Positions 1-64,000 are shown, counted from the stretch's first letter. The stretch is DNA of 64,000 nucleotides from a virus (IMGVR_UViG_3300036768_000367:1057-65056), one strand, 5' to 3'. Translations and numbers: made by a program. Notes: generated by a model from the letters alone, not told the origin.

Positions 1-698
1 ATGAACTTGAAGATTATAATGCAGATCCAGACTTTAATAAGTTGCCAGGCTTCATGCAGATGTATAATGCTGCAAAAACTATGCAAATAGTATACAATGA
101 TTTATTACATGCCCTTGCCGATCGTGCGGCAGCATCTAAAGACCCGTCTGCAATTGCAAAAGTTATAGAACTTTACAATGCTCTTGGACAACAATTAAAT
201 ATATTAGAGACCAACTTTCCAATTTTTGAAGTAAATGCTCCTAGAAACATTTCTCGTAAACTATTTGGCTTTGAAAATATTAAAGGCAGAATAGATGATT
301 TGAAAGATTTGTACAAGGATCTTGGTGAAGCGGCGCGTTTATCGCAACCATCTTTTAATGAGCGCGGTGACGTTGTCTCACCTACCGATTCTGGTGAGCG
401 TAACAAGGCCTCGCCAGGCGGCTCTTCGGGCGCTGTGACGGGCAATGCTGCTGATATTAAAAAGTGGCTTACTGAACATGATGTCTCTGGTATCATCGGC
501 TATGAATACGAAATGGACGAAAGTCCTGAGTTTGACGCCACAACTCGACGCGTTCTATCTGATTTAGGTGATAAGATACGTCAACACCTAGGCACAAATG
601 TTCCTAGCACTAAAGACTTGATGAATAGCTCTTATACTGGACTTGAGTCATTAATGCAAATTTATCGTGAGCCATGGAGCTTTGTCAAAACTGAGTGA
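1..698 (+). CDS. Hypothetical protein, 5'-truncated by the window edge (head module)
   Basis: The frame is open from position 3 (ELEDYNADPDFNKLPGF...), so the true start lies upstream of the window. Helical and acidic, directly upstream of the head genes. Confidence 0.6.
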   Translation, partial: ELEDYNADPDFNKLPGFMQMYNAAKTMQIVYNDLLHALADRAAASKDPSAIAKVIELYNALGQQLNILETNFPIFEVNAPRNISRKLFGFENIKGRIDDLKDLYKDLGEAARLSQPSFNERGDVVSPTDSGERNKASPGGSSGAVTGNAADIKKWLTEHDVSGIIGYEYEMDESPEFDATTRRVLSDLGDKIRQHLGTNVPSTKDLMNSSYTGLESLMQIYREPWSFVKTE

Positions 699-705
699 GT
701 AAAAT

Positions 706-715
706 CTATCAATAA
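706..715 (+). promoter_or_regulatory. Putative phage late promoter core (CTATCAATAA)
   Basis: Identical 10-mer at 3733 upstream of the major capsid gene; variants occur upstream of other structural genes. Confidence 0.5.
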
Positions 716-786
716 GTCCTATAATGTATAGGTTTTTCATGCTAGAATGATATTCTTTCTGAAGAACTAGTTTACAGGAGTTTTAA

Positions 787-1452
787 ATGGCTTTATTTCC
801 AGCTAATCCAGGATTATATCCACTAGGCTTGTTCGACGTATCAGATGCAGTTTCGCTATCTAGCATCACTGGCGGCGAGGTAGGTACTCTTACCACGCGC
901 GCTCGCACGAACAGTGCTTCAGAAAAAGCAGCTGCCGACGTTCTTGATGGTTATACTTATGCAACCCCAGGCACTCGTCCAGCCGTGACCTTGGCAACAA
1001 CCAATGCGCAGTTCCCACTCTTCCTTTTGGATGACGGTACTGCTGGTTATGGTTCTTTCTTCGGTCAAGTCATTGGCGCTCCAGTCGGTCTCAGCACCAC
1101 TGGTAGCGACCTTGGCCCACACAGCGCCGCTGCATCAGGCAAAGTAACTGCCTGGGACAAGCCAGGTCTATATGTTGTCACACTCGATTCATGCGCGTCT
1201 GACTTCGTATCTTCCTTGCTTGCAGGTACCTCTGGTCTTGCACCAGGTGCCGTACTAGGCTTTAACGCATCTTCAAAGCTTGCGCACGCTGCTTGCTCTG
1301 GTGCCGTTGTTGGTTCAGGTGTTGGTCATTTCGTAGAGTTTGAGGCTTCTCCATCTCTCGTTACCACGCCAGGACACTTGGTTGGTGCTGCACAACAGTT
1401 TACCAGAGTCAAGGTGCAGTTCCACGCTGGCTTGGGTATAAGAACCTTATAA
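787..1452 (+). CDS. Putative head decoration / capsid-associated structural protein
   Basis: 221 aa, Gly/Ala/Thr-rich; strong RBS (CAGGAG); high-expression codon usage like the capsid gene; same promoter motif and MALF start as the capsid gene; followed by a terminator. Confidence 0.6.
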   Translation: MALFPANPGLYPLGLFDVSDAVSLSSITGGEVGTLTTRARTNSASEKAAADVLDGYTYATPGTRPAVTLATTNAQFPLFLLDDGTAGYGSFFGQVIGAPVGLSTTGSDLGPHSAAASGKVTAWDKPGLYVVTLDSCASDFVSSLLAGTSGLAPGAVLGFNASSKLAHAACSGAVVGSGVGHFVEFEASPSLVTTPGHLVGAAQQFTRVKVQFHAGLGIRTL

Positions 1453-1495
1453 GGTCTTTGATAAAGCTCATTCTGAGTTTTATGATATAATTCTA

Positions 1496-1528
1496 AATAA
1501 CGCGGGCGTAGCCCGCGTTATTATTTTT
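1496..1528 (+). terminator. Intrinsic terminator
   Basis: AATAACGCGGGC-GTA-GCCCGCGTTATT hairpin followed by ATTTTT. Confidence 0.8.
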
Positions 1529-1539
1529 AGTAGCATATT

Positions 1540-1683
1540 ATGAAAGTCACAAATGATGTTATTGGTATTTATAAAATCACATGTTTAAAAAATAAAAATT
1601 ATATATTGGACAAGCATATGAAGTTTGGATGCGTCTTGGAGATCATAATCGTTTATTAAAAATAATAAAGCATCCTAATTACT
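1540..1683 (+). pseudogene. GIY-YIG endonuclease N-terminal remnant
   Basis: MKVTNDVIGIYKITCLKNK, frameshift, then YIGQAYEVWMRLGDHNRLLKNNKHPNY; closely resembles the ORF at 63676; truncated. Confidence 0.7.
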
Positions 1684-1995
1684 GCCACTGGTAATAATAC
1701 TTTTGTTGATGGTGATTTGCACTCATTAGTTGGTGTTATAGAGCTTAATAACAATATAAATATTTATGTTGATGGTATACTTGATGACTTTATTAATTGA
1801 TCTAGTTTTAATCAAAGTACATTTGAAAATATTACGCCTGTAGGTAGTATCAGATCAACTAAAATAGGTCAATCAACTGCTACATCAGGATCCTCTGATG
1901 CCATGGATATTTGGAATGATGAGTTTGCATTATTGGACACCAATCTAGATGATTTACAAGTGGCTATTATTGCTTGGCTACAGAAAAACAAATAA
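1681..1995 (+). pseudogene. LamG / concanavalin-A-like domain fragment
   Basis: Start-less frame TFVDGDLHSLVGVIE..NIYVDG..*..KIGQ..WNDEFALLDTNLDDLQV with an internal TGA at 1798; matches the LamG pattern (DGxWHxxxxV...IYVDG...IG...DE). Confidence 0.5.
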
Positions 1996-2055
1996 GCATT
2001 AAAACGTGGATAGGTTTTTAATTCATCGTTGGTACTGAACGTTGTATAATTTTAC

Positions 2056-2780
2056 ATGATCATTAGCATACTAGCTACTAAAGAGATCGAGGCCATGCGT
2101 ATCGCTGGTAAAGCAGCAGCTTTATTGGGTTTTTAGAGCCACTGATAAGGTCAGGAGTTACTACTCAGCAATTAGATGATGCAGCTGCATTGTGGACAGC
2201 CGAACTAGGTTACAAACATGCACCACTAAATTATCACGGATTTTCAAAACATATATGTACTAGCATTAACGAGGTTGTTTGTCATGGTATTCCATCGCAG
2301 CAAATGCTGGTAAGTGGGGATATAATTAATGTTGATGGTTGGCACGGTGATACCTCTAGAACTTTTATAGTGGGATCAATAACTACGGAACTAATTTGGC
2401 AAATGTTACATGAGAATGTTTAATGAAAGGAATAGAAAAAATAATTTGTCCTATATTAAATGTTTCTGAAACAGGAAGAGTTATTGAAAATATGCTAAAA
2501 ATAATAACTCATATGTTGTAGAAGAGTTTTGTGGACATAGTATCGGTAGAGCAATGCATATGGATCCATGCGTTAATCATGTCAGTATACTTGATAATAT
2601 TAAATTAGTACCAGGCATGTGTTTAATAATATAGCCAATACTCAGTACAAATGATGATTAAATAGAGGTGTTAACAGATAATTGGACGATAGTGACAAAA
2701 ACAAATCATACTCTGCTCAATTTGAGCACACAATATTAGTTACCGAAAGTGGTTATGAAATATTAACACTAAGTAACTAA
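2056..2780 (+). pseudogene. map: Methionine aminopeptidase (type I) pseudogene
   Basis: EIEAMRIAGK, GVTTQQLD, ICTSINEVVCHGIP, GDIINVD/GWHGDTSRTF, FCGHSIG..MH, SAQFEHTILVTESGYEILT; broken by several frameshifts, stops and small deletions. Confidence 0.9.
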
Positions 2781-2837
2781 CCTACTGACTTAAAATAACC
2801 AAGGTAGCTAGTCAGTCTGCCGTATAAGGAGTATATA

Positions 2838-3641
2838 ATGATGTATAAAGATAAATTTGTTTTAGCAGTTAAGCATGATGGTAAGATTTTACGTGAATTT
2901 AAAGAGCAGGTGTACTTACCATTCGGATCAGAATATAGTTTGTATTTGAAAAATCTAAATTCTGTGCGAGCGTTGGCCAGAATCTGGATAGATGGGCAGC
3001 TGGTCACAGATGGCGTGGATCTAATCGTGCCAGCCAATGGACATATTGATCTCGAGCGCTTTATACGCAATGGCAATTTAAACAATGGTAATAAGTTTAA
3101 GTTTATCGAGCGTAGTGGTGCGGTCGAAAAATTTCGAGGCGTCGGAGCAGAGGATGGACTAATTCGTATAGAATTTAAATTTGAGAAATTTCAGCCAGTT
3201 TACCACTGGACTATAATTCCATGTTACCATAATATATTTACTACTGGTAGTGGAACTCCGTACAGGACCATTAATCATGATAATACCAGCATTAGTACAA
3301 AAGAACTTATAAGCGATTGCTGTGAGTCATTTTCACTAAATAATTCTATAAATTGCTCCAATACTTCCTCAGAGGCTACTTTGAGTAAGTCTGTTAATGA
3401 GGCTGGTTTTACCGCAGCAGGATCGGCATCTGCTCAGAAGTTTGCTGTTGGTAGCTGGTTTCCAACTGAAGATGAGACTCATGTTATTGTACTCAAGCTT
3501 CTTGGACAGACTGAAAAGGCCGAAGTGGTACAACGTCCTGTTACTGTGAAGGTAGCACAAAAGTGTACTAGTTGCGGTAGGAAAAACAAGGCTACTGCAA
3601 AATTCTGCGCAGAATGCGGTACGGCACTATATATAATATAA
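2838..3641 (+). CDS. Conserved phage hypothetical protein with C-terminal zinc ribbon
   Basis: AAGGAG RBS; N-terminal beta domain (VYLPFGSEYSLYLKNLN..RA...IDG); C-terminal CTSCG...KFCAECG. Confidence 0.75.
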   Translation: MMYKDKFVLAVKHDGKILREFKEQVYLPFGSEYSLYLKNLNSVRALARIWIDGQLVTDGVDLIVPANGHIDLERFIRNGNLNNGNKFKFIERSGAVEKFRGVGAEDGLIRIEFKFEKFQPVYHWTIIPCYHNIFTTGSGTPYRTINHDNTSISTKELISDCCESFSLNNSINCSNTSSEATLSKSVNEAGFTAAGSASAQKFAVGSWFPTEDETHVIVLKLLGQTEKAEVVQRPVTVKVAQKCTSCGRKNKATAKFCAECGTALYII

Positions 3642-3676
3642 TGACACCTTGATCGGTGCGTTCATAGTGGAACGAG

Positions 3677-3712
3677 TAAATAAGGGAGCACTTTAAGCTC
3701 CCTTATTTATTT
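3677..3712 (+). terminator. Intrinsic terminator
   Basis: TAAATAAGGGAGC-ACTTTAA-GCTCCCTTATTTA followed by TTT. Confidence 0.75.
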
Positions 3713-3732
3713 GCAAAGCACATAGAAAAATT

Positions 3733-3742
3733 CTATCAATAA
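3733..3742 (+). promoter_or_regulatory. Putative late promoter of the major capsid gene (CTATCAATAA)
   Basis: Same motif and flanks as 706; lies just after a terminator and about 110 nt before the start codon. Confidence 0.5.
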
Positions 3743-3851
3743 AGCCTATTAAAGCATACCAGACAAATATATATAGTCTGGGTAAAGCAAAGTAAGAGAT
3801 ATTAAGTAAGTGCAAGTGTAAGTAAAAGATATTTCTTCAAGGAGAGTTTAC

Positions 3852-4871
3852 ATGGCTTTATTTGATACAAAAGGTGAGCTAAACGCTGTTTCTACTCGTG
3901 ATGCTCTTTCCGCTATTACTAAGTTAGCTAAGATCATCGAGGACAATGCTAGTTCTTCACAGTCATTAGCTGGTTCTCCGTCCTACAGCGAGCAACAAAA
4001 GGATGAAATGATCAAGCGTGCTCTTCTTACCTCAGAGGGTAAGGTAGCTCTTGGTCAGGCAATGGCATTGCCAATACGCAGAAACTTGGACTACTCAGGT
4101 GTCGCTCGTCGCGCACTTGTTGTCGACCCACTCCCAACTGGCGCTCTTCCAGTTTATGAGCGCGATATTGACGTTGCAGCTTCCGTAGTTTCGGCTAACG
4201 GGTCAGCTCCAGAGTCAGTTGTTCGCGGCGACCGCTTAACGATTCCAGAGTTCGAAATTGTGTCTAACCCACTTGTTCGTATTCGCGAAGTGCGTCAACG
4301 TCGTTTCAATGTAATTGAGCGTGCCGTTCAAAAAGCTCGTCAAGAGATTCAAGCTCAAGAAGACGCAAACGTTTTCGCAGCTCTTGATTTTTCGGGCGAC
4401 GCTGCTCTTGGTGGCGAGAATACTGCTCAAGACGTAACTGACGCAGGTCTTTCACGTCGCGATCTAGTTGAGCTCAAGATTCAAGTAGATCGTTGGGACT
4501 TGATCACAACGAAGTACTTCATGAATATCGTTGAGTTTGCTGAAATCATGCTGTGGTCTTCACAAAATGGTAACGGCGTTGCTGAAGTCGATCCAGTAAC
4601 TCACCGTGAGTTACTACAGACTGGTCTATATGGCCGCATCTTCGGCGCTGATATTATCGTTTCTAAGTTGGTTACCCCAGGTACCGTCTTCGGCCTCGCA
4701 GATCCAGAATTTGTAGGCGTTATGCCAGTTCGTCAAGATATCGAGGTCCTTCCAGCTGATGAGCCAAAGCGCTTGTCACTCGGATGGGTTGTCAGTGAAA
4801 TCATTGGTATCGGTATCGTGAACCCACGCGGTGTCGCAGTAGGTCGTAAATCAGTTAACCCTGGCGTTTAA
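3852..4871 (+). CDS. Major capsid protein (HK97-like fold)
   Basis: 339 aa; AAGGAG RBS; strongly biased codon usage; capsid-like motifs (PIRRNLDYSGVARRALVVDPLP, IPEFEI, EIQAQED, GLYGRIFGADIIVS, GIGIVNPRG); strong downstream terminator. Confidence 0.85.
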   Translation: MALFDTKGELNAVSTRDALSAITKLAKIIEDNASSSQSLAGSPSYSEQQKDEMIKRALLTSEGKVALGQAMALPIRRNLDYSGVARRALVVDPLPTGALPVYERDIDVAASVVSANGSAPESVVRGDRLTIPEFEIVSNPLVRIREVRQRRFNVIERAVQKARQEIQAQEDANVFAALDFSGDAALGGENTAQDVTDAGLSRRDLVELKIQVDRWDLITTKYFMNIVEFAEIMLWSSQNGNGVAEVDPVTHRELLQTGLYGRIFGADIIVSKLVTPGTVFGLADPEFVGVMPVRQDIEVLPADEPKRLSLGWVVSEIIGIGIVNPRGVAVGRKSVNPGV

Positions 4872-4901
4872 TGAATAAAAACTTCATCTAGAAGTTGTAA
4901 G

Positions 4902-4935
4902 ATAAGAGCAGGAGCAATCCTGCTCTTATTATTTT
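4902..4935 (+). terminator. Intrinsic terminator after the capsid gene
   Basis: ATAAGAGCAGGA-GCAA-TCCTGCTCTTAT followed by TATTTT; GNRA tetraloop. Confidence 0.85.
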
Positions 4936-4946
4936 GATGAAGCGGC

Positions 4947-5908
4947 ATGAATTTAAATAAAACATGTGGCACTTATTAGTATCAAAATATAATAAATGGT
5001 AAACTTATATAGGTAGTAGTGTGCATATTAGGATAAGATGGCAGCAACACAAAGCTGCCATTAGAGAAAACAAGCGCCACTGTATGTGTTTGCAACATGC
5101 CTGAAATAAGTATGGCAAAAAATATTTTGATCTTATTGTTGCAGAACAGTGTGATAAAAATATTTCTGAAATGGATTTAATAAATATCTAATATAGTCAC
5201 TTAGACAAATATGAGTTAAATATAATACAAAATCAAGTAGCGGGCAAACCACTAGTGGATCCAGAACGATCACGGCGTAATGCCAAGGATAATTGGGCCT
5301 CTAGAAAGTTCTATTCACAACTCAGGTCTTTCGAGCGCATAGATCCTAACACGGGCGAAGTAAAAGAGTATCGTACCAGTAGCAAAGCGGAAGCCGAAGG
5401 CTTTTACAACAATCTATGTCGGCTGCATGTAATGGCAAGAAAGCGTCTTATGCGAATTACTACTGGCGCTTTTGGATGGTAGTACGCCAGAATCCATTAC
5501 TATTTATAAAAAAGTATTTATTAAAGTGCGCGGCACTAAAGATGATGGTAGTATAATAGAACTATCTAATTTTAAGGAGTGCAATGCATTTGTATTAAAT
5601 TATGTAAAGACACACGCATGTTGTGAATGACAACAAGGTCGTCGCACTCATGCTGGCTATAATAAGTGGTTATTTACTGATGATTACAAACAAACCGTAG
5701 CCAGCGCTACGTCTGCCCCTACTTATGCAGATATTTTTTTTGTAAACGAGTGATTAGAAAATCTATTGATGGTGTAGATGTAAAGTTCTATGATTAGCAG
5801 GCTGCTGCTAAATTAGATTGGTTTGACTAGCGTAAAATATCTCTGTGCTGTATTAGCAAGCGTAAGACACATGGTGGATATAAGTTGAGATTTGCTGATG
5901 CGGCTTGA
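4947..5908 (+). pseudogene. GIY-YIG homing endonuclease pseudogene with NUMOD1-like C-terminal repeats
   Basis: GTY..IKNIINGK.IGSS.HIRIRWQQHK..LQHA*NKYG, then FERIDPNTGEVKEY and ISLCCISKRKTHGGYK; many stops and frameshifts. Confidence 0.75.
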
Positions 5909-6125
5909 AGATTATAAATTTGTAAGCTGGCGAGTTAATGATAATGCGCCTACTAAACCAGTGAGGCTAGTTCCTAAAGTAGTTGATGATATAGAGCTTG
6001 CCGTGAAGCCTGCCAGTATAAATACTCTAACCATACGCACGGGTTTTAGTAGTCGTTTATACGACGAAAAGGTTTTTGACTTTACAAGCAGAGCATACTT
6101 TTTTAGTTTTTTTATTTTCCAATAA
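5898..6125 (+). CDS. Small hypothetical protein (MKIxxY-leader family)
   Basis: ATG at 5898 gives MRLEDYK; the 3' end may be frameshifted. Confidence 0.4.
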   Translation: MRLEDYKFVSWRVNDNAPTKPVRLVPKVVDDIELAVKPASINTLTIRTGFSSRLYDEKVFDFTSRAYFFSFFIFQ

Positions 6126-6169
6126 AGCTAGAAATAGATTGTGAAACTGGCTGAACGAATGGAGATAGC

Positions 6170-6364
6170 ATGCGTATAGATCAATATCCTATAAGTAAAC
6201 TGGACAAACTGCTGCTCGCTGCTCAGGAGTTAGCAGAGAGCAATGAAGAAGAGCATGTTAAAATAAATATTGACAGGCCCGTAGATATAATAAATGGAGT
6301 TGCTACAGTAACTGGTCCTACTATAATTACTATCACCGTAGAGCGTAAATATAAAAATATATGA
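6170..6364 (+). CDS. Small hypothetical protein (MKIxxY-leader family)
   Basis: GGAG RBS; begins MRIDQYP. Confidence 0.6.
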   Translation: MRIDQYPISKLDKLLLAAQELAESNEEEHVKINIDRPVDIINGVATVTGPTIITITVERKYKNI

Positions 6365-6740
6365 TTACTGTCCACATATGTTTGTTTATTATGAGCACGA
6401 TGGTGTGAAAAAGATGAGATGATACTTATAAGCAATATGTCAAACGATGATACATTTAAAAAAAATACTGAAGCATATAAAACTATATTTACAGTGCAAG
6501 GTTTCCATGTATAAAAACAGATGGTATCATGGTCCAACGGCAACTATAGACTATGATAGGTATTTGAGCACAAGTCTTATGCAAGGCGACTATTGATATA
6601 GCAGTAGTATATGGATATGAAACTAGCAATTCGTGGTATCTTACTGCGGAGAAGCCAGATTGGTCAAATTCTGTTAATGACATTAGGACATTTATGCGAG
6701 CAAATAGTGCGTCAATATTAAAACAAAAGTATAAAAATGA
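6351..6740 (+). pseudogene. Degraded small gene(s) (MKIxxY-leader family)
   Basis: ATA AAA ATA TAT GAT TAC = (I)KIYDYCP, then interrupted frames. Confidence 0.35.
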
Positions 6741-7084
6741 AAATAGAACATTACAATAAACAAGTTTGTATTGGCGATGGAGCGTGGCACGCATGGCCCT
6801 ATTGCACAGATGCTATCTGGACAGATTTTAGTGCTGAGGCAAATGCGGCGCTTGTAAATGATGTTATTAGAAATATAGATGTAAGAATAAAGTATCATGG
6901 CACATTGCTGGCTTTAATCAAAGGTGATAGGCACTGGACCCCAGCTCTTTTAGAGGTTAAAATACATAACATATTCCATGGTATTATAAATAAGTCAGAA
7001 GCACTTTGTGACAAAATCGGACTTGATCAAGAGTTGCAACGACGCCATCGCGGCGGAGTAATATACTCAGATGTCTTGTGTTGA
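6737..7084 (+). CDS. Small hypothetical protein (MKIxxY-leader family)
   Basis: Begins MKIEHYN; 115 aa; directly precedes the helicase. Confidence 0.6.
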   Translation: MKIEHYNKQVCIGDGAWHAWPYCTDAIWTDFSAEANAALVNDVIRNIDVRIKYHGTLLALIKGDRHWTPALLEVKIHNIFHGIINKSEALCDKIGLDQELQRRHRGGVIYSDVLC

Positions 7085-7090
7085 GTTTAT

Positions 7091-8980
7091 ATGATTACAC
7101 ATTTAACGTCTATTGCATATGATCCGACTGTAGGTGCGAAAATTCGCAGCTCTTTCCCCAAGACACCAGCTGATGTTGAGATGAACAATATCACTGCGCA
7201 TGCGCTGACTATGCAATATGATATTGTTATTACAAACGCGAATTTTGATCTTGTTGAGATTGAATTAACTGAGGCTAATAAGCACAAGAGCACTGTACAA
7301 ATTTTTACCAACGATTTGCAAGTCTGCTCTTGCGAGCAGTATCATGAGGTTGGAGTAGGTTACTGCAAACACATTGCGGTAATAAACGCCATCTCAAAAC
7401 ATCCAAACACGATGGACGAGAGGCTGTTTGCAAAAACAATACTACGAAGCAAGAGTAAGTTAAATAAGTTCAAAAGTATAAAATATATTGTTTATGATTC
7501 CTTTAAAGGCTGCAATGTTGCATTAGGTGCTGGTCCAATAGAAAAAAAGGCTGTAAGTTGTGCTGCTAATGAAAGGCGCCTTGCTACCTTAAATTCACTG
7601 GGTAGCATTACTAGGGTTGTATTACCATCTCCTTATATAATTAAAGATGGTGTAAGTCTATATGATTATCAGCATGATATATTAGAAAACATGTTAACCG
7701 CAAAGCGCGCGGTCTGCTCGATGACTATGGGTGCTGGTAAAACCTTAACTTCGATTGCTGGACTTAAGTATCTTGGAACAGATGGCGCAAAAATACTGAT
7801 AGTGTGTCCGAAGTCAATTGTCAAACAATGGGTCAATGAAATTAAAAGAATTCTTGGTGTCAATGTATTTCAAATTACCAGTAAAAACATTTCTACATTT
7901 ACAGATATATACGAGTCTGGTATAGGTATAGCTACTTATCAAACTATGGTGAGAAGTGTAGATAAACTTGCTACCCAGGATTATTCCGTAGTTATCGCTG
8001 ACGAGATTCAATATATTAAAAACGAGGGAAGTAAAACATGGGGTGCGCTCAAGTGCATAAAGTCAGAGTACTTCTGGGGATTGTCTGGTACAGTTATAGA
8101 AAATAGGTTGGACGATTTATATAACATCATGCAAATTATAGGGCCTGGACTGCTGGGTCCTAAGTGGAAGTTTGATTTTAAGTTCAAGAAACTAGGATCT
8201 GTCCATCGTAAAAAGGTCTTATATCAAAATGAAATACAAAATATTGCTGAGCTGCGTAGTTTAATATCTAGCAATATATTTTCGTATGACAAAATATCCT
8301 TGCCAAAGATTTCTCATCATAAGTATCTGGTTGGAATGGATCCAGGGGCACGCGCGGCCCACGATGAATTTCTAGAGAAGGCTAATACTTTAATTAGCAA
8401 ATCTTTGAATATGGAGTTATCTCATTTTGAAAAACTATTGATACAGTCGTATTTGCTGAAGGCAAGACAAGCATGTAACTCTGTAGAGCTAATCAATAAA
8501 GTGGTAGCTCCGCGAGGCGAAAAGATCAAGAGTATTCTTGCTGTTATTAAGCAAATATGTTTGGAGCAAGGTGAAAAACTAGTTATCTTTTCAGAATGGA
8601 CTGAGATGTTGAGCATAATAGAAAGAGAGATGCTGCTAGACATGTCGATTGGTTATGTAAGATTTGATGGCTCAATGACTGCTAAGGCAAGAATGAGGGC
8701 TATAGAGCAGTTTAAAACAGATTCATTATGTATGATATTTTTCTCGTCTGATGCAGGTGGTATAGGTATAGATGGATTGCAACTTGTGTGCAATAACATG
8801 CTGCATGTTGAACTACCTTGGAATCCAGCAAAAATCGATCAGCGGAATGGTAGGTTACATAGGCTTATGCAAACTAAAGATGTTAATATACACTATATGA
8901 TAACATCTAATTCTATTGAAGAAAAAATGAGTAATCTTTTGGATCAAAAGCGCAAAGTGCGTCTAGACGCACTTTTTTAA
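7091..8980 (+). CDS. SWIM zinc finger-SNF2 family helicase/ATPase
   Basis: CSC-x10-CKH SWIM finger; LYDYQ Q-motif; MGAGKT Walker A; VIADEIQYIKN; LSGT.IENRLDDLY; KLVIFSEW; GIDGLQ; WNPAKIDQRNGRLHR. Confidence 0.92.
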   Translation: MITHLTSIAYDPTVGAKIRSSFPKTPADVEMNNITAHALTMQYDIVITNANFDLVEIELTEANKHKSTVQIFTNDLQVCSCEQYHEVGVGYCKHIAVINAISKHPNTMDERLFAKTILRSKSKLNKFKSIKYIVYDSFKGCNVALGAGPIEKKAVSCAANERRLATLNSLGSITRVVLPSPYIIKDGVSLYDYQHDILENMLTAKRAVCSMTMGAGKTLTSIAGLKYLGTDGAKILIVCPKSIVKQWVNEIKRILGVNVFQITSKNISTFTDIYESGIGIATYQTMVRSVDKLATQDYSVVIADEIQYIKNEGSKTWGALKCIKSEYFWGLSGTVIENRLDDLYNIMQIIGPGLLGPKWKFDFKFKKLGSVHRKKVLYQNEIQNIAELRSLISSNIFSYDKISLPKISHHKYLVGMDPGARAAHDEFLEKANTLISKSLNMELSHFEKLLIQSYLLKARQACNSVELINKVVAPRGEKIKSILAVIKQICLEQGEKLVIFSEWTEMLSIIEREMLLDMSIGYVRFDGSMTAKARMRAIEQFKTDSLCMIFFSSDAGGIGIDGLQLVCNNMLHVELPWNPAKIDQRNGRLHRLMQTKDVNIHYMITSNSIEEKMSNLLDQKRKVRLDALF

Positions 8981-9009
8981 CTATAGTCGCTCATGCAGAT
9001 CGGTGTACT

Positions 9010-9285
9010 ATGAAGATTGATGATTATGGCCCTGGTATTTTGATCGATAACAAAAACTTTACGTGGCCGCAACAACAGTATGAGTACGCCGTTTTTGTAA
9101 AGAACTTTAGCGATTCTAGCGAACACTATGTTTGCGCCACCATGCACGGGTACATACTCGAAGGTACGATTAGTATCTGTATCAAGGGCAAAGTAGCAAA
9201 AAACATCAGGTTCCCGCACATATTTGTTAGGAATAGTTTTAAAAATATGAAAATGAATGATTGTGGTTTAAGTATATTGATATAA
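9010..9285 (+). CDS. Small hypothetical protein (MKIxxY-leader family)
   Basis: Begins MKIDDYG; runs in frame into a second leader (MKMNDCG at 9247). Confidence 0.55.
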   Translation: MKIDDYGPGILIDNKNFTWPQQQYEYAVFVKNFSDSSEHYVCATMHGYILEGTISICIKGKVAKNIRFPHIFVRNSFKNMKMNDCGLSILI

Positions 9286-9429
9286 TACCGTGGAGAATAT
9301 CCGTCTCAATATTGCGAAGCAATAATCAGACCTATTAATTTTGAAGAGCTGTGTAGATATTTAGGAAGATATTTTGATAATGACTATATTGAGTGGGACA
9401 CTTCATTTGTAATGTTTTTAAACCACTAA
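9247..9429 (+). pseudogene. Degraded small gene (MKIxxY-leader family)
   Basis: MKMNDCGLSILI*YRGEYPSQYCEAIIRPINFEELCRYLG...; the frame continues past the TAA. Confidence 0.4.
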
Positions 9430-9508
9430 ATGCAAGTTAATCCACCACATTTTAGCTTAATTATAATACAGATAATATATATAATTGAAAAGCAAGTATA
9501 TTCGAAAT

Positions 9509-9748
9509 ATGAAAATTTCAAGTTACGGCATAGTATTTAAAGTAACTAGCAAATATAATGTGACCTATTGCTCGATACAAGATATTATGCGTCATGTTGT
9601 GTTTGATCAGATTACAAACCATTTGTCAGTAGAGATTCTGAGGCACGGTAGTACGGTGGGCGTGTGCTCCATAGGGGTTCAAGATGATAATAAGCTTGTA
9701 AACTTTCTTATACATACCCTAATAGATGAGGCTCTAAGTGATAATTGA
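9509..9748 (+). CDS. Small hypothetical protein (MKIxxY-leader family)
   Basis: ATG at 9509 gives MKISSYG. Confidence 0.55.
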   Translation: MKISSYGIVFKVTSKYNVTYCSIQDIMRHVVFDQITNHLSVEILRHGSTVGVCSIGVQDDNKLVNFLIHTLIDEALSDN

Positions 9749-9990
9749 AGATTTTGGCATGATATTATTATGGTAGCATAGAGACTATATTAACAATACT
9801 ACTGTTTCTTGTACATTGCCACTCAACGAGCATTTTACAAAAGAAGAGGCTCTTAAGTTTTGAAGTAAATTATTCATCTGGGCGGGCCGTGGATCAGCAG
9901 AACTTGTTGGATATGCATTCATGGTGAGCGTATAAATAAATATCACTTTTATCATAATGATGGTCTATTGGCAGAGGCTGAAAAATGAAT
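9738..9990 (+). pseudogene. Degraded small gene (MKIxxY-leader family)
   Basis: GAGG RBS, then GTG-IIEDFGMILLW*; interrupted downstream; end approximate. Confidence 0.35.
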
Positions 9991-10074
9991 CGTGACCTTA
10001 ATAACTTAAACAAGATACGCTTACAATATGATCGTAAAAATCCAGAATCTTAAACAGAATGGCATTTATAAAAC

Positions 10075-10350
10075 ATGAAAATAGAATCTTATGGTTATAA
10101 ATTTTTAATAGCTGATGTGGGTAGCCGAATTATCAAGGGAAAGACACTTGTAGCAACTAGCCACAAGGAAGCTTTTCAATATTTTTGTGATATCTTAGAG
10201 TCTGGGTTTGCAGTTTGGATCTGTCTGTATAGACACGACAAATTTTTAGGCGGTACTAGCCTATCTGTTGATGAGTATACCGATCTTGGCAGTGAGGATG
10301 CCTGGCTCTATGCGATGAAGCATTGTGAGGCGTCTAATGATGATAAGTGA
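10075..10350 (+). CDS. Small hypothetical protein (MKIxxY-leader family)
   Basis: Begins MKIESYG. Confidence 0.6.
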   Translation: MKIESYGYKFLIADVGSRIIKGKTLVATSHKEAFQYFCDILESGFAVWICLYRHDKFLGGTSLSVDEYTDLGSEDAWLYAMKHCEASNDDK

Positions 10351-10672
10351 TTATCCTCCTAAAATTTCTGAGGGAATGATTTGCTATACCAAGAGAGATG
10401 TGATAATTGCTCATAATGAGATATATGGAATTAACAAAGTTATTCCAAAACAGACATTGGTTCAAATTAAGCGCAAGGCTGCGGTAAGTTTAAATGTTGA
10501 CAGTATAGAGTGCTATGTTGTATATTTTAAACTGTCTACTGGTATCATCTCTGATACTACTATAGAGAGGCGACATCTTGCGTATTATTCCAAAACTATA
10601 AAAGATCTATGGAGCAACTATGACAGATATGCAAAAGACTTACAAGATAAGCTTTCATTGCAAGCCAATTAA
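10337..10672 (+). CDS. Small hypothetical protein (MKIxxY-leader family)
   Basis: GAGG RBS, ATG at 10337 gives MMISDYP. Confidence 0.6.
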   Translation: MMISDYPPKISEGMICYTKRDVIIAHNEIYGINKVIPKQTLVQIKRKAAVSLNVDSIECYVVYFKLSTGIISDTTIERRHLAYYSKTIKDLWSNYDRYAKDLQDKLSLQAN

Positions 10673-10871
10673 AAAATCTGAAACATTAGTTGCATTTAAA
10701 GAGAAAGTCGCCTTGTTGGGCGACTCTTTCTTTATTTCATTTTCAGGCAATGTTCCGATTATAACCACTAGCGTGTCGGGCATTCACGAGATCCATAGCA
10801 TAATAACAAATGTCGAGAGCACTTGTTCTACCACAGTTGAGTTTCTTGGTACCGATCCTTGGCTTCTATAA
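10620..10871 (+). CDS. Hypothetical protein
   Basis: GGAG RBS upstream; 83 aa; overlaps the previous ORF. Confidence 0.5.
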   Translation: MTDMQKTYKISFHCKPIKKSETLVAFKEKVALLGDSFFISFSGNVPIITTSVSGIHEIHSIITNVESTCSTTVEFLGTDPWLL

Positions 10872-11279
10872 TCACTTTACAGGATAAAATTCAAATTGCT
10901 CATCATATGACGCTGGTGCATATTGTTGCTTAAGAGACGCAACATCGGCAGCCATCTTTGTTTTAAGCTCTTGCAAATTACGAGCTACGTACTGCTTGTT
11001 CCATACAATTTTGTTTTCCATGACTTGGTTATTCTCGACTGGTCTAACCATCAGAGTAACCTCGGCCTTGACATGTGAACTTGGTGGTGGCTCATCCATA
11101 TCGCTTAGAGACTGATAAACATTGGCTTTAACGCCAACGCGACCCTTGGCAAATATGTCAAATTTACGTTCACCAGTGGCTTCGGATATAATTGCATCAA
11201 CCATTGATGCTTCCTCCGTTAAGCCCTTTTCATCCAGACTATTGGCTAAATTAACCAGTTTTGCGATAATGTGCTTCAT
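10872..11279 (-). CDS. Hypothetical protein with KLxxxAxxLDxxG helical leader (possible internal head protein)
   Basis: Only convincing minus-strand gene; AGGAGG RBS; late-type motif ATACTAATAA upstream on the minus strand (11317-11326); N-terminus matches ORF 46179. Confidence 0.75.
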   Translation of the reverse strand: MKHIIAKLVNLANSLDEKGLTEEASMVDAIISEATGERKFDIFAKGRVGVKANVYQSLSDMDEPPPSSHVKAEVTLMVRPVENNQVMENKIVWNKQYVARNLQELKTKMAADVASLKQQYAPASYDEQFEFYPVK

Positions 11280-11372
11280 CGATCCCTCCTAGAGACTTGT
11301 GTATACGTTTGCGCTATTATTAGTATACCCTCTAATAATAGGAGTGTATAGAATAAGAATGTATAAAGTATT

Positions 11373-11570
11373 ATGACTAATATTACCAGATGCGTGTGTT
11401 ATTCTATTAAATTTGAAGAGCTTAAGGAGATAGCCAAAGATAAAGGAATAACCGATTTTGAGACTTTAAAAAATGAGCGCACGTGCGGAATGCGTTGCAA
11501 GATGTGTGTTCCATATATTAAAAAGATGCTGGAAACTGGGCAGGTCGAATTTTTAGATGCGCTAGAATAG
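11373..11570 (+). CDS. BFD-like [2Fe-2S]-binding protein
   Basis: RCVC...TCGMRCKMCVPYI cysteine pattern of bacterioferritin-associated ferredoxin-like domains; 65 aa. Confidence 0.75.
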   Translation: MTNITRCVCYSIKFEELKEIAKDKGITDFETLKNERTCGMRCKMCVPYIKKMLETGQVEFLDALE

Positions 11571-11628
11571 TCTTCGGGCGCATAATTCGTTTATTAATAA
11601 TCTTCATATATGCATCAAGGAGAACTCT

Positions 11629-13086
11629 ATGCAGCAATTAAATTTCGTCCGTTCAAGATGTGTGGTAAAAAACAATAGCAAAAGAGCCGTAAAGCTACTG
11701 GGAAGAGCCACTTTGCCGCCCTCAGGAGAATCATGTGATCTATTTGAAATTATTCCAAATTTATCTGAGATCCTGATAATTGATGCTCTTAGGCAGCCAG
11801 ATGGCGAGTTATTTCAGAGAAAACAAGAAGGACAAATTGATATACTAGAATGTGACTTGGTTGTATTTAATAATGCCAATGTAAAACCAGTGGTAAATGT
11901 TTCAGGTGTTGCTAATGTCAGCGTAGAGGCTCCATTAACTTTTCAAGATGGCCAGATTAAAATTCCAAAAGCCAATGAATACAATGATGGGTTTTTGTCT
12001 AAATTCGATTTTGTTGATCTTAAAAGACAGAGTTTTAAAATTACTGTTTGGCAGTATCAAGATTTTAAATCTATAAGTGATATTACAATAAAATTAAGTC
12101 AATTTAATAACTTTAATTTTGATTCCAGTGCTATTGTAAATGGCAGTGCTTTTATAGTAGATGCTGATGCACCAGAGCGGCCACTTCATCGCTCCAATAG
12201 TCTGGCTAGATTCTTTGGTAAAAATGACTTTGTTAAAGTACAGAGTCATGTCAAAGATACTGTAGTTCTTGATGGAACAGTACCTGACGGTAAATCTCTT
12301 AGAGTCTATTTTCTAGTATCAGCTTTGCCGCAAGATATTACGGCCAATAAAGTTTTACCAGCAGTCCCAGATATAGTTCGTCGTGCGCGAATTGAAGTTA
12401 TTGAGGCCAATACAGTCGAAAGCGGCAAATCATCGGTTATTGCTGGAGAAAAGCGTTTCATAAATAAAACAATCTTTACTAGTGTGGGGATTGGATGTGA
12501 GCCAGGCGATGCTGCTTTAGCGGTAGATGGTTTAATAAAAAGCAAGCAAATTACTCTGACCCAGGGAGCCAAGGCTGGTCACGTTTTGGTCTCGAATTCA
12601 CTGGGACAAGGCGAGTGGACAGCGCCTATTATCTCCTCTGAAATAGCGCCTATAACTGACATACCAGGATCACTTTGGTATAAAATACCAGATAATTCTT
12701 TGTACTACCTGAACTCAGAGCTTAACAAATGGCTTAGCGTGGAAAGTGAATTTATAACCCTACGATCATCACAAGTAGCTGTGAGCAACTCTTATCTTGA
12801 TATAGTTGATAATGGTTATGCCCAGACACCGTCTATAATTAAGGTTTTTGATTATGTTGTTACGGATCTAGAGTTTAATGTAGAGCAGGCTGCGCCGATG
12901 GCGGTAGAGCTACATTCTGATAGTGGCATCATAAAAGATGCTAAGTTTGAGTTTGCGGAGGGCAACAAGAAACACCTGAAAGGACTGAATATTCCTATTA
13001 AATCTGGTATTCCATTAAGAGTATTTATTAACGGAAGTAATATAATAAAACCAAAAGTTAAGTTAAAAATAAAAGCTATGGTATGA
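11629..13086 (+). CDS. Virion structural protein (fibre/collar-like), paralog of 13097
   Basis: AAGGAG RBS; shares WQYQDF, DGxL(S/T)KxD and GAxxGxVLxSxxxGxGxW with 13097. Confidence 0.6.
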   Translation: MQQLNFVRSRCVVKNNSKRAVKLLGRATLPPSGESCDLFEIIPNLSEILIIDALRQPDGELFQRKQEGQIDILECDLVVFNNANVKPVVNVSGVANVSVEAPLTFQDGQIKIPKANEYNDGFLSKFDFVDLKRQSFKITVWQYQDFKSISDITIKLSQFNNFNFDSSAIVNGSAFIVDADAPERPLHRSNSLARFFGKNDFVKVQSHVKDTVVLDGTVPDGKSLRVYFLVSALPQDITANKVLPAVPDIVRRARIEVIEANTVESGKSSVIAGEKRFINKTIFTSVGIGCEPGDAALAVDGLIKSKQITLTQGAKAGHVLVSNSLGQGEWTAPIISSEIAPITDIPGSLWYKIPDNSLYYLNSELNKWLSVESEFITLRSSQVAVSNSYLDIVDNGYAQTPSIIKVFDYVVTDLEFNVEQAAPMAVELHSDSGIIKDAKFEFAEGNKKHLKGLNIPIKSGIPLRVFINGSNIIKPKVKLKIKAMV

Positions 13087-13096
13087 ATGAGATGCT

Positions 13097-14476
13097 ATGC
13101 CAGTTAAATTCTATACGCCTAGACTAGTAATTAGAAATATTACTCATAATAAAGCTGTAGCGATATTTGATGAATATAGAATTCAGCCAGGCGAACAGAT
13201 TGATATTTTTGATGTATTTGATCCACTAGATTTAGAAGAGGATCGAATTCTCAAGGCCCTAGAGAAGCCTTGGGGAGACTTGTATCAAGAAGTCGTCGTA
13301 AAACAAACCCTAGAAATAGTAGCTCTAGATCTACCGTCTTTTCATTATAATATAGTTGCACCTATTGATCTTAATGCTATCAATGCACCAGGGCCAGGTC
13401 AGTTACCTGCATATTTGGATGATGATAGATTTCAATGGGTATCTGCAGCTGGAATTTCCGTTGCGCCACCGCTAATTCTAACAGGTAATTTTATTTACAT
13501 GCCTCCTGCAAATGGTTCGCAGGACGGCTATTTGACTAAAGAAGATTATGCAGCCTTTATGGCTGGTATCAAACGTCAACAAAAGATATGGCAATATCAG
13601 GACTTCGGTTCGCCTGTTAGCACCTCTTTGACCATTAGTGCATTTCAAAATGGCACTGGTCTCGCATTTAATTCTAGCTACATAGTTCCAAATACTGCTA
13701 CTATAGTTTTAACTTCTGATAATTCAAAGCCGCCGACTACAACTTTATCCATACCTGGCCGTTGGTTGCCAGGAAATCGTGTAGAGGTTAGCTCACATAC
13801 TGGTACCACTGTTATACTAGATCAACTTCCAGAGCCTAGTTTAAACTGTAGAGTGTGGTATTTAATTTCATTGCCAGCCTCGATACCAGCGCCGATTGAT
13901 TATATTGAAGCGCCACAGTTCGTTGCACAGGGCAATCTAGATACTCTTGATGATTTATATTTAAATCAAGAAGGTAATGAAACTGTCTATGGAATTAAGA
14001 CATTTGAAAATAGGCCTATTTTTAATGATTCCATCAGAATCCCGCCTGGCGCAGTAGATGGTTATGTTTTAACCAGCGATGGTAGTGGAAACGGTAGCTG
14101 GAAGCCTCCTACCGCCACGGTTGATAATACGGATGTTTTCACGGTTGGCGCTGGCCGAGCTAGTTCTAAAGCCTCTAATATTTATTTAAGAACTTATGAT
14201 GGTGCTACCACACTTACTTCCCCGTTTGTTGTTCCATTTAACTGTACTTTGATAGCTATGAGTGCTTCATCAGAAACGGCTGCAACATGGACTGCTGAGG
14301 TGCATGTTGGGCAATCTTTAGTAGCTGGGGCTACATTATCTTTGGTAGCAACTGATACGGCTTATGCTACTAAAAACATACCCTTTGCGGCGGGGACTAG
14401 AATACAGTTTTTTTGCAATGGCTCGAATATACCGTTTCCTCGTATTAATTTATTCTTTTTACGAGACAAACCGTAA
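13097..14476 (+). CDS. Virion structural protein (fibre-like)
   Basis: ETVYGIKTF and GAVDGYVLTSDGSGNGSW fibre motifs; C-terminal domain (ASNIYLRTxDG) shared with 14538. Confidence 0.65.
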   Translation: MPVKFYTPRLVIRNITHNKAVAIFDEYRIQPGEQIDIFDVFDPLDLEEDRILKALEKPWGDLYQEVVVKQTLEIVALDLPSFHYNIVAPIDLNAINAPGPGQLPAYLDDDRFQWVSAAGISVAPPLILTGNFIYMPPANGSQDGYLTKEDYAAFMAGIKRQQKIWQYQDFGSPVSTSLTISAFQNGTGLAFNSSYIVPNTATIVLTSDNSKPPTTTLSIPGRWLPGNRVEVSSHTGTTVILDQLPEPSLNCRVWYLISLPASIPAPIDYIEAPQFVAQGNLDTLDDLYLNQEGNETVYGIKTFENRPIFNDSIRIPPGAVDGYVLTSDGSGNGSWKPPTATVDNTDVFTVGAGRASSKASNIYLRTYDGATTLTSPFVVPFNCTLIAMSASSETAATWTAEVHVGQSLVAGATLSLVATDTAYATKNIPFAAGTRIQFFCNGSNIPFPRINLFFLRDKP

Positions 14477-14537
14477 TATATCAATATTTAAATAAACGAG
14501 AAGGCAGTCAGTTAATTTTTTTTCGAGGTGAGTGCAT

Positions 14538-15815
14538 ATGGCATTATATGTTCGTACATCATCTGGTGGTACTGGTCCAAATGTTACATTATTTGATTTA
14601 GGTATAACAATTGCTACTGGTGCTGGATGGACGTTATTGTCCGCTGCCGATGGTTACGGTCCAGAGGAATTGGCTGGACAGTTTACTGCTATTGAACTTA
14701 AAGAATCTGGTGATCTATTTGCAGCACTTACTGGAACTCCTACACTAGAATGGTCAACTGACGGTGTGAACGCTAGAACTGATGACTATGACATGGACGT
14801 TCAGTTAGTAATCGAGGCTCAGAATAATAGTTGGGACTTTACACATGGTCGCATAACATTACCAAATGTATTTGGACCATATTCCGACCCACGTCCTGGC
14901 GACATCTATTATGATGCTGACGATGGCTACTTGGCTTTTTACGATGGTACTCAAACCATGTATGTTGCTTTGACCGAGAGCGGCTCTATAAATGACCACG
15001 GCGTATTAAGCGGTCTACTGGATGATGACCACACTCAATATCTATTGCTCACTGGTAATGCCACTCGCAACACTATAACTGGTACTGTTAATATCACTGG
15101 TGGCCGTTTGCGCTTGCCATCTAATACTGATCCAGCTGCAAACTTTGCAACTCCAGTTGCTGGTGAAATTGCTTATGATTCTAATGATGGTTACCTGGTA
15201 TTCTACAATGGTACTAATTGGGTCAATGCGACTTACGGCGCTGATCATGGATCATTGGCTGGTTTGTTAGATGATGACCACACTCAGTATGCATTGTTAA
15301 CTGGTAATGCTGCGCGTAACGCAATTACTGGCACTTTTGATTTTGGTGACGGTTATTTGATCGCTCCTACTTATAACATAGCTCCTACAACCAGTGTTGT
15401 AGATGGTGCACTTGCTATAGTAGATGGCGTAATGTATGCATATGACGGCACTCGTACCAAGTGGCTCTCTGTAGATCGCAAGATGATCTGGGCTGCTCGT
15501 GATGCTAACAATGCATCTAATATTTACTTAAGAACTATGGATGGCCTTGCCACATCTACCACTGGTTATCGCGCATTGCGCAATGGTACTATAACTGGCA
15601 TGGTTGCTCAAACCGAATCTGCCTCTACGTGGACCTTGCGTATTCGCAGAAATAATGTTGTAACTAATATTGCATCATTGTCTGTTACTGGTACTGGTAC
15701 ACAAACAACCACAACTAACGTGGACTTTGTACAAGGAGATAAGCTAGAACTATACTGCGATGGAACCAGTGTCGCAAGACCGCTAGCTGGAATAGAGATA
15801 GCCTGGCGCATCTGA
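14538..15815 (+). CDS. Virion fibre protein with DHGxLxGLLDDDHTQY repeats
   Basis: GAGGTG RBS before ATG 14538; two copies of DHG.L.GLLDDDHTQY.LLTGNA.RN.ITGT; GxIxYD..DGYL.FY.GT repeats. Confidence 0.7.
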   Translation: MALYVRTSSGGTGPNVTLFDLGITIATGAGWTLLSAADGYGPEELAGQFTAIELKESGDLFAALTGTPTLEWSTDGVNARTDDYDMDVQLVIEAQNNSWDFTHGRITLPNVFGPYSDPRPGDIYYDADDGYLAFYDGTQTMYVALTESGSINDHGVLSGLLDDDHTQYLLLTGNATRNTITGTVNITGGRLRLPSNTDPAANFATPVAGEIAYDSNDGYLVFYNGTNWVNATYGADHGSLAGLLDDDHTQYALLTGNAARNAITGTFDFGDGYLIAPTYNIAPTTSVVDGALAIVDGVMYAYDGTRTKWLSVDRKMIWAARDANNASNIYLRTMDGLATSTTGYRALRNGTITGMVAQTESASTWTLRIRRNNVVTNIASLSVTGTGTQTTTTNVDFVQGDKLELYCDGTSVARPLAGIEIAWRI

Positions 15816-15831
15816 TAAAGGATAAGCTAGT

Positions 15832-17085
15832 ATGCAATTCTTAATCAGTACAACTGGAACAGATGTCCTCGTCTCTGACTTGGGTGTATTTATACCGCAC
15901 CCAACCATAGACAGGGACCTTTCTATTGAATTTACTCCAGAAGAGATTGCTAAAAGCGCATCCCTTACTTACAATATTACAAATGGATATTTAACACTAA
16001 AATTAGAGAGTCTTGAATATGGAGTTTATGATGTAGAGCCTGATAATTACGACTCTTATTCATTACTACAGCAGAGTCTATCACCAGAGCTTGTTGAAAA
16101 ATACGTGCTAGAGCGCGAATTGCAGGCTAGTTTTTCAGATACTCAAGTAGTAGCCAACTCTTTTCCAAAAAGCATATCATCAACTACCGCTGTGACGAAT
16201 CTCTTGGTATGTAATACTGCCAAGTTCCAAGATTGGCGCGTAGCAGTTGGAGATGACGTATATATTTTTGGAAGCAGCTTTAATGACGGGTATTATAAAG
16301 TTGCTAGTGTAATTGATCAGAGAAAAATTACTACAGTTGAGCCATTAGTGACATCGACTTCTTCTGGATATATATATATTTTTAATCCTGCTGGATCTAC
16401 AAAAGTAGGCGTGAAAGATACTACGTTTTCCGTAATTAGTGGAAATAATTTACAAACAGTTTTAGAAAGTATAGATACCAGCCTAGCAAATATAGGCGCT
16501 CCAGTTTTGCCTGGAGATCATGATAATTATGATACTTTAGTGCATAATCTTGCAGAGGATTATTATGAAGAGTATACTTATACTGGTAATGTTATTACAA
16601 ATAACACAATATGGTCTAATATATCTAAAGTTTTAAAGATAAGAGAATATCAGTATATATATGTACTAAATAAACTGTATCAGGAAATACAGATACAATA
16701 CAACAACTCTGGTGTAGAAGTACAAAGATTAGTAAAAACATATAATTATTCTGGAAACAAGGTAGCCAGCATCAGTGTTACTGAAACTGGTTCTCCGATA
16801 CCAACCGATCATGAAGAATACGATACGCTAGTTCACAATTTGGCGGAAACCAGTTTTGAAGAGTATATATATTACAATGAATTGGTATCAAAAATAATTG
16901 TTTGGACAAATGCTCTTAAGGTATTGAAAATAAGGGAGCATCAGTATTCATATTCTGGTGGTAAGATCGTGCAGTCGATAGATATACAGTATAACAATGC
17001 TGGAATAGAAATTGAGAGATTGACTAATAATTATAACTATAGTAGCAACAAGCTTGTAAATATCAATGTAGTGGAGAGTGTATGA
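15832..17085 (+). CDS. Virion structural protein with duplicated C-terminal domain
   Basis: Two copies of about 100 aa: DHxxYDTLVHNLAE..EEY.Y...KVLKIRE.QY...IQYNN.G.E..RL...YNYS.NK. Confidence 0.65.
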   Translation: MQFLISTTGTDVLVSDLGVFIPHPTIDRDLSIEFTPEEIAKSASLTYNITNGYLTLKLESLEYGVYDVEPDNYDSYSLLQQSLSPELVEKYVLERELQASFSDTQVVANSFPKSISSTTAVTNLLVCNTAKFQDWRVAVGDDVYIFGSSFNDGYYKVASVIDQRKITTVEPLVTSTSSGYIYIFNPAGSTKVGVKDTTFSVISGNNLQTVLESIDTSLANIGAPVLPGDHDNYDTLVHNLAEDYYEEYTYTGNVITNNTIWSNISKVLKIREYQYIYVLNKLYQEIQIQYNNSGVEVQRLVKTYNYSGNKVASISVTETGSPIPTDHEEYDTLVHNLAETSFEEYIYYNELVSKIIVWTNALKVLKIREHQYSYSGGKIVQSIDIQYNNAGIEIERLTNNYNYSSNKLVNINVVESV

Positions 17086-19697
17086 GTGGAACTATAATAG
17101 TTAATCAGGTAAGTTCTGAACTTTTTGATGGTTATAGTTCGCCATTAGCCAAACAAGATGGCTATGCCTTAACTGCACTAAGCTCAGGCTACTTGTCGAT
17201 GGGCAAGGACAATCTTGGCCTGGCTCGTATTTTCAAAGTTAGTACCGATGGTACTCTTAAAATAGATGGTAGTGACGTAACACAGCCAGTTAGCTGGACT
17301 GAACAAACTGTTTCTGTAACGCAAGCTACTGCAACTAATCTAAAGGCTCAGGCAGAAGCGTATCAAGGTGGTACCGCTGTAGGAGCTGCAAATCCGCTAC
17401 AAGTCTCTTTGGCAAACACTGGGTCAAATGCTACGGCTATTAAAGTTGATGGTTCAGCCGTAACCCAACCAGTATCAGGAACAGTAACAGCGAACGCTGG
17501 TACAGGTAATTTTGGCGTTAATTTAACACAGTTGTCTGGCATTAGTATTTCAACTGGAAATGGTGTTGCTAGCACAGGTACGTTAAGAGTTGCAATAGCT
17601 TCTGACAATACTGCTTTTGCTGTAAATGCAGCACAGTCTGGAACATGGTCTTCGCGTACACAGGATGGCTACGGAAGTGTGATAACTTCGCATTCAGCTG
17701 GTTCATCTAGGGGTATAGACGTATCTATATTAGATGGCTCTGGAAATCAAGTTACTTCTTTTGGTGGATCTCAATATATTGAAGATGAGGCCAGTACTGG
17801 TGGGGAATCAATAACATTATCTGGAGCCATTCGTCAAGATACATTGTCAGTTACGACATCTGCTGATGGCGATTATTCTAACTTAAAAGTAAATTCTCTT
17901 GGAAGATTGTATACATCAACTACAATAGATGCATCATTGCCAGCTGGTACAAACGCTATTGGTAAACTTTCAGCAAATGATGGCATAGATATTGGCGATG
18001 TTACAATAAACAATTCTGCTGGCGCGGCCGCAGTTAATATACAAGATGGTGGTAATTCAATTACTGTTGATAATAGCGGCACTTTTGCCGTGCAAGCTGC
18101 ACAGAGCGGCACATGGAATATAAACAATATTTCTGGTACAATCTCGTTACCATCTGGCGCAGCTACAGAGACTACTCTTAGCTCTATTAATACAAATACC
18201 TCTGGACTTTCTTTATCACAGGGCGCCGCGACTTCAGGGCAAAAAGCAGTTCTTATTCAGGGTGCAGTTACCACTGCAGCTCCTATTTATACGACTGGCA
18301 ATAGTAATCCGCTTAGCCTGACCACCGCAGGTGCTCTTAGAGTGGATGGGTCAGCAACTACGCAGCCCGTAAGCGGCACTGTTTCAATTACTGCCAACTC
18401 ATCTGTTAATTTGAACCAAATAGCAGGAACAACCACTGCCACTGGAAATGGTGTGGCAGGTGCGGGAGTACAAAGAGTTGCTATAGCATCAGATAATACT
18501 GCTTTCTCTGTAAATGCAATACAGAGTGGTACCTGGAATATTACAAACATCTCTGGCACAATTTCTCTACCTACTGGTGCGGCAACTGAATCTTCGTTAG
18601 CAAAACTAACTCTGACCCAGGGTTCTACTACATCTGGTCAAAGTGGCGCACTTATTCAAGGAGCCGTTACTACGGCGGCGCCTTCTTACACTACTGGGCA
18701 AACCAGTCCTGTTTCATTAACTACTTCGGGAGCACTGAGAGTTGATTTAGGTTCTACGTCTGCAAATGCCACTGCAATAAAAGTAGATGGATCCGCTGTA
18801 ACTCAGCCAGTATCTGGAACAGTATCTATTACTGCAAACTCCTCTGTAAATTTAAATCAGGTTGCTGGAAATGCGGTTGCTACTGGCAATGGTGTTGCGA
18901 CTTCTGGAACACAAAGGGTTACTATCGCTTCTGATAATACTGCCTTTTCAGTCAATTCTATTCAAAGTGGTACCTGGACAATAAGAAGTCAAGATGGATA
19001 CGGAATTCCATTAACTGCTAGTAGCATAGCTCCTATCGGCACTGAGACTGGACTAATAGTAAGAAATATACCATCTGGTACACAGACTGTTTCTGGAACA
19101 GTGTCTGTAAATGGCACAGCTTCAGATAATAGCGCTAACTCATCTTCTAAGTTACCAGTTATTGCCGCGTTAGCGAACACTAGTGCTCCTACATGGACTA
19201 ACGGCAATATGGTACCATTATCGGTCGACACATCTGGTGCATTGCGTATAGCTGGAAATATTACCGCTAACAATGCATCTGTAAGCACAACAGCTAGCGC
19301 ACCACCTGCTTCGGCTACATACATAGGAGCATCAGTAACCACTTCTAAGCCAACATACACTAGCGGACAAATGAATGCACTTTCATTAACCACATCTGGT
19401 GCACTAAGAGTGGATAATATATCTGGCTCATCCACATCTTCGGTAACTAGTGTTGCATCTTCTGCAACTAATGTTACATTATTGGCTAGTAATTCTAATA
19501 GAGTTTCTGCTATGATATACAATGACTCTAACCAAAGATTATATATTAAGTTTGGTGCTACTGCTTCCACTACCAGTTTTACAGTACAAATTGCACCAGG
19601 CGGTTACTATGAGTTCCCAATGCCAATTTGGCGTGGTCAAGTAGATGGGTTATGGGCCAGTGCCAATGGATCTGCTAGAATTACGGAGTTGACATAA
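17082..19697 (+). CDS. Repetitive Ser/Thr/Gly/Ala-rich fibre protein
   Basis: Repeats KVDGSAVTQPVSGTV, RVAIASDNTAF.VN..QSGTW and LSLTTSGALRVD; small C-terminal beta domain. Confidence 0.75.
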   Translation: MSGTIIVNQVSSELFDGYSSPLAKQDGYALTALSSGYLSMGKDNLGLARIFKVSTDGTLKIDGSDVTQPVSWTEQTVSVTQATATNLKAQAEAYQGGTAVGAANPLQVSLANTGSNATAIKVDGSAVTQPVSGTVTANAGTGNFGVNLTQLSGISISTGNGVASTGTLRVAIASDNTAFAVNAAQSGTWSSRTQDGYGSVITSHSAGSSRGIDVSILDGSGNQVTSFGGSQYIEDEASTGGESITLSGAIRQDTLSVTTSADGDYSNLKVNSLGRLYTSTTIDASLPAGTNAIGKLSANDGIDIGDVTINNSAGAAAVNIQDGGNSITVDNSGTFAVQAAQSGTWNINNISGTISLPSGAATETTLSSINTNTSGLSLSQGAATSGQKAVLIQGAVTTAAPIYTTGNSNPLSLTTAGALRVDGSATTQPVSGTVSITANSSVNLNQIAGTTTATGNGVAGAGVQRVAIASDNTAFSVNAIQSGTWNITNISGTISLPTGAATESSLAKLTLTQGSTTSGQSGALIQGAVTTAAPSYTTGQTSPVSLTTSGALRVDLGSTSANATAIKVDGSAVTQPVSGTVSITANSSVNLNQVAGNAVATGNGVATSGTQRVTIASDNTAFSVNSIQSGTWTIRSQDGYGIPLTASSIAPIGTETGLIVRNIPSGTQTVSGTVSVNGTASDNSANSSSKLPVIAALANTSAPTWTNGNMVPLSVDTSGALRIAGNITANNASVSTTASAPPASATYIGASVTTSKPTYTSGQMNALSLTTSGALRVDNISGSSTSSVTSVASSATNVTLLASNSNRVSAMIYNDSNQRLYIKFGATASTTSFTVQIAPGGYYEFPMPIWRGQVDGLWASANGSARITELT

Positions 19698-21436
19698 TGC
19701 CTTTATACATAGGTGATGGTTATAATTCGGGTATCGGCGCGTCGTCAGCATCACTTACATCTGGTGGTGACTGGAAGGCTTCGGCACGAGTTGCAACCAC
19801 TGAAAATATAACTTTGTCTGGTTTACAAACCATTGATGGTATTGCTTTATCTCAAGACGATCGCGTATTGGTTAAAAATCAGACTACGGCATCACAAAAT
19901 GGTATTTATAATGCATCATCTGTTGGTTGGACTCGAACATCTGATGCTTCCGATAGCTCGCAAGTAACATCTGGTATGTCATTAAACATTGAAGAGGGAA
20001 CTGTTAATGGCGGAACTTCATGGAAGCTAACTACTATAAATCCAATTACCATTGATACTACTGGATTAGTATTTAGTCCTTTTGGCGGTGGTGCGACACC
20101 AGTTGGATCCAATGGTGATATTCAGATTAAAGGTGCAGGCTCAAATCTTGCTTACGAAAGCACTGTAGGTTATGGTTTTAATTATAGTATCACCAATCAC
20201 TCTTTAACAATTGGTCCAGCAGGCACAAATCTTGCCAATAACCCATTGTCAGTAAACGGCACTGTTAATAGTTATTTACAATCAAATGTTCAAAATACAT
20301 CAAATGGCACTTCTGCATCATCTGATGTGGTTGCAACTGCAGACAACGGAAATGATAGTACAAATTATGTAAACTTAGGAATAAATAGCTCTACATATGC
20401 TGATAATACATTTACTATAGTAGGTGCAAATGCGGGTTATTTATATAGCTCTGGTGGCAACATGTCTGTTGGAACCGCGAGTCCAAATACAGACCTGTTG
20501 TTTTTCACAACAGGTACTCTATCCGCCAATGAACGCGCGCGCATTACTTCTGCTGGTAATTTTATAATAGGAAGAGCCGCGAAAGCTACCAGTGATACTG
20601 ATGGATTTTTATACTTAAGTTCTGCTCCTGGCGTACCAACTGGTGTGCCAACTTCTTTTTCTGGACGAACGCCGATTACGATAGACTCTGATAATGGTGA
20701 TCTTTATTTGTACACCAATAATACTTGGACCAATGTAGGAAATCCTTCGACTATAGGCAGGAACGCTCCACTTGCGTGGCTTCCACAAACTGGTACTACA
20801 TTAACATTATGGGGTATGGGAGCTACGACCGTTGGAACTGTCTCACATCCTGCTTTAGCCAATACTAATTATCTAACACAGATGCGCCGTGCGCGCTTTG
20901 CAAGTTCATCAACTGCAGGTAGCTTTGCAGGTATTCGTGGCCCAGAAACACTTGTGTGGAGAGGCAATGCCGCGGGTCGTGGGGGATTCTATTTTGTTTG
21001 CAGATTTGCAATGACTACAAATCTAGCAAATGCTCGTGCATTTGTAGGTCTTTATGCATCGACTGCTGCATTAACAAATGCTGACCCATCCTCATTAGTC
21101 AATGTTGTCGGTATGTCTTTAGATTCTGCTGATGCTAATTGGCAAATTATATCTAATGATCAAACAGGTACCGCGCCCAAGGTGAACTTGGGCGCAAATT
21201 TTGCAAAGTCGACAACGGCAGTTTACGAGGTAAGATTCTGGGCAGCACCAAATGATACGCTAATTAATTATAACGTATTACGTCTTGATACACCAGCTAG
21301 TGTGACGGGCACATTATCTGGCGACATTCCTCAATCTACTGTGTTTTTAACTCCATATATTTGGATTACTAATAACGCCACTGCGTCAGCTGCACAGATA
21401 GAAATGTCAAGATTATACTTAGATGCGTTAAAATAA
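19697..21436 (+). CDS. Tail-fibre-like structural protein
   Basis: Common phage module WKASARVATTENITLSGLQTIDG...DRVLVKNQT.ASQNGIY; ERARITSAGN fibre motif. Confidence 0.75.
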   Translation: MPLYIGDGYNSGIGASSASLTSGGDWKASARVATTENITLSGLQTIDGIALSQDDRVLVKNQTTASQNGIYNASSVGWTRTSDASDSSQVTSGMSLNIEEGTVNGGTSWKLTTINPITIDTTGLVFSPFGGGATPVGSNGDIQIKGAGSNLAYESTVGYGFNYSITNHSLTIGPAGTNLANNPLSVNGTVNSYLQSNVQNTSNGTSASSDVVATADNGNDSTNYVNLGINSSTYADNTFTIVGANAGYLYSSGGNMSVGTASPNTDLLFFTTGTLSANERARITSAGNFIIGRAAKATSDTDGFLYLSSAPGVPTGVPTSFSGRTPITIDSDNGDLYLYTNNTWTNVGNPSTIGRNAPLAWLPQTGTTLTLWGMGATTVGTVSHPALANTNYLTQMRRARFASSSTAGSFAGIRGPETLVWRGNAAGRGGFYFVCRFAMTTNLANARAFVGLYASTAALTNADPSSLVNVVGMSLDSADANWQIISNDQTGTAPKVNLGANFAKSTTAVYEVRFWAAPNDTLINYNVLRLDTPASVTGTLSGDIPQSTVFLTPYIWITNNATASAAQIEMSRLYLDALK

Positions 21437-21450
21437 TTTAGGATGAGAAT

Positions 21451-22608
21451 ATGACTACAACATTTTATTTCACAATAGCATCAGAAGGATTTTTCCCAAA
21501 TTTTAAAGTAGACATTGATAGGTTTACTAAAGAAATTAGAGAAAGTTCTATAGTTACTGCACTAGATACTGTCAGCGTATCAGGTGGTAATTGTGTTGTT
21601 GTTTTTAAAGACAATTTATCACAAGAAGATTCTGATACTTTACTTGCTTTAGTTCAGAGTCATTCTGGATTACCTTTGCCTGCACCATCTGATTCTAACG
21701 GTATACCAATAGTCTCTTTAGGAAACAAAAGTTCATATGGAATAAATATAGTTGAATCAGCAATAAGGTCTGGCACTAAAACACAACAGATTAGTCAAAA
21801 CTTCTGTGACAAGCATACTTGGTATTCTACCAGTCAAAGACACACTGGTATTGTTATGCAAAATAGTGGTGATGGTTATTCTTGGGATATACCAGATGGT
21901 TATATTGGACAGTATGGTATTGTGGATGTAACACATGGTAGAATTTTGCATGAAAGAAGGATTAGAGATAAATATTGTGTAAAGGTATACGTGAATGGAG
22001 TCGAGAAATTAGAAAAAGATCCTCACAATAATAATGGAGATTTTGTTATAGATGTAGATACTGGCAGAGTAACATTTGATACAAATCAAGCTGGAAATTT
22101 AATAACTATAGATTTTAGTGAGGTAAAAAATAGTCGTTGGTATTTAAAGCCAACTGCTGGTAAGAAGTTGCGACTTGTTAGTGCAGAGCTTCAGTTCTCT
22201 ACTGATGCGCAGATGAAAGATACTTTTGTGTTTCAGATGTATGCAACTGTAGATAAATTTCCGCCACTATTCTTTTTGTGGAATCAAAATCCATATGGTC
22301 CTCCAGGGCCATATCCAGCTGGAACAAAGATACCAATAGGTGATGCTGTTTATTATCAAAATGTTTTTGATTTAATATGTGAAGCAAATTTAGCATATCC
22401 AGTAATTCCTAAGTGGCAAGGTCAGGGTTCTACGTGGAGAGATCTTAAATCTGATGTCATGATTTTCTCATGGGAATATGGTGAACAAGCATCTATAGAC
22501 ATTGATAGTAAATATGGCATGGAGATAGAGATACGATTAGAGCATGATCAGCAGTGTAATGGCAGTTATGCAGTAGTAACATTTTATTGCGTAAGTGAAG
22601 ACACGTAG
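21451..22608 (+). CDS. Putative virion structural protein
   Basis: Within the structural operon; VKVYVNG..FVIDVDTGRVTFD beta motif seen in tail and baseplate proteins. Confidence 0.55.
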   Translation: MTTTFYFTIASEGFFPNFKVDIDRFTKEIRESSIVTALDTVSVSGGNCVVVFKDNLSQEDSDTLLALVQSHSGLPLPAPSDSNGIPIVSLGNKSSYGINIVESAIRSGTKTQQISQNFCDKHTWYSTSQRHTGIVMQNSGDGYSWDIPDGYIGQYGIVDVTHGRILHERRIRDKYCVKVYVNGVEKLEKDPHNNNGDFVIDVDTGRVTFDTNQAGNLITIDFSEVKNSRWYLKPTAGKKLRLVSAELQFSTDAQMKDTFVFQMYATVDKFPPLFFLWNQNPYGPPGPYPAGTKIPIGDAVYYQNVFDLICEANLAYPVIPKWQGQGSTWRDLKSDVMIFSWEYGEQASIDIDSKYGMEIEIRLEHDQQCNGSYAVVTFYCVSEDT

Positions 22609-22616
22609 GGGGACTT

Positions 22617-23420
22617 ATGTCAAAAAATATTAAACTAGTTTTGTCTGGCAGTGGTTGTTTATATCCTGTACACGTAGGAGCAGTTCTACGTTTGGCAGAG
22701 GCTGGATATGTATTTGAAGAAGTATGTGGTACATCTGGAGGGTCAATAGTAGCTGCAGCACTTGCCAGTGGCTATCCAGCAAATAATGAGCTGGTTAGAA
22801 TGGTTAAAAACACATTACCTGCTAAAAATGGTCTTATCGACTTGTCAATTTTCTCTTTAACTTTTCACTGGGGATTAATTAAAGGCGATAAGATAGAAAA
22901 AACTTTTCATAAGCACTTTGTTAAAAAAATGAATGAGACCAGAATACCGCTACACGTGGTCACTACCAATTTGGACAAACAAGAGGTTAAGGTTTTTTCT
23001 ACCAAAGACACTCCAGACATGAGTGTTGCTAAAGCCGTTAGAGCAAGTATATCTATTCCAGGTGTTTTTGCTCCAGTCAAACTAGATGGTGACTTACACG
23101 TAGATGGCGGACTTATGGCAAATTACTTCTTAGATATCTTTGGAAGTGGAGATGATGTTATAGGACTTAGGTTTAAATCAGTTAGCGATGAGAAAAAGGG
23201 CACCAAAGTTAAAAATCCAATAGAATATATTGAACGTTGTATTGACTCTTTAATTCAGGGCAGTACAAATGAACACATTGATGATGCAACGTTTGCCAGG
23301 ACCATAGTCCTAGAGTCAAAGCATAATAGTCTAGACTTTAAGATGACTGATAGTGATGTTGATGAAATGATAGAAGAGGGATATCGAAGTGCTGATAAGT
23401 GGCTTAAGATGTATAAATAA
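22617..23420 (+). CDS. Patatin-like phospholipase
   Basis: LVLSGSG glycine loop, GTSGG nucleophile elbow, AVRASISIPGVF.PV, VDGG catalytic Asp. Confidence 0.92.
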   Translation: MSKNIKLVLSGSGCLYPVHVGAVLRLAEAGYVFEEVCGTSGGSIVAAALASGYPANNELVRMVKNTLPAKNGLIDLSIFSLTFHWGLIKGDKIEKTFHKHFVKKMNETRIPLHVVTTNLDKQEVKVFSTKDTPDMSVAKAVRASISIPGVFAPVKLDGDLHVDGGLMANYFLDIFGSGDDVIGLRFKSVSDEKKGTKVKNPIEYIERCIDSLIQGSTNEHIDDATFARTIVLESKHNSLDFKMTDSDVDEMIEEGYRSADKWLKMYK

Positions 23421-23514
23421 TCAGTAATGTATGTATGATGTTCTTTCCTTCGTGACTCTACATGTAGATATAGCAGCGTAGAAAAAAGTGTCAATTTTGT
23501 TAGCGAGATTTTAA

Positions 23515-23820
23515 ATGCCTACTAAAAGAAAGTTGCTGGTTGAATTTTGCGAAATATGTGGATTTAACGACAAGCGCGCAATACAAGCGCATCATATTAT
23601 TCCACGAACTGATCCTGATTGTACAAATACTGAAAGTAATTTGGCTTATATTTGTGCTAATTGTCATAATTTAGTTCATGCTAATGAAATTATTATAGAG
23701 GGTCGATTCATGACCACTGGCGGTCACAAGTTGTTTTGGCACAAACATAATGAACAATTTGTAGTAATACCTGGCGTATTCTTAAATCAAGATGGTACCG
23801 CAACAATAAAATGGAGATAA
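23515..23820 (+). CDS. HNH endonuclease
   Basis: CEICG...HHIIP...NL..ICANCHNLVH. Confidence 0.85.
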   Translation: MPTKRKLLVEFCEICGFNDKRAIQAHHIIPRTDPDCTNTESNLAYICANCHNLVHANEIIIEGRFMTTGGHKLFWHKHNEQFVVIPGVFLNQDGTATIKWR

Positions 23821-23821
23821 T

Positions 23822-24079
23822 ATGGAAGACAAATTAGATAAAATAATAGATTTATTGGTAGCACAAAATAATTTATTAACTAGTATTATGATATCTTTAA
23901 AATCATCTGGTGTGGCCAGCTCAGCAGCGCCATCATGGCCTAATGTTCCTAATAATACTGGTATTAATATTCGTGATGAGATCGAGCGCAAAATAGCACA
24001 AGCTCGTGCTGAAGCACAATCTAAACTAAATCAAGTTCAAACAATGCCTGAAATTAAGAGTCTAATGAAGACAGAGTGA
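23822..24079 (+). CDS. Hypothetical protein
   Basis: GGAG RBS; 85 aa, helical. Confidence 0.6.
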   Translation: MEDKLDKIIDLLVAQNNLLTSIMISLKSSGVASSAAPSWPNVPNNTGINIRDEIERKIAQARAEAQSKLNQVQTMPEIKSLMKTE

Positions 24080-24150
24080 ATCACTCATTCGGTATGCTAA
24101 TAAAAGTAAATATGTCGTAGCATTTTATGTTAGTATAGAATGGGTTTTTA

Positions 24151-24912
24151 ATGTCTAAAATAGGCGACACTTATAAGTGGGAAAATACTATTACAAAAAC
24201 TGTCCATATTGGACAGACAAATAATTTTTTAAGAAGACGTCATGAAGAAAAATATTTTTTGCAAAAAGGTGGGTTTTCAAGCAGCCACTTTCAAGCCTCA
24301 TGGAAAAAGCACGACGCCGATAAATTTGCTTATTCTATATTAGAAGAAGTAGAAGATCATATGTTTTTAACTTCTTTTGAGCAAGCATATTTAGATTACT
24401 ATAAGAGCTTAAATGCTGGTGTGTATAATCAAGGTGGGCCCGTAGATTCTCTAACCATAGGTGTGCCATCTTCCAAAAATGGTAAGCCTGGCAGAAAAAT
24501 TACAGAAAAAGAGCGTGAAGATATAGGTCTAAGGCTCATGGGACACCAGGTCTCGGACGAGGTGAAAAACAAAATAGCTTCAAAGGCCCGTGGCATAAGA
24601 CACTCTGATGGTACTAAAAATAAAATACGCTCGATTACTAGGCAGATGTGGCAAGATGAGGTTATCAAAAATAAATTATTAGCGCTAAGAGTATCGCCAG
24701 AGTGGCGCCCAAAAATCTCTAATACTAGAATTAAAACAAAATTCATAGAGGCAATAGATTTAAGCACAGGACTAGTTCTAGAGTTTACGTCGCTTTACAA
24801 CGCCGCTCAAGCAGGTTTTGATAAGTCGGCAATATTAAGAATTCTTAATGGTAAGAGCGCATCGCACAATGGATGTTTCTGGCAATGTTTGGCGAAAACT
24901 GGTGAAGTATGA
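24151..24912 (+). CDS. GIY-YIG homing endonuclease (degenerate motif) with NUMOD3/NUMOD1-like domains
   Basis: GDTYKWEN...VHIGQT..F.RR..E; HFQASWKKH; EQAYLDYY; YN; HSDGTKNKI; C-terminal ILNGKSASHNGCFW. Confidence 0.8.
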   Translation: MSKIGDTYKWENTITKTVHIGQTNNFLRRRHEEKYFLQKGGFSSSHFQASWKKHDADKFAYSILEEVEDHMFLTSFEQAYLDYYKSLNAGVYNQGGPVDSLTIGVPSSKNGKPGRKITEKEREDIGLRLMGHQVSDEVKNKIASKARGIRHSDGTKNKIRSITRQMWQDEVIKNKLLALRVSPEWRPKISNTRIKTKFIEAIDLSTGLVLEFTSLYNAAQAGFDKSAILRILNGKSASHNGCFWQCLAKTGEV

Positions 24913-27900
24913 CAAATTACCCTAATCAAATAGATGGATATAGTACTCTGCCAGTGCTCGTCGATTTGGTAAGCCCTGTACGTGCGGCGGATGTTAATAG
25001 GTTACGTAATTCGATTATTTCTATAGAGCGAGAGCTTGGCATTAATCCTAGTGGCACCTATGGCACTGTCCGTGCACGCCTTGATGCTTTAGAGTTAGGG
25101 TTCGGTGGCTCCATTATTACGGGTGGAGGCGGCGGCTCCGCTGGAACTGGAGAAGATTATCTATCAGGCATGATAGAAACACCTACAGATAAGGAATATT
25201 TTCTTACTACAGAAATTCCATATGATGGATATATTTATTCTATCAGTACAAAATCATCTGCTGGCTCCTGTACTTTAACTACCAAAATAAATGGCATAGC
25301 AGTTGGCGGCACTCCCAATGCTGTTAGTACCACCGAAGTCACTGAATATACCAGTGCTCCTAACAAGTTCTTTGCAGGTGATACGTTAACAGTTGAAGTT
25401 TCTGAAAACGCAAGCTGTGCAGATCTTTCTTTTACCGTACTAATGTATGTTACGCCAGGTGGTAAATTTGGTGAGGCCAATGTTGGTGCCAATGTAGGCG
25501 TAGCTGGTGTGGGTCTATATAAGCAGAAGACTGGGCTTACATTAGAATTTAGAAATATAAATGCTGGCTCAAACAAAATAAATGTTGGCCTAGATGCGCC
25601 AAATAACGAAATAGACATAGATGTTGTTGAAGCCAACTTGACTCTCAACAACATTGGTGGCTCACCATTAAGCATTAGCAATGGTGGCACTGGCCAATCA
25701 ATTGCTATAAATGGTTTTAATGCATTAGCGCCAACTACTACAAAGGGCGATCTGATTGTTAGAAATAATACCTCCAATGTCAGACTTGGTGTTGGAACGG
25801 ATGGCTACTTACTTATTGCTGATTCAACGCAACCAGAGGGCGTGCGTTGGGGCAGTCCAGCATTCGTGGGCGCCAATACTGCACTGTCAAATTTAAGTGC
25901 TACAGCAATAAACTTATCACTAATCCCTGGCGCAGATGATGTGCTAGATCTTGGTTCATCATCTCTTCGTTGGAGAGATTTGTACCTAGGACCCACTTCA
26001 TTAAGATTTGTCACCACAATTGCTGAAACTGGCACGGTACGAAATTGGCGTCTCAGCGTGCGTGAAACAGCTGGCTCTACTCGGGGCAGCCTTATTATTC
26101 AAGAGGGAGCTAGTGAATACCTTTATATTACTCCAGTTGGTAATGTTGGTATAGGAGTAACGGATCCATCTACAATTATTGATATCAATGGTGTTAGCAC
26201 TTATCGTGGAGTTGGCTCACCTCCACCAGTTTCATTAACTGGACAAGGCACTATTTATTTTGATGGCGCGACTAATAAGTTCAGATTCTCTGAAAATGGT
26301 GGAGCTTATCAGGACTTCGGCACTGGTGGAGGCGGTGGCGGTGGAGCCAATACCTCGCTATCAAATCTGGTAGCAACAAATATAAATACTTCATTACTCC
26401 CAGCTACTGATGATGGCTATGATCTTGGTGGCTCAGCCCAACGTTGGAGAGATCTTTACTTAGGTCCAACGTCACTACACTTAGTCTCAACCTCTGGAGA
26501 AACTGGCGTGGCGCGTGATTGGAAATTAGCAATAGCAGAGGCCGCTGGCTCGACCCGTGGACGTTTGCGAGTCATGGAGGGAGCAAGCGAATATATTAAC
26601 ATCACACCATCTGGATTAATTGGTATTGGAACTACAGAGCCAGCTTTTGACCTGCATGTGCTCAAAGCTTCTTCGGTCACAATTCAGTCAGAAAATAGTG
26701 CCACTACTGGATACGCTTCGGTAATATCTAGAAACAACTCGGGGTCATATGTCCAACTATTCTCAGCTGGCTCAGCTCAGGCTGGAACATGGTTTGCCAA
26801 TGATACATCTCCATTGTCAAGAACTAATACCGTAGGTTTTATAACTGGAGGTTCAGAAACCGCACTGGTGTTTGCAGCACAAGGCAATGTGCCTCTTCAG
26901 ATAGGACAAAACAATACTACCAGATTGTTATTTAACTCTACTCTTGGCGTAATTAATCCATCAAATAAAGATTATGATCTGCAAATACGTGGCCAGACGA
27001 CCTCGGATCTAATTTATGTTGACACATCTGCAAATAAGGTTGGTATTGGAACTAATTCCCCAGGATCAACTGTGCCTGGCAATGTAGTTCTTGATGTAGT
27101 TACTGCCACAGATACCAAGGTAGTTGCCAGAACAACTGGTGGCATTGGTACGGGATTTGCTTCATTTACACTGCAATCCACTGGTGCTTCAAACAATCCA
27201 TATTTTGAATGTCAGCTAATTCCAAGTAATACTGATAGACAATCTTATATAAGACATAATTATGTAGGATTAACTACTACAAATGAAATACTTGTTTTGC
27301 GTGGAGATGGCCATGTTGGTATTGGCACTACTAATCCTAATGAAGCACTGACATTACAAGGTGTTCTTAGCTTACAAGAGCAAGCCGTTGGTCCAGCTAT
27401 TAGTGCTGGTTATGGAAAGATTTTTGTAGGCTCCGATTCTAAGTTATATTTTATAGATGACTCTGGTGCACAATTCGATTTGACCGCAACAGGTGTTTTT
27501 GGTACGGGGGCCACTGACTCTGTAACTTATTGGTCTAGTCCAAGTGCACTGACCAACTCTGCAACATTTGTATGGAAAGAATCAACGCAGCGTGTAGGTA
27601 TAGGCACAACAGATCCTACGGCCAGCGCGCATGTTTTCTCAAGCACAGATGCCAAAGTTAAAATAGAAGCTGGTGATTCTAACAAGGCAGGAGTAGATTT
27701 TAATACTGGCGGAACCATTCGTGCAGATATAATTATAGACGGCTCAGTATCAGGCACACCGTTAAGTATTAATAAAAATTACGCAACTGATGTAACTATT
27801 GCGGCGGGCGGGGGCAACGTAGGCTTTGGCAATATTACGCCATCATCAAAAATAGATGTTGATGGGTCTATTACATGGAGAGGTTTAACCGCTCCGCCAG

Positions 27901-29102
27901 TAGCACCAGTGGGCCAGGGTAGAATTTATTTTGACACTTCTACCTCAAAATTTAAGATTTCAGAAAGTGGTGGTGCATATTTCGATATTAGTTCGGACAG
28001 CGCTGCCGACATCAATCTTTCTAACTTAGCAGCGACATCTATAAATACTGATTTATTACCACAGGTAGATGATGGTTATGATCTGGGCTCAGAGCTATTT
28101 AGGTGGAGAGATGGTTACTTCGGTCCTTCATCACTACATATAATTACAAAGGTTGGAGAAACCACTGATCCACATCACTGGGTATTAGGCGCAGCAGAGG
28201 CTCCAGGTCCAACGCAAGGTCGATTCACAATTCGTGATGGTAATAGTGAATTTTTCTCAGTAGATGGATATGGATTCGTAGGCATTGGTACTAGCGAGGC
28301 GTCATCTATATTAGAGGTTGGTGGCGCTATTACCTATGGAGGCATGACCCCACCGCCAGTAGCCCCATCTGGTAAGGGTAGAATATATTTTGATTCCGTA
28401 TCAAATCAATTCAAAATGTCGGAAAACGGTGCGCCATATGTCGTACTTGGAAGCGGCGGTGCCAACACATCACTATCCAACATTAGCAGTACCAATATTA
28501 GCGATTCGTTAATTCCAGCAATAAATGATGGATATGATCTAGGCTCAGACAGTAGTCGTTGGAGAGATGGTTATTTCGGAGCAGAAACGTTACATATTGG
28601 CAATAGCATAGCAGATGAAGCTAGGATCAGTTACGATGGAACTGCTGATAAGCTATACATTGGCATAGGCGATGGTCAGCATATAACGGTTAAGTCAGAT
28701 GGTTACGTAGGCGTTGGTACGACCAATCCATTGTTTAATCTTGAAGTAAATGGAACATTTGGAGCAACAACCAAGTCATTTATCATAGATCATCCTCTGA
28801 AGCCTGGAAAAAAATTAAGACATGGATCATTAGAAGGTCCAGAAAATGGCGTCTATGTTCGTGGTCAACTGGATAATGAATCTGTAATAGAGTTACCAGA
28901 CTACTGGACAGGATTAGTTGATGAGTCTACGATCACTGTTAATTTAACGCCAATTGGCGGGCACCAGAAGCTTTACGTAGATATGATAGATGATAATTGT
29001 GTGCACATAAAGACAGAGTCTTTGTCTGCACCAATAAAGTGTTATTATACTATTTTTGCTGAACGTAAAGATGTTGCTAAGCTGATAGTAGAGCCATTAT
29101 GA
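24909..29102 (+). CDS. Long tail fibre protein
   Basis: 1397 aa; shared YP..ID...LP..D N-terminal anchor; many GxVGIGT fibre motifs; four ANTSLSNL...DLG...RWRD repeats; conserved C-terminal TKSFIIDHP..LRHGSLEGPENGVYVRG domain. Confidence 0.85.
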   Translation: MTNYPNQIDGYSTLPVLVDLVSPVRAADVNRLRNSIISIERELGINPSGTYGTVRARLDALELGFGGSIITGGGGGSAGTGEDYLSGMIETPTDKEYFLTTEIPYDGYIYSISTKSSAGSCTLTTKINGIAVGGTPNAVSTTEVTEYTSAPNKFFAGDTLTVEVSENASCADLSFTVLMYVTPGGKFGEANVGANVGVAGVGLYKQKTGLTLEFRNINAGSNKINVGLDAPNNEIDIDVVEANLTLNNIGGSPLSISNGGTGQSIAINGFNALAPTTTKGDLIVRNNTSNVRLGVGTDGYLLIADSTQPEGVRWGSPAFVGANTALSNLSATAINLSLIPGADDVLDLGSSSLRWRDLYLGPTSLRFVTTIAETGTVRNWRLSVRETAGSTRGSLIIQEGASEYLYITPVGNVGIGVTDPSTIIDINGVSTYRGVGSPPPVSLTGQGTIYFDGATNKFRFSENGGAYQDFGTGGGGGGGANTSLSNLVATNINTSLLPATDDGYDLGGSAQRWRDLYLGPTSLHLVSTSGETGVARDWKLAIAEAAGSTRGRLRVMEGASEYINITPSGLIGIGTTEPAFDLHVLKASSVTIQSENSATTGYASVISRNNSGSYVQLFSAGSAQAGTWFANDTSPLSRTNTVGFITGGSETALVFAAQGNVPLQIGQNNTTRLLFNSTLGVINPSNKDYDLQIRGQTTSDLIYVDTSANKVGIGTNSPGSTVPGNVVLDVVTATDTKVVARTTGGIGTGFASFTLQSTGASNNPYFECQLIPSNTDRQSYIRHNYVGLTTTNEILVLRGDGHVGIGTTNPNEALTLQGVLSLQEQAVGPAISAGYGKIFVGSDSKLYFIDDSGAQFDLTATGVFGTGATDSVTYWSSPSALTNSATFVWKESTQRVGIGTTDPTASAHVFSSTDAKVKIEAGDSNKAGVDFNTGGTIRADIIIDGSVSGTPLSINKNYATDVTIAAGGGNVGFGNITPSSKIDVDGSITWRGLTAPPVAPVGQGRIYFDTSTSKFKISESGGAYFDISSDSAADINLSNLAATSINTDLLPQVDDGYDLGSELFRWRDGYFGPSSLHIITKVGETTDPHHWVLGAAEAPGPTQGRFTIRDGNSEFFSVDGYGFVGIGTSEASSILEVGGAITYGGMTPPPVAPSGKGRIYFDSVSNQFKMSENGAPYVVLGSGGANTSLSNISSTNISDSLIPAINDGYDLGSDSSRWRDGYFGAETLHIGNSIADEARISYDGTADKLYIGIGDGQHITVKSDGYVGVGTTNPLFNLEVNGTFGATTKSFIIDHPLKPGKKLRHGSLEGPENGVYVRGQLDNESVIELPDYWTGLVDESTITVNLTPIGGHQKLYVDMIDDNCVHIKTESLSAPIKCYYTIFAERKDVAKLIVEPL

Positions 29103-29300
29103 GCATGATCATCGGACGTTGACACTGTATCTTGTTCGCATCTTGGAACTACCAATACCAAAACTGGATCAAATGCTAGAGGAACCCTGTATCCAGTCTT
29201 ATATTCTTTTAATGGTCAATCATTGTACGAATGGATACTAATAAGAAAATATTCATCTGGAACAGTCAGTACCACAGTGGGTAGTGAGGTCGCAATATAA
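29099..29300 (+). pseudogene. Internally deleted structural gene remnant
   Basis: Coupled start MSMIIGR* joined out of frame to a C-terminal fragment ending LYEWILIRKYSSGTVSTTVGSEVAI*, whose stop overlaps the next ATG. Confidence 0.5.
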
Positions 29301-30190
29301 TGCCTTTATTTATATTTATTCCTAGTGAAGCAGCTATTGGCGGCGACCTTTTTGGCACGCCTCTAGCGCCTTTTGACTCGGAAGGTCACATTCCTATAAA
29401 TTCGAACATAGTTTTTGGTATCAGTGCTACTGGAACCGTTATATTTGATTATTCGTCACTTACAATTAAAATAAACAATGTGGACGTAGTCACCGCTGGA
29501 ATCCCGATAGCAGGATATTCGTTATCACTAGCTCGTGGGCAGTTTTACAACACAACTGGATTAATACTTACATTAACACACCCAGCCAACCTTTCGACAT
29601 TTACTACTTATACTATAGATGCTTTATTTAATACAATTAATTTAAAAGAATACAGTATGCACTATACGTTTACAACAAGCGATAGATTGACATTTAATTC
29701 CAACTTTCAATTTGGCAACACAAATCTTAACAGGTATTATTTTGACTATAGTTTTAGAGAAAATAGTCAAAGTATTGGTAGTTTTGCAACTCCGTCTTTA
29801 AATTATAATGGTTTTAATTTATTGGAGAGCCCAGCATCGAGCACCAAGATAATCTTGCAGGCAGATAGTGTGGCTGGTATACCTGACGTATTAAATGAGG
29901 AATTTGGAACATTCTCTCATATTGTGGCAACCCGTCTTGGTGATGACATCAATGCATCAAATGGTTTAACCGAAGGTAGTGTAGATGAGCAAAGAATTAT
30001 TTATAACAGTATAATAGCTACTATGAATACTAATAAAGGTGATACTTACAGTCAAAAAGATGCTCGCACAGCCGAATCTCAGGGACAGCCGACACCGTTT
30101 CCCACCATGTTAGGACCAAGATTTGGTGCCAAGGCGCTAGATAGACAGGTTGATTCTTTAAAGATTCAAAAACGAACCGAAGATGCGTGA
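29300..30190 (+). CDS. Putative structural protein with Ig-like N-terminal domain
   Basis: PINSNIVF.I...SSLTIKINN..LTLTHPANL...TTYTI...YTFTT resembles a bacterial Ig-like fold. Confidence 0.55.
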   Translation: MPLFIFIPSEAAIGGDLFGTPLAPFDSEGHIPINSNIVFGISATGTVIFDYSSLTIKINNVDVVTAGIPIAGYSLSLARGQFYNTTGLILTLTHPANLSTFTTYTIDALFNTINLKEYSMHYTFTTSDRLTFNSNFQFGNTNLNRYYFDYSFRENSQSIGSFATPSLNYNGFNLLESPASSTKIILQADSVAGIPDVLNEEFGTFSHIVATRLGDDINASNGLTEGSVDEQRIIYNSIIATMNTNKGDTYSQKDARTAESQGQPTPFPTMLGPRFGAKALDRQVDSLKIQKRTEDA

Positions 30191-30238
30191 CTATCAATAT
30201 AAATGTAGAGATGAAACCTTTACAAGATAGGATAAAAG

Positions 30239-32308
30239 ATGACAGCTAAATATCAAGCAGGTACATTTACTCATGAGGTGGATCTTTGGAAGAAGATCAC
30301 GGATCTAATGCTTAGTGCAGGCTGGACCGTCCAAGCTACTATAGCAGACGGTTATGATAAAGTATTTACCTCAACTGGTGAAGATGGTTACGCTATTAAT
30401 TATCTGCGCGTAGCTGCAAGAAAACAAGATGAGTATCGTGAAAACTTCGGATACAGTCAGCGCTTAGATAGCGATGGCTATAGTGGGTTTGTCAATTTTT
30501 TTGCATACCAATTCTTTCCAACTACTGGCACCTCATCTGCTGATGGCTACAGTGAAATAGGTAGGATGGGACCAATTCTTTATGTTATTGACCAAGACAG
30601 TGTAGGTGACATTCGTCGTATTAATTTAATCACATCAACTGCAGCCAGCCCACGAGTGACCGATCATAGTGCAAACATAGGCTTTTGGCCAGATAGAGAT
30701 GCAATGGATCAAGCATTTAATAGTGGCGGAGCAAGATTTGATGGTAGTAAATTTATTTACTTTCAACATGATCTTGGTCAACTAAGAAGATATAATGTTT
30801 CTACTGGTACCACCACTTTTATACAGCAACCAATAAATAGATTTATAGCCAATGGATTTACTCAATTAAAATCTACTGATAGATATTATCTATTAGGACT
30901 GACCAACAATGGCACTGCTGGCTTTCAGTCCATACTTTTTGAGTTTAATTTTAATGACGTATTAACATCATCTAAATTTATAGCTGACCCACCGTGGGCC
31001 AGTAGCTCACATGCCCCAAGAATAGTTGGCTATGATAGGTATTTTTATGCGGTGCGCGGAGCTAGCAGCACAAATTTTGCAAGATACGATATTTTAACTA
31101 ACACATGGACGTCATTGACCAGCACCAACTTGCCCAACGTCTATAGTGGTGCTTCAATGGTATTTGTTACCAGACAACAAACTGGCTTATCAAAACATCG
31201 TATTTATTTATTAACTGGAAACTCTACCAATAGCCTTAGATATATTAATGTAGAAGATGACGGCTCTATATTAGATGCATCATGGACTATTGCAACTGGC
31301 GCTCCATTTTCTAGCCTTAGTGGTTCTCAGCCTGGATTTGAGTGGGACGGATACGATGGAATATTTTACAATCCAGGTGAAGGCGGATCTACTTTAAATG
31401 AATTTTATAGATACAATATTAGTACAGGGACCTGGACATTAGTAGATTCTAATTTTATGCCACAAGATATTAATGACGTATGTACGTTACAATTACACAA
31501 TGGACTGCAATCGCGTGTCCGCGCAGAAAACAATAAGCCTGGACAAAAATACTGGCTATTCGTAGATAAAGATAGGATAATCACTATTACCAAAGATGCC
31601 TCAGGATTCTATACCTATTGCTATGCTGGTGCTATAGAGAGTTATTATGATATCACTACAAAGGCGATTACAACCTCATCGGTATCAGCAGGTGCAGGTG
31701 TAGTAATTCCAGTAAATAATACGAGTCGATTTACCATAGGTGAAAAAGTGCAAATACAGGGCGTTGCCCCAACCGACTTTTTTACGCACGTAGGTTTAGA
31801 TAATCGTACTAGAAAATTTATTAGAACTGAGCACTTTACTATTAGCGCAATTAATGCTGGTGTCAGTATTACCGCTACATCACTAAATGGTAATTATAGT
31901 GCTGGATCTAGAATTGCAAGTGATATTCAAAATACCATATTAACAGTAGAAGGAACTCGTTGGGCTCAGGCTCTTAACAAGCCAAATACTACCAATAGTT
32001 TTGCATCTGGTGATCAAGCGGAGCAAATGTATTTAGTTCAACCAGCAGTCTCAACAACACAAACAGCACTAACAGATTTGAATGATAGAACTGGTCAGTT
32101 TATATTATGGCCATTCGTCGTCTCTAGCGAGAATCTTACTAATTATTCAGGCAAAGAGGTGAGAGGTCAACTAAAAGGCGTTTTTGTGGCTGGTTCTGGT
32201 ACAGGAGCATCAGAAGATGTGATAGAAATTAATGGACAACAATATATAATGTTTTCTATCGCAAGACAGGAAGATACTAGATTCTTCGTCTTCGGGCCTG
32301 TAGTTTAA
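30239..32308 (+). CDS. Virion protein with Kelch-like beta-propeller (paralog of 32324)
   Basis: YFYAVRG..STNFARYDILTNTWTSL, FYRYNISTGTWT; N- and C-terminal regions (DLWxKI, G.EVRGQLKGV, F.FGP) shared with 32324. Confidence 0.7.
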   Translation: MTAKYQAGTFTHEVDLWKKITDLMLSAGWTVQATIADGYDKVFTSTGEDGYAINYLRVAARKQDEYRENFGYSQRLDSDGYSGFVNFFAYQFFPTTGTSSADGYSEIGRMGPILYVIDQDSVGDIRRINLITSTAASPRVTDHSANIGFWPDRDAMDQAFNSGGARFDGSKFIYFQHDLGQLRRYNVSTGTTTFIQQPINRFIANGFTQLKSTDRYYLLGLTNNGTAGFQSILFEFNFNDVLTSSKFIADPPWASSSHAPRIVGYDRYFYAVRGASSTNFARYDILTNTWTSLTSTNLPNVYSGASMVFVTRQQTGLSKHRIYLLTGNSTNSLRYINVEDDGSILDASWTIATGAPFSSLSGSQPGFEWDGYDGIFYNPGEGGSTLNEFYRYNISTGTWTLVDSNFMPQDINDVCTLQLHNGLQSRVRAENNKPGQKYWLFVDKDRIITITKDASGFYTYCYAGAIESYYDITTKAITTSSVSAGAGVVIPVNNTSRFTIGEKVQIQGVAPTDFFTHVGLDNRTRKFIRTEHFTISAINAGVSITATSLNGNYSAGSRIASDIQNTILTVEGTRWAQALNKPNTTNSFASGDQAEQMYLVQPAVSTTQTALTDLNDRTGQFILWPFVVSSENLTNYSGKEVRGQLKGVFVAGSGTGASEDVIEINGQQYIMFSIARQEDTRFFVFGPVV

Positions 32309-32323
32309 TAATGGTGATATAAT

Positions 32324-34417
32324 ATGGCTACTTACGGATCTGGCATAGCATCAAACTCTGTTGACTTGTGGAACAAGATAGACGGATACATCTCGACCAC
32401 CGCTGGTTGGAGTATTTATGACACATTTAGCAGTGGCAATGTAAAGGAGCGCGTATATGTATCGGACGGCTACTCTGGCAATGAGAAGATATATGTGCGC
32501 ATGCGTACTGGCGCTGTAGACCCGCATCGTAACGGTGTGACTCTTAAAAAAACAGGCGCAGATGATGGCTATACTGGCTCGGTCGCATTTAATATGTATC
32601 AGTATTGGAATGCTACAGCACATGATGGTTATGGAGAACTCGGCATTTTTGGCCCAAGAGTAATTTATGTTAGAGGATCTGGTACAAACCAGGTATTTAT
32701 TACAGATTTTCAACAATCTATTTTAGGAAATTGGGCCTCAGAGATTGTTAGCAACTTATCAATAACAGCATATACTGAAAGAAATAATTCGCCTATTTCA
32801 AGCCCAACTTGGGATGGAAAGAAGTTTATTTATATACCAAGTAGCGACAATGGCTTTACGAATCGCCACGATTTCATAGAAAATGCAAATGCTCAATTTG
32901 CAAGTCCTACGACCTTTGTGAATACAAGAGGCACGTATGGCACATGCTATGTTCTTGATAGTGCCACAGATACAGAGTATCTTTACGGATTTAGTCAAAG
33001 TACAATATCTACTACAGAATTCTATAGATTAAATTTAACAACCAATACGTGGCAAGGTCGTGCCGATCCGCCATGGGCCTCTTCGGCAGAAGCGGGCAAA
33101 ATATGTTGGGATGGTTACAACACGCTCTATGCAATGCGTTGTCAGTCTACCACCTCATTTGCTTATTATAATATCTCAGCTAACACATGGACATCTGGTC
33201 CCGCATTGCCATTTACAGCCTTTAGAGGCTCAAATATTATTTATGTGCCAGGAACGGCTACAAGACCGAATAGGCTTTATGCGAATGCTGGAGAATATAG
33301 TACAGCGATGGCCAGGCTAGATTTAGCAGCCGATGGCACACCATCAGGTTCGTGGGTTAGCACAGCATCTGCGCCATACGGCATGGGTGATACTACTGAA
33401 GGCGGATGTAGATTGTATTATTTTGGTGGTGACTACATTTGGGTAGGCCCGACAAGAAATCTGACTGGTCAAGAGCTGATGCGATACAGCATCACTAATA
33501 ACAACTGGACTAACCAGGCGGGTACTGCGGGTCAGGCGTATGATAATTGGGCTCACGTCACCTCTCACGGCGGAGGCGGCGGCGCACATCCACAGAATCA
33601 TCAGACCTACATACCAGTCAAAGATGGCTCACCTACGCAGTTCTGGTACTTCGGTGATGCAGATCGCATAGTGGTAGTCACGAAAGACATTAATAATGTT
33701 TATGACTTTCTGTATGTTGGAATGATAGATAGTTATTACACAAGGCAACAGACAACCATTACTACCGCTTTAACTCCAGGCATAGAAAAATCCGTAACAG
33801 TGGCTAATGGAGCTATATTCTCTGCAGAACAAAAAGTGTCGTTATATGATCCAAGCGGCAATTCTGCCATAGTATCTCATGATGGTCTCGACGGAAACAT
33901 AAGAAGATATGTACCAGCAGAAATTGTTACAATCAAATCAGTAAGTGGCAATAATTTAGTACTTTATAGTGTTTCAAATACATATGCAGCTGGAACTAAA
34001 ATTGGCGTAGATCTTGCACCGTATGGTATAACTGGATATAGAAATCATTTGATACAAATGAATAATCATATTCCGAAATCGACGTCGGCTTATAGAGCAC
34101 CAACCAGTTCTAATACATCACAAAATGCACAACTTTATAAGTATGTTTGTCCAGTTCCAGCAGAAATTACAACGCAATCTGCCAATGAATCAAGAACATC
34201 TCAATACATGTTGTGGCCATTGGTTGTTCAAGATACATCAACATTCTCAGGTGATGAAGTAAGAGGACAACTTAAAGGTGTATATATCGTAGATAATAAT
34301 GGAGCTGCTGCAGCAGGAGATGTAATAACATTCCAAGGTAATACGTATTTATTATTTAGTTTTAATTCAACATTTTATAATGAATCTAGGTTATTCGCAT
34401 TCGGACCATTATCATGA
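32324..34417 (+). CDS. Virion protein with Kelch-like beta-propeller (paralog of 30239)
   Basis: FYRLNLTTNTWQ, FAYYNISANTWTSGPALP, MRYSITNNNWT. Confidence 0.7.
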   Translation: MATYGSGIASNSVDLWNKIDGYISTTAGWSIYDTFSSGNVKERVYVSDGYSGNEKIYVRMRTGAVDPHRNGVTLKKTGADDGYTGSVAFNMYQYWNATAHDGYGELGIFGPRVIYVRGSGTNQVFITDFQQSILGNWASEIVSNLSITAYTERNNSPISSPTWDGKKFIYIPSSDNGFTNRHDFIENANAQFASPTTFVNTRGTYGTCYVLDSATDTEYLYGFSQSTISTTEFYRLNLTTNTWQGRADPPWASSAEAGKICWDGYNTLYAMRCQSTTSFAYYNISANTWTSGPALPFTAFRGSNIIYVPGTATRPNRLYANAGEYSTAMARLDLAADGTPSGSWVSTASAPYGMGDTTEGGCRLYYFGGDYIWVGPTRNLTGQELMRYSITNNNWTNQAGTAGQAYDNWAHVTSHGGGGGAHPQNHQTYIPVKDGSPTQFWYFGDADRIVVVTKDINNVYDFLYVGMIDSYYTRQQTTITTALTPGIEKSVTVANGAIFSAEQKVSLYDPSGNSAIVSHDGLDGNIRRYVPAEIVTIKSVSGNNLVLYSVSNTYAAGTKIGVDLAPYGITGYRNHLIQMNNHIPKSTSAYRAPTSSNTSQNAQLYKYVCPVPAEITTQSANESRTSQYMLWPLVVQDTSTFSGDEVRGQLKGVYIVDNNGAAAAGDVITFQGNTYLLFSFNSTFYNESRLFAFGPLS

Positions 34418-34433
34418 TAAGTAAGGAGAAAGT

Positions 34434-35078
34434 ATGACGCAAGTAGATATTTTGACACAAAATGGTGTGTATAAGATAACTAACACCATAAATGGCAAAA
34501 TACATATTGGGTCAGCCGCAGGCAGTAGCGGATTTCAACGCCGTTGGGAAAAAGGATATAATAAATACTTGACTAATGCATTCTTAAAATATGGTACTGA
34601 TAATTTTAAAATCGAGATATTACAAATATGCCAGCCACAGTTTCGCTCAGCTTGTGAGCAGGTATATTTAGATTATTATAAACCACGGAATGAAAGTGAT
34701 GGTGGATATAATATATGTAAAATTACAAATTTATATTAAGGTACCAGATTGTGCACATCTTATTCTGATGAGACTAGATCAAAAATGAGCCAAAAGCATA
34801 TTGGTATTAAGTTTAGCCCAACCACTCTCGCAAAAATGGCAGTGGCTAAAACTGTCCGCAATTTATCACAAAATCATAAAGATAAAATAAGTGCTTCAAA
34901 TATGGGCAAAAAATTATCTAAGGATGTAAGAGCAAAGATTAGTAACAGTTATATTAAAACGCTCATCGAGCGTATAGATATAAATACTGGTGAAGTTAAA
35001 GAGCATTCGTCACAAACATAAATTGTTGGTGATGGATTTAATCAAGGAAATGTTTTTCAATGTTTAGTTGATAAATAA
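34434..35078 (+). pseudogene. GIY-YIG homing endonuclease pseudogene with NUMOD3 motifs
   Basis: GVYKITNTINGKIHIGS..RW..LTNAFLKYG.DNF..EQ.YLDYY..GYN; YSDETRSKMS; one frame broken by TAA at 34737 and 35019. Confidence 0.85.
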
Positions 35079-35123
35079 AAAAACTAGCAATGGATATTTC
35101 TGGAAATATATGGAGAATAGAAC

Positions 35124-35411
35124 ATGACACAGGTGGAACTTATAAATAAATTTCTTGGTCGCACGGATCTATCTGAAACCGAGCTCCTTTTAAAGACCAA
35201 GGTGGTTAACTTAGACCAGGCACTCGCAGCCTCAAGAAAAGAGCTTGAGGATCTGAGTGCCAAGACCAACGAGAAGCAAAGCGAGGTGTTATCATTAACA
35301 CAACAATTACAGGCTCTTCTTGGATTAGTACTAGACGTTCAAACGCAAAAAGAGAGCGCTGCACAACCACTAGAGGCACCAGCCCCATCTGATGCAGTCG
35401 CTGGAGTGTGA
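35124..35411 (+). CDS. Coiled-coil hypothetical protein
   Basis: GGAG RBS; heptad pattern. Confidence 0.65.
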   Translation: MTQVELINKFLGRTDLSETELLLKTKVVNLDQALAASRKELEDLSAKTNEKQSEVLSLTQQLQALLGLVLDVQTQKESAAQPLEAPAPSDAVAGV

Positions 35412-35412
35412 T

Positions 35413-35640
35413 ATGAGTGAAGATAAAGCAATTAGAAAAGTAGGTACAGTATTATCATTTAAAGATCATAAGGGGTACGGATTTATTCGTGAAGAAGACT
35501 CTGGCAATGATATATTTTTCCATTGGTCGTATTTGCAAATAGATGGATATAAAACAGTAAAGCCAGGTACCAAAGTCTCTTATGAAATTGGTGCTAATCA
35601 CAATGGACCTATGGCAGTAAAGATTCGTTTAGAGCAATGA
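35413..35640 (+). CDS. Cold-shock domain protein
   Basis: GTVLSF..KGYGFI (RNP1), DIFFHWS (RNP2), DGYKTV..G.KVSYEI...GPMA; ATG 35413 follows GGAG. Confidence 0.92.
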   Translation: MSEDKAIRKVGTVLSFKDHKGYGFIREEDSGNDIFFHWSYLQIDGYKTVKPGTKVSYEIGANHNGPMAVKIRLEQ

Positions 35641-36089
35641 AATCTACCAGGCCAGAAATATGGTATTACAATCCAACTCAGCGAGACATACCGCTTGCGG
35701 AGTTGGATATGACTATTAAGTCACATAAGTGCATAAATCTTTTAAAATACAATCCAAATTTAACATTGGATAGAGTTTTAAAATCAGAGGCAAACGGCGT
35801 ACTTAAAAGATATGTTGATGCTGGCAAGCTAATAAAAGTAGACAAGCCTATTATAAATAAAGATGCAGCGCCTAGATTTGCCGAATCTAAGGAACCTATA
35901 TACTCTAAAACTCACAGTATAATAAATATAGATCCAAAAGAAAAAGATTTTATAGATCAGCTAGAAAGCGATTTTATAGAAGATTCTCCAATGGATAATA
36001 CCAAGCAAGTGGCCATTAATGAAAAGTTCTTAAAAAAAGTAGATCTCGAAGGTTTTGCTGATCCACTAGAAGAGCTTGTTGGCGAATAA
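35637..36089 (+). CDS. Hypothetical protein
   Basis: Translationally coupled (ATGA) to the cold-shock gene; 150 aa. Confidence 0.65.
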   Translation: MKSTRPEIWYYNPTQRDIPLAELDMTIKSHKCINLLKYNPNLTLDRVLKSEANGVLKRYVDAGKLIKVDKPIINKDAAPRFAESKEPIYSKTHSIINIDPKEKDFIDQLESDFIEDSPMDNTKQVAINEKFLKKVDLEGFADPLEELVGE

Positions 36090-36148
36090 CCTCTATTAAT
36101 AAATAGCTTATTAGATGCTAACTATAGCTTATTTCTGGATTTGCATCA

Positions 36149-37036
36149 ATGGTTCAATACGTTTATAATAGATCTGTAGTTCCTGTTACAGAACAAATAA
36201 AGCTAGAAGTGCAGTTTCGTGACTCTGCGGGCAACGCAAAGGACACGGACGGTTACTATCCTACCATTAATATAATAGATGCTGCAAGTACCAATGTGAT
36301 TGCCCCGACAACCACGGGCGTCGTCCGTGTCGGGGTCGGGTATTATCGCTATGCTTTCACTATACCAGATGGGTACACAAGTGGTATCTGGAATGATATT
36401 TGGACTGGTGTAGTAGACGGATATTCTATTACAGCCGTATTTGATTTTAACGTAACCTCAGCAGGCTCTATTGAGGCGGTAGGTACAACTGCACCAGTAG
36501 AGATGCGGATTGGTGATGATCCAGTAAATGCGTGGACGCAGGAAGAGATTCTTGGAATAAATGTATTACTCAAGCTTTTAAAAGCTAGATTAAAAAACAA
36601 TGCATTTAAACCAGACGGCACGCCGTGTAATGTTTTTAGTGATGATGAGCTATTAGGATTCTTGTGTGCAAGCTTGTCCGAATTTAATTCTACACCAACA
36701 ATTACAACCTACTCTTTTGATAGCCCAGTTATTTACAGGCTTTTTCCAGATGCAATTACACAGGGCGCGTATTTGATTAGCATGGCAGCCCAAGCCACGG
36801 TGGAAGCAGGTCGAGAGTTCACGTTAAACGATAATGGTGTTACTATTAATCCACCACCCGTTAGTAGTACTATTACTACTCTATATAATGCTCAATTGTC
36901 TGATTATAGAGCAAAGTTGAAGGAAATAAAGCGAAATCATCGCCCAGGTCCGATTGCCTATACTGCTGGTGGTCTTTTGACATCGAGCACAAGCGTCAGG
37001 AAAATGAGGCATCTTCGTGAGAGATCCATAATCTAA
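36149..37036 (+). CDS. Putative head-tail adaptor / neck protein
   Basis: N-terminal Ig-like segment (GVGYYRYAFTIP); C-terminal helical connector-like region (LLKARL..FSDDELLGFL..SLSEFN..P, FTLNDNGVT); late-type motif at 36093. Confidence 0.55.
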   Translation: MVQYVYNRSVVPVTEQIKLEVQFRDSAGNAKDTDGYYPTINIIDAASTNVIAPTTTGVVRVGVGYYRYAFTIPDGYTSGIWNDIWTGVVDGYSITAVFDFNVTSAGSIEAVGTTAPVEMRIGDDPVNAWTQEEILGINVLLKLLKARLKNNAFKPDGTPCNVFSDDELLGFLCASLSEFNSTPTITTYSFDSPVIYRLFPDAITQGAYLISMAAQATVEAGREFTLNDNGVTINPPPVSSTITTLYNAQLSDYRAKLKEIKRNHRPGPIAYTAGGLLTSSTSVRKMRHLRERSII

Positions 37037-37072
37037 TAATAATATTATACCAACTCAGTAAAGGGGTGTGCT

Positions 37073-37318
37073 ATGGCCGATATTCGTCCTACGAAGGGAA
37101 CTTTTCAACATTTTAGTGGCACAGGCGCTAATGTAGTTAGGTTTGAAAGAACCGTTACTAATTTAATTATCACCGTAACTGGAACGGTACAGTTTGGAGT
37201 TGATGGTATTAAGTACGTAACATTAGCTGCTGGAACACACCAATTATTAAATGTCCCTATTAAAGATTTATATTTGATTGGCGGCGGAACCTACGAAGGT
37301 TTCGGCGTTGCACTCTGA
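37073..37318 (+). CDS. Small beta-rich hypothetical (structural?) protein
   Basis: GGGGTG RBS; 81 aa. Confidence 0.6.
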   Translation: MADIRPTKGTFQHFSGTGANVVRFERTVTNLIITVTGTVQFGVDGIKYVTLAAGTHQLLNVPIKDLYLIGGGTYEGFGVAL

Positions 37319-37325
37319 GGTTTAA

Positions 37326-37670
37326 GTGTTTGAATTAATTGCTTCTTTAGGTAGTGCTGCTCTACAATATGGCGCCCTCGGTTTCGGCTGGGTGCTTGCT
37401 GTTATATTGCTTGCATACTTTATTAGAAGCCTCAAAGCTAGAGATAAAGAGCTCATGCAAGTTAAAACGCAACACATAAATGACGTAAAGTTGTGGGGAT
37501 CTAAGCTAGAACAGTTGCACGAAAAACAAAGTAAAATAGTCTCTGATTTAACCGATAAGCGCGTCGAGGATCTCAAGGAATTGGTAGATGATTATAATGA
37601 GATTGCTACTAGTATGGTGACTTCTCTTGATAAGCTAGCCAGCAGCATTAAATCTAAAAAACAAGATTAA
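37326..37670 (+). CDS. Membrane protein, holin-like
   Basis: N-terminal hydrophobic helix (LQYGALGFGWVLAVILLAYFI) followed by a charged coiled coil; GAGG RBS. Confidence 0.5.
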   Translation: MFELIASLGSAALQYGALGFGWVLAVILLAYFIRSLKARDKELMQVKTQHINDVKLWGSKLEQLHEKQSKIVSDLTDKRVEDLKELVDDYNEIATSMVTSLDKLASSIKSKKQD

Positions 37671-37701
37671 CTAATAGAAGATCTTGTTTCGGAGTTTATA
37701 C

Positions 37702-37887
37702 ATGGAAAATATCGATAACTTAAAGTCTAAAAGCAAGCAAAGTAAAAAGATTGCAAAGGAAAAAATGCTCAAGTTATTAGAGTATATTGATGATACAGAA
37801 TGTGTAGAAATAGACGGCGATGGCGAGGCTGTTGCTTGTATAATCGATACCGCAAAGACTAAGGTCAAGTCTAAAATGCGAAAGTAA
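37702..37887 (+). CDS. Hypothetical protein
   Basis: GGAG RBS before ATG 37702; stop overlaps the next start. Confidence 0.5.
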   Translation: MENIDNLKSKSKQSKKIAKEKMLKLLEYIDDTECVEIDGDGEAVACIIDTAKTKVKSKMRK

Positions 37888-38384
37888 TGTATGGACCAAA
37901 TATGTCTAAAAAACAAATTGAGGATAAAGAGCAGGAACTACTTGATAAGGTACGAGATCTTTTAAAGCACAGCGCTATCGTAGCGCAAATGTTTGAAAAG
38001 TTTGATACATCAATTAAAAAAATTGAAGATGTACCAATTCAATTTTCAGATATAGACGTATCGGCAAAGACAAAAGATAAGAAAATATATCTTAATAATG
38101 CACTAATTGATGACGGTGATTTTACAAATCATATACATTATGTAGTACACGAATTGTGTCATTTTTTGCAACAATCTAATGGAGAAGTATCTAAGTATAA
38201 AAACTTAGATGAAATGGACTATTTAGACCAGCCAACTGAAATAGAGGCTTTTAACTATCAAATAAAATTTATTAAAGAGCTAGATGGTCAAAATGCGGCC
38301 GATAAGTACTTAAAAGACTTACTGGACTTTCATGAATACAAGGGCACAGCTCGTGATAGGAAATCGCATGAGTTATTGGAATAG
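37887..38384 (+). CDS. HExxH zinc metallopeptidase-like protein
   Basis: KIYLN...VVHELCHFLQ...YL..PTEIEAF zincin pattern. Confidence 0.7.
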   Translation: MYGPNMSKKQIEDKEQELLDKVRDLLKHSAIVAQMFEKFDTSIKKIEDVPIQFSDIDVSAKTKDKKIYLNNALIDDGDFTNHIHYVVHELCHFLQQSNGEVSKYKNLDEMDYLDQPTEIEAFNYQIKFIKELDGQNAADKYLKDLLDFHEYKGTARDRKSHELLE

Positions 38385-38393
38385 GTGTAATAA

Positions 38394-40430
38394 ATGGTTT
38401 GCATGCTTTCTGCACCACAATGGAATGATGCCCAGCAAGTTGGACTTAAGTCTGCTATAGAAAATGTAGCAGATAATACGGTTGTATTGACTTGGAATTC
38501 GGCATCCGCTACTCTGCCAGCCGATCAATTTTATTATTTAATCTATCATTCTACAGATGCCAATACGATATATGATGCTCCAAAATACATTAGTCTAGAA
38601 ACACGAGTAGCCATTCCGCTAACACTAGTTTCTCCAGACGATTATTTCGCAGTTCGCCCTGCACAGCTCGGCACCACGTCAATTTTTAATGGCACCAATT
38701 TGACAGAGGTGTTTCCAGACGGATATGCATTTGCTTCACCAGTTGAACTAAGTGCACCATTTGCCCCACTTGATGGATATATTTTTGTAAACTCTATAAG
38801 TGGATATCCACTTATAGATGGATATTTGTCAATAGGCACGGAAATAATTCAGTATGCTAATTCCATTAGCTCATTTATGGGCTCACCAGCATTTTATATT
38901 GCCAACAGAAATCCGTACGGATGCAATGATGCGTATGGTGGCACGTATCCGACTGGTACCACAGTTAGTTTACACAAAGGTTTTGAAAATAAAGCTGGAT
39001 CAAGAGTTAAGGGGCTTCATTCTTGTGGCTTAAACAGACCAACTTGGGCTGACTTATTATTCCCAGGAGTGCAGAAGGTTAAGGATTTAGGCATAGGAAC
39101 TTCGGTAGAGGTTTCTTGGAATTATGCAAAACCTCCACCTGGTTTCTCTAACTTGTACTATAATGTGTATGCTGATACCAATCTTTATACGCTTGGTACA
39201 GGGCAGCCATTTGGTATTACTAGTGGTTTAAGCGCAGTGGTACCTGGATTACATCCAGGTGACGGATATTATTTTGCAGTAAGGGCAACGTACTTATTTG
39301 ATGCATTAGATACAGCGTCAATGGAATTGATAAGCAACGAATTTTATGCTTATCCAACACCTGCCACGATTAACGAGTTAGATGGATACTATTCTACATA
39401 TGAAACGGGCCCATTGAGAGTAAATAGTACAGACGGATTTCCAAGCTCAGGCTTGTTACGTATTGGTTCCGAAATACTTGAATACTCTGGTATTACACCA
39501 ATTACTTTTATCATATCACGCCGCGATGTATTTGATTTCCAAAATACATATGATTATCCAAACGGAACAGTAGTAGAACTATTTAAAGGAATAGAAGACG
39601 GTAACACTGTTGTGTATATGTCTACGCCCACATGGACTGCTAGGTCCGCTTGGCTGCCACCAACGCCAGGCGATGGGTATGATGGATATCTTTACATGCA
39701 AGACGCAGATGGTTATAGATCTACTCAAGTTAATAATATTACTGAAAATCATGAAGAATTTGAAGAAAATAATATTGATTATAATTCAGAAGATTATTGT
39801 GGATTCAGAAGTCAAAACTTCGTAGACCTTTATACTAGACAGCAATGCGGAACCTATTTGGGTGGTCGCATCGGTGGATTTAGCGGAGGCATAGATGTGT
39901 TTGAAGCAAATACTCAAAGACAAGAAATGCTTTTGGGCTTAACTGGTGAGCCATTTATCTTACTTCAAAGAAAATGGGAGGGCCGTACTTGCCCAAAATT
40001 ATCTCTAAGAAATGAGCATCCTCATCAACGCTGTTCTAATTGTTATGGCACGACATTTGCTGGAGGATATGATCGCTATTTAAATCCAAGAGAAATTCAG
40101 CCAGCGGTAGCGAATCCAAATGGATTTATTATGGTACGTGTAGCACCATACACTGACGATCTCGGAATTTTTGATAATCGCGGCCTTTCTAACGAAGTGG
40201 TGGAAATAGATGCTTGGACTACGGCAATACCACTCATTAAAGATAGAGATATACTTATTAGATATGTATATGACGTAGAGTATGGTGTTGTGAGAGAAGA
40301 GTTTAGATACGAGGTACTTTCTGTTACTAGAAACAAACTATTGTTTGGTAAGGACGGAGCACAAAAATTCCGTATTAAAAGACTTAATAAAACAGAAGAA
40401 GTGTATAAATTTAAGGTGCCATTGGTGTAA
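38394..40430 (+). CDS. Putative neck / head-closure protein with fibronectin-III-like domains and a zinc finger
   Basis: Two FN3-like units (V.LTWN..YYLIY..YFAVR); C-terminal LL..TGEP..LLQRK..G..C....CSNCYGT.F.GGY and DRDILIR..RYEV..VTR. Confidence 0.55.
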   Translation: MVCMLSAPQWNDAQQVGLKSAIENVADNTVVLTWNSASATLPADQFYYLIYHSTDANTIYDAPKYISLETRVAIPLTLVSPDDYFAVRPAQLGTTSIFNGTNLTEVFPDGYAFASPVELSAPFAPLDGYIFVNSISGYPLIDGYLSIGTEIIQYANSISSFMGSPAFYIANRNPYGCNDAYGGTYPTGTTVSLHKGFENKAGSRVKGLHSCGLNRPTWADLLFPGVQKVKDLGIGTSVEVSWNYAKPPPGFSNLYYNVYADTNLYTLGTGQPFGITSGLSAVVPGLHPGDGYYFAVRATYLFDALDTASMELISNEFYAYPTPATINELDGYYSTYETGPLRVNSTDGFPSSGLLRIGSEILEYSGITPITFIISRRDVFDFQNTYDYPNGTVVELFKGIEDGNTVVYMSTPTWTARSAWLPPTPGDGYDGYLYMQDADGYRSTQVNNITENHEEFEENNIDYNSEDYCGFRSQNFVDLYTRQQCGTYLGGRIGGFSGGIDVFEANTQRQEMLLGLTGEPFILLQRKWEGRTCPKLSLRNEHPHQRCSNCYGTTFAGGYDRYLNPREIQPAVANPNGFIMVRVAPYTDDLGIFDNRGLSNEVVEIDAWTTAIPLIKDRDILIRYVYDVEYGVVREEFRYEVLSVTRNKLLFGKDGAQKFRIKRLNKTEEVYKFKVPLV

Positions 40431-40433
40431 TAT

Positions 40434-42407
40434 ATGACTGGAACAACATACCCAAACTCCATAGATGGATATATTAGTTTGCCACTATTGGTGGACAATG
40501 TCTCACCAGTCGTTGCTGATGATCACAATAGATTACGAAATACAATAGTTACAATTGAAAATGAGCTTGGAACAAATCCTAGCAGCACTTATGGAACCGT
40601 AAAAGATAGACTTGATGCTATAGAGGCCTCAATCTCTGGTATTTCTAATAATCAAAATAGAATAGGCGCTGCCGAAGACGGTTCATATACAGATGGTCTG
40701 TTCACAGATTTTGTATCAAGTACGCCTATAGGCACCGCAGTCGATAGATTCAATGAAGTGCTAAAAGAACTGGCTCCATCTCCAGCGCCTAACTTATCTA
40801 ACATAAGTTATACTACTGGCCTGGGCACTGCGGGCAAGGTTTCATTTGGAATATCAAATACAATTAGTACTTATTTCAATGTTACCACTGCCGATGGAGA
40901 TTCTGCCCTTGATATAAATGGTACTGTTACCAGCGCAGCTTCTTTAGCTGTACGTAAAGGTATTTATGCAAGTGGCGTAGTTAAGCAAGGAGAGTTAGCT
41001 AGCAATGTACCAGCAGGCGCAGGAAGCCCGACTCCCGCTTATCCTGCAAAATCTATAGGAAATGGCGATCAAGGTTTGCTTCAATTGTTTGTCAATGGAG
41101 CCCTCTCGCATCAAGTAGATCTGAGCACGTTTGGTTCTGGCTCTAGTCTGAATGCAAACGGCTCAGGTTTTATCAACCTATCATCGGCAACCAGCGTATC
41201 TTTTCCTAGTGGTGCACCATTTAGCTTATTTAAGTATAGAACTGGCGAGTGGATAGTTACCCCACAAGATCAGCGTAACGGCCATAATTATGTGCAAGTA
41301 AAGCATGTAATTGGCAGCAACACGTATACTACAAATATGTTTGGATGGGTTAATGACGCCGATGTCACAGCGACCACATTTAGTGGTGAGAATTTATATG
41401 CCCTTGCAATGACTGGATCCAAATTTATATCTGGCGTTCAATATCACACAGCTGGTACTGCTAGTTATGATATTACAGTATCAAATTTACATAGAAATAC
41501 TTATAGCTCTTCAGCATCAGCGATAAGTCATGGTGCCTCTATTAATGTCAGTATTCCATCTACGGCATTAGGCTCAATAGCTACACAGTCTGATACCGAA
41601 ATCATTACTGCTAAAGTAGCAACTGTTACTGGCACAAGACTATTGAATGCAACCATTACTGGCAAAACTTCGGTGGATAGAACTGTGCAGTCTGATTTAA
41701 CTAGCACAGGAGCATCGATAACTGGTATATTAATGGACACTGTTTCTGATGATGCAACCGCAACAAACGAGACATTAAATGGAGAAAAATTCAGAGTTCC
41801 ATCGAATAGATCATTGACTGATACTAGTGGATTCACTCTGAGCGGCGCTAGTCTGTGGATATCTACTAACAATCTGATCACTGGACCAGCTGGATATAAT
41901 GATGGTCTGCTGGTTTATAATGGAGGATTGTTTTACCCAAACAATGCGTCTGTAGCAAATAATGGTAATTTCTCAGCAGTAGCAAATGGACCTGGCGGCA
42001 ATCCCAACTATAGCACGGCTAGCGGAACCAGGACTTATTGGAGATATTTTTATTTCAGTAGTGCCACGCAGAATTTCGTATTAAACGTAACTTCCAGCGG
42101 TTGTTCATTTATTTCGACAGCTTCTGCACTTGGGCTCAATAATGGAAATGTTCACATGGAATTGTTAGCCCCAAACACAACCTCTAATGGAGTCAGTATT
42201 GAGTTCAAAGATTGTGTAACCGCATATACTACTGATAATGCAATAGGATGTTTTGCAGCTACGTATGGACCAACAATACCCACCAATTGGGGCGTAACTC
42301 TTGGAACAAAGAGTACCGCAACATCTGGCAATGCAATAATATTAAGAGTAACAGTAGGCAATGGTTGGACTGGCACAATTAGTAATATAAGTCTAATAGG
42401 TGTATGA
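40434..42407 (+). CDS. Virion structural protein with shared N-terminal anchor
   Basis: YPNSIDGY..LP..D..N.LR..IE.ELG.NP; EDGSYTDGLFTDF..GTAVDRFNEVLK; beta-rich. Confidence 0.7.
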   Translation: MTGTTYPNSIDGYISLPLLVDNVSPVVADDHNRLRNTIVTIENELGTNPSSTYGTVKDRLDAIEASISGISNNQNRIGAAEDGSYTDGLFTDFVSSTPIGTAVDRFNEVLKELAPSPAPNLSNISYTTGLGTAGKVSFGISNTISTYFNVTTADGDSALDINGTVTSAASLAVRKGIYASGVVKQGELASNVPAGAGSPTPAYPAKSIGNGDQGLLQLFVNGALSHQVDLSTFGSGSSLNANGSGFINLSSATSVSFPSGAPFSLFKYRTGEWIVTPQDQRNGHNYVQVKHVIGSNTYTTNMFGWVNDADVTATTFSGENLYALAMTGSKFISGVQYHTAGTASYDITVSNLHRNTYSSSASAISHGASINVSIPSTALGSIATQSDTEIITAKVATVTGTRLLNATITGKTSVDRTVQSDLTSTGASITGILMDTVSDDATATNETLNGEKFRVPSNRSLTDTSGFTLSGASLWISTNNLITGPAGYNDGLLVYNGGLFYPNNASVANNGNFSAVANGPGGNPNYSTASGTRTYWRYFYFSSATQNFVLNVTSSGCSFISTASALGLNNGNVHMELLAPNTTSNGVSIEFKDCVTAYTTDNAIGCFAATYGPTIPTNWGVTLGTKSTATSGNAIILRVTVGNGWTGTISNISLIGV

Positions 42408-42416
42408 GGAATTTAA

Positions 42417-45400
42417 ATGGCATTTTTAACAGATACATTAGCACGTGCTGCATTTAAAAGAACTCTTGGCAAAGGACATACTTCAGGCTCTAAGGATTTG
42501 TCCAATGAGGCCGAGACATCTTTTATTACTATTGCCGCGCGCGATATATTTGCAGATAGAATACCAACCACTCCTGCTAGTGCTATAGCCGCTGGCGTAT
42601 CTACGTCATTAGTGTCCTTAACTTTAACACTAGATCCATCATCAAATGGAAAGGCTTACCTTGCATCGATTGCTACTGTAAGCGGGAGCCCGCTAGAAGG
42701 AAAAATAAATCCACGTACTGGCGCACCATTTGCTGATACAGATCGAGTAGGATTTTTAATTCCTCCACAATATGGGACTGATTTCCGTGCAATACTAAAG
42801 AATAATGGTACAGAAATAGCTCCATCATCTGCACAAGATTGGTTTATTGATTATGTTGCTGGCATAGTAACATCAGAAGACAATCTTAGTTTGGTTAATG
42901 GAACATTAGAAGCATATGTTTATAATGGAAGATATCTTGACTCAGTAGTTATTACACATGATCTTTTTACCACACAGGCTGACGGCTATGGCGTATTTGC
43001 TAAAGGGCCAGGCGGCACTGATGGATATAGTATTGTAACTAACAATGTTGGTATCGGCACTACAACACCATCTGAGAAATTAACCATTAGTACTTCAGCT
43101 AACGGAGGTATTGCTATTAACAACAGCTCTACTAACGACCCTACTTTAAAGTTTAAACTTTTAAATGTAGATACATTCATTGCTGGTATAGATAATTCTG
43201 ATGGTGATAAGTTCAAGATTGAAAGAGGGTCATTACTAGGAACCAATAACGATATTGTTGTAAACTCTACAGATGGGTATGTTGGGCTCAATGTTTCATT
43301 GCCTACTCAGAGATTACATCTTAACGGCAGCCTAAGAGTAGGCATTAACAATAGTGAAACTATTATAAGCGATAGCGACCTTGCACTAGGCTCAGAGGGA
43401 TCGCTTCTATTAGTATCGGATTCAAGTTCTATAACAGGTACTCCATCTGGAGACATTATATTTGGCGCAGGCTCCGCAAATGCTGCAAGTAATGCCACAT
43501 TTGCAAGTATGTTCCCAGCAAGCGTTCCGCGCCGTGAGTACATGCGTATTAGAGCTTCAGACGGATACGTCGGAATTGGAACCACAATTCCATCAACAAA
43601 TGGTAGATTGACGATTGCCAACGGCAACTTAAGCTTGCTTAGCGGTGGTGTCTCCGTAACTGGTGGTAATTATATTATCAATAATGACAATGCTTATGTC
43701 GGCATGGACTCTCAGAACAATTTGTTTTGGAGCAATACTACTGGCGATGGCGTATTGAATTTTAAGTCATCAGGATTTATCAACATAGATTCTAACAATA
43801 ACGATGCAGATACAAAAGCTCTTTTCATAGGAAAGAATCAGTCGGGATCAGCTACTAGCAGCAATCTTGTTACAATACAAGAAGCTGGACGAGTAGGTAT
43901 TGGCACCACAAACCCAGATTTTAAACTAACTCTGCATGGCTCCTCAGGTGGTGCCACAACATTTAAAGCAAACGGCATATTGTTACGCGCCACTAATACC
44001 AGTAGTGCTGGCGAAGCCGTGGTTGCTTGGCAAAGTGATGGCCCAGGAAATATTGCTGCGAACTACTGGATGGCTGGTATAGATGATACTGTTTCTGGAC
44101 TTAATTTCGGATACGGAACCACATTTACGAATACTAGCATGATCATGCACATCGGAACAGATGGTTACGTGGGCATAGGCACTACAACGCCTAAGGCAAA
44201 AATGAATGTTTATGATGGATATGATAGCCCTACTCAGACTGACTTTACACAAAATTTACACTCTCCAGGCTTCTTGGTAACATCTGACTATGTAAGCGGA
44301 AATTTCACACCTGGATTGTTCTGGTCTACGCAAGATGATAATAATACCAAGCCTAAGGCTGGCATATATACCAAGCTAACTGCTAGTGGAAGTTATTTGT
44401 ATTTTGGTACATCAAATTCTTATGCCACAGGCATTACCAATGATGCTATGGTTATTAGATATGATGGTAACGTTGGTATTGGCACGACCAATCCTGCTTA
44501 TAATTTACATATAGGCGCTGGTACTGTGACAAATAGCGCTCAGAGCAAGGTGGCACTTACTAATGTAACAAATAATCAGCGCGCAGCATTTGTAGCCAAA
44601 GCATTAGACTCTGGAGGTGTTGCTGTAGAAAGTATTTATGAGGCAAGCGGCACTGAGCAACGTGTGATACTAGGCGCTGCCACTAATCACGAGGTACAAT
44701 TAAGAACCAATAATACTGTTAGGCAAACATGGTTGACAACAGGTGAAGTGGGTATAGGTGTTACAAATCCTACAGAGCGTTTAGAAGTTAGCAACGGATC
44801 TTCTGCTGTAGATATATTTGTTGCCAAAGAAAACACTACAAATGTTTTCGTTTTGGCAGACGGCATGTCGGCACCATCAGCAAATAATTCTATTTTAACT
44901 GGTGCAACTACGGCAATCGCAAGTTGGAAGACGCCACAAGATTTGGACCTTGCAGTTAGACTATCAACCTACATTCACTTTGAAGACTTCCTTTTGGCAG
45001 AGGGTCATACAGGTGCTTCACTAACTAATAATGAAATTTTATCCAATGGATATCTTGTCAAGAATAGCGGCGCAACAGTAGATGCCAGAAGCTCTGGTTC
45101 AGTAACATTAAATCATCCTGGCGTGGTAGATATGAGCGTATTAACATTGAATAACTATGCTTCACTCATGTGGGGCGGCGGTAGCTCATTTACAGTAGAT
45201 ACAGGACAAGTATTTAAGTTGGTAGGATACTTCGATATTAGAACCTTGAATGGCGCAGATGATCAGAAGTTCGTATTTGGTGTGACATCATCTATTACAG
45301 GAGATCCAGGTGTTATTGGTACCAGTGATGTTGTGCTTATATATGATAATACCTCTAGTAATTGGAGATCATCTGTCAATGGTGTATTACACACCAGTAG

Positions 45401-45635
45401 TTTTACAGTAGCAACTGGCTGGAACAAGTTGGAGATTCAATTTACAGGAGGCGGCAGCACAGTGTCGTTTACAATAAACGGTTCGATTTATAGCAGAGGA
45501 AGCGTTACATTACCATCCGCTACAACAGATCTGTATATCTGGTGCGGCATTAAAAAAGTAAACGGTAGTACTACTACATTTACCATCGGCGTTGATTGCA
45601 TCGGATTTAGTATTTCAAATATAACAAGAGGATAA
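42417..45635 (+). CDS. Tail fibre protein
   Basis: 1072 aa; seven xxVG(I/L)(G/N) fibre repeats; DWFIDYVAGIV N-terminal module; lectin-like C-terminus. Confidence 0.8.
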   Translation: MAFLTDTLARAAFKRTLGKGHTSGSKDLSNEAETSFITIAARDIFADRIPTTPASAIAAGVSTSLVSLTLTLDPSSNGKAYLASIATVSGSPLEGKINPRTGAPFADTDRVGFLIPPQYGTDFRAILKNNGTEIAPSSAQDWFIDYVAGIVTSEDNLSLVNGTLEAYVYNGRYLDSVVITHDLFTTQADGYGVFAKGPGGTDGYSIVTNNVGIGTTTPSEKLTISTSANGGIAINNSSTNDPTLKFKLLNVDTFIAGIDNSDGDKFKIERGSLLGTNNDIVVNSTDGYVGLNVSLPTQRLHLNGSLRVGINNSETIISDSDLALGSEGSLLLVSDSSSITGTPSGDIIFGAGSANAASNATFASMFPASVPRREYMRIRASDGYVGIGTTIPSTNGRLTIANGNLSLLSGGVSVTGGNYIINNDNAYVGMDSQNNLFWSNTTGDGVLNFKSSGFINIDSNNNDADTKALFIGKNQSGSATSSNLVTIQEAGRVGIGTTNPDFKLTLHGSSGGATTFKANGILLRATNTSSAGEAVVAWQSDGPGNIAANYWMAGIDDTVSGLNFGYGTTFTNTSMIMHIGTDGYVGIGTTTPKAKMNVYDGYDSPTQTDFTQNLHSPGFLVTSDYVSGNFTPGLFWSTQDDNNTKPKAGIYTKLTASGSYLYFGTSNSYATGITNDAMVIRYDGNVGIGTTNPAYNLHIGAGTVTNSAQSKVALTNVTNNQRAAFVAKALDSGGVAVESIYEASGTEQRVILGAATNHEVQLRTNNTVRQTWLTTGEVGIGVTNPTERLEVSNGSSAVDIFVAKENTTNVFVLADGMSAPSANNSILTGATTAIASWKTPQDLDLAVRLSTYIHFEDFLLAEGHTGASLTNNEILSNGYLVKNSGATVDARSSGSVTLNHPGVVDMSVLTLNNYASLMWGGGSSFTVDTGQVFKLVGYFDIRTLNGADDQKFVFGVTSSITGDPGVIGTSDVVLIYDNTSSNWRSSVNGVLHTSSFTVATGWNKLEIQFTGGGSTVSFTINGSIYSRGSVTLPSATTDLYIWCGIKKVNGSTTTFTIGVDCIGFSISNITRG

Positions 45636-45636
45636 T

Positions 45637-46170
45637 ATGGGATTAAAAAAATCGGTAACAACTAATTTCGGTATAGATGCGGAGAATGCGTATCATCGCA
45701 TTAAAAGCGTGCGTGGTGAAAATGGTGGGGAGATAAGATATCATGTCGATATCTATTTTAATGAAGAGGCGCGTAATCAGGGCAAGGTGCCCATGGAAGA
45801 AAAAATGTATGTAGTTCCAGGCAATCTTAGATCTCGCCTGGGAGTTATTACAGAATTGTATAATATATTAAAACAGGAGCCAGGCTACGAAGGCGCAGAG
45901 GATGTATTAGAACCAGACTTCTTTCCACATATAAGTACCTATATTTCAAATGCTTATTTGATATCAGCGGCATCGATAAGTGGACTAGATAGAGACACAA
46001 TGAGCGTTACTAATGGCACAGTAGATGGAAAATTTATTATGGATGGATACATAGTATCTGGAACAATTACAGAAGCGAATATAACAAATATTTCTATTGT
46101 AAATGATGGATATAAGAATGGCCACATATCTGGTGCAAATATAGATGGTTACATCATTCAGGTTTTATAA
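45637..46170 (+). CDS. Possible tail fibre assembly/associated protein
   Basis: Immediately follows the fibre gene; AYHRI..V..Y...AR..G..P..LY..LK..P.YEGAEDV pattern typical of small post-fibre genes. Confidence 0.5.
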   Translation: MGLKKSVTTNFGIDAENAYHRIKSVRGENGGEIRYHVDIYFNEEARNQGKVPMEEKMYVVPGNLRSRLGVITELYNILKQEPGYEGAEDVLEPDFFPHISTYISNAYLISAASISGLDRDTMSVTNGTVDGKFIMDGYIVSGTITEANITNISIVNDGYKNGHISGANIDGYIIQVL

Positions 46171-46178
46171 GGAGATTT

Positions 46179-46694
46179 ATGAAAAACATATTAGTTAAAT
46201 TGGCTGAGGTGGCCACACAATTAGATGAGGCTGGACATAAAGAGCAGGCTGACAAAATAGATGCTGTATTGCAGCAGATAGCCGCTCAACTGACTTCCAC
46301 TGCGGACCAAGGCGTGCCTTTCATGGGTGGGGCAAACTTAAGTCGGGAGGAAAGAGAAGCCATGGGTCTAAAACCAGAGGCTCCAGCTACACCAATTCCT
46401 CCGTCGGTAACTGGGAAAATAGTGATGCGTAGTAAGACTAACGAGGCTGCAGGCTTTGGATTTTTCGGCGCAGACCAAATTGAAAAGGCCATAAAAGAAG
46501 GTAAGGTAGATAAGGCCGTCGCAATTAAAGCTATGCAAGATTATTTGCAAGCTCAAAATTATCCAAATATTGGACAGACAGTTGAAGAACTCATCTCTAG
46601 TCTTGTTGGAGGAGTTGGGTTCCCAGTTAAAGCAAAACAGAGCCCAGAAGTATACGGCGGCAAATCCTTCTGGCAAAGAATATTTGGTAAATAA
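46179..46694 (+). CDS. Hypothetical protein with KLxxxAxxLDxxG helical leader
   Basis: AAGGAG RBS; N-terminus homologous to the ORF at 11279 (minus strand). Confidence 0.7.
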   Translation: MKNILVKLAEVATQLDEAGHKEQADKIDAVLQQIAAQLTSTADQGVPFMGGANLSREEREAMGLKPEAPATPIPPSVTGKIVMRSKTNEAAGFGFFGADQIEKAIKEGKVDKAVAIKAMQDYLQAQNYPNIGQTVEELISSLVGGVGFPVKAKQSPEVYGGKSFWQRIFGK

Positions 46695-46703
46695 GGAAGC
46701 AAT

Positions 46704-47705
46704 ATGAGCAAGTGGCAAAAAGTTTTAATAGCAGTATTAGGAGCACTGGTACTGCTAATGGGTCCTTCGTCTGTATTTATGTTATACAAAATAAGAGACC
46801 TTAGCGATGCTTTGAAAAGTGCTCAGAATATAATTGATGCAAAAGAAGCTGGAATACAAGAGCTTAATAACAAATTGAAAATTGCCGACTCGGATCTTCT
46901 AACAAAAGATGCTTTAAATAAAAAATATGCTGATGAACTAGCAAGTCTAGAGTCTGATTTTAAAAATATAGTAAAAAAATATAATCTAGAATTAGAGAGC
47001 CGTGATAAGGTTATCGCGCAGCTTAAGGGCAAGGTTAATGGCGGCACTACTACGGTAGCTATTAAAGAGTCTGCTGATTCTGGAGCAACAGGTGACAAAC
47101 CATCCACACAGGTGATTAGCTATTCTTGGCAAGATCCAGCCAAAAGATTCAAGTTAACAGATCCAGATATTTTTACAAAAGACAATGAATCTTTTGAATA
47201 TAAGCAAAAAGTAGCAGTAACTGGCTATGTTTATACTGATCTCACTGGAGAGCTTAAAATAAGGAAATTGACTCTGCAAGAGGTTATAACAGATAGTACT
47301 GGCAAACAAGTACCAGTAGATGGCTCAAACATAGAAGTGATTGATAATAAGTTTGAATATATAAAATTACAACCAAACGAAAAATCAATGTGGGATATTT
47401 GGCACCCTAGGTTGCTAGTGTCATTTAATAGCCAGTTATATCCAGGAATTGGTGTTGAATTAATAAATTTGGGAAGATATATAGATTATGCTAATATTAG
47501 TTTAAATACTAAAATTGCCATAAATCCCACAAATGGTTTAAGTGGTCTTAAAAGTTCTACCGTCGGAGTCGGCTTGGCTTATCAATTAGCGCCACCATTA
47601 TTGGATACAAATTTGGGACTTGGAGCTGGCATAGCCACCCCTATGGATAATTTTCTAGGCAGATATATTGTAACAGTTGATGCAATATTTTATCTTACAA
47701 ACTAG
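46704..47705 (+). CDS. Membrane-anchored coiled-coil protein (spanin-like candidate)
   Basis: N-terminal transmembrane segment, long coiled coil, C-terminal amphipathic beta strands. Confidence 0.45.
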   Translation: MSKWQKVLIAVLGALVLLMGPSSVFMLYKIRDLSDALKSAQNIIDAKEAGIQELNNKLKIADSDLLTKDALNKKYADELASLESDFKNIVKKYNLELESRDKVIAQLKGKVNGGTTTVAIKESADSGATGDKPSTQVISYSWQDPAKRFKLTDPDIFTKDNESFEYKQKVAVTGYVYTDLTGELKIRKLTLQEVITDSTGKQVPVDGSNIEVIDNKFEYIKLQPNEKSMWDIWHPRLLVSFNSQLYPGIGVELINLGRYIDYANISLNTKIAINPTNGLSGLKSSTVGVGLAYQLAPPLLDTNLGLGAGIATPMDNFLGRYIVTVDAIFYLTN

Positions 47706-47714
47706 GAGTAGTAG

Positions 47715-50700
47715 GTGTCTAGATATCCCAATGAATTAGATAACGATGTAGATATTCCATCTGTTAGTGACAACATTACAGAGGTTGCCGCAGAGACTAT
47801 TAATGCTCTGCGTTCCTCTATTTTCGCTATTCAGTCTGCATTGGGCGAAAATCCGCAGGGCGCAGCCTCCGATCTTAAAACAAGACTTTCTTACTTTTTT
47901 AATGATGATGGCACCCCAAAGCAAAGCGCATTGGTTGCTGCTGGCTTAATAGCACTACCAATTAATAATGGACACATAGCGTCAAATGCTGGTATAGAAG
48001 AGTCCAAGTTAGATTTAGACTATCCAACGCAGATTCTGCAAAATGCTATATTGTCAAATGATACTGATATAACAGAATTACAGAATCTTTACAATCAGAT
48101 TTTATTTGATATTACACAACATTTTTTGGGCAACGCTAATAAGCATGATGGATACGATATCACGCTTAGTGGTCTCGCTGGCGCATCTTCGGTAGACTCG
48201 GTGTCTCTTGCAATTCACTATATCTGGTCACAATTTCTGGGTCACAAAGCAGCACTTAGCAGCACTGAGCATTATGCCTCGGCAATCGCCTATACTCCAG
48301 TTCCATTGGGTCCAATTACGGCAACAAACGTGCAAGATGCAATCTCACAGATTGATACGGCTTTTTATGAAGATCGCCGTCGTCATGATGATAGTGCACA
48401 CAGCAATGGCATTTCAAGAGATGGTTATATATCGTATTTTGGTCAATTTGCAGTTAACGATGCGTCGGCTATGGTATCTAGACTGCCATCTAGTCCAAAT
48501 ATATTAAAAGTTGGTCTTATAAACTCTGCTGTTATCAAGAGTAAAGGCTTTGACGTAAATGGCGTAAGCCTCACATCCAATACTCTAAAAATCGATGCTT
48601 CTACAGGTAATGGTATATTTAGATCATTAACAATTACTGGTTTGCAGAGTGCACAGTATCCTACTGGTTACACTCATTTGAGTTTAAAAGCGATTGTCGA
48701 TTATTTGAATCAGCAGTTTACTTTGCCAGCCAATCACTTTCCAGTGACGGCATTTGAAAGTCCAGATGGCGAGTTAGTATTACAACACAACATTTCTGAT
48801 CCATCATGTGTTTTGATGGTAAGCAGCTCTAGCAATTCTGCGGCCACTACCCTTGGATTTTCGGATGTGCTTAATGTGCCATCTGGCTATGTAGATCATC
48901 ACTATTTGGTGATAGATGGATATAGGCACAATGAGTTGGCCACACTAGCCGCTGGCGCAGTAATTCATGGCATCACCTCTAGCTCTGTTGATCTTGGAAC
49001 CATCACAGGTCCAGGCGGGCTCGGCATTTTAGGAAACACATTATTCCATGTATATAATCATACAGACCACTCAGCTAATGGTACTTATAGAATAGTTGGC
49101 ACTGTTGTAAATACAATAACTCTAAACACTCCATTGACAGCAGGTACATTTAATTATATTATTTACAAGGACGTGATAGATTCAAATTTTGCTGGTAATT
49201 ACAAGACCATAGATTTATATATCAACAGCGAGCTAGAGCCAACATCATCTGTTAGACAGGAAACTACGTTAGTACAAATATCTGGTCTTAAGATAGTAGA
49301 GGTGTCTCAAGATTTTAAAGCCACATCTGCAAGTATGACCTTGGACTTTTCTTCTCCAACATATAGCATCTATTTAACCATAAGTGGTACAAACGGCACA
49401 GTCACAACTTTTGAGCAAGGATTTATAGGATATAAGAGGGTATATGCCCCAAACAATGTTTCGTATATAACTGTTTTTATACATGATACATCACCAGCAG
49501 TTGGAACGGATCAAATAACGTTTTATAGCACAGAGAAGCAGGATGATATGTTGCTGCTTGGAGTAACGCATACTAACGCTGCCTCTGTTATAGAAATGCC
49601 TTTAGATCGAAGAAACATCGGCCTCGCTGGCGCAAGTGCTATTGGCACAGAGGTTTCTGATGGTATCTGGGCAGATGATATTAAAAATCTACACGCCAAC
49701 GGTATTATACGTGGGTTTGATATAATTCAAATTAATCCAGGTTCATTATCAATCACCTTGAATGGTGGCATCGCTTATGTAGAGGGCCGCAAGATCCAAA
49801 AACCTAGAGTTTCAATTGATGTTACAAATGTTGCTATTAGCGATGGCGACTGGAACCTTGTTCTAAGCGATATTGGCAACATAGAGATTTACAGCAATAC
49901 GGCACCTGGATTCTCCGTAGAAGACATTCTTTCTGGTACAGGCTATGTGATTTTGGCCCAGCTGGTTGTTAGCGGCGGCTTAGTAACTAGCTATACTGAT
50001 GGTAGATTCTTTATAAATGATGTGGAATCAAAAATGGACTTGATCGTAGATGATCAGGATTTTGGTTCTGGTCAGTTTAGAACCCTAGAGTCAGCGGTAT
50101 TAAATTCAAAGTTCTCTCCAAACAATAATAAGCCAGAGATCAAAATTATTTCTGACTTAATTATAAATAATGATGTTACTATAGATAGTAATACAAAAAT
50201 AACTGCGTATAGAGACGTGACTATAAATGGTAATTTAACACTATCCGCTGGAGCAAACTTTCAAACGCTCGGCGCTTTGAATGTTACTGGTACAACAGTC
50301 ATCGGTACTGATTGCGTTTTTTCAGTTGGTGGTGGAATGCTTACCAGCATTTCGCTAAACACAGGAAGTGTATTCACTATACTTAAAGACACCACGGTGT
50401 CAAATATAGATGTGGGCGGCGATAACGTTTCTATTATAGGTAATACCAATAGACCATCGATAACATTTAATGGAACGTCTTCTGGAATAAGACTAATAGC
50501 ATCTAGATCAAACATTATTATATCTAATATAGAATTGATAATGACGTATTCTACAAACTCTATTATCAGTACTGTTGGTGGCATTACCTATGATAATATA
50601 ATTATAGATAATAATGTTTTTAGACAAAGCACGGCATTCACCTACCCATCACCAACCACCAGTCGCCAAGGCATATACATAGCGTCTAGTGCTACCATTT

Positions 50701-52358
50701 CAAATCTCATAATAAATGGAAATATCTTCAAGGACTTGAGTCATGGCATAGAAATTAATAACTCCACATTTTCTCTTTCAAATATTTCTATAAAAAACAA
50801 TCTATTTACAAGTGTCTATCAGGGTATAACAATCTCTACTACTAGCGGCACTGCAAAAGGTATTGAGATAGAGCAAAATATTTTTAAAACAATATTTAAT
50901 TACTTTACAATTATAACTTCAAATACATCAGCATCTCTGAATGGAATTTTATTTGCATATAATTTGGCTGATAATGGTGGTATATCATATTTGTCAAACT
51001 CGATGTTGAATACTAATTCTGGCTGCGGCTCAGTAATGTGCACATCAAACATATCTACTGGACCATTTATCAGTATAGGGTCGGCATCTTCTGTGATCAG
51101 TAATAACATCCTAGATGGAGCCACTGCAAGTATAATATCAACATCTACTGCAACAGTTATATCTAATAATATTGTTAGAAACAATACCAGCTTAGGGCTG
51201 AGTATAGGTGGGTCTACTACCGCTGAGATTTTGGGCAACATATTTAGTACAACTGCTACTGGACTAGTGTACTCATTCAGCACTGGCTCGACCATAACCT
51301 GTATAGGCAATAGATTTACTGATGGTGGCACGACATCGTCTACGTTTATAATTCCTAACGGCGCTTTTTTTATGGATAACGTAGTTCAGTCTGGTAGAAT
51401 TTACATGAGTGGAGGAGTTGGTGGTCGCCAGAGCATAACAGCAAATAATAGGTTTGTGGCTAATGGCCTCAATGGAACAAATACTTTTGAAATATTGCCA
51501 GGCACCAGTGCTACTGAGCTTGCTATATTTAGTAATAATATTATTGAGGCTAGCGGCTCTTTAAGTGGCACCGTTCCAGCGGTCAGGGTTAGTACCACTG
51601 GTTCTTGTAAATTAGTATTCTCTGGTAATGCAATAAGATCTACAACTGGCGGCTCAATTTTAGAAATTAGCAATGTTAGCAATCAGGCCACTTTGGTAAG
51701 CGGAAATCATCTGTTTTACAGCGGAGCTTCAGTTGGCATAGGCACATCAATTAAGTGTTCTAATGTATATTATGTAAACAACATGAGTGAAGGAGTATTC
51801 AATACTGCCGAAATAGATGTTCCATTAAGCTCAACCAATATATTTATATCAAACAATATATTAAATGGAACTGGTGCTGGTGGCAAGGTTATTAATATTA
51901 TCGGCACGGCTACTAGCGTTATAGCAAGGAATAATAAAAATGCGGTAGAGTCATGGACATATTCTGCTGTAGATGCTCTACAAAACACCACATCTGATTG
52001 GGCTCTTGATATATCGTTGCCATCAACCATTCAGCTAAAGTCTACAACTACCAGCGGATCTGTAATAATTCCATTATCAGGGCTTCCAGTAGGGGCCAGA
52101 ATAGAAAATGTTCAGGCGTATGTAACAACGCCTGGAGCAGCTGGGACTTTGACACTAAGATTGTTTAGAAGAAACACTGGATCTCATGGTCTAACTGAAA
52201 TAGGATCAGCTATTAATAATTCACCATCTATATTCCAGATTATGACTACTGGTACATTATCGCACAATATTCTAAGCAGTAATGAGTACCTTGTTGTTTT
52301 GACAAGTACCGCTACTAATAACATAATAGGACAGGTAGTGGCCAACATACGTATATAA
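47715..52358 (+). CDS. Large tail spike / baseplate appendage with right-handed beta-helix
   Basis: 1547 aa; GTG start after AGGAG; shared anchor N-terminus; many I.xN.F repeats in the C-terminal half; paralog of 52374. Confidence 0.75.
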   Translation: MSRYPNELDNDVDIPSVSDNITEVAAETINALRSSIFAIQSALGENPQGAASDLKTRLSYFFNDDGTPKQSALVAAGLIALPINNGHIASNAGIEESKLDLDYPTQILQNAILSNDTDITELQNLYNQILFDITQHFLGNANKHDGYDITLSGLAGASSVDSVSLAIHYIWSQFLGHKAALSSTEHYASAIAYTPVPLGPITATNVQDAISQIDTAFYEDRRRHDDSAHSNGISRDGYISYFGQFAVNDASAMVSRLPSSPNILKVGLINSAVIKSKGFDVNGVSLTSNTLKIDASTGNGIFRSLTITGLQSAQYPTGYTHLSLKAIVDYLNQQFTLPANHFPVTAFESPDGELVLQHNISDPSCVLMVSSSSNSAATTLGFSDVLNVPSGYVDHHYLVIDGYRHNELATLAAGAVIHGITSSSVDLGTITGPGGLGILGNTLFHVYNHTDHSANGTYRIVGTVVNTITLNTPLTAGTFNYIIYKDVIDSNFAGNYKTIDLYINSELEPTSSVRQETTLVQISGLKIVEVSQDFKATSASMTLDFSSPTYSIYLTISGTNGTVTTFEQGFIGYKRVYAPNNVSYITVFIHDTSPAVGTDQITFYSTEKQDDMLLLGVTHTNAASVIEMPLDRRNIGLAGASAIGTEVSDGIWADDIKNLHANGIIRGFDIIQINPGSLSITLNGGIAYVEGRKIQKPRVSIDVTNVAISDGDWNLVLSDIGNIEIYSNTAPGFSVEDILSGTGYVILAQLVVSGGLVTSYTDGRFFINDVESKMDLIVDDQDFGSGQFRTLESAVLNSKFSPNNNKPEIKIISDLIINNDVTIDSNTKITAYRDVTINGNLTLSAGANFQTLGALNVTGTTVIGTDCVFSVGGGMLTSISLNTGSVFTILKDTTVSNIDVGGDNVSIIGNTNRPSITFNGTSSGIRLIASRSNIIISNIELIMTYSTNSIISTVGGITYDNIIIDNNVFRQSTAFTYPSPTTSRQGIYIASSATISNLIINGNIFKDLSHGIEINNSTFSLSNISIKNNLFTSVYQGITISTTSGTAKGIEIEQNIFKTIFNYFTIITSNTSASLNGILFAYNLADNGGISYLSNSMLNTNSGCGSVMCTSNISTGPFISIGSASSVISNNILDGATASIISTSTATVISNNIVRNNTSLGLSIGGSTTAEILGNIFSTTATGLVYSFSTGSTITCIGNRFTDGGTTSSTFIIPNGAFFMDNVVQSGRIYMSGGVGGRQSITANNRFVANGLNGTNTFEILPGTSATELAIFSNNIIEASGSLSGTVPAVRVSTTGSCKLVFSGNAIRSTTGGSILEISNVSNQATLVSGNHLFYSGASVGIGTSIKCSNVYYVNNMSEGVFNTAEIDVPLSSTNIFISNNILNGTGAGGKVINIIGTATSVIARNNKNAVESWTYSAVDALQNTTSDWALDISLPSTIQLKSTTTSGSVIIPLSGLPVGARIENVQAYVTTPGAAGTLTLRLFRRNTGSHGLTEIGSAINNSPSIFQIMTTGTLSHNILSSNEYLVVLTSTATNNIIGQVVANIRI

Positions 52359-52373
52359 AGCTATGGAGAGTAG

Positions 52374-55300
52374 ATGAGCAAATATCCTACACAAATAGAC
52401 TCAGATGCAGAATTGCCTCGTGTAGATGATAATTTAAGTGAAACTTCGGTTGAAACTATAAATGCTTTGCGCGAAGCAGTTATGGCTATTGAAAAAACCA
52501 TTGGTGCTAATCCGCAAGGATCTGCAGCAACATTGGTTCAACGTCTTTCCGTATTCTTTAATGATGATGGTACTGCTAAAGCCAGCGCACTAGTTGCTGC
52601 TGGCCTGGTAGCCTTGCCAATAACAAATGCTATGATAGCATCCAATGCTGGTATCGAGGAGTCTAAATTAGATTTAGATGTTGCTACACAAGTATTGCAA
52701 AATCAAATAACGTCTAATGATATAGATATAGCTACCTTACAAGCCTCAATAACATCTTTGTTAGCTACATACGCCAATCATATAAATGGCATTGCAGATA
52801 AGCACGATGGTTATGCAATATTGTTGGACAAGAATTACCCAGTTTCCACCCCTCCGTGGTTGCTCGGAATAACTGCTACAGATGTTAGTGCGGCAATAGC
52901 TGCTATAAATAATAACTTTTTAGATCATATTAGTCTCTCAAAGGCTGGCGCGCACCCTGCTTCTTCTATTTCAGTTGACGCATCTACTTTACAAAACGTC
53001 ACAGCCACTGATTTACAAGGGGCAATCGAGCAGCTTGACGAATCCAGAGCAATAGAGCTGGTGGATCACAGAGATGATATGCATGCTAATGGCCTAAGTC
53101 TTTGGGCCAATAGTGCCGACGGATACAGTGAGCACAATCAGATTATTCCACAGACGGTAGGTGCCACGGTTACAGCATACATTCTTCCTATCACCAGAAA
53201 TATTATAGATTTTTCTCCATTAACCATGTCTACCTTTCCAGTGCAGCAAGGGGACTCCGTAGTTGTTCTGGATACAAGCTCAATAGGCATTTATCCTATT
53301 AATGACATTGGTCCTAGAAATGCCGTGGGAACAAAACCTAGTTTGACCGCCAATCAGGTCGAGATAGTCGGAACATTTCCAGATGATGGATATGTAACTG
53401 CACGTATCTATGGCAGTAGCAGCGCCGTTCTATTAAAGGGAAATCTTGCTACAACAATTCATCAGTCTGATATTAAAGTCGACAGCATACAAGTTTCAAG
53501 GCCAAATGCGGCAAGAATAGTATCGCTTGGTATTCGGCCACAATTCTTAGATTCCACTGGAGTATTGGTAGTTGAGGCTGGCGTAACAGCATCTGCGTCT
53601 CGTACTATCATCATAGATAATTTGCACAAAAATAGAAATGGTGTGGTAGTAAGCCCACCAACAATAGATTCTTTAGTTGAAAGAATAAACAGTGTATTTC
53701 AAAACAGAGTAGATGGCTATGCATTCCCAGTCACTGCGTATCGCGTTGGTGATGAATTAATGTTGTCTCACAACTGGATCGATGACTTTGCCTATATAAG
53801 AGTGACATCTGCTGGCAACATGAATTTCTATTTAGGTTTCGATAGCAATGGTGCGAATGTTGAAGATAGATACGTTTATCCAACAGCCAATGCCTATTAT
53901 TATGTAAATGGTGTAAAACTACACGATGTTGCTAAAATAGCTCAGCAGACCGCCTCGGTTTCTGGACAATACATATCATTTACTGGTTTTGATCCATTGG
54001 CAGCAGGTGTTAAAATAGGCCATCTGGTTCACGTCAAAACTCATGCAAATAATAGCGAGATTGGTACTTATTTTATAACTGATGTAACATCTTCGGCAGT
54101 CAAAGTTCACAAGAATGCTGGCATTACTGCCCAAGCCTCGATTAGTGTTGAAATATATCATGATGCGCTTCCGCTAGATGATTTCAACACAAATGTTAAA
54201 GATCTTGTGCTTGAAACATTTATAACATCAAGTGGTACCCTCGGCTACAACGAGCGCTTAAATTACGAAGATAACATTAGTAACTTAAAAATCATTGATG
54301 TTAGCGATAATTTTGCAGCCAGCTCATATAGTTTAGAATCATCAATATCTGGTAGCGAAGTAACTCTTAAGTTTGCAAGTGTGTATGAGAAGCCAGTATA
54401 CATCCCAACGACATTTACTGGCAAGATCAAGATTCCATCACCTCACCTAATAGAGTACGTAACTGCTGATATTACAGCACCTATTGGCACTGGCACATCT
54501 CAGTTTACATTTTATCCTCATATAAATGAAGAGGAAGTGTTAGAGCTTTGCTCAGTGCGTTTAGATGGTTTGCTAACACTCTCCAACATAGTTGATAAGC
54601 GCATGTTTGGCACTCTAGGTCTTGATGAGTTGCGTGAAGATGTGGTGCAAAACTACATAGAGCTTCCAAATAAAGAGCTAAGGTCAAATGGCGTTATCGA
54701 AGGTCTGGACGTAATTGCACCAGATGTCGATAATGCTATACCTCCATATCAAGATCCTACATTCCCTCTTTCTTCAAACTTCTATGGACTACTTGTTCGT
54801 GGCGGCTCCGCTATGGTCGGCGGCGTTAGAGTCTCTGTTCCAATTACCTCAGTAATATTTCCAAACGTAGCTGGTACATATATTGTCGGTTTAAACAAAC
54901 TGGGTACGTTTAAAATTTTCAATACCAGTCAGTACAGCATGGCAGATTTGTTGGATGGCTACGCTGAAGATTTGGCACTAATTGCACAAGTGGATCATGA
55001 CGGAACTACTATTGTAGATACTTCGCTTATTGATTTGCGTTTTAATATTTCAAAGATAGATGACAAAGTAGAATTGCTATTTGATGAGACAAATCACTTT
55101 ATAGGTCACTTCTCATCATTTAAGACTGCCCTGCAGTATGTGAACAATTATCCTAAAAATGAAAAGTTCAAGATAAGAGTGGTTGCACATGGCGGCGGCG
55201 ATATTGATATTACCAATGTGCAGCACAGCCTTACCGTTGTAATAGATGGTCAGGTCAATAACGTCACTGTTAGTGGCCCATGCAAGATAACCTCTGAATC

Positions 55301-58300
55301 TATTGCTTCTCGAGTCACGCCGCATATAAGAGGTACCTTGACTGTACAGAGTGGAGCTAATAATATTGAAATTTCTAATTTAACAATAGGAAATTTAAGT
55401 GGCGCCGCTGTTTCGCATCTTTATGTTAACAATGATGGCATTTATAAGTTTAATAATGTTATATTTAATGGTGCGAGTGCCAATGGACAGCTGCAAATAG
55501 TAGCATCTGGACCTGCATTAGCAGATCAAGTTGTCTTTGAATCTTGTATTTTTAAAGAAGGCACTGCTTTTCAAGTAGGTTCAGGTGGAGTTATAATAGA
55601 TAACTTCATTATAAATAATTGCGAAATATATGGTACTGGCACTGGCAGCAAAATAGACGTGCCATCTAATAACTTGGTTGTTTCAAATACAATATTTGAT
55701 AATTGCGGTATAACGCAAACTTTCCAATTAACAAAGCCAGCTGTTATAAATAACTGTGTGTTTAGAAATATGACAGTAATCTCTGGCGGTAAGCGCGTAA
55801 TAGATACCGTGTCTACGCTTTTGATTAGTAACACTAAGTTTGATAACATAACAGCATTAACAGCTGATGCGATCATATCAAGCACCACTTATGATGGCTA
55901 CACTAAATTGTTTATAGATCACTGCTCATTTAACAATTGCACAGCCACAGTTGGTAATAAGCTGATTAAAAGCCGTGGCTCAGTAACAAACTCATTATTT
56001 AAAGCAACCACCTGTGCAACAGCGCCAGGTGATTTGGCTGTTGAGTGCACAGAGTTTAGTGGCAACGCCATCTTGGGGCAGGTTAATGAATTTGCAGTTG
56101 GTGCAGCTCAAATTGAACGCAATAACAATTTGAATGTTGCCAAGAGTGCATCATTTGCCTCCTTGCAATCAGTTGTCGGAAATACTTTCTTGGCAAGCAG
56201 CGTGTTTGGTTATAATGTAAACGTAGCCTCTACTTCTGGCGTTGAAATCTCGAATAATATATTCTCCATGGGTTCACAAGTAGCCATACAAATTGATAGC
56301 GGCACAGGAGACGTTGTAGTATTTGGTAATGAATTCAATCATACTGGCTATTGTATAAATACATCAATAGTATCTGTTGGATTGCTATTTGTCTCTAACT
56401 TAGTAAAGTCATCATTGTTGTTGCAAGGCCCTGGCGTTGGAAATATGGAGGCCTTATTTTCAAATAACATATTTGAAAACAGCAGCGGATTTAATGTTAA
56501 TAGTACCGCATCAAGAATGGTTTTTGATGGCAACATGTTTTTAGCTGGTGGTCCACTGAACTTGAACACAAGTTCTGCCGCTGGGCTAAATATTACAGGC
56601 AATTTGTTTACTAGCGATCTTATTATATCATCAGATTTAATCGGATCTAATATAAGCAACAATATCTTTTATAATGGAACTATTGATATTAGTGGAAATG
56701 TTTCTTTTAGTATAATATCAAACAATATTGACAGTGGCAGCACAAGCAACATTGTGGCACTACAGCTGGGCGCCTCTACAGTATCAAACACTATAATCAC
56801 CAACAATACAATATCACTATCGGGCATAGGTAGTGCAATATTGTCAGATGTCATGATTACAGACAATTTGGTGCGTGGCTCAAGTATTATTCTTAATATA
56901 GATCCATCATCTGGTGCAGATGATTACGCACACGTTATATTTTCAGACAATCTATTGGATGATGATATAGATATAAACATCAACTCATCTGGATCAATCA
57001 GGGGTATTATAGTAGATAATAATATAGCATCAACATCTACTCACCCAACTTATCCAACAATATCTGTAAATTCTGTTGTTAATGAGTCGGTTATATCTGG
57101 AAACTTTAACTTTAACATATCAGTAATATCTGGAATGAATTCCTGTGTTATAGTAGACAATATATCTCTAAATTCTGATATAACTATAAGTGGTGCATGT
57201 AATGCTAACATAGTCTCGGGAAATTATTTTAACGACCTGACATTCTCTGGATCATCAACTTCTGGTTTACTATTTACCAATATGTTCATAAATGGTGGCG
57301 TTAATATGTCTGCCGTAGCAGGTGCAGCAGATAAGATTTCGTTTATAAACAATGTGGTAAATGGCTCTATTACACTCACATCTACAAGTGGTAACTTCAC
57401 CAGACTTGCGTTAAACAATAATATTTGTAACTCAGCGATATTTAATATCAGTGGTTCAGATGTTTCTATTGCAAGCAATGTGATGCTTGGAACTCTAACT
57501 GTATGGTCCACTACAAATAGCTATACTTTGACAAAAGTAAATATCTCAAATAACACTGTTGCTGGTAGTGCCATCATATGTTCTAAGCTATCATCTGGAA
57601 CATCATCATTTACTAATTCTAAAATAAGTGGTAATATTGTTGGTGTAGATTTAGAATTCATGACCAGTGTTACCAGTGGATCAACATTAACGTTTAGTGG
57701 AAATTTGATATCTGACAATTTTTGTGCAGATGATCTTATTATATTTGCCTCATCGGCGCGTGGAACAGTTATATTTACCAATAATTCTATACTTAATAAC
57801 AGAATTGGTGATCAGCTTCTGTTTAATGGTAGCACCAGTGCTGCTGCAGATACAATGGTACAGAATACAATTATATCTGGTAACTCTTGTGATGACTTTT
57901 CTTTCGGAAGAAGGCTTACCTATTCAGATCTAACAATTACATCAAATAGATTTAATAATGCGGCTGGCTCGCTTACTTTTAATATAGATCCAGTGAGCAC
58001 GCCAGGCACATTTTCAAAATTGCATATGAGCAATAACATTATGGCAGGAACCGTCTCCTGTGTTGTTTATACTGCAACTGCAACCGTAATGGATAACTTT
58101 GTGTTTAATAATAACATAATGTCAGGCTCTGATTTTAGATTATCATATACTGGCTCGAATGTAATAGGATTCACAGCTCGTGGATGGATATTTAGTGGCA
58201 ATGTCATGAGAGCCATTTCATTGAGAAGTGATGGTGGTACTCAGGCTACCAACTCATTGAATATACAATCTTCGAGCTTTAGCAATAATGCGTTTTCTGG

Positions 58301-59618
58301 TGCTACCGCTGCATCGTTATCATTGCCATATGAACCTGGAATTTATATTGCCAAAGGCGCTAAGACTGGAGGTATTTCCTTAGATGGCGTGAGTATAAAT
58401 AGTAATTTTTATGGCGGCGATACTTCTACGATACCAAACATTCAAGTTAAATTCTCCACTGATGCTAGCAGCAGTATCGGCATTACAAATACAGATATTT
58501 CTGGAAATAAAAACATTGATATAATTTATGCAGCCACATCTACTGGGCTTTATGTCTTGAATTTTGTAAATATGAGTAATAACATATTTTCAAATGATGT
58601 TGGTCCGATCGAAGGCATATCTTTTGCCCCTACTAGCACTACTAGTAACTGGACTCAGGTAGCTATACACTCTAATCGTGGTGGAGCAATAAGTATTTCT
58701 GGCATATCACTGATGTTAGGAACTTTAATTGCCAACAATTTTTTGGATTGGGATTTTAATTCTACAGCTGGAATAGGAAATCTTACGGTACAGTGTGGTG
58801 GTTACAGAGCATTAAGTATAATTGGCTGTGATGCTAAAACGATTAATGTAATATCAAATAGTAACATTGGATCAGACGGATTGTTGATAAGCAATTGTCA
58901 GTGTATAGACATAGACGTTGAAGGTAGCACTACGTCTGCACAAATATTTGAAACTACAATATCTAACAATAGAACTAGATACGACTCTCCCTCAACTGGT
59001 GGAAATATTTCTGTACATAATTTTAACAATGTATATGGTCTTAATATATATGGAAACCAGTTAACTGACAGTATACTTGTATATAATATAAATGAATTGA
59101 TTGATACATCTGTATCATCAAATGTTTTGAGAAGTGTTATAGATTTCTCTCAAGAGATAGAATTTTCAGCAATAGCTCAAGGAATATCTAGACTAAACAT
59201 TTCAAATAATATTAGTAATGGTGCTATTAGATTTGTTTCATCGCCTGTATCTGGTGGTGGTGCAGATAATATAACTATAGTAGGAAACTTTTGTGGAGGA
59301 CTGGCAATATCTGGCTTTTCTGGTACAGATATAATCACACTAATGACGGTGGCACACAACAATATTAATGGCACAGTATTTTTGCCAGCAATAACAACTT
59401 TTGATGACTCATCAAATCAATCTAAATTTATAGGAAACTATGCAGATAATTGGAGTTGTTCTACCGCATTTTCTACAGCAGGAAGTACTCGAGTCTTTGT
59501 ATGGGGAAACACTTCGTCTGTCGCTACCACAAATGTGACTTTTAATGGCACGACGGCAACCAATGTTGGTACCGCCAATAATGTTGATACTGTTAACGGC
59601 GGTGGTATTGTAAATTGA
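52374..59618 (+). CDS. Giant tail spike / baseplate appendage with very long beta-helix
   Basis: 2414 aa; first about 240 aa highly similar to 47715; roughly 1400 aa of (I/S)SxN parallel beta-helix repeats. Confidence 0.75.
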   Translation: MSKYPTQIDSDAELPRVDDNLSETSVETINALREAVMAIEKTIGANPQGSAATLVQRLSVFFNDDGTAKASALVAAGLVALPITNAMIASNAGIEESKLDLDVATQVLQNQITSNDIDIATLQASITSLLATYANHINGIADKHDGYAILLDKNYPVSTPPWLLGITATDVSAAIAAINNNFLDHISLSKAGAHPASSISVDASTLQNVTATDLQGAIEQLDESRAIELVDHRDDMHANGLSLWANSADGYSEHNQIIPQTVGATVTAYILPITRNIIDFSPLTMSTFPVQQGDSVVVLDTSSIGIYPINDIGPRNAVGTKPSLTANQVEIVGTFPDDGYVTARIYGSSSAVLLKGNLATTIHQSDIKVDSIQVSRPNAARIVSLGIRPQFLDSTGVLVVEAGVTASASRTIIIDNLHKNRNGVVVSPPTIDSLVERINSVFQNRVDGYAFPVTAYRVGDELMLSHNWIDDFAYIRVTSAGNMNFYLGFDSNGANVEDRYVYPTANAYYYVNGVKLHDVAKIAQQTASVSGQYISFTGFDPLAAGVKIGHLVHVKTHANNSEIGTYFITDVTSSAVKVHKNAGITAQASISVEIYHDALPLDDFNTNVKDLVLETFITSSGTLGYNERLNYEDNISNLKIIDVSDNFAASSYSLESSISGSEVTLKFASVYEKPVYIPTTFTGKIKIPSPHLIEYVTADITAPIGTGTSQFTFYPHINEEEVLELCSVRLDGLLTLSNIVDKRMFGTLGLDELREDVVQNYIELPNKELRSNGVIEGLDVIAPDVDNAIPPYQDPTFPLSSNFYGLLVRGGSAMVGGVRVSVPITSVIFPNVAGTYIVGLNKLGTFKIFNTSQYSMADLLDGYAEDLALIAQVDHDGTTIVDTSLIDLRFNISKIDDKVELLFDETNHFIGHFSSFKTALQYVNNYPKNEKFKIRVVAHGGGDIDITNVQHSLTVVIDGQVNNVTVSGPCKITSESIASRVTPHIRGTLTVQSGANNIEISNLTIGNLSGAAVSHLYVNNDGIYKFNNVIFNGASANGQLQIVASGPALADQVVFESCIFKEGTAFQVGSGGVIIDNFIINNCEIYGTGTGSKIDVPSNNLVVSNTIFDNCGITQTFQLTKPAVINNCVFRNMTVISGGKRVIDTVSTLLISNTKFDNITALTADAIISSTTYDGYTKLFIDHCSFNNCTATVGNKLIKSRGSVTNSLFKATTCATAPGDLAVECTEFSGNAILGQVNEFAVGAAQIERNNNLNVAKSASFASLQSVVGNTFLASSVFGYNVNVASTSGVEISNNIFSMGSQVAIQIDSGTGDVVVFGNEFNHTGYCINTSIVSVGLLFVSNLVKSSLLLQGPGVGNMEALFSNNIFENSSGFNVNSTASRMVFDGNMFLAGGPLNLNTSSAAGLNITGNLFTSDLIISSDLIGSNISNNIFYNGTIDISGNVSFSIISNNIDSGSTSNIVALQLGASTVSNTIITNNTISLSGIGSAILSDVMITDNLVRGSSIILNIDPSSGADDYAHVIFSDNLLDDDIDININSSGSIRGIIVDNNIASTSTHPTYPTISVNSVVNESVISGNFNFNISVISGMNSCVIVDNISLNSDITISGACNANIVSGNYFNDLTFSGSSTSGLLFTNMFINGGVNMSAVAGAADKISFINNVVNGSITLTSTSGNFTRLALNNNICNSAIFNISGSDVSIASNVMLGTLTVWSTTNSYTLTKVNISNNTVAGSAIICSKLSSGTSSFTNSKISGNIVGVDLEFMTSVTSGSTLTFSGNLISDNFCADDLIIFASSARGTVIFTNNSILNNRIGDQLLFNGSTSAAADTMVQNTIISGNSCDDFSFGRRLTYSDLTITSNRFNNAAGSLTFNIDPVSTPGTFSKLHMSNNIMAGTVSCVVYTATATVMDNFVFNNNIMSGSDFRLSYTGSNVIGFTARGWIFSGNVMRAISLRSDGGTQATNSLNIQSSSFSNNAFSGATAASLSLPYEPGIYIAKGAKTGGISLDGVSINSNFYGGDTSTIPNIQVKFSTDASSSIGITNTDISGNKNIDIIYAATSTGLYVLNFVNMSNNIFSNDVGPIEGISFAPTSTTSNWTQVAIHSNRGGAISISGISLMLGTLIANNFLDWDFNSTAGIGNLTVQCGGYRALSIIGCDAKTINVISNSNIGSDGLLISNCQCIDIDVEGSTTSAQIFETTISNNRTRYDSPSTGGNISVHNFNNVYGLNIYGNQLTDSILVYNINELIDTSVSSNVLRSVIDFSQEIEFSAIAQGISRLNISNNISNGAIRFVSSPVSGGGADNITIVGNFCGGLAISGFSGTDIITLMTVAHNNINGTVFLPAITTFDDSSNQSKFIGNYADNWSCSTAFSTAGSTRVFVWGNTSSVATTNVTFNGTTATNVGTANNVDTVNGGGIVN

Positions 59619-59626
59619 GGAATTAT

Positions 59627-60178
59627 ATGACAGAAGAAAGTAAAAGTGCAATAGATCTTATTTATGAAATGCATGATATGATTTCTAAAATGCAAAATAG
59701 GATAGGCATTTTAGAAAAAAGTAATGCATTGTTAACAGACCTGCTGTTAAAGCAAGCACCTGGCGCTCATGTGCCAATTAAAGGTAAAGAGGCAGCTGTT
59801 CCAGAAGCTCCTAAGCCAGAGGCATCCCTTCCACTTATTGCCGAAAAGCCTGTTGTAAGTGCAGCGGCACCTCCGATTATTTCATCTGTACCAGTGATTG
59901 TTCAAGCTGGCGCAGATAATAAAGAGCAAAATATTAAAGTTTTTGGTACTTTAAAAGATAAAGATGGCAAGATTTTGCACGGTATACCAGTAGCCATAGT
60001 AGATGCAAAAACGAATACGGCAGTTAAAACTACAAAAACTAATCGCGCTGGTGAATTTATGAGCTTTCTACCAGTTGGCAAATATATCGCTGTGGCTACT
60101 TTCGATAATAATCAGCAGAAGTTTAAGGCTTTTGACATAAATAAAGGAATGAAAGATGTGGAAGTATCAATAGTTTAA
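59627..60178 (+). CDS. Protein with carboxypeptidase-regulatory-like (transthyretin-fold) C-terminal domain
   Basis: VFGTLKDKDGK.L.G..V.I....TTKTN..GEF...LP.GKY; N-terminal coiled coil and Pro/Ala linker; GAGG RBS before ATG 59627. Confidence 0.65.
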   Translation: MTEESKSAIDLIYEMHDMISKMQNRIGILEKSNALLTDLLLKQAPGAHVPIKGKEAAVPEAPKPEASLPLIAEKPVVSAAAPPIISSVPVIVQAGADNKEQNIKVFGTLKDKDGKILHGIPVAIVDAKTNTAVKTTKTNRAGEFMSFLPVGKYIAVATFDNNQQKFKAFDINKGMKDVEVSIV

Positions 60179-60187
60179 TAATAGTTT

Positions 60188-60964
60188 ATGACTCGTGGTA
60201 CCTCCTATTTAGTTTATTCTGATATTTATAATCTGGATTATATTGTCCAGCATAGCGGTATTATGTTTGGCCGCAATATACTAGTAGATACATTAAGAGA
60301 GGTTTTTGCAAAAGATAAGGAATATCGTTATTTAAAAGATTCCTTTGGCTTTCCAAAAACACCATCCCATGAAAATTTAGACGAAGATGCTGGTATAGTA
60401 GATGACTCTACTACCAGATTATTTATTGGCGGCGCATTCAGATATGACATATCTTATTTACCAGCTATTACGGTAAGACAAACTGGCTCAAGCTATAAGC
60501 CGATATCTTTTAATTCTAATATGTGGGTACTTGAGTACGAAACCCAAAAAATAGTAGATGGCTATGGAAACGTCACTTATAATGAAGTTCCATCGTCTTA
60601 TCAATTTGCTGGGGCCTGGGAACAAAGTTTTGAAGTTAAAGTAACATCAAAAAGTCTAGAAGACACAATCCATATAGCAGATATAGTCATGATTTCCCTA
60701 CAAGGCACCTATAGGTTGCCATTGCAGCAGATCGGATTGTTTATAAAGCAGGTAAGGGCATCTGGAGAATCCATCGAGACTTTTGGTGCCAATGACCCAT
60801 TATTTACAATCAGTATAACTTTAGATACATATTCAGAATGGAGACGATCAATACCAATATCTAATTTAGTCGAGCGAGTGTCATTGTGCTTGGCAGTCGA
60901 TATTCAAAATACAGATGTTCCTGCCAACGATCTGTTAATAAAATATAATCTAGGCCAGTATTAA
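60188..60964 (+). CDS. Putative tail terminator / tail completion protein
   Basis: Position directly upstream of the sheath; YLPAITV and WEQSFEVKV.SKS..D...IAD pattern. Confidence 0.5.
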   Translation: MTRGTSYLVYSDIYNLDYIVQHSGIMFGRNILVDTLREVFAKDKEYRYLKDSFGFPKTPSHENLDEDAGIVDDSTTRLFIGGAFRYDISYLPAITVRQTGSSYKPISFNSNMWVLEYETQKIVDGYGNVTYNEVPSSYQFAGAWEQSFEVKVTSKSLEDTIHIADIVMISLQGTYRLPLQQIGLFIKQVRASGESIETFGANDPLFTISITLDTYSEWRRSIPISNLVERVSLCLAVDIQNTDVPANDLLIKYNLGQY

Positions 60965-61042
60965 CTAAAGGTATGTATATTCAAATCTACTAATTTTAAT
61001 TGTAGATGGTGTTAGAATAATAGTCTCAGAGGAGCTTCCAGT

Positions 61043-64000: not shown

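Follow-up and report, generated by a model that had tools for sequence, protein, structure and literature searches.

A recurrently gained Asp-Gly-Tyr motif on outer virion proteins of one clade of huge phages, a probable tag read in trans

Among otherwise conserved repeats of a phage tail-fiber protein, some copies carry the tripeptide Asp-Gly-Tyr (DGY) and others do not. What accounts for this uneven distribution? A sequence-only reading of the locus held that DGY is dispensable for folding and has been gained repeatedly and independently at turn positions; all strings it quoted are present in the genes it named. We followed up this reading in a window of 64,000 nucleotides, the whole stretch of DNA analyzed here, and in homologs and related genomes. 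DGY is enriched, is a feature of proteins rather than of DNA, is restricted to one lineage and one gene module, has been gained recurrently and then retained, and is located mostly in loops at the modeled sites. At slightly better than even odds (a probability of roughly 0.55), it is a short motif of protein surfaces, under selection at the amino acid level and specific to one clade and to the outer virion, that serves as a tag read in trans; the reading in trans is the step that we infer.

DGY abundance and distribution

Counts are based on 38 plus-strand ORFs of 57 in the window, with 19 overlapping or antisense ORFs dropped. Their 18,515 residues include 69 DGY, where amino acid composition predicts 3.6 (an enrichment of ~20-fold) and dipeptide frequencies predict 11.2 (z of 17). 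DGY is the top-ranked tripeptide, with SGT (33) as runner-up, and 2,000 within-protein shuffles averaged 3.5 and peaked at 13. The motif spans a module of virion genes but is absent from the major capsid protein (3852-4871), the helicase, the patatin-like protein, and the homing endonucleases of the window; no tRNA genes were found in the window, and a megablast search with 8 kb of it against phage records gave no match.

787..63589, plus strand: DGY-bearing virion gene module, with at least one DGY in 21 of 38 ORFs

All three residues are strictly required, as near-cognates are unenriched in window ORFs (observed/expected of 3/3.8 for DGF, 0/0.9 for DGW, 3/4.4 for NGY, 1/2.3 for EGY, 1/3.1 for DAY, 2/3.8 for DSY, and 0/3.6 for YGD). 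Over-representation among virion proteins fits a short linear motif of the acceptor type, which is enriched in a defined set of targets. This strictness also bears on a quite unlikely alternative, that exposed Asp and Tyr make many weak contacts to host glycans or another ligand and gain avidity without any modification. Asp and Tyr commonly contact sugars, DGY is confined to loops and to adsorption proteins that face outward, and copies per protein are high (up to 26 in one homolog), but a weakly binding patch should tolerate Trp, Phe, Asn, and Glu. DGY is moreover present on the tail sheath, which to our knowledge has no receptor-binding role.

DGY is spelled by 15 codon combinations that track general codon usage in the window, GC-rich relatives encode it by GAC/GGC/TAC, and three scanned minus-strand frames have zero, zero, and one DGY. 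A DNA-level motif or mutation bias was therefore rejected, given the mixed codons, the strand and frame specificity, and the different codons of GC-rich relatives. More broadly, an artefact, whether a nucleotide motif, a mutation bias, or descent from one duplicated module, is extremely improbable and already largely refuted, and the occurrence of DGY in many unrelated proteins (21 of 38 window ORFs) argues against it as well.

The clade that carries DGY consists of huge uncultured phages of about 300–440 kb. Observed versus expected counts in whole records are 89/5.2 (G004), 158/13.7 (G002), and 108/13.9 (G007, 56% GC) for DGY-rich genomes, and 24/10.1 (G005) and 21/14.0 (G010) for DGY-poor genomes, which are 63–66% complete. 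In the complete genome G006 (441,904 bp), DGY is concentrated between 270 and 400 kb (54 vs. 6.6 expected) relative to elsewhere (17 vs. 10.6). In seven of seven genomes, the capsid protein lacks DGY. The phenomenon is quantitative, with the handful of sites conserved in the sister clade expanded to hundreds per genome here, and because all DGY-rich genomes form one clade, clade-specific factors are confounded with the motif.

Fiber repeats and paralogs

24909..29102, plus strand: tail-fiber protein, 1397 aa, 10 DGY (0.38 expected)
25884..25985, plus strand: anchor repeat 1 (residues 326-359), DDVLDLG..WRDLY, without DGY
26358..26459, plus strand: anchor repeat 2 (residues 484-517), DDGYDLG..WRDLY
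28017..28121, plus strand: anchor repeat 3 (residues 1037-1071), DDGYDLG..WRDGYF
28263..28271, plus strand: DGY of VDGYGFVGIG (residue 1119), in an inter-strand loop of the model, pLDDT 82-86
28473..28577, plus strand: anchor repeat 4 (residues 1189-1223), NDGYDLG..WRDGYF
28698..28706, plus strand: DGY of SDGYVGVGT (residue 1264), in an inter-strand loop of the model, pLDDT 91-92
42417..45635, plus strand: second fiber protein, 1072 aa, 6 DGY

The proteins encoded at 24909 and 42417 belong by sequence to the GxVGIGT family of tail fibers. They have 10 and 8 GxVGIGT modules, respectively, profile matches to phrog_9942 (1.4e-19) and phrog_18345 (4e-12), and 95 homologs, several of which are named "tail fiber domain-containing". 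The 24909 protein has, besides these modules, four LSNL..DLG..RW anchor repeats and a C-terminal phrog_17490 domain. Its VGIG-type motifs are VGNVGIG, SGLIGIG, ANKVGIG, DGHVGIG, TQRVGIG, GGNVGFG, VDGYGFVGIG, and SDGYVGVG. In the 42417 protein, three of six DGY precede VG(I/L) (TDGYVGL, SDGYVGIGT, and TDGYVGIGT, at residues 286, 382, and 582), and four sister modules are without it (NNVGIG, AGRVGIG, YDGNVGIG, and TGEVGIG, with NNV, GRV, GNV, and GEV before the common core). For each of the five DGY-bearing VGIG modules, the closest relative that does not overlap it is a module without DGY, which speaks against descent from one duplicated module.

Fiber homologs of other phages mostly do without the motif. 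Only 13 of 95 are DGY-rich, with 4–26 DGY each, and the 82 DGY-poor homologs have 25 in total versus 30.7 expected. Unrelated phages do not carry DGY at the same positions at similar frequency: among the DGY-poor homologs, it is present in zero of 27 anchor units at site A, one of 27 at site B, and four of 957 VGIG motifs. DGY-rich homologs have it at the DTY-DLG site in 17 of 26 units, at the RDLYL site in nine of 26, and in six of 68 VGIG motifs. DGY-poor homologs instead have DTY-DLG in five of 27 units, with Tyr at the same place in 15 of 27 and RDLYL at the second site, and 586 of their 957 VGIG motifs are of the form xGN-VGIG. Homologous positions in other phages read DTY, DLY, DGN, DAY, DSY, DGS, or DGV, and the proposed dispensability of DGY for the fold is borne out by these substitutes.

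These substitutes also indicate how new sites arise. A loop position with two of the three residues in place becomes DGY by a single substitution, either from DTY, DLY, DAY, or DSY at the second residue or from DGN, DGS, or DGV at the third. A copy of DGY, once gained, outlasts the sequence around it. One-step gain followed by retention explains the presence of DGY in only some copies of conserved repeats.

Not all differences between copies represent new events. The four repeats of the 24909 protein had been taken as separate gains, a view that the repeat-unit tree does not uphold. Repeats 1–3 each cluster with the same-numbered repeat of homologs (SH-aLRT of 95–99; the grouped homologs are 44–94% identical over the searched region), so their DGY states are old and inherited. 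When 45 short repeat units are placed in a tree, five changes per site are needed under parsimony, but well-supported branches force only one, and the tree thus cannot prove independent gains. Downstream of repeat 4 the sequence is of a GAETLHIG.. type, unlike that of repeats 1–3, and units of this type are also present in DGY-poor homologs, there with DTY and DLY. To this extent, part of the pattern is descent, as the artefact explanation would have it.

24918..24941, plus strand: N-terminal anchor YPNQIDGY, IDGY subtype, of ORF 24909-29102
40449..40472, plus strand: N-terminal anchor YPNSIDGY, IDGY subtype, of ORF 40434-42407
47724..47747, plus strand: N-terminal anchor YPNELDND, D-T/S-D subtype, of ORF 47715-52358
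52383..52406, plus strand: N-terminal anchor YPTQIDSD, D-T/S-D subtype, of ORF 52374-59618

The same holds for the N-terminal anchors, whose IDGY and D(T/S)D forms were likewise read as gain or loss. The two forms are old paralog types, and the IDGY type is present in a DGY-poor genome too; this also counts toward descent.

11629..13086, plus strand: paralog with 0 DGY, NDGFLSK and KAGHVL at the two DGY positions of its neighbor
13097..14476, plus strand: paralog with 2 DGY, QDGYLTK and VDGYVL

The paralogs at 11629 and 13097 are 25% identical (E of 5e-37), and NDGFLSK aligns with QDGYLTK and KAGHVL with VDGYVL. Along with the four anchor repeats and the DxYGxP repeats of the sheath, they provide natural on/off pairs for the motif.

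Gain, retention, and structural position of DGY

61043..63589, plus strand: tail sheath, 848 aa, DGY at residues 182, 423, and 478

Repeated gain and loss find their clearest expression in the tail sheath. The 61043 product is predicted to have the core fold of a contractile-tail sheath: its model (pLDDT of 85.3) matches the sheaths of phi812, pyocin R2, and AFP in VIA-align (Z of 30–34 over ~320 residues, rmsd of 2.3–2.8). Across 120 sheath orthologs, DGY is present in 21 alignment columns, with 287 seen versus 18 expected. Parsimony on a midpoint-rooted FastTree topology yields about 53 gains and 15 losses, where 10 of 21 columns are singletons and can therefore only count as gains. The columns show homoplasy among orthologs, which further argues against an artefact of descent. 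All 21 are within residues 69–498, and none are in the last 350 residues. The carriers of the motif are fibers, baseplate-region proteins, and variable domains of the sheath.

DGY is also retained above background. The three high-frequency sheath columns need 15, 9, and 3 changes, fewer than the 181 control columns, for which the median is 20. Between sister genomes G006 and G007, 36 of 62 DGY columns are shared, relative to a background tripeptide identity of 0.33; between G002 and G004, 23 of 34 are shared, relative to 0.22. The remaining 26 of 62 columns differ between G006 and G007, and in 14 of these the DGY faces a neighbor one substitution away. Together with the 21 sheath columns and the lack of pairing among VGIG modules, these differences support the claim of repeated gain and loss.

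Structural models place the motif mostly at turns, as had been supposed: four of five confidently modeled window sites, from two models, are in loops adjoining strands. The exception is sheath residue 423, within a long modeled strand, and one column of the sheath family is in a helix. The monomer model of the fiber C-terminus has a mean pLDDT of 58.5, with four of six DGY sites below 50 and two judged. A sequence search of solved structures found only a weak match for the fiber (8ojn, E of 0.017) and none for the sheath.

These positions raise the possibility that DGY is simply structural, with Asp-Gly forming a tight beta-turn, Tyr packing on the next strand, and nothing reading the motif. 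The four sites in short inter-strand loops are consistent with this, and the generic fiber module has a G-N turn at the same place (the xGN form above). Yet other combinations of turn formers and aromatics are unenriched in the window (NGY, DGF, and DGW), and in the sheath family NGY occupies five columns and DGF eight, versus 21 for DGY. Homologs in other phages fold without DGY, and it is confined to the outer virion, with none in the capsid protein or in beta-rich proteins that are not structural. DGY also forms tandem arrays, such as DGYDGY..DGY, in apparent linkers. We consider a purely structural role unlikely.

38394..40430, plus strand: virion protein, 678 aa, 8 DGY including the cluster PGDGYDGYLYMQDADGY

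Retention extends to the DGY-poor clade. Orthologs of the 38394 protein are present in six of six genomes compared, and the DGY-poor clade keeps one DGY of its cluster; a related-loci search with this protein returned four pattern matches, none confirmed. Three DGY sites in two genes adjacent to a GT4 gene are conserved even in that clade. Conserved sites of this kind, as well as strict specificity, restriction to a module, and retention, could reflect a docking peptide on assembled tails that is recognized by a decoration or cement protein, an assembly chaperone, or a maturation protease. However, the analysis turned up no candidate partner, cutting at this many fiber and sheath sites would destroy the proteins, and we know of no three-residue docking site that is used hundreds of times per virion. 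We consider a docking role very unlikely.

Candidate readers and comparison with known systems

If DGY is a tag read in trans, what reads it? The most plausible answer, which we advance tentatively, is that DGY is a candidate acceptor site at which a phage glycosyltransferase would attach sugar to the tyrosine hydroxyl in the cytoplasm. Complete relatives encode large clusters for glycan synthesis directly beside DGY-bearing baseplate and fiber genes. In G006, the region from 293.7 to 313.2 kb encodes GT2, GT4, a GT47-like protein, sugar dehydratases, DegT, FdtA, and methyltransferases and abuts DGY-rich baseplate and fiber genes, and G002 has a 57-kb glycan cluster with two NeuB genes. Transferase genes are near structural genes in G006, G007, G002, G004, G005, and G010. 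No glycosyltransferase was found in the window or its 65,056-bp parent record, which ends before that region.

The presence of a glycosyltransferase was rejected as a discriminator of DGY-rich and DGY-poor genomes. Glycan clusters do not separate the two because the DGY-poor sister clade has them also (a cluster at 22–42 kb of G010 and a GT4 gene adjoining the first gene of the baseplate module, nt 425–1510 of G005), and they could serve to modify DNA or the host surface instead. Subtraction of gene content, which kept genes common to G006 and G007 that both G005 and G010 lack, left ~150 genes, a set too large to single out a reader. A more specific proposal, which we regard as speculative and rather doubtful as a whole, is that DGY is the sequon of an undescribed cytoplasmic tyrosine O-glycosylation, through which self-made glycans, in some phages nonulosonic acids, coat the sheath, baseplate, and fibers. 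Sites would then turn over as in a glycan shield, with near-cognate tripeptides in loops yielding new sites by single substitutions that are subsequently retained.

Our search of the literature for a DGY or Asp-Gly-Tyr motif in phages, including work on virion glycosylation of tail fibers, found none. Should an enzyme or other partner prove to read DGY, it would be a new and very simple protein tag, portable to other proteins, and would offer a first way into the question of how huge phages decorate their tails.

Known sequons offer the closest parallel. N-X-S/T is read by oligosaccharyltransferases and by cytoplasmic enzymes of the NGT/HMW1C type, and O-glycosylation in Bacteroidota uses D-(S/T)-(A/I/L/V/M/T). 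DGY is likewise a linear motif of three residues with a nucleophilic side chain, present in many unrelated targets, mostly in loops at the modeled sites, and turned over by single substitutions. It differs in its sequence, D-G-Y, with tyrosine as the candidate acceptor, and in its targets, which are virion proteins that a phage has made in the cytoplasm.

Mycobacteriophages glycosylate their virions with phage-encoded glycosyltransferases, with glycans at the C-termini of capsid and tail-tube subunits (Freeman et al. 2023, as cited in PMC12619734). As in that system, as summarized there, phage sugar genes are beside structural genes, here in relatives, and modification of the virion surface is a candidate here; unlike in it, the capsid is free of DGY in the seven genomes and the motif is internal, in fibers, baseplate-region proteins, and the sheath. 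The "moraphage" paper itself describes four core groups of glycosyltransferases in a large lineage of aquatic phages (PMC12619734), which we do not equate with this clade.

Bacterial S-layer proteins are O-glycosylated on tyrosine, with beta-Glc/Gal linked to Tyr; each protein has two to four sites, transfer probably takes place during secretion through a membrane O-OTase, and no consensus motif is named in the review (PMC2943079). Shared with the S-layer are a tyrosine acceptor (here a candidate), a self-assembling surface protein, and dTDP-sugar enzymes of the FdtA/QdtB kind, also found in G006. DGY differs in its number of sites, which reaches 10 in a single window protein and 26 in one homolog.

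Finally, the fibers share the GxVGIGT module and LSNL..DLGS..RW..LY anchor repeat with the "tail fiber domain-containing protein" family (phrog_9942/phrog_18345), of which they are members by sequence. Unlike the 82 phage and bacterial fiber homologs, which have xGN, DTY, or DLY, this lineage often has DGY at the key positions.

Enrichment of DGY in the window

The tripeptide Asp-Gly-Tyr (DGY) occurs 69 times in the 18,515 residues of 38 plus-strand ORFs (of 57 listed; 19 overlapping or antisense ORFs were left out), whereas composition predicts 3.6 occurrences and dipeptide frequencies predict 11.2. No other tripeptide is as frequent in these ORFs, one tenth of their tyrosines belong to DGY, and the maximum reached in 2,000 shufflings within proteins was 13. 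The enrichment is a protein-level effect: DGY is encoded by 15 codon combinations that match general usage, the minus strand has one match, and GC-rich relatives encode the motif as GAC/GGC/TAC. Counts of DGF, DGW, NGY, EGY, DAY, DSY, and reversed YGD do not exceed expectation in the window; D, G, and Y each matter. Across all ORFs, YGD and the permutation DYG both have counts of zero (3.6 expected each).

The window covers 64,000 bases of a 65,056-base virus record, and all of its long genes are on the plus strand.

Features of the window
3852-4871, plus strand: major capsid protein (phrog_2522, 1e-70)
11629-13086 and 13097-14476: paralog pair
22617-23420: patatin-like phospholipase gene (PF01734, 3.8e-32), among tail and fibre genes, without DGY
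24151-24912: first GIY-YIG homing-endonuclease gene (253 aa; phrog_314, 1e-17)
24909-29102: tail fibre with four anchor repeats (LSNL..DLG..RW) and GxVGIGT (VGIG) modules
34434-34739: second GIY-YIG homing-endonuclease gene (101 aa only)
42417-45635: second fibre
45637-46170: 177-aa protein with three DGY
61043-63589, plus strand: tail sheath
Within the window, plus strand: several very long fibre or baseplate-region proteins
Within the window: SNF2-type helicase

Every motif string quoted in the sequence-only reading was found in the gene to which it had been attributed. Its contrast between the two paralogs was borne out by alignment, with DGF and AGH in the 11629-13086 protein opposite DGY and DGY in the other. 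Two further neighbouring paralogs of ∼690 aa (30239-32308 and 32324-34417), with weak Kelch or beta-propeller matches, each have four similarly spaced DGY in their N-terminal 102 residues (37/49/79/102 and 20/48/81/101). Both GIY-YIG genes fall within the fibre gene block; the end of the first overlaps the start of the fibre gene by 4 nt, and the second looks truncated. On the 3' side of the capsid gene, ∼1.9 kb (4872-6736) is devoid of plus-strand ORFs of at least 100 aa; the ORFs listed there are short or, in two cases, antisense.

Distribution among relatives

On the basis of the capsid protein, 395 IMG/VR contigs are related to the window, with some 130-442 kb in size, so the record represents part of the genome of a huge uncultured phage. 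A megablast of window sequence (8 kb) against deposited phages gave no match. Among relatives, counts from whole-record patterns and from proteomes agree.

DGY in related genomes (observed / expected)
G004, DGY-rich: 89 / 5.2
G002, DGY-rich: 158 / 13.7
G007, DGY-rich, 56% GC: 108 / 13.9
G006, DGY-rich, complete, 441,904 bp: 71 / 17.1
G005, DGY-poor sister clade: 24 / 10.1
G010, DGY-poor sister clade: 21 / 14.0

In the complete genome, G006, the structural region at 270-400 kb has 54 DGY versus 6.6 expected and the rest of the genome has 17 versus 10.6. The capsid protein lacks DGY in seven of seven genomes. Among the 48 of 80 capsid-linked loci that were used (at least 8 kb; 32 shorter ones were left out), DGY sums to ∼145 versus ∼14.5 expected in the 17 with a capsid match covering residues 1-338 or nearly so, and to ∼36 versus ∼26 in the other 31, a split chosen post hoc after inspection of the list, with totals added by hand from the per-locus table.

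The DGY trait looks old and later expanded in the window's clade, because in the DGY-poor clade two giant genes adjoining the baseplate-side GT4 retain three shared DGY sites and a tandem DGY array. Giant proteins of 3182 and 3319 aa in this clade (G005 6616-16164, loci L121-L122; G010 46676-56635, locus L134) have a tandem array (DGYSDGYSDGYDDGYDGY; DGYADAYADGY..DGYADAY) at an equivalent position. A 3634-aa protein of G002 has a similar array.

Residues 1030-1290 of the tail fibre, used as a query, recovered 95 homologs that split into two classes: 13 with 4-26 DGY each, and 82 with 0-2 each (25 in total versus 30.7 expected). The 82 were compared with a DGY-rich set of the 13 homologs and two window proteins.

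States at fibre sites
Three residues preceding DLG: poor, DTY 5/27, final Y 15/27, DGY 0/27; rich, DGY 17/26
Site following RW(R/K): poor, RDLYL most frequent, DGY 1/27; rich, DGY 9/26
Site preceding VGIG: poor, xGN 586/957, DGY 4/957; rich, DGY 6/68

Repeats of other phages do not carry DGY at the same positions at similar frequency (0/27, 1/27, and 4/957), the opposite of the outcome that would have refuted the sequence-only reading. DGY sites of the window's lineage differ from the ancestral residues by one substitution.

Gain, inheritance, and retention

The sequence-only reading held that DGY had been gained repeatedly and independently at turn positions, and this evolutionary interpretation largely stands once two points are corrected. 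The sheath is the strongest test. In 120 listed orthologs of 407 matches (42-100% identity), DGY occurs 287 times versus 18 expected, at 21 alignment columns, of which 10 are singletons; in the same orthologs, DGF occupies eight columns, NGY five, and EGY one. Alternative states at the DGY columns are DAY, DSY, DGS, DGT, DGV, and DGE. Fitch parsimony on a midpoint-rooted FastTree topology of these 120 orthologs gave 53 gains and 15 losses. The window's three sheath sites are present in 47, 71, and 70 of the 120 sequences and need 15, 9, and 3 changes, versus a median of 20 for control columns of similar frequency (n = 181). Orthologs of G006 and G007 share DGY at 36 of 62 columns (background tripeptide identity 0.33), and have a one-substitution neighbour opposite the motif in 14 of the 26 unshared columns; those of G002 and G004 share 23 of 34 (background 0.22). 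Sharing between rich and poor genomes is not above background. Because of these sheath counts and pairwise sharing, we conclude that DGY has been repeatedly gained and then retained better than its surroundings.

The corrections concern the anchors. In a tree of 45 anchor-repeat units, built after motif columns were taken out, repeats 1, 2, and 3 of the tail fibre each cluster with the same-numbered repeat of homologs (SH-aLRT 95-99; 44-94% identity across the searched region), so the DGY states of the four repeats are old and inherited. Repeat 4 pairs more weakly with its counterpart (SH-aLRT 84), and its downstream type differs from that of repeats 1-3 and recurs in DGY-poor proteins with DTY and DLY at these sites. 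Parsimony requires five changes per site, of which well-supported branches force only one. Likewise, the N-terminal anchors are two old paralog types, and their contrast reflects no recent gain because the IDGY type occurs in DGY-poor G010. For each of the five VGIG modules with DGY, the closest relative that does not overlap it is a module without DGY, which argues against duplication of one DGY module.

The placement at turns is partly supported by models. For the fibre C-terminus the model is of low quality (mean pLDDT 58.5): four DGY sites fall in its low-confidence parts, and the two in confident parts, residues 1119 and 1264, are predicted to lie in a short inter-strand loop directly preceding the VGIG strand. 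The sheath model is good (pLDDT 85.3) and matches known sheaths (Z 30-34 over ∼320 residues). It places DGY 182 and 478 in loops following strands, but DGY 423 inside a long strand. All 21 sheath columns fall within window residues 69-498 and none in the final 350; from known sheath architecture, residues 69-498 may correspond to outward-facing inserted domains.

A putative tag read in trans

A tag recognised in trans would fit DGY better than mere turn preference because of the strict need for D, G, and Y, the restriction to the outer virion, the loops, the retention, and the tandem arrays. Its use as a sequon is the leading but unproven mechanism, and the most concrete candidate is that its tyrosine may be glycosylated. 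In G006, a sugar-gene block at 293.7-313.2 kb adjoins the first DGY-rich genes and encodes a nucleotidyl-transferase, 4,6-dehydratases, DegT, FdtA, two methyltransferases, and transferases (GT2, a GT47-like protein, a 1129-aa GT, and a double GT4). The 1129-aa GT is encoded at 307500-310889 and the GT4 at 310902-313166. In G002, a 57-kb glycan-synthesis block (∼38.7-95 kb; loci L145-L148) separates a phage tubulin gene from the baseplate module and has two NeuB, three cytidylyltransferases, GNATs, a pyruvyl transferase, a macro domain, and more than 10 GT2/GT4 genes.

Other genes of G006 (loci L095, L100, and L102) encode a PrkA/DUF444/SpoVR trio, tubulin, trigger factor, DnaJ, a ferritin-like protein, and a tyrosine-phosphatase-family protein. 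Its UDP-glucose dehydrogenase is split by a LAGLIDADG-containing intein.

Glycosylation is a lead and not a finding, because the DGY-poor clade also has a sugar-gene block (18 kb in G010) and the baseplate-adjoining GT4 gene (G005 and G010), gene annotation found no transferase in the 64-kb window, and the glycan clusters could instead serve modification of DNA or the host surface. An adjacent transferase was ruled out as a discriminator between rich and poor genomes by its presence in G005 and G010. We found no publication on the DGY motif in the literature searched. Tyrosine O-glycosylation is known in S-layer proteins, at two to four sites and with no consensus given (PMC2943079).
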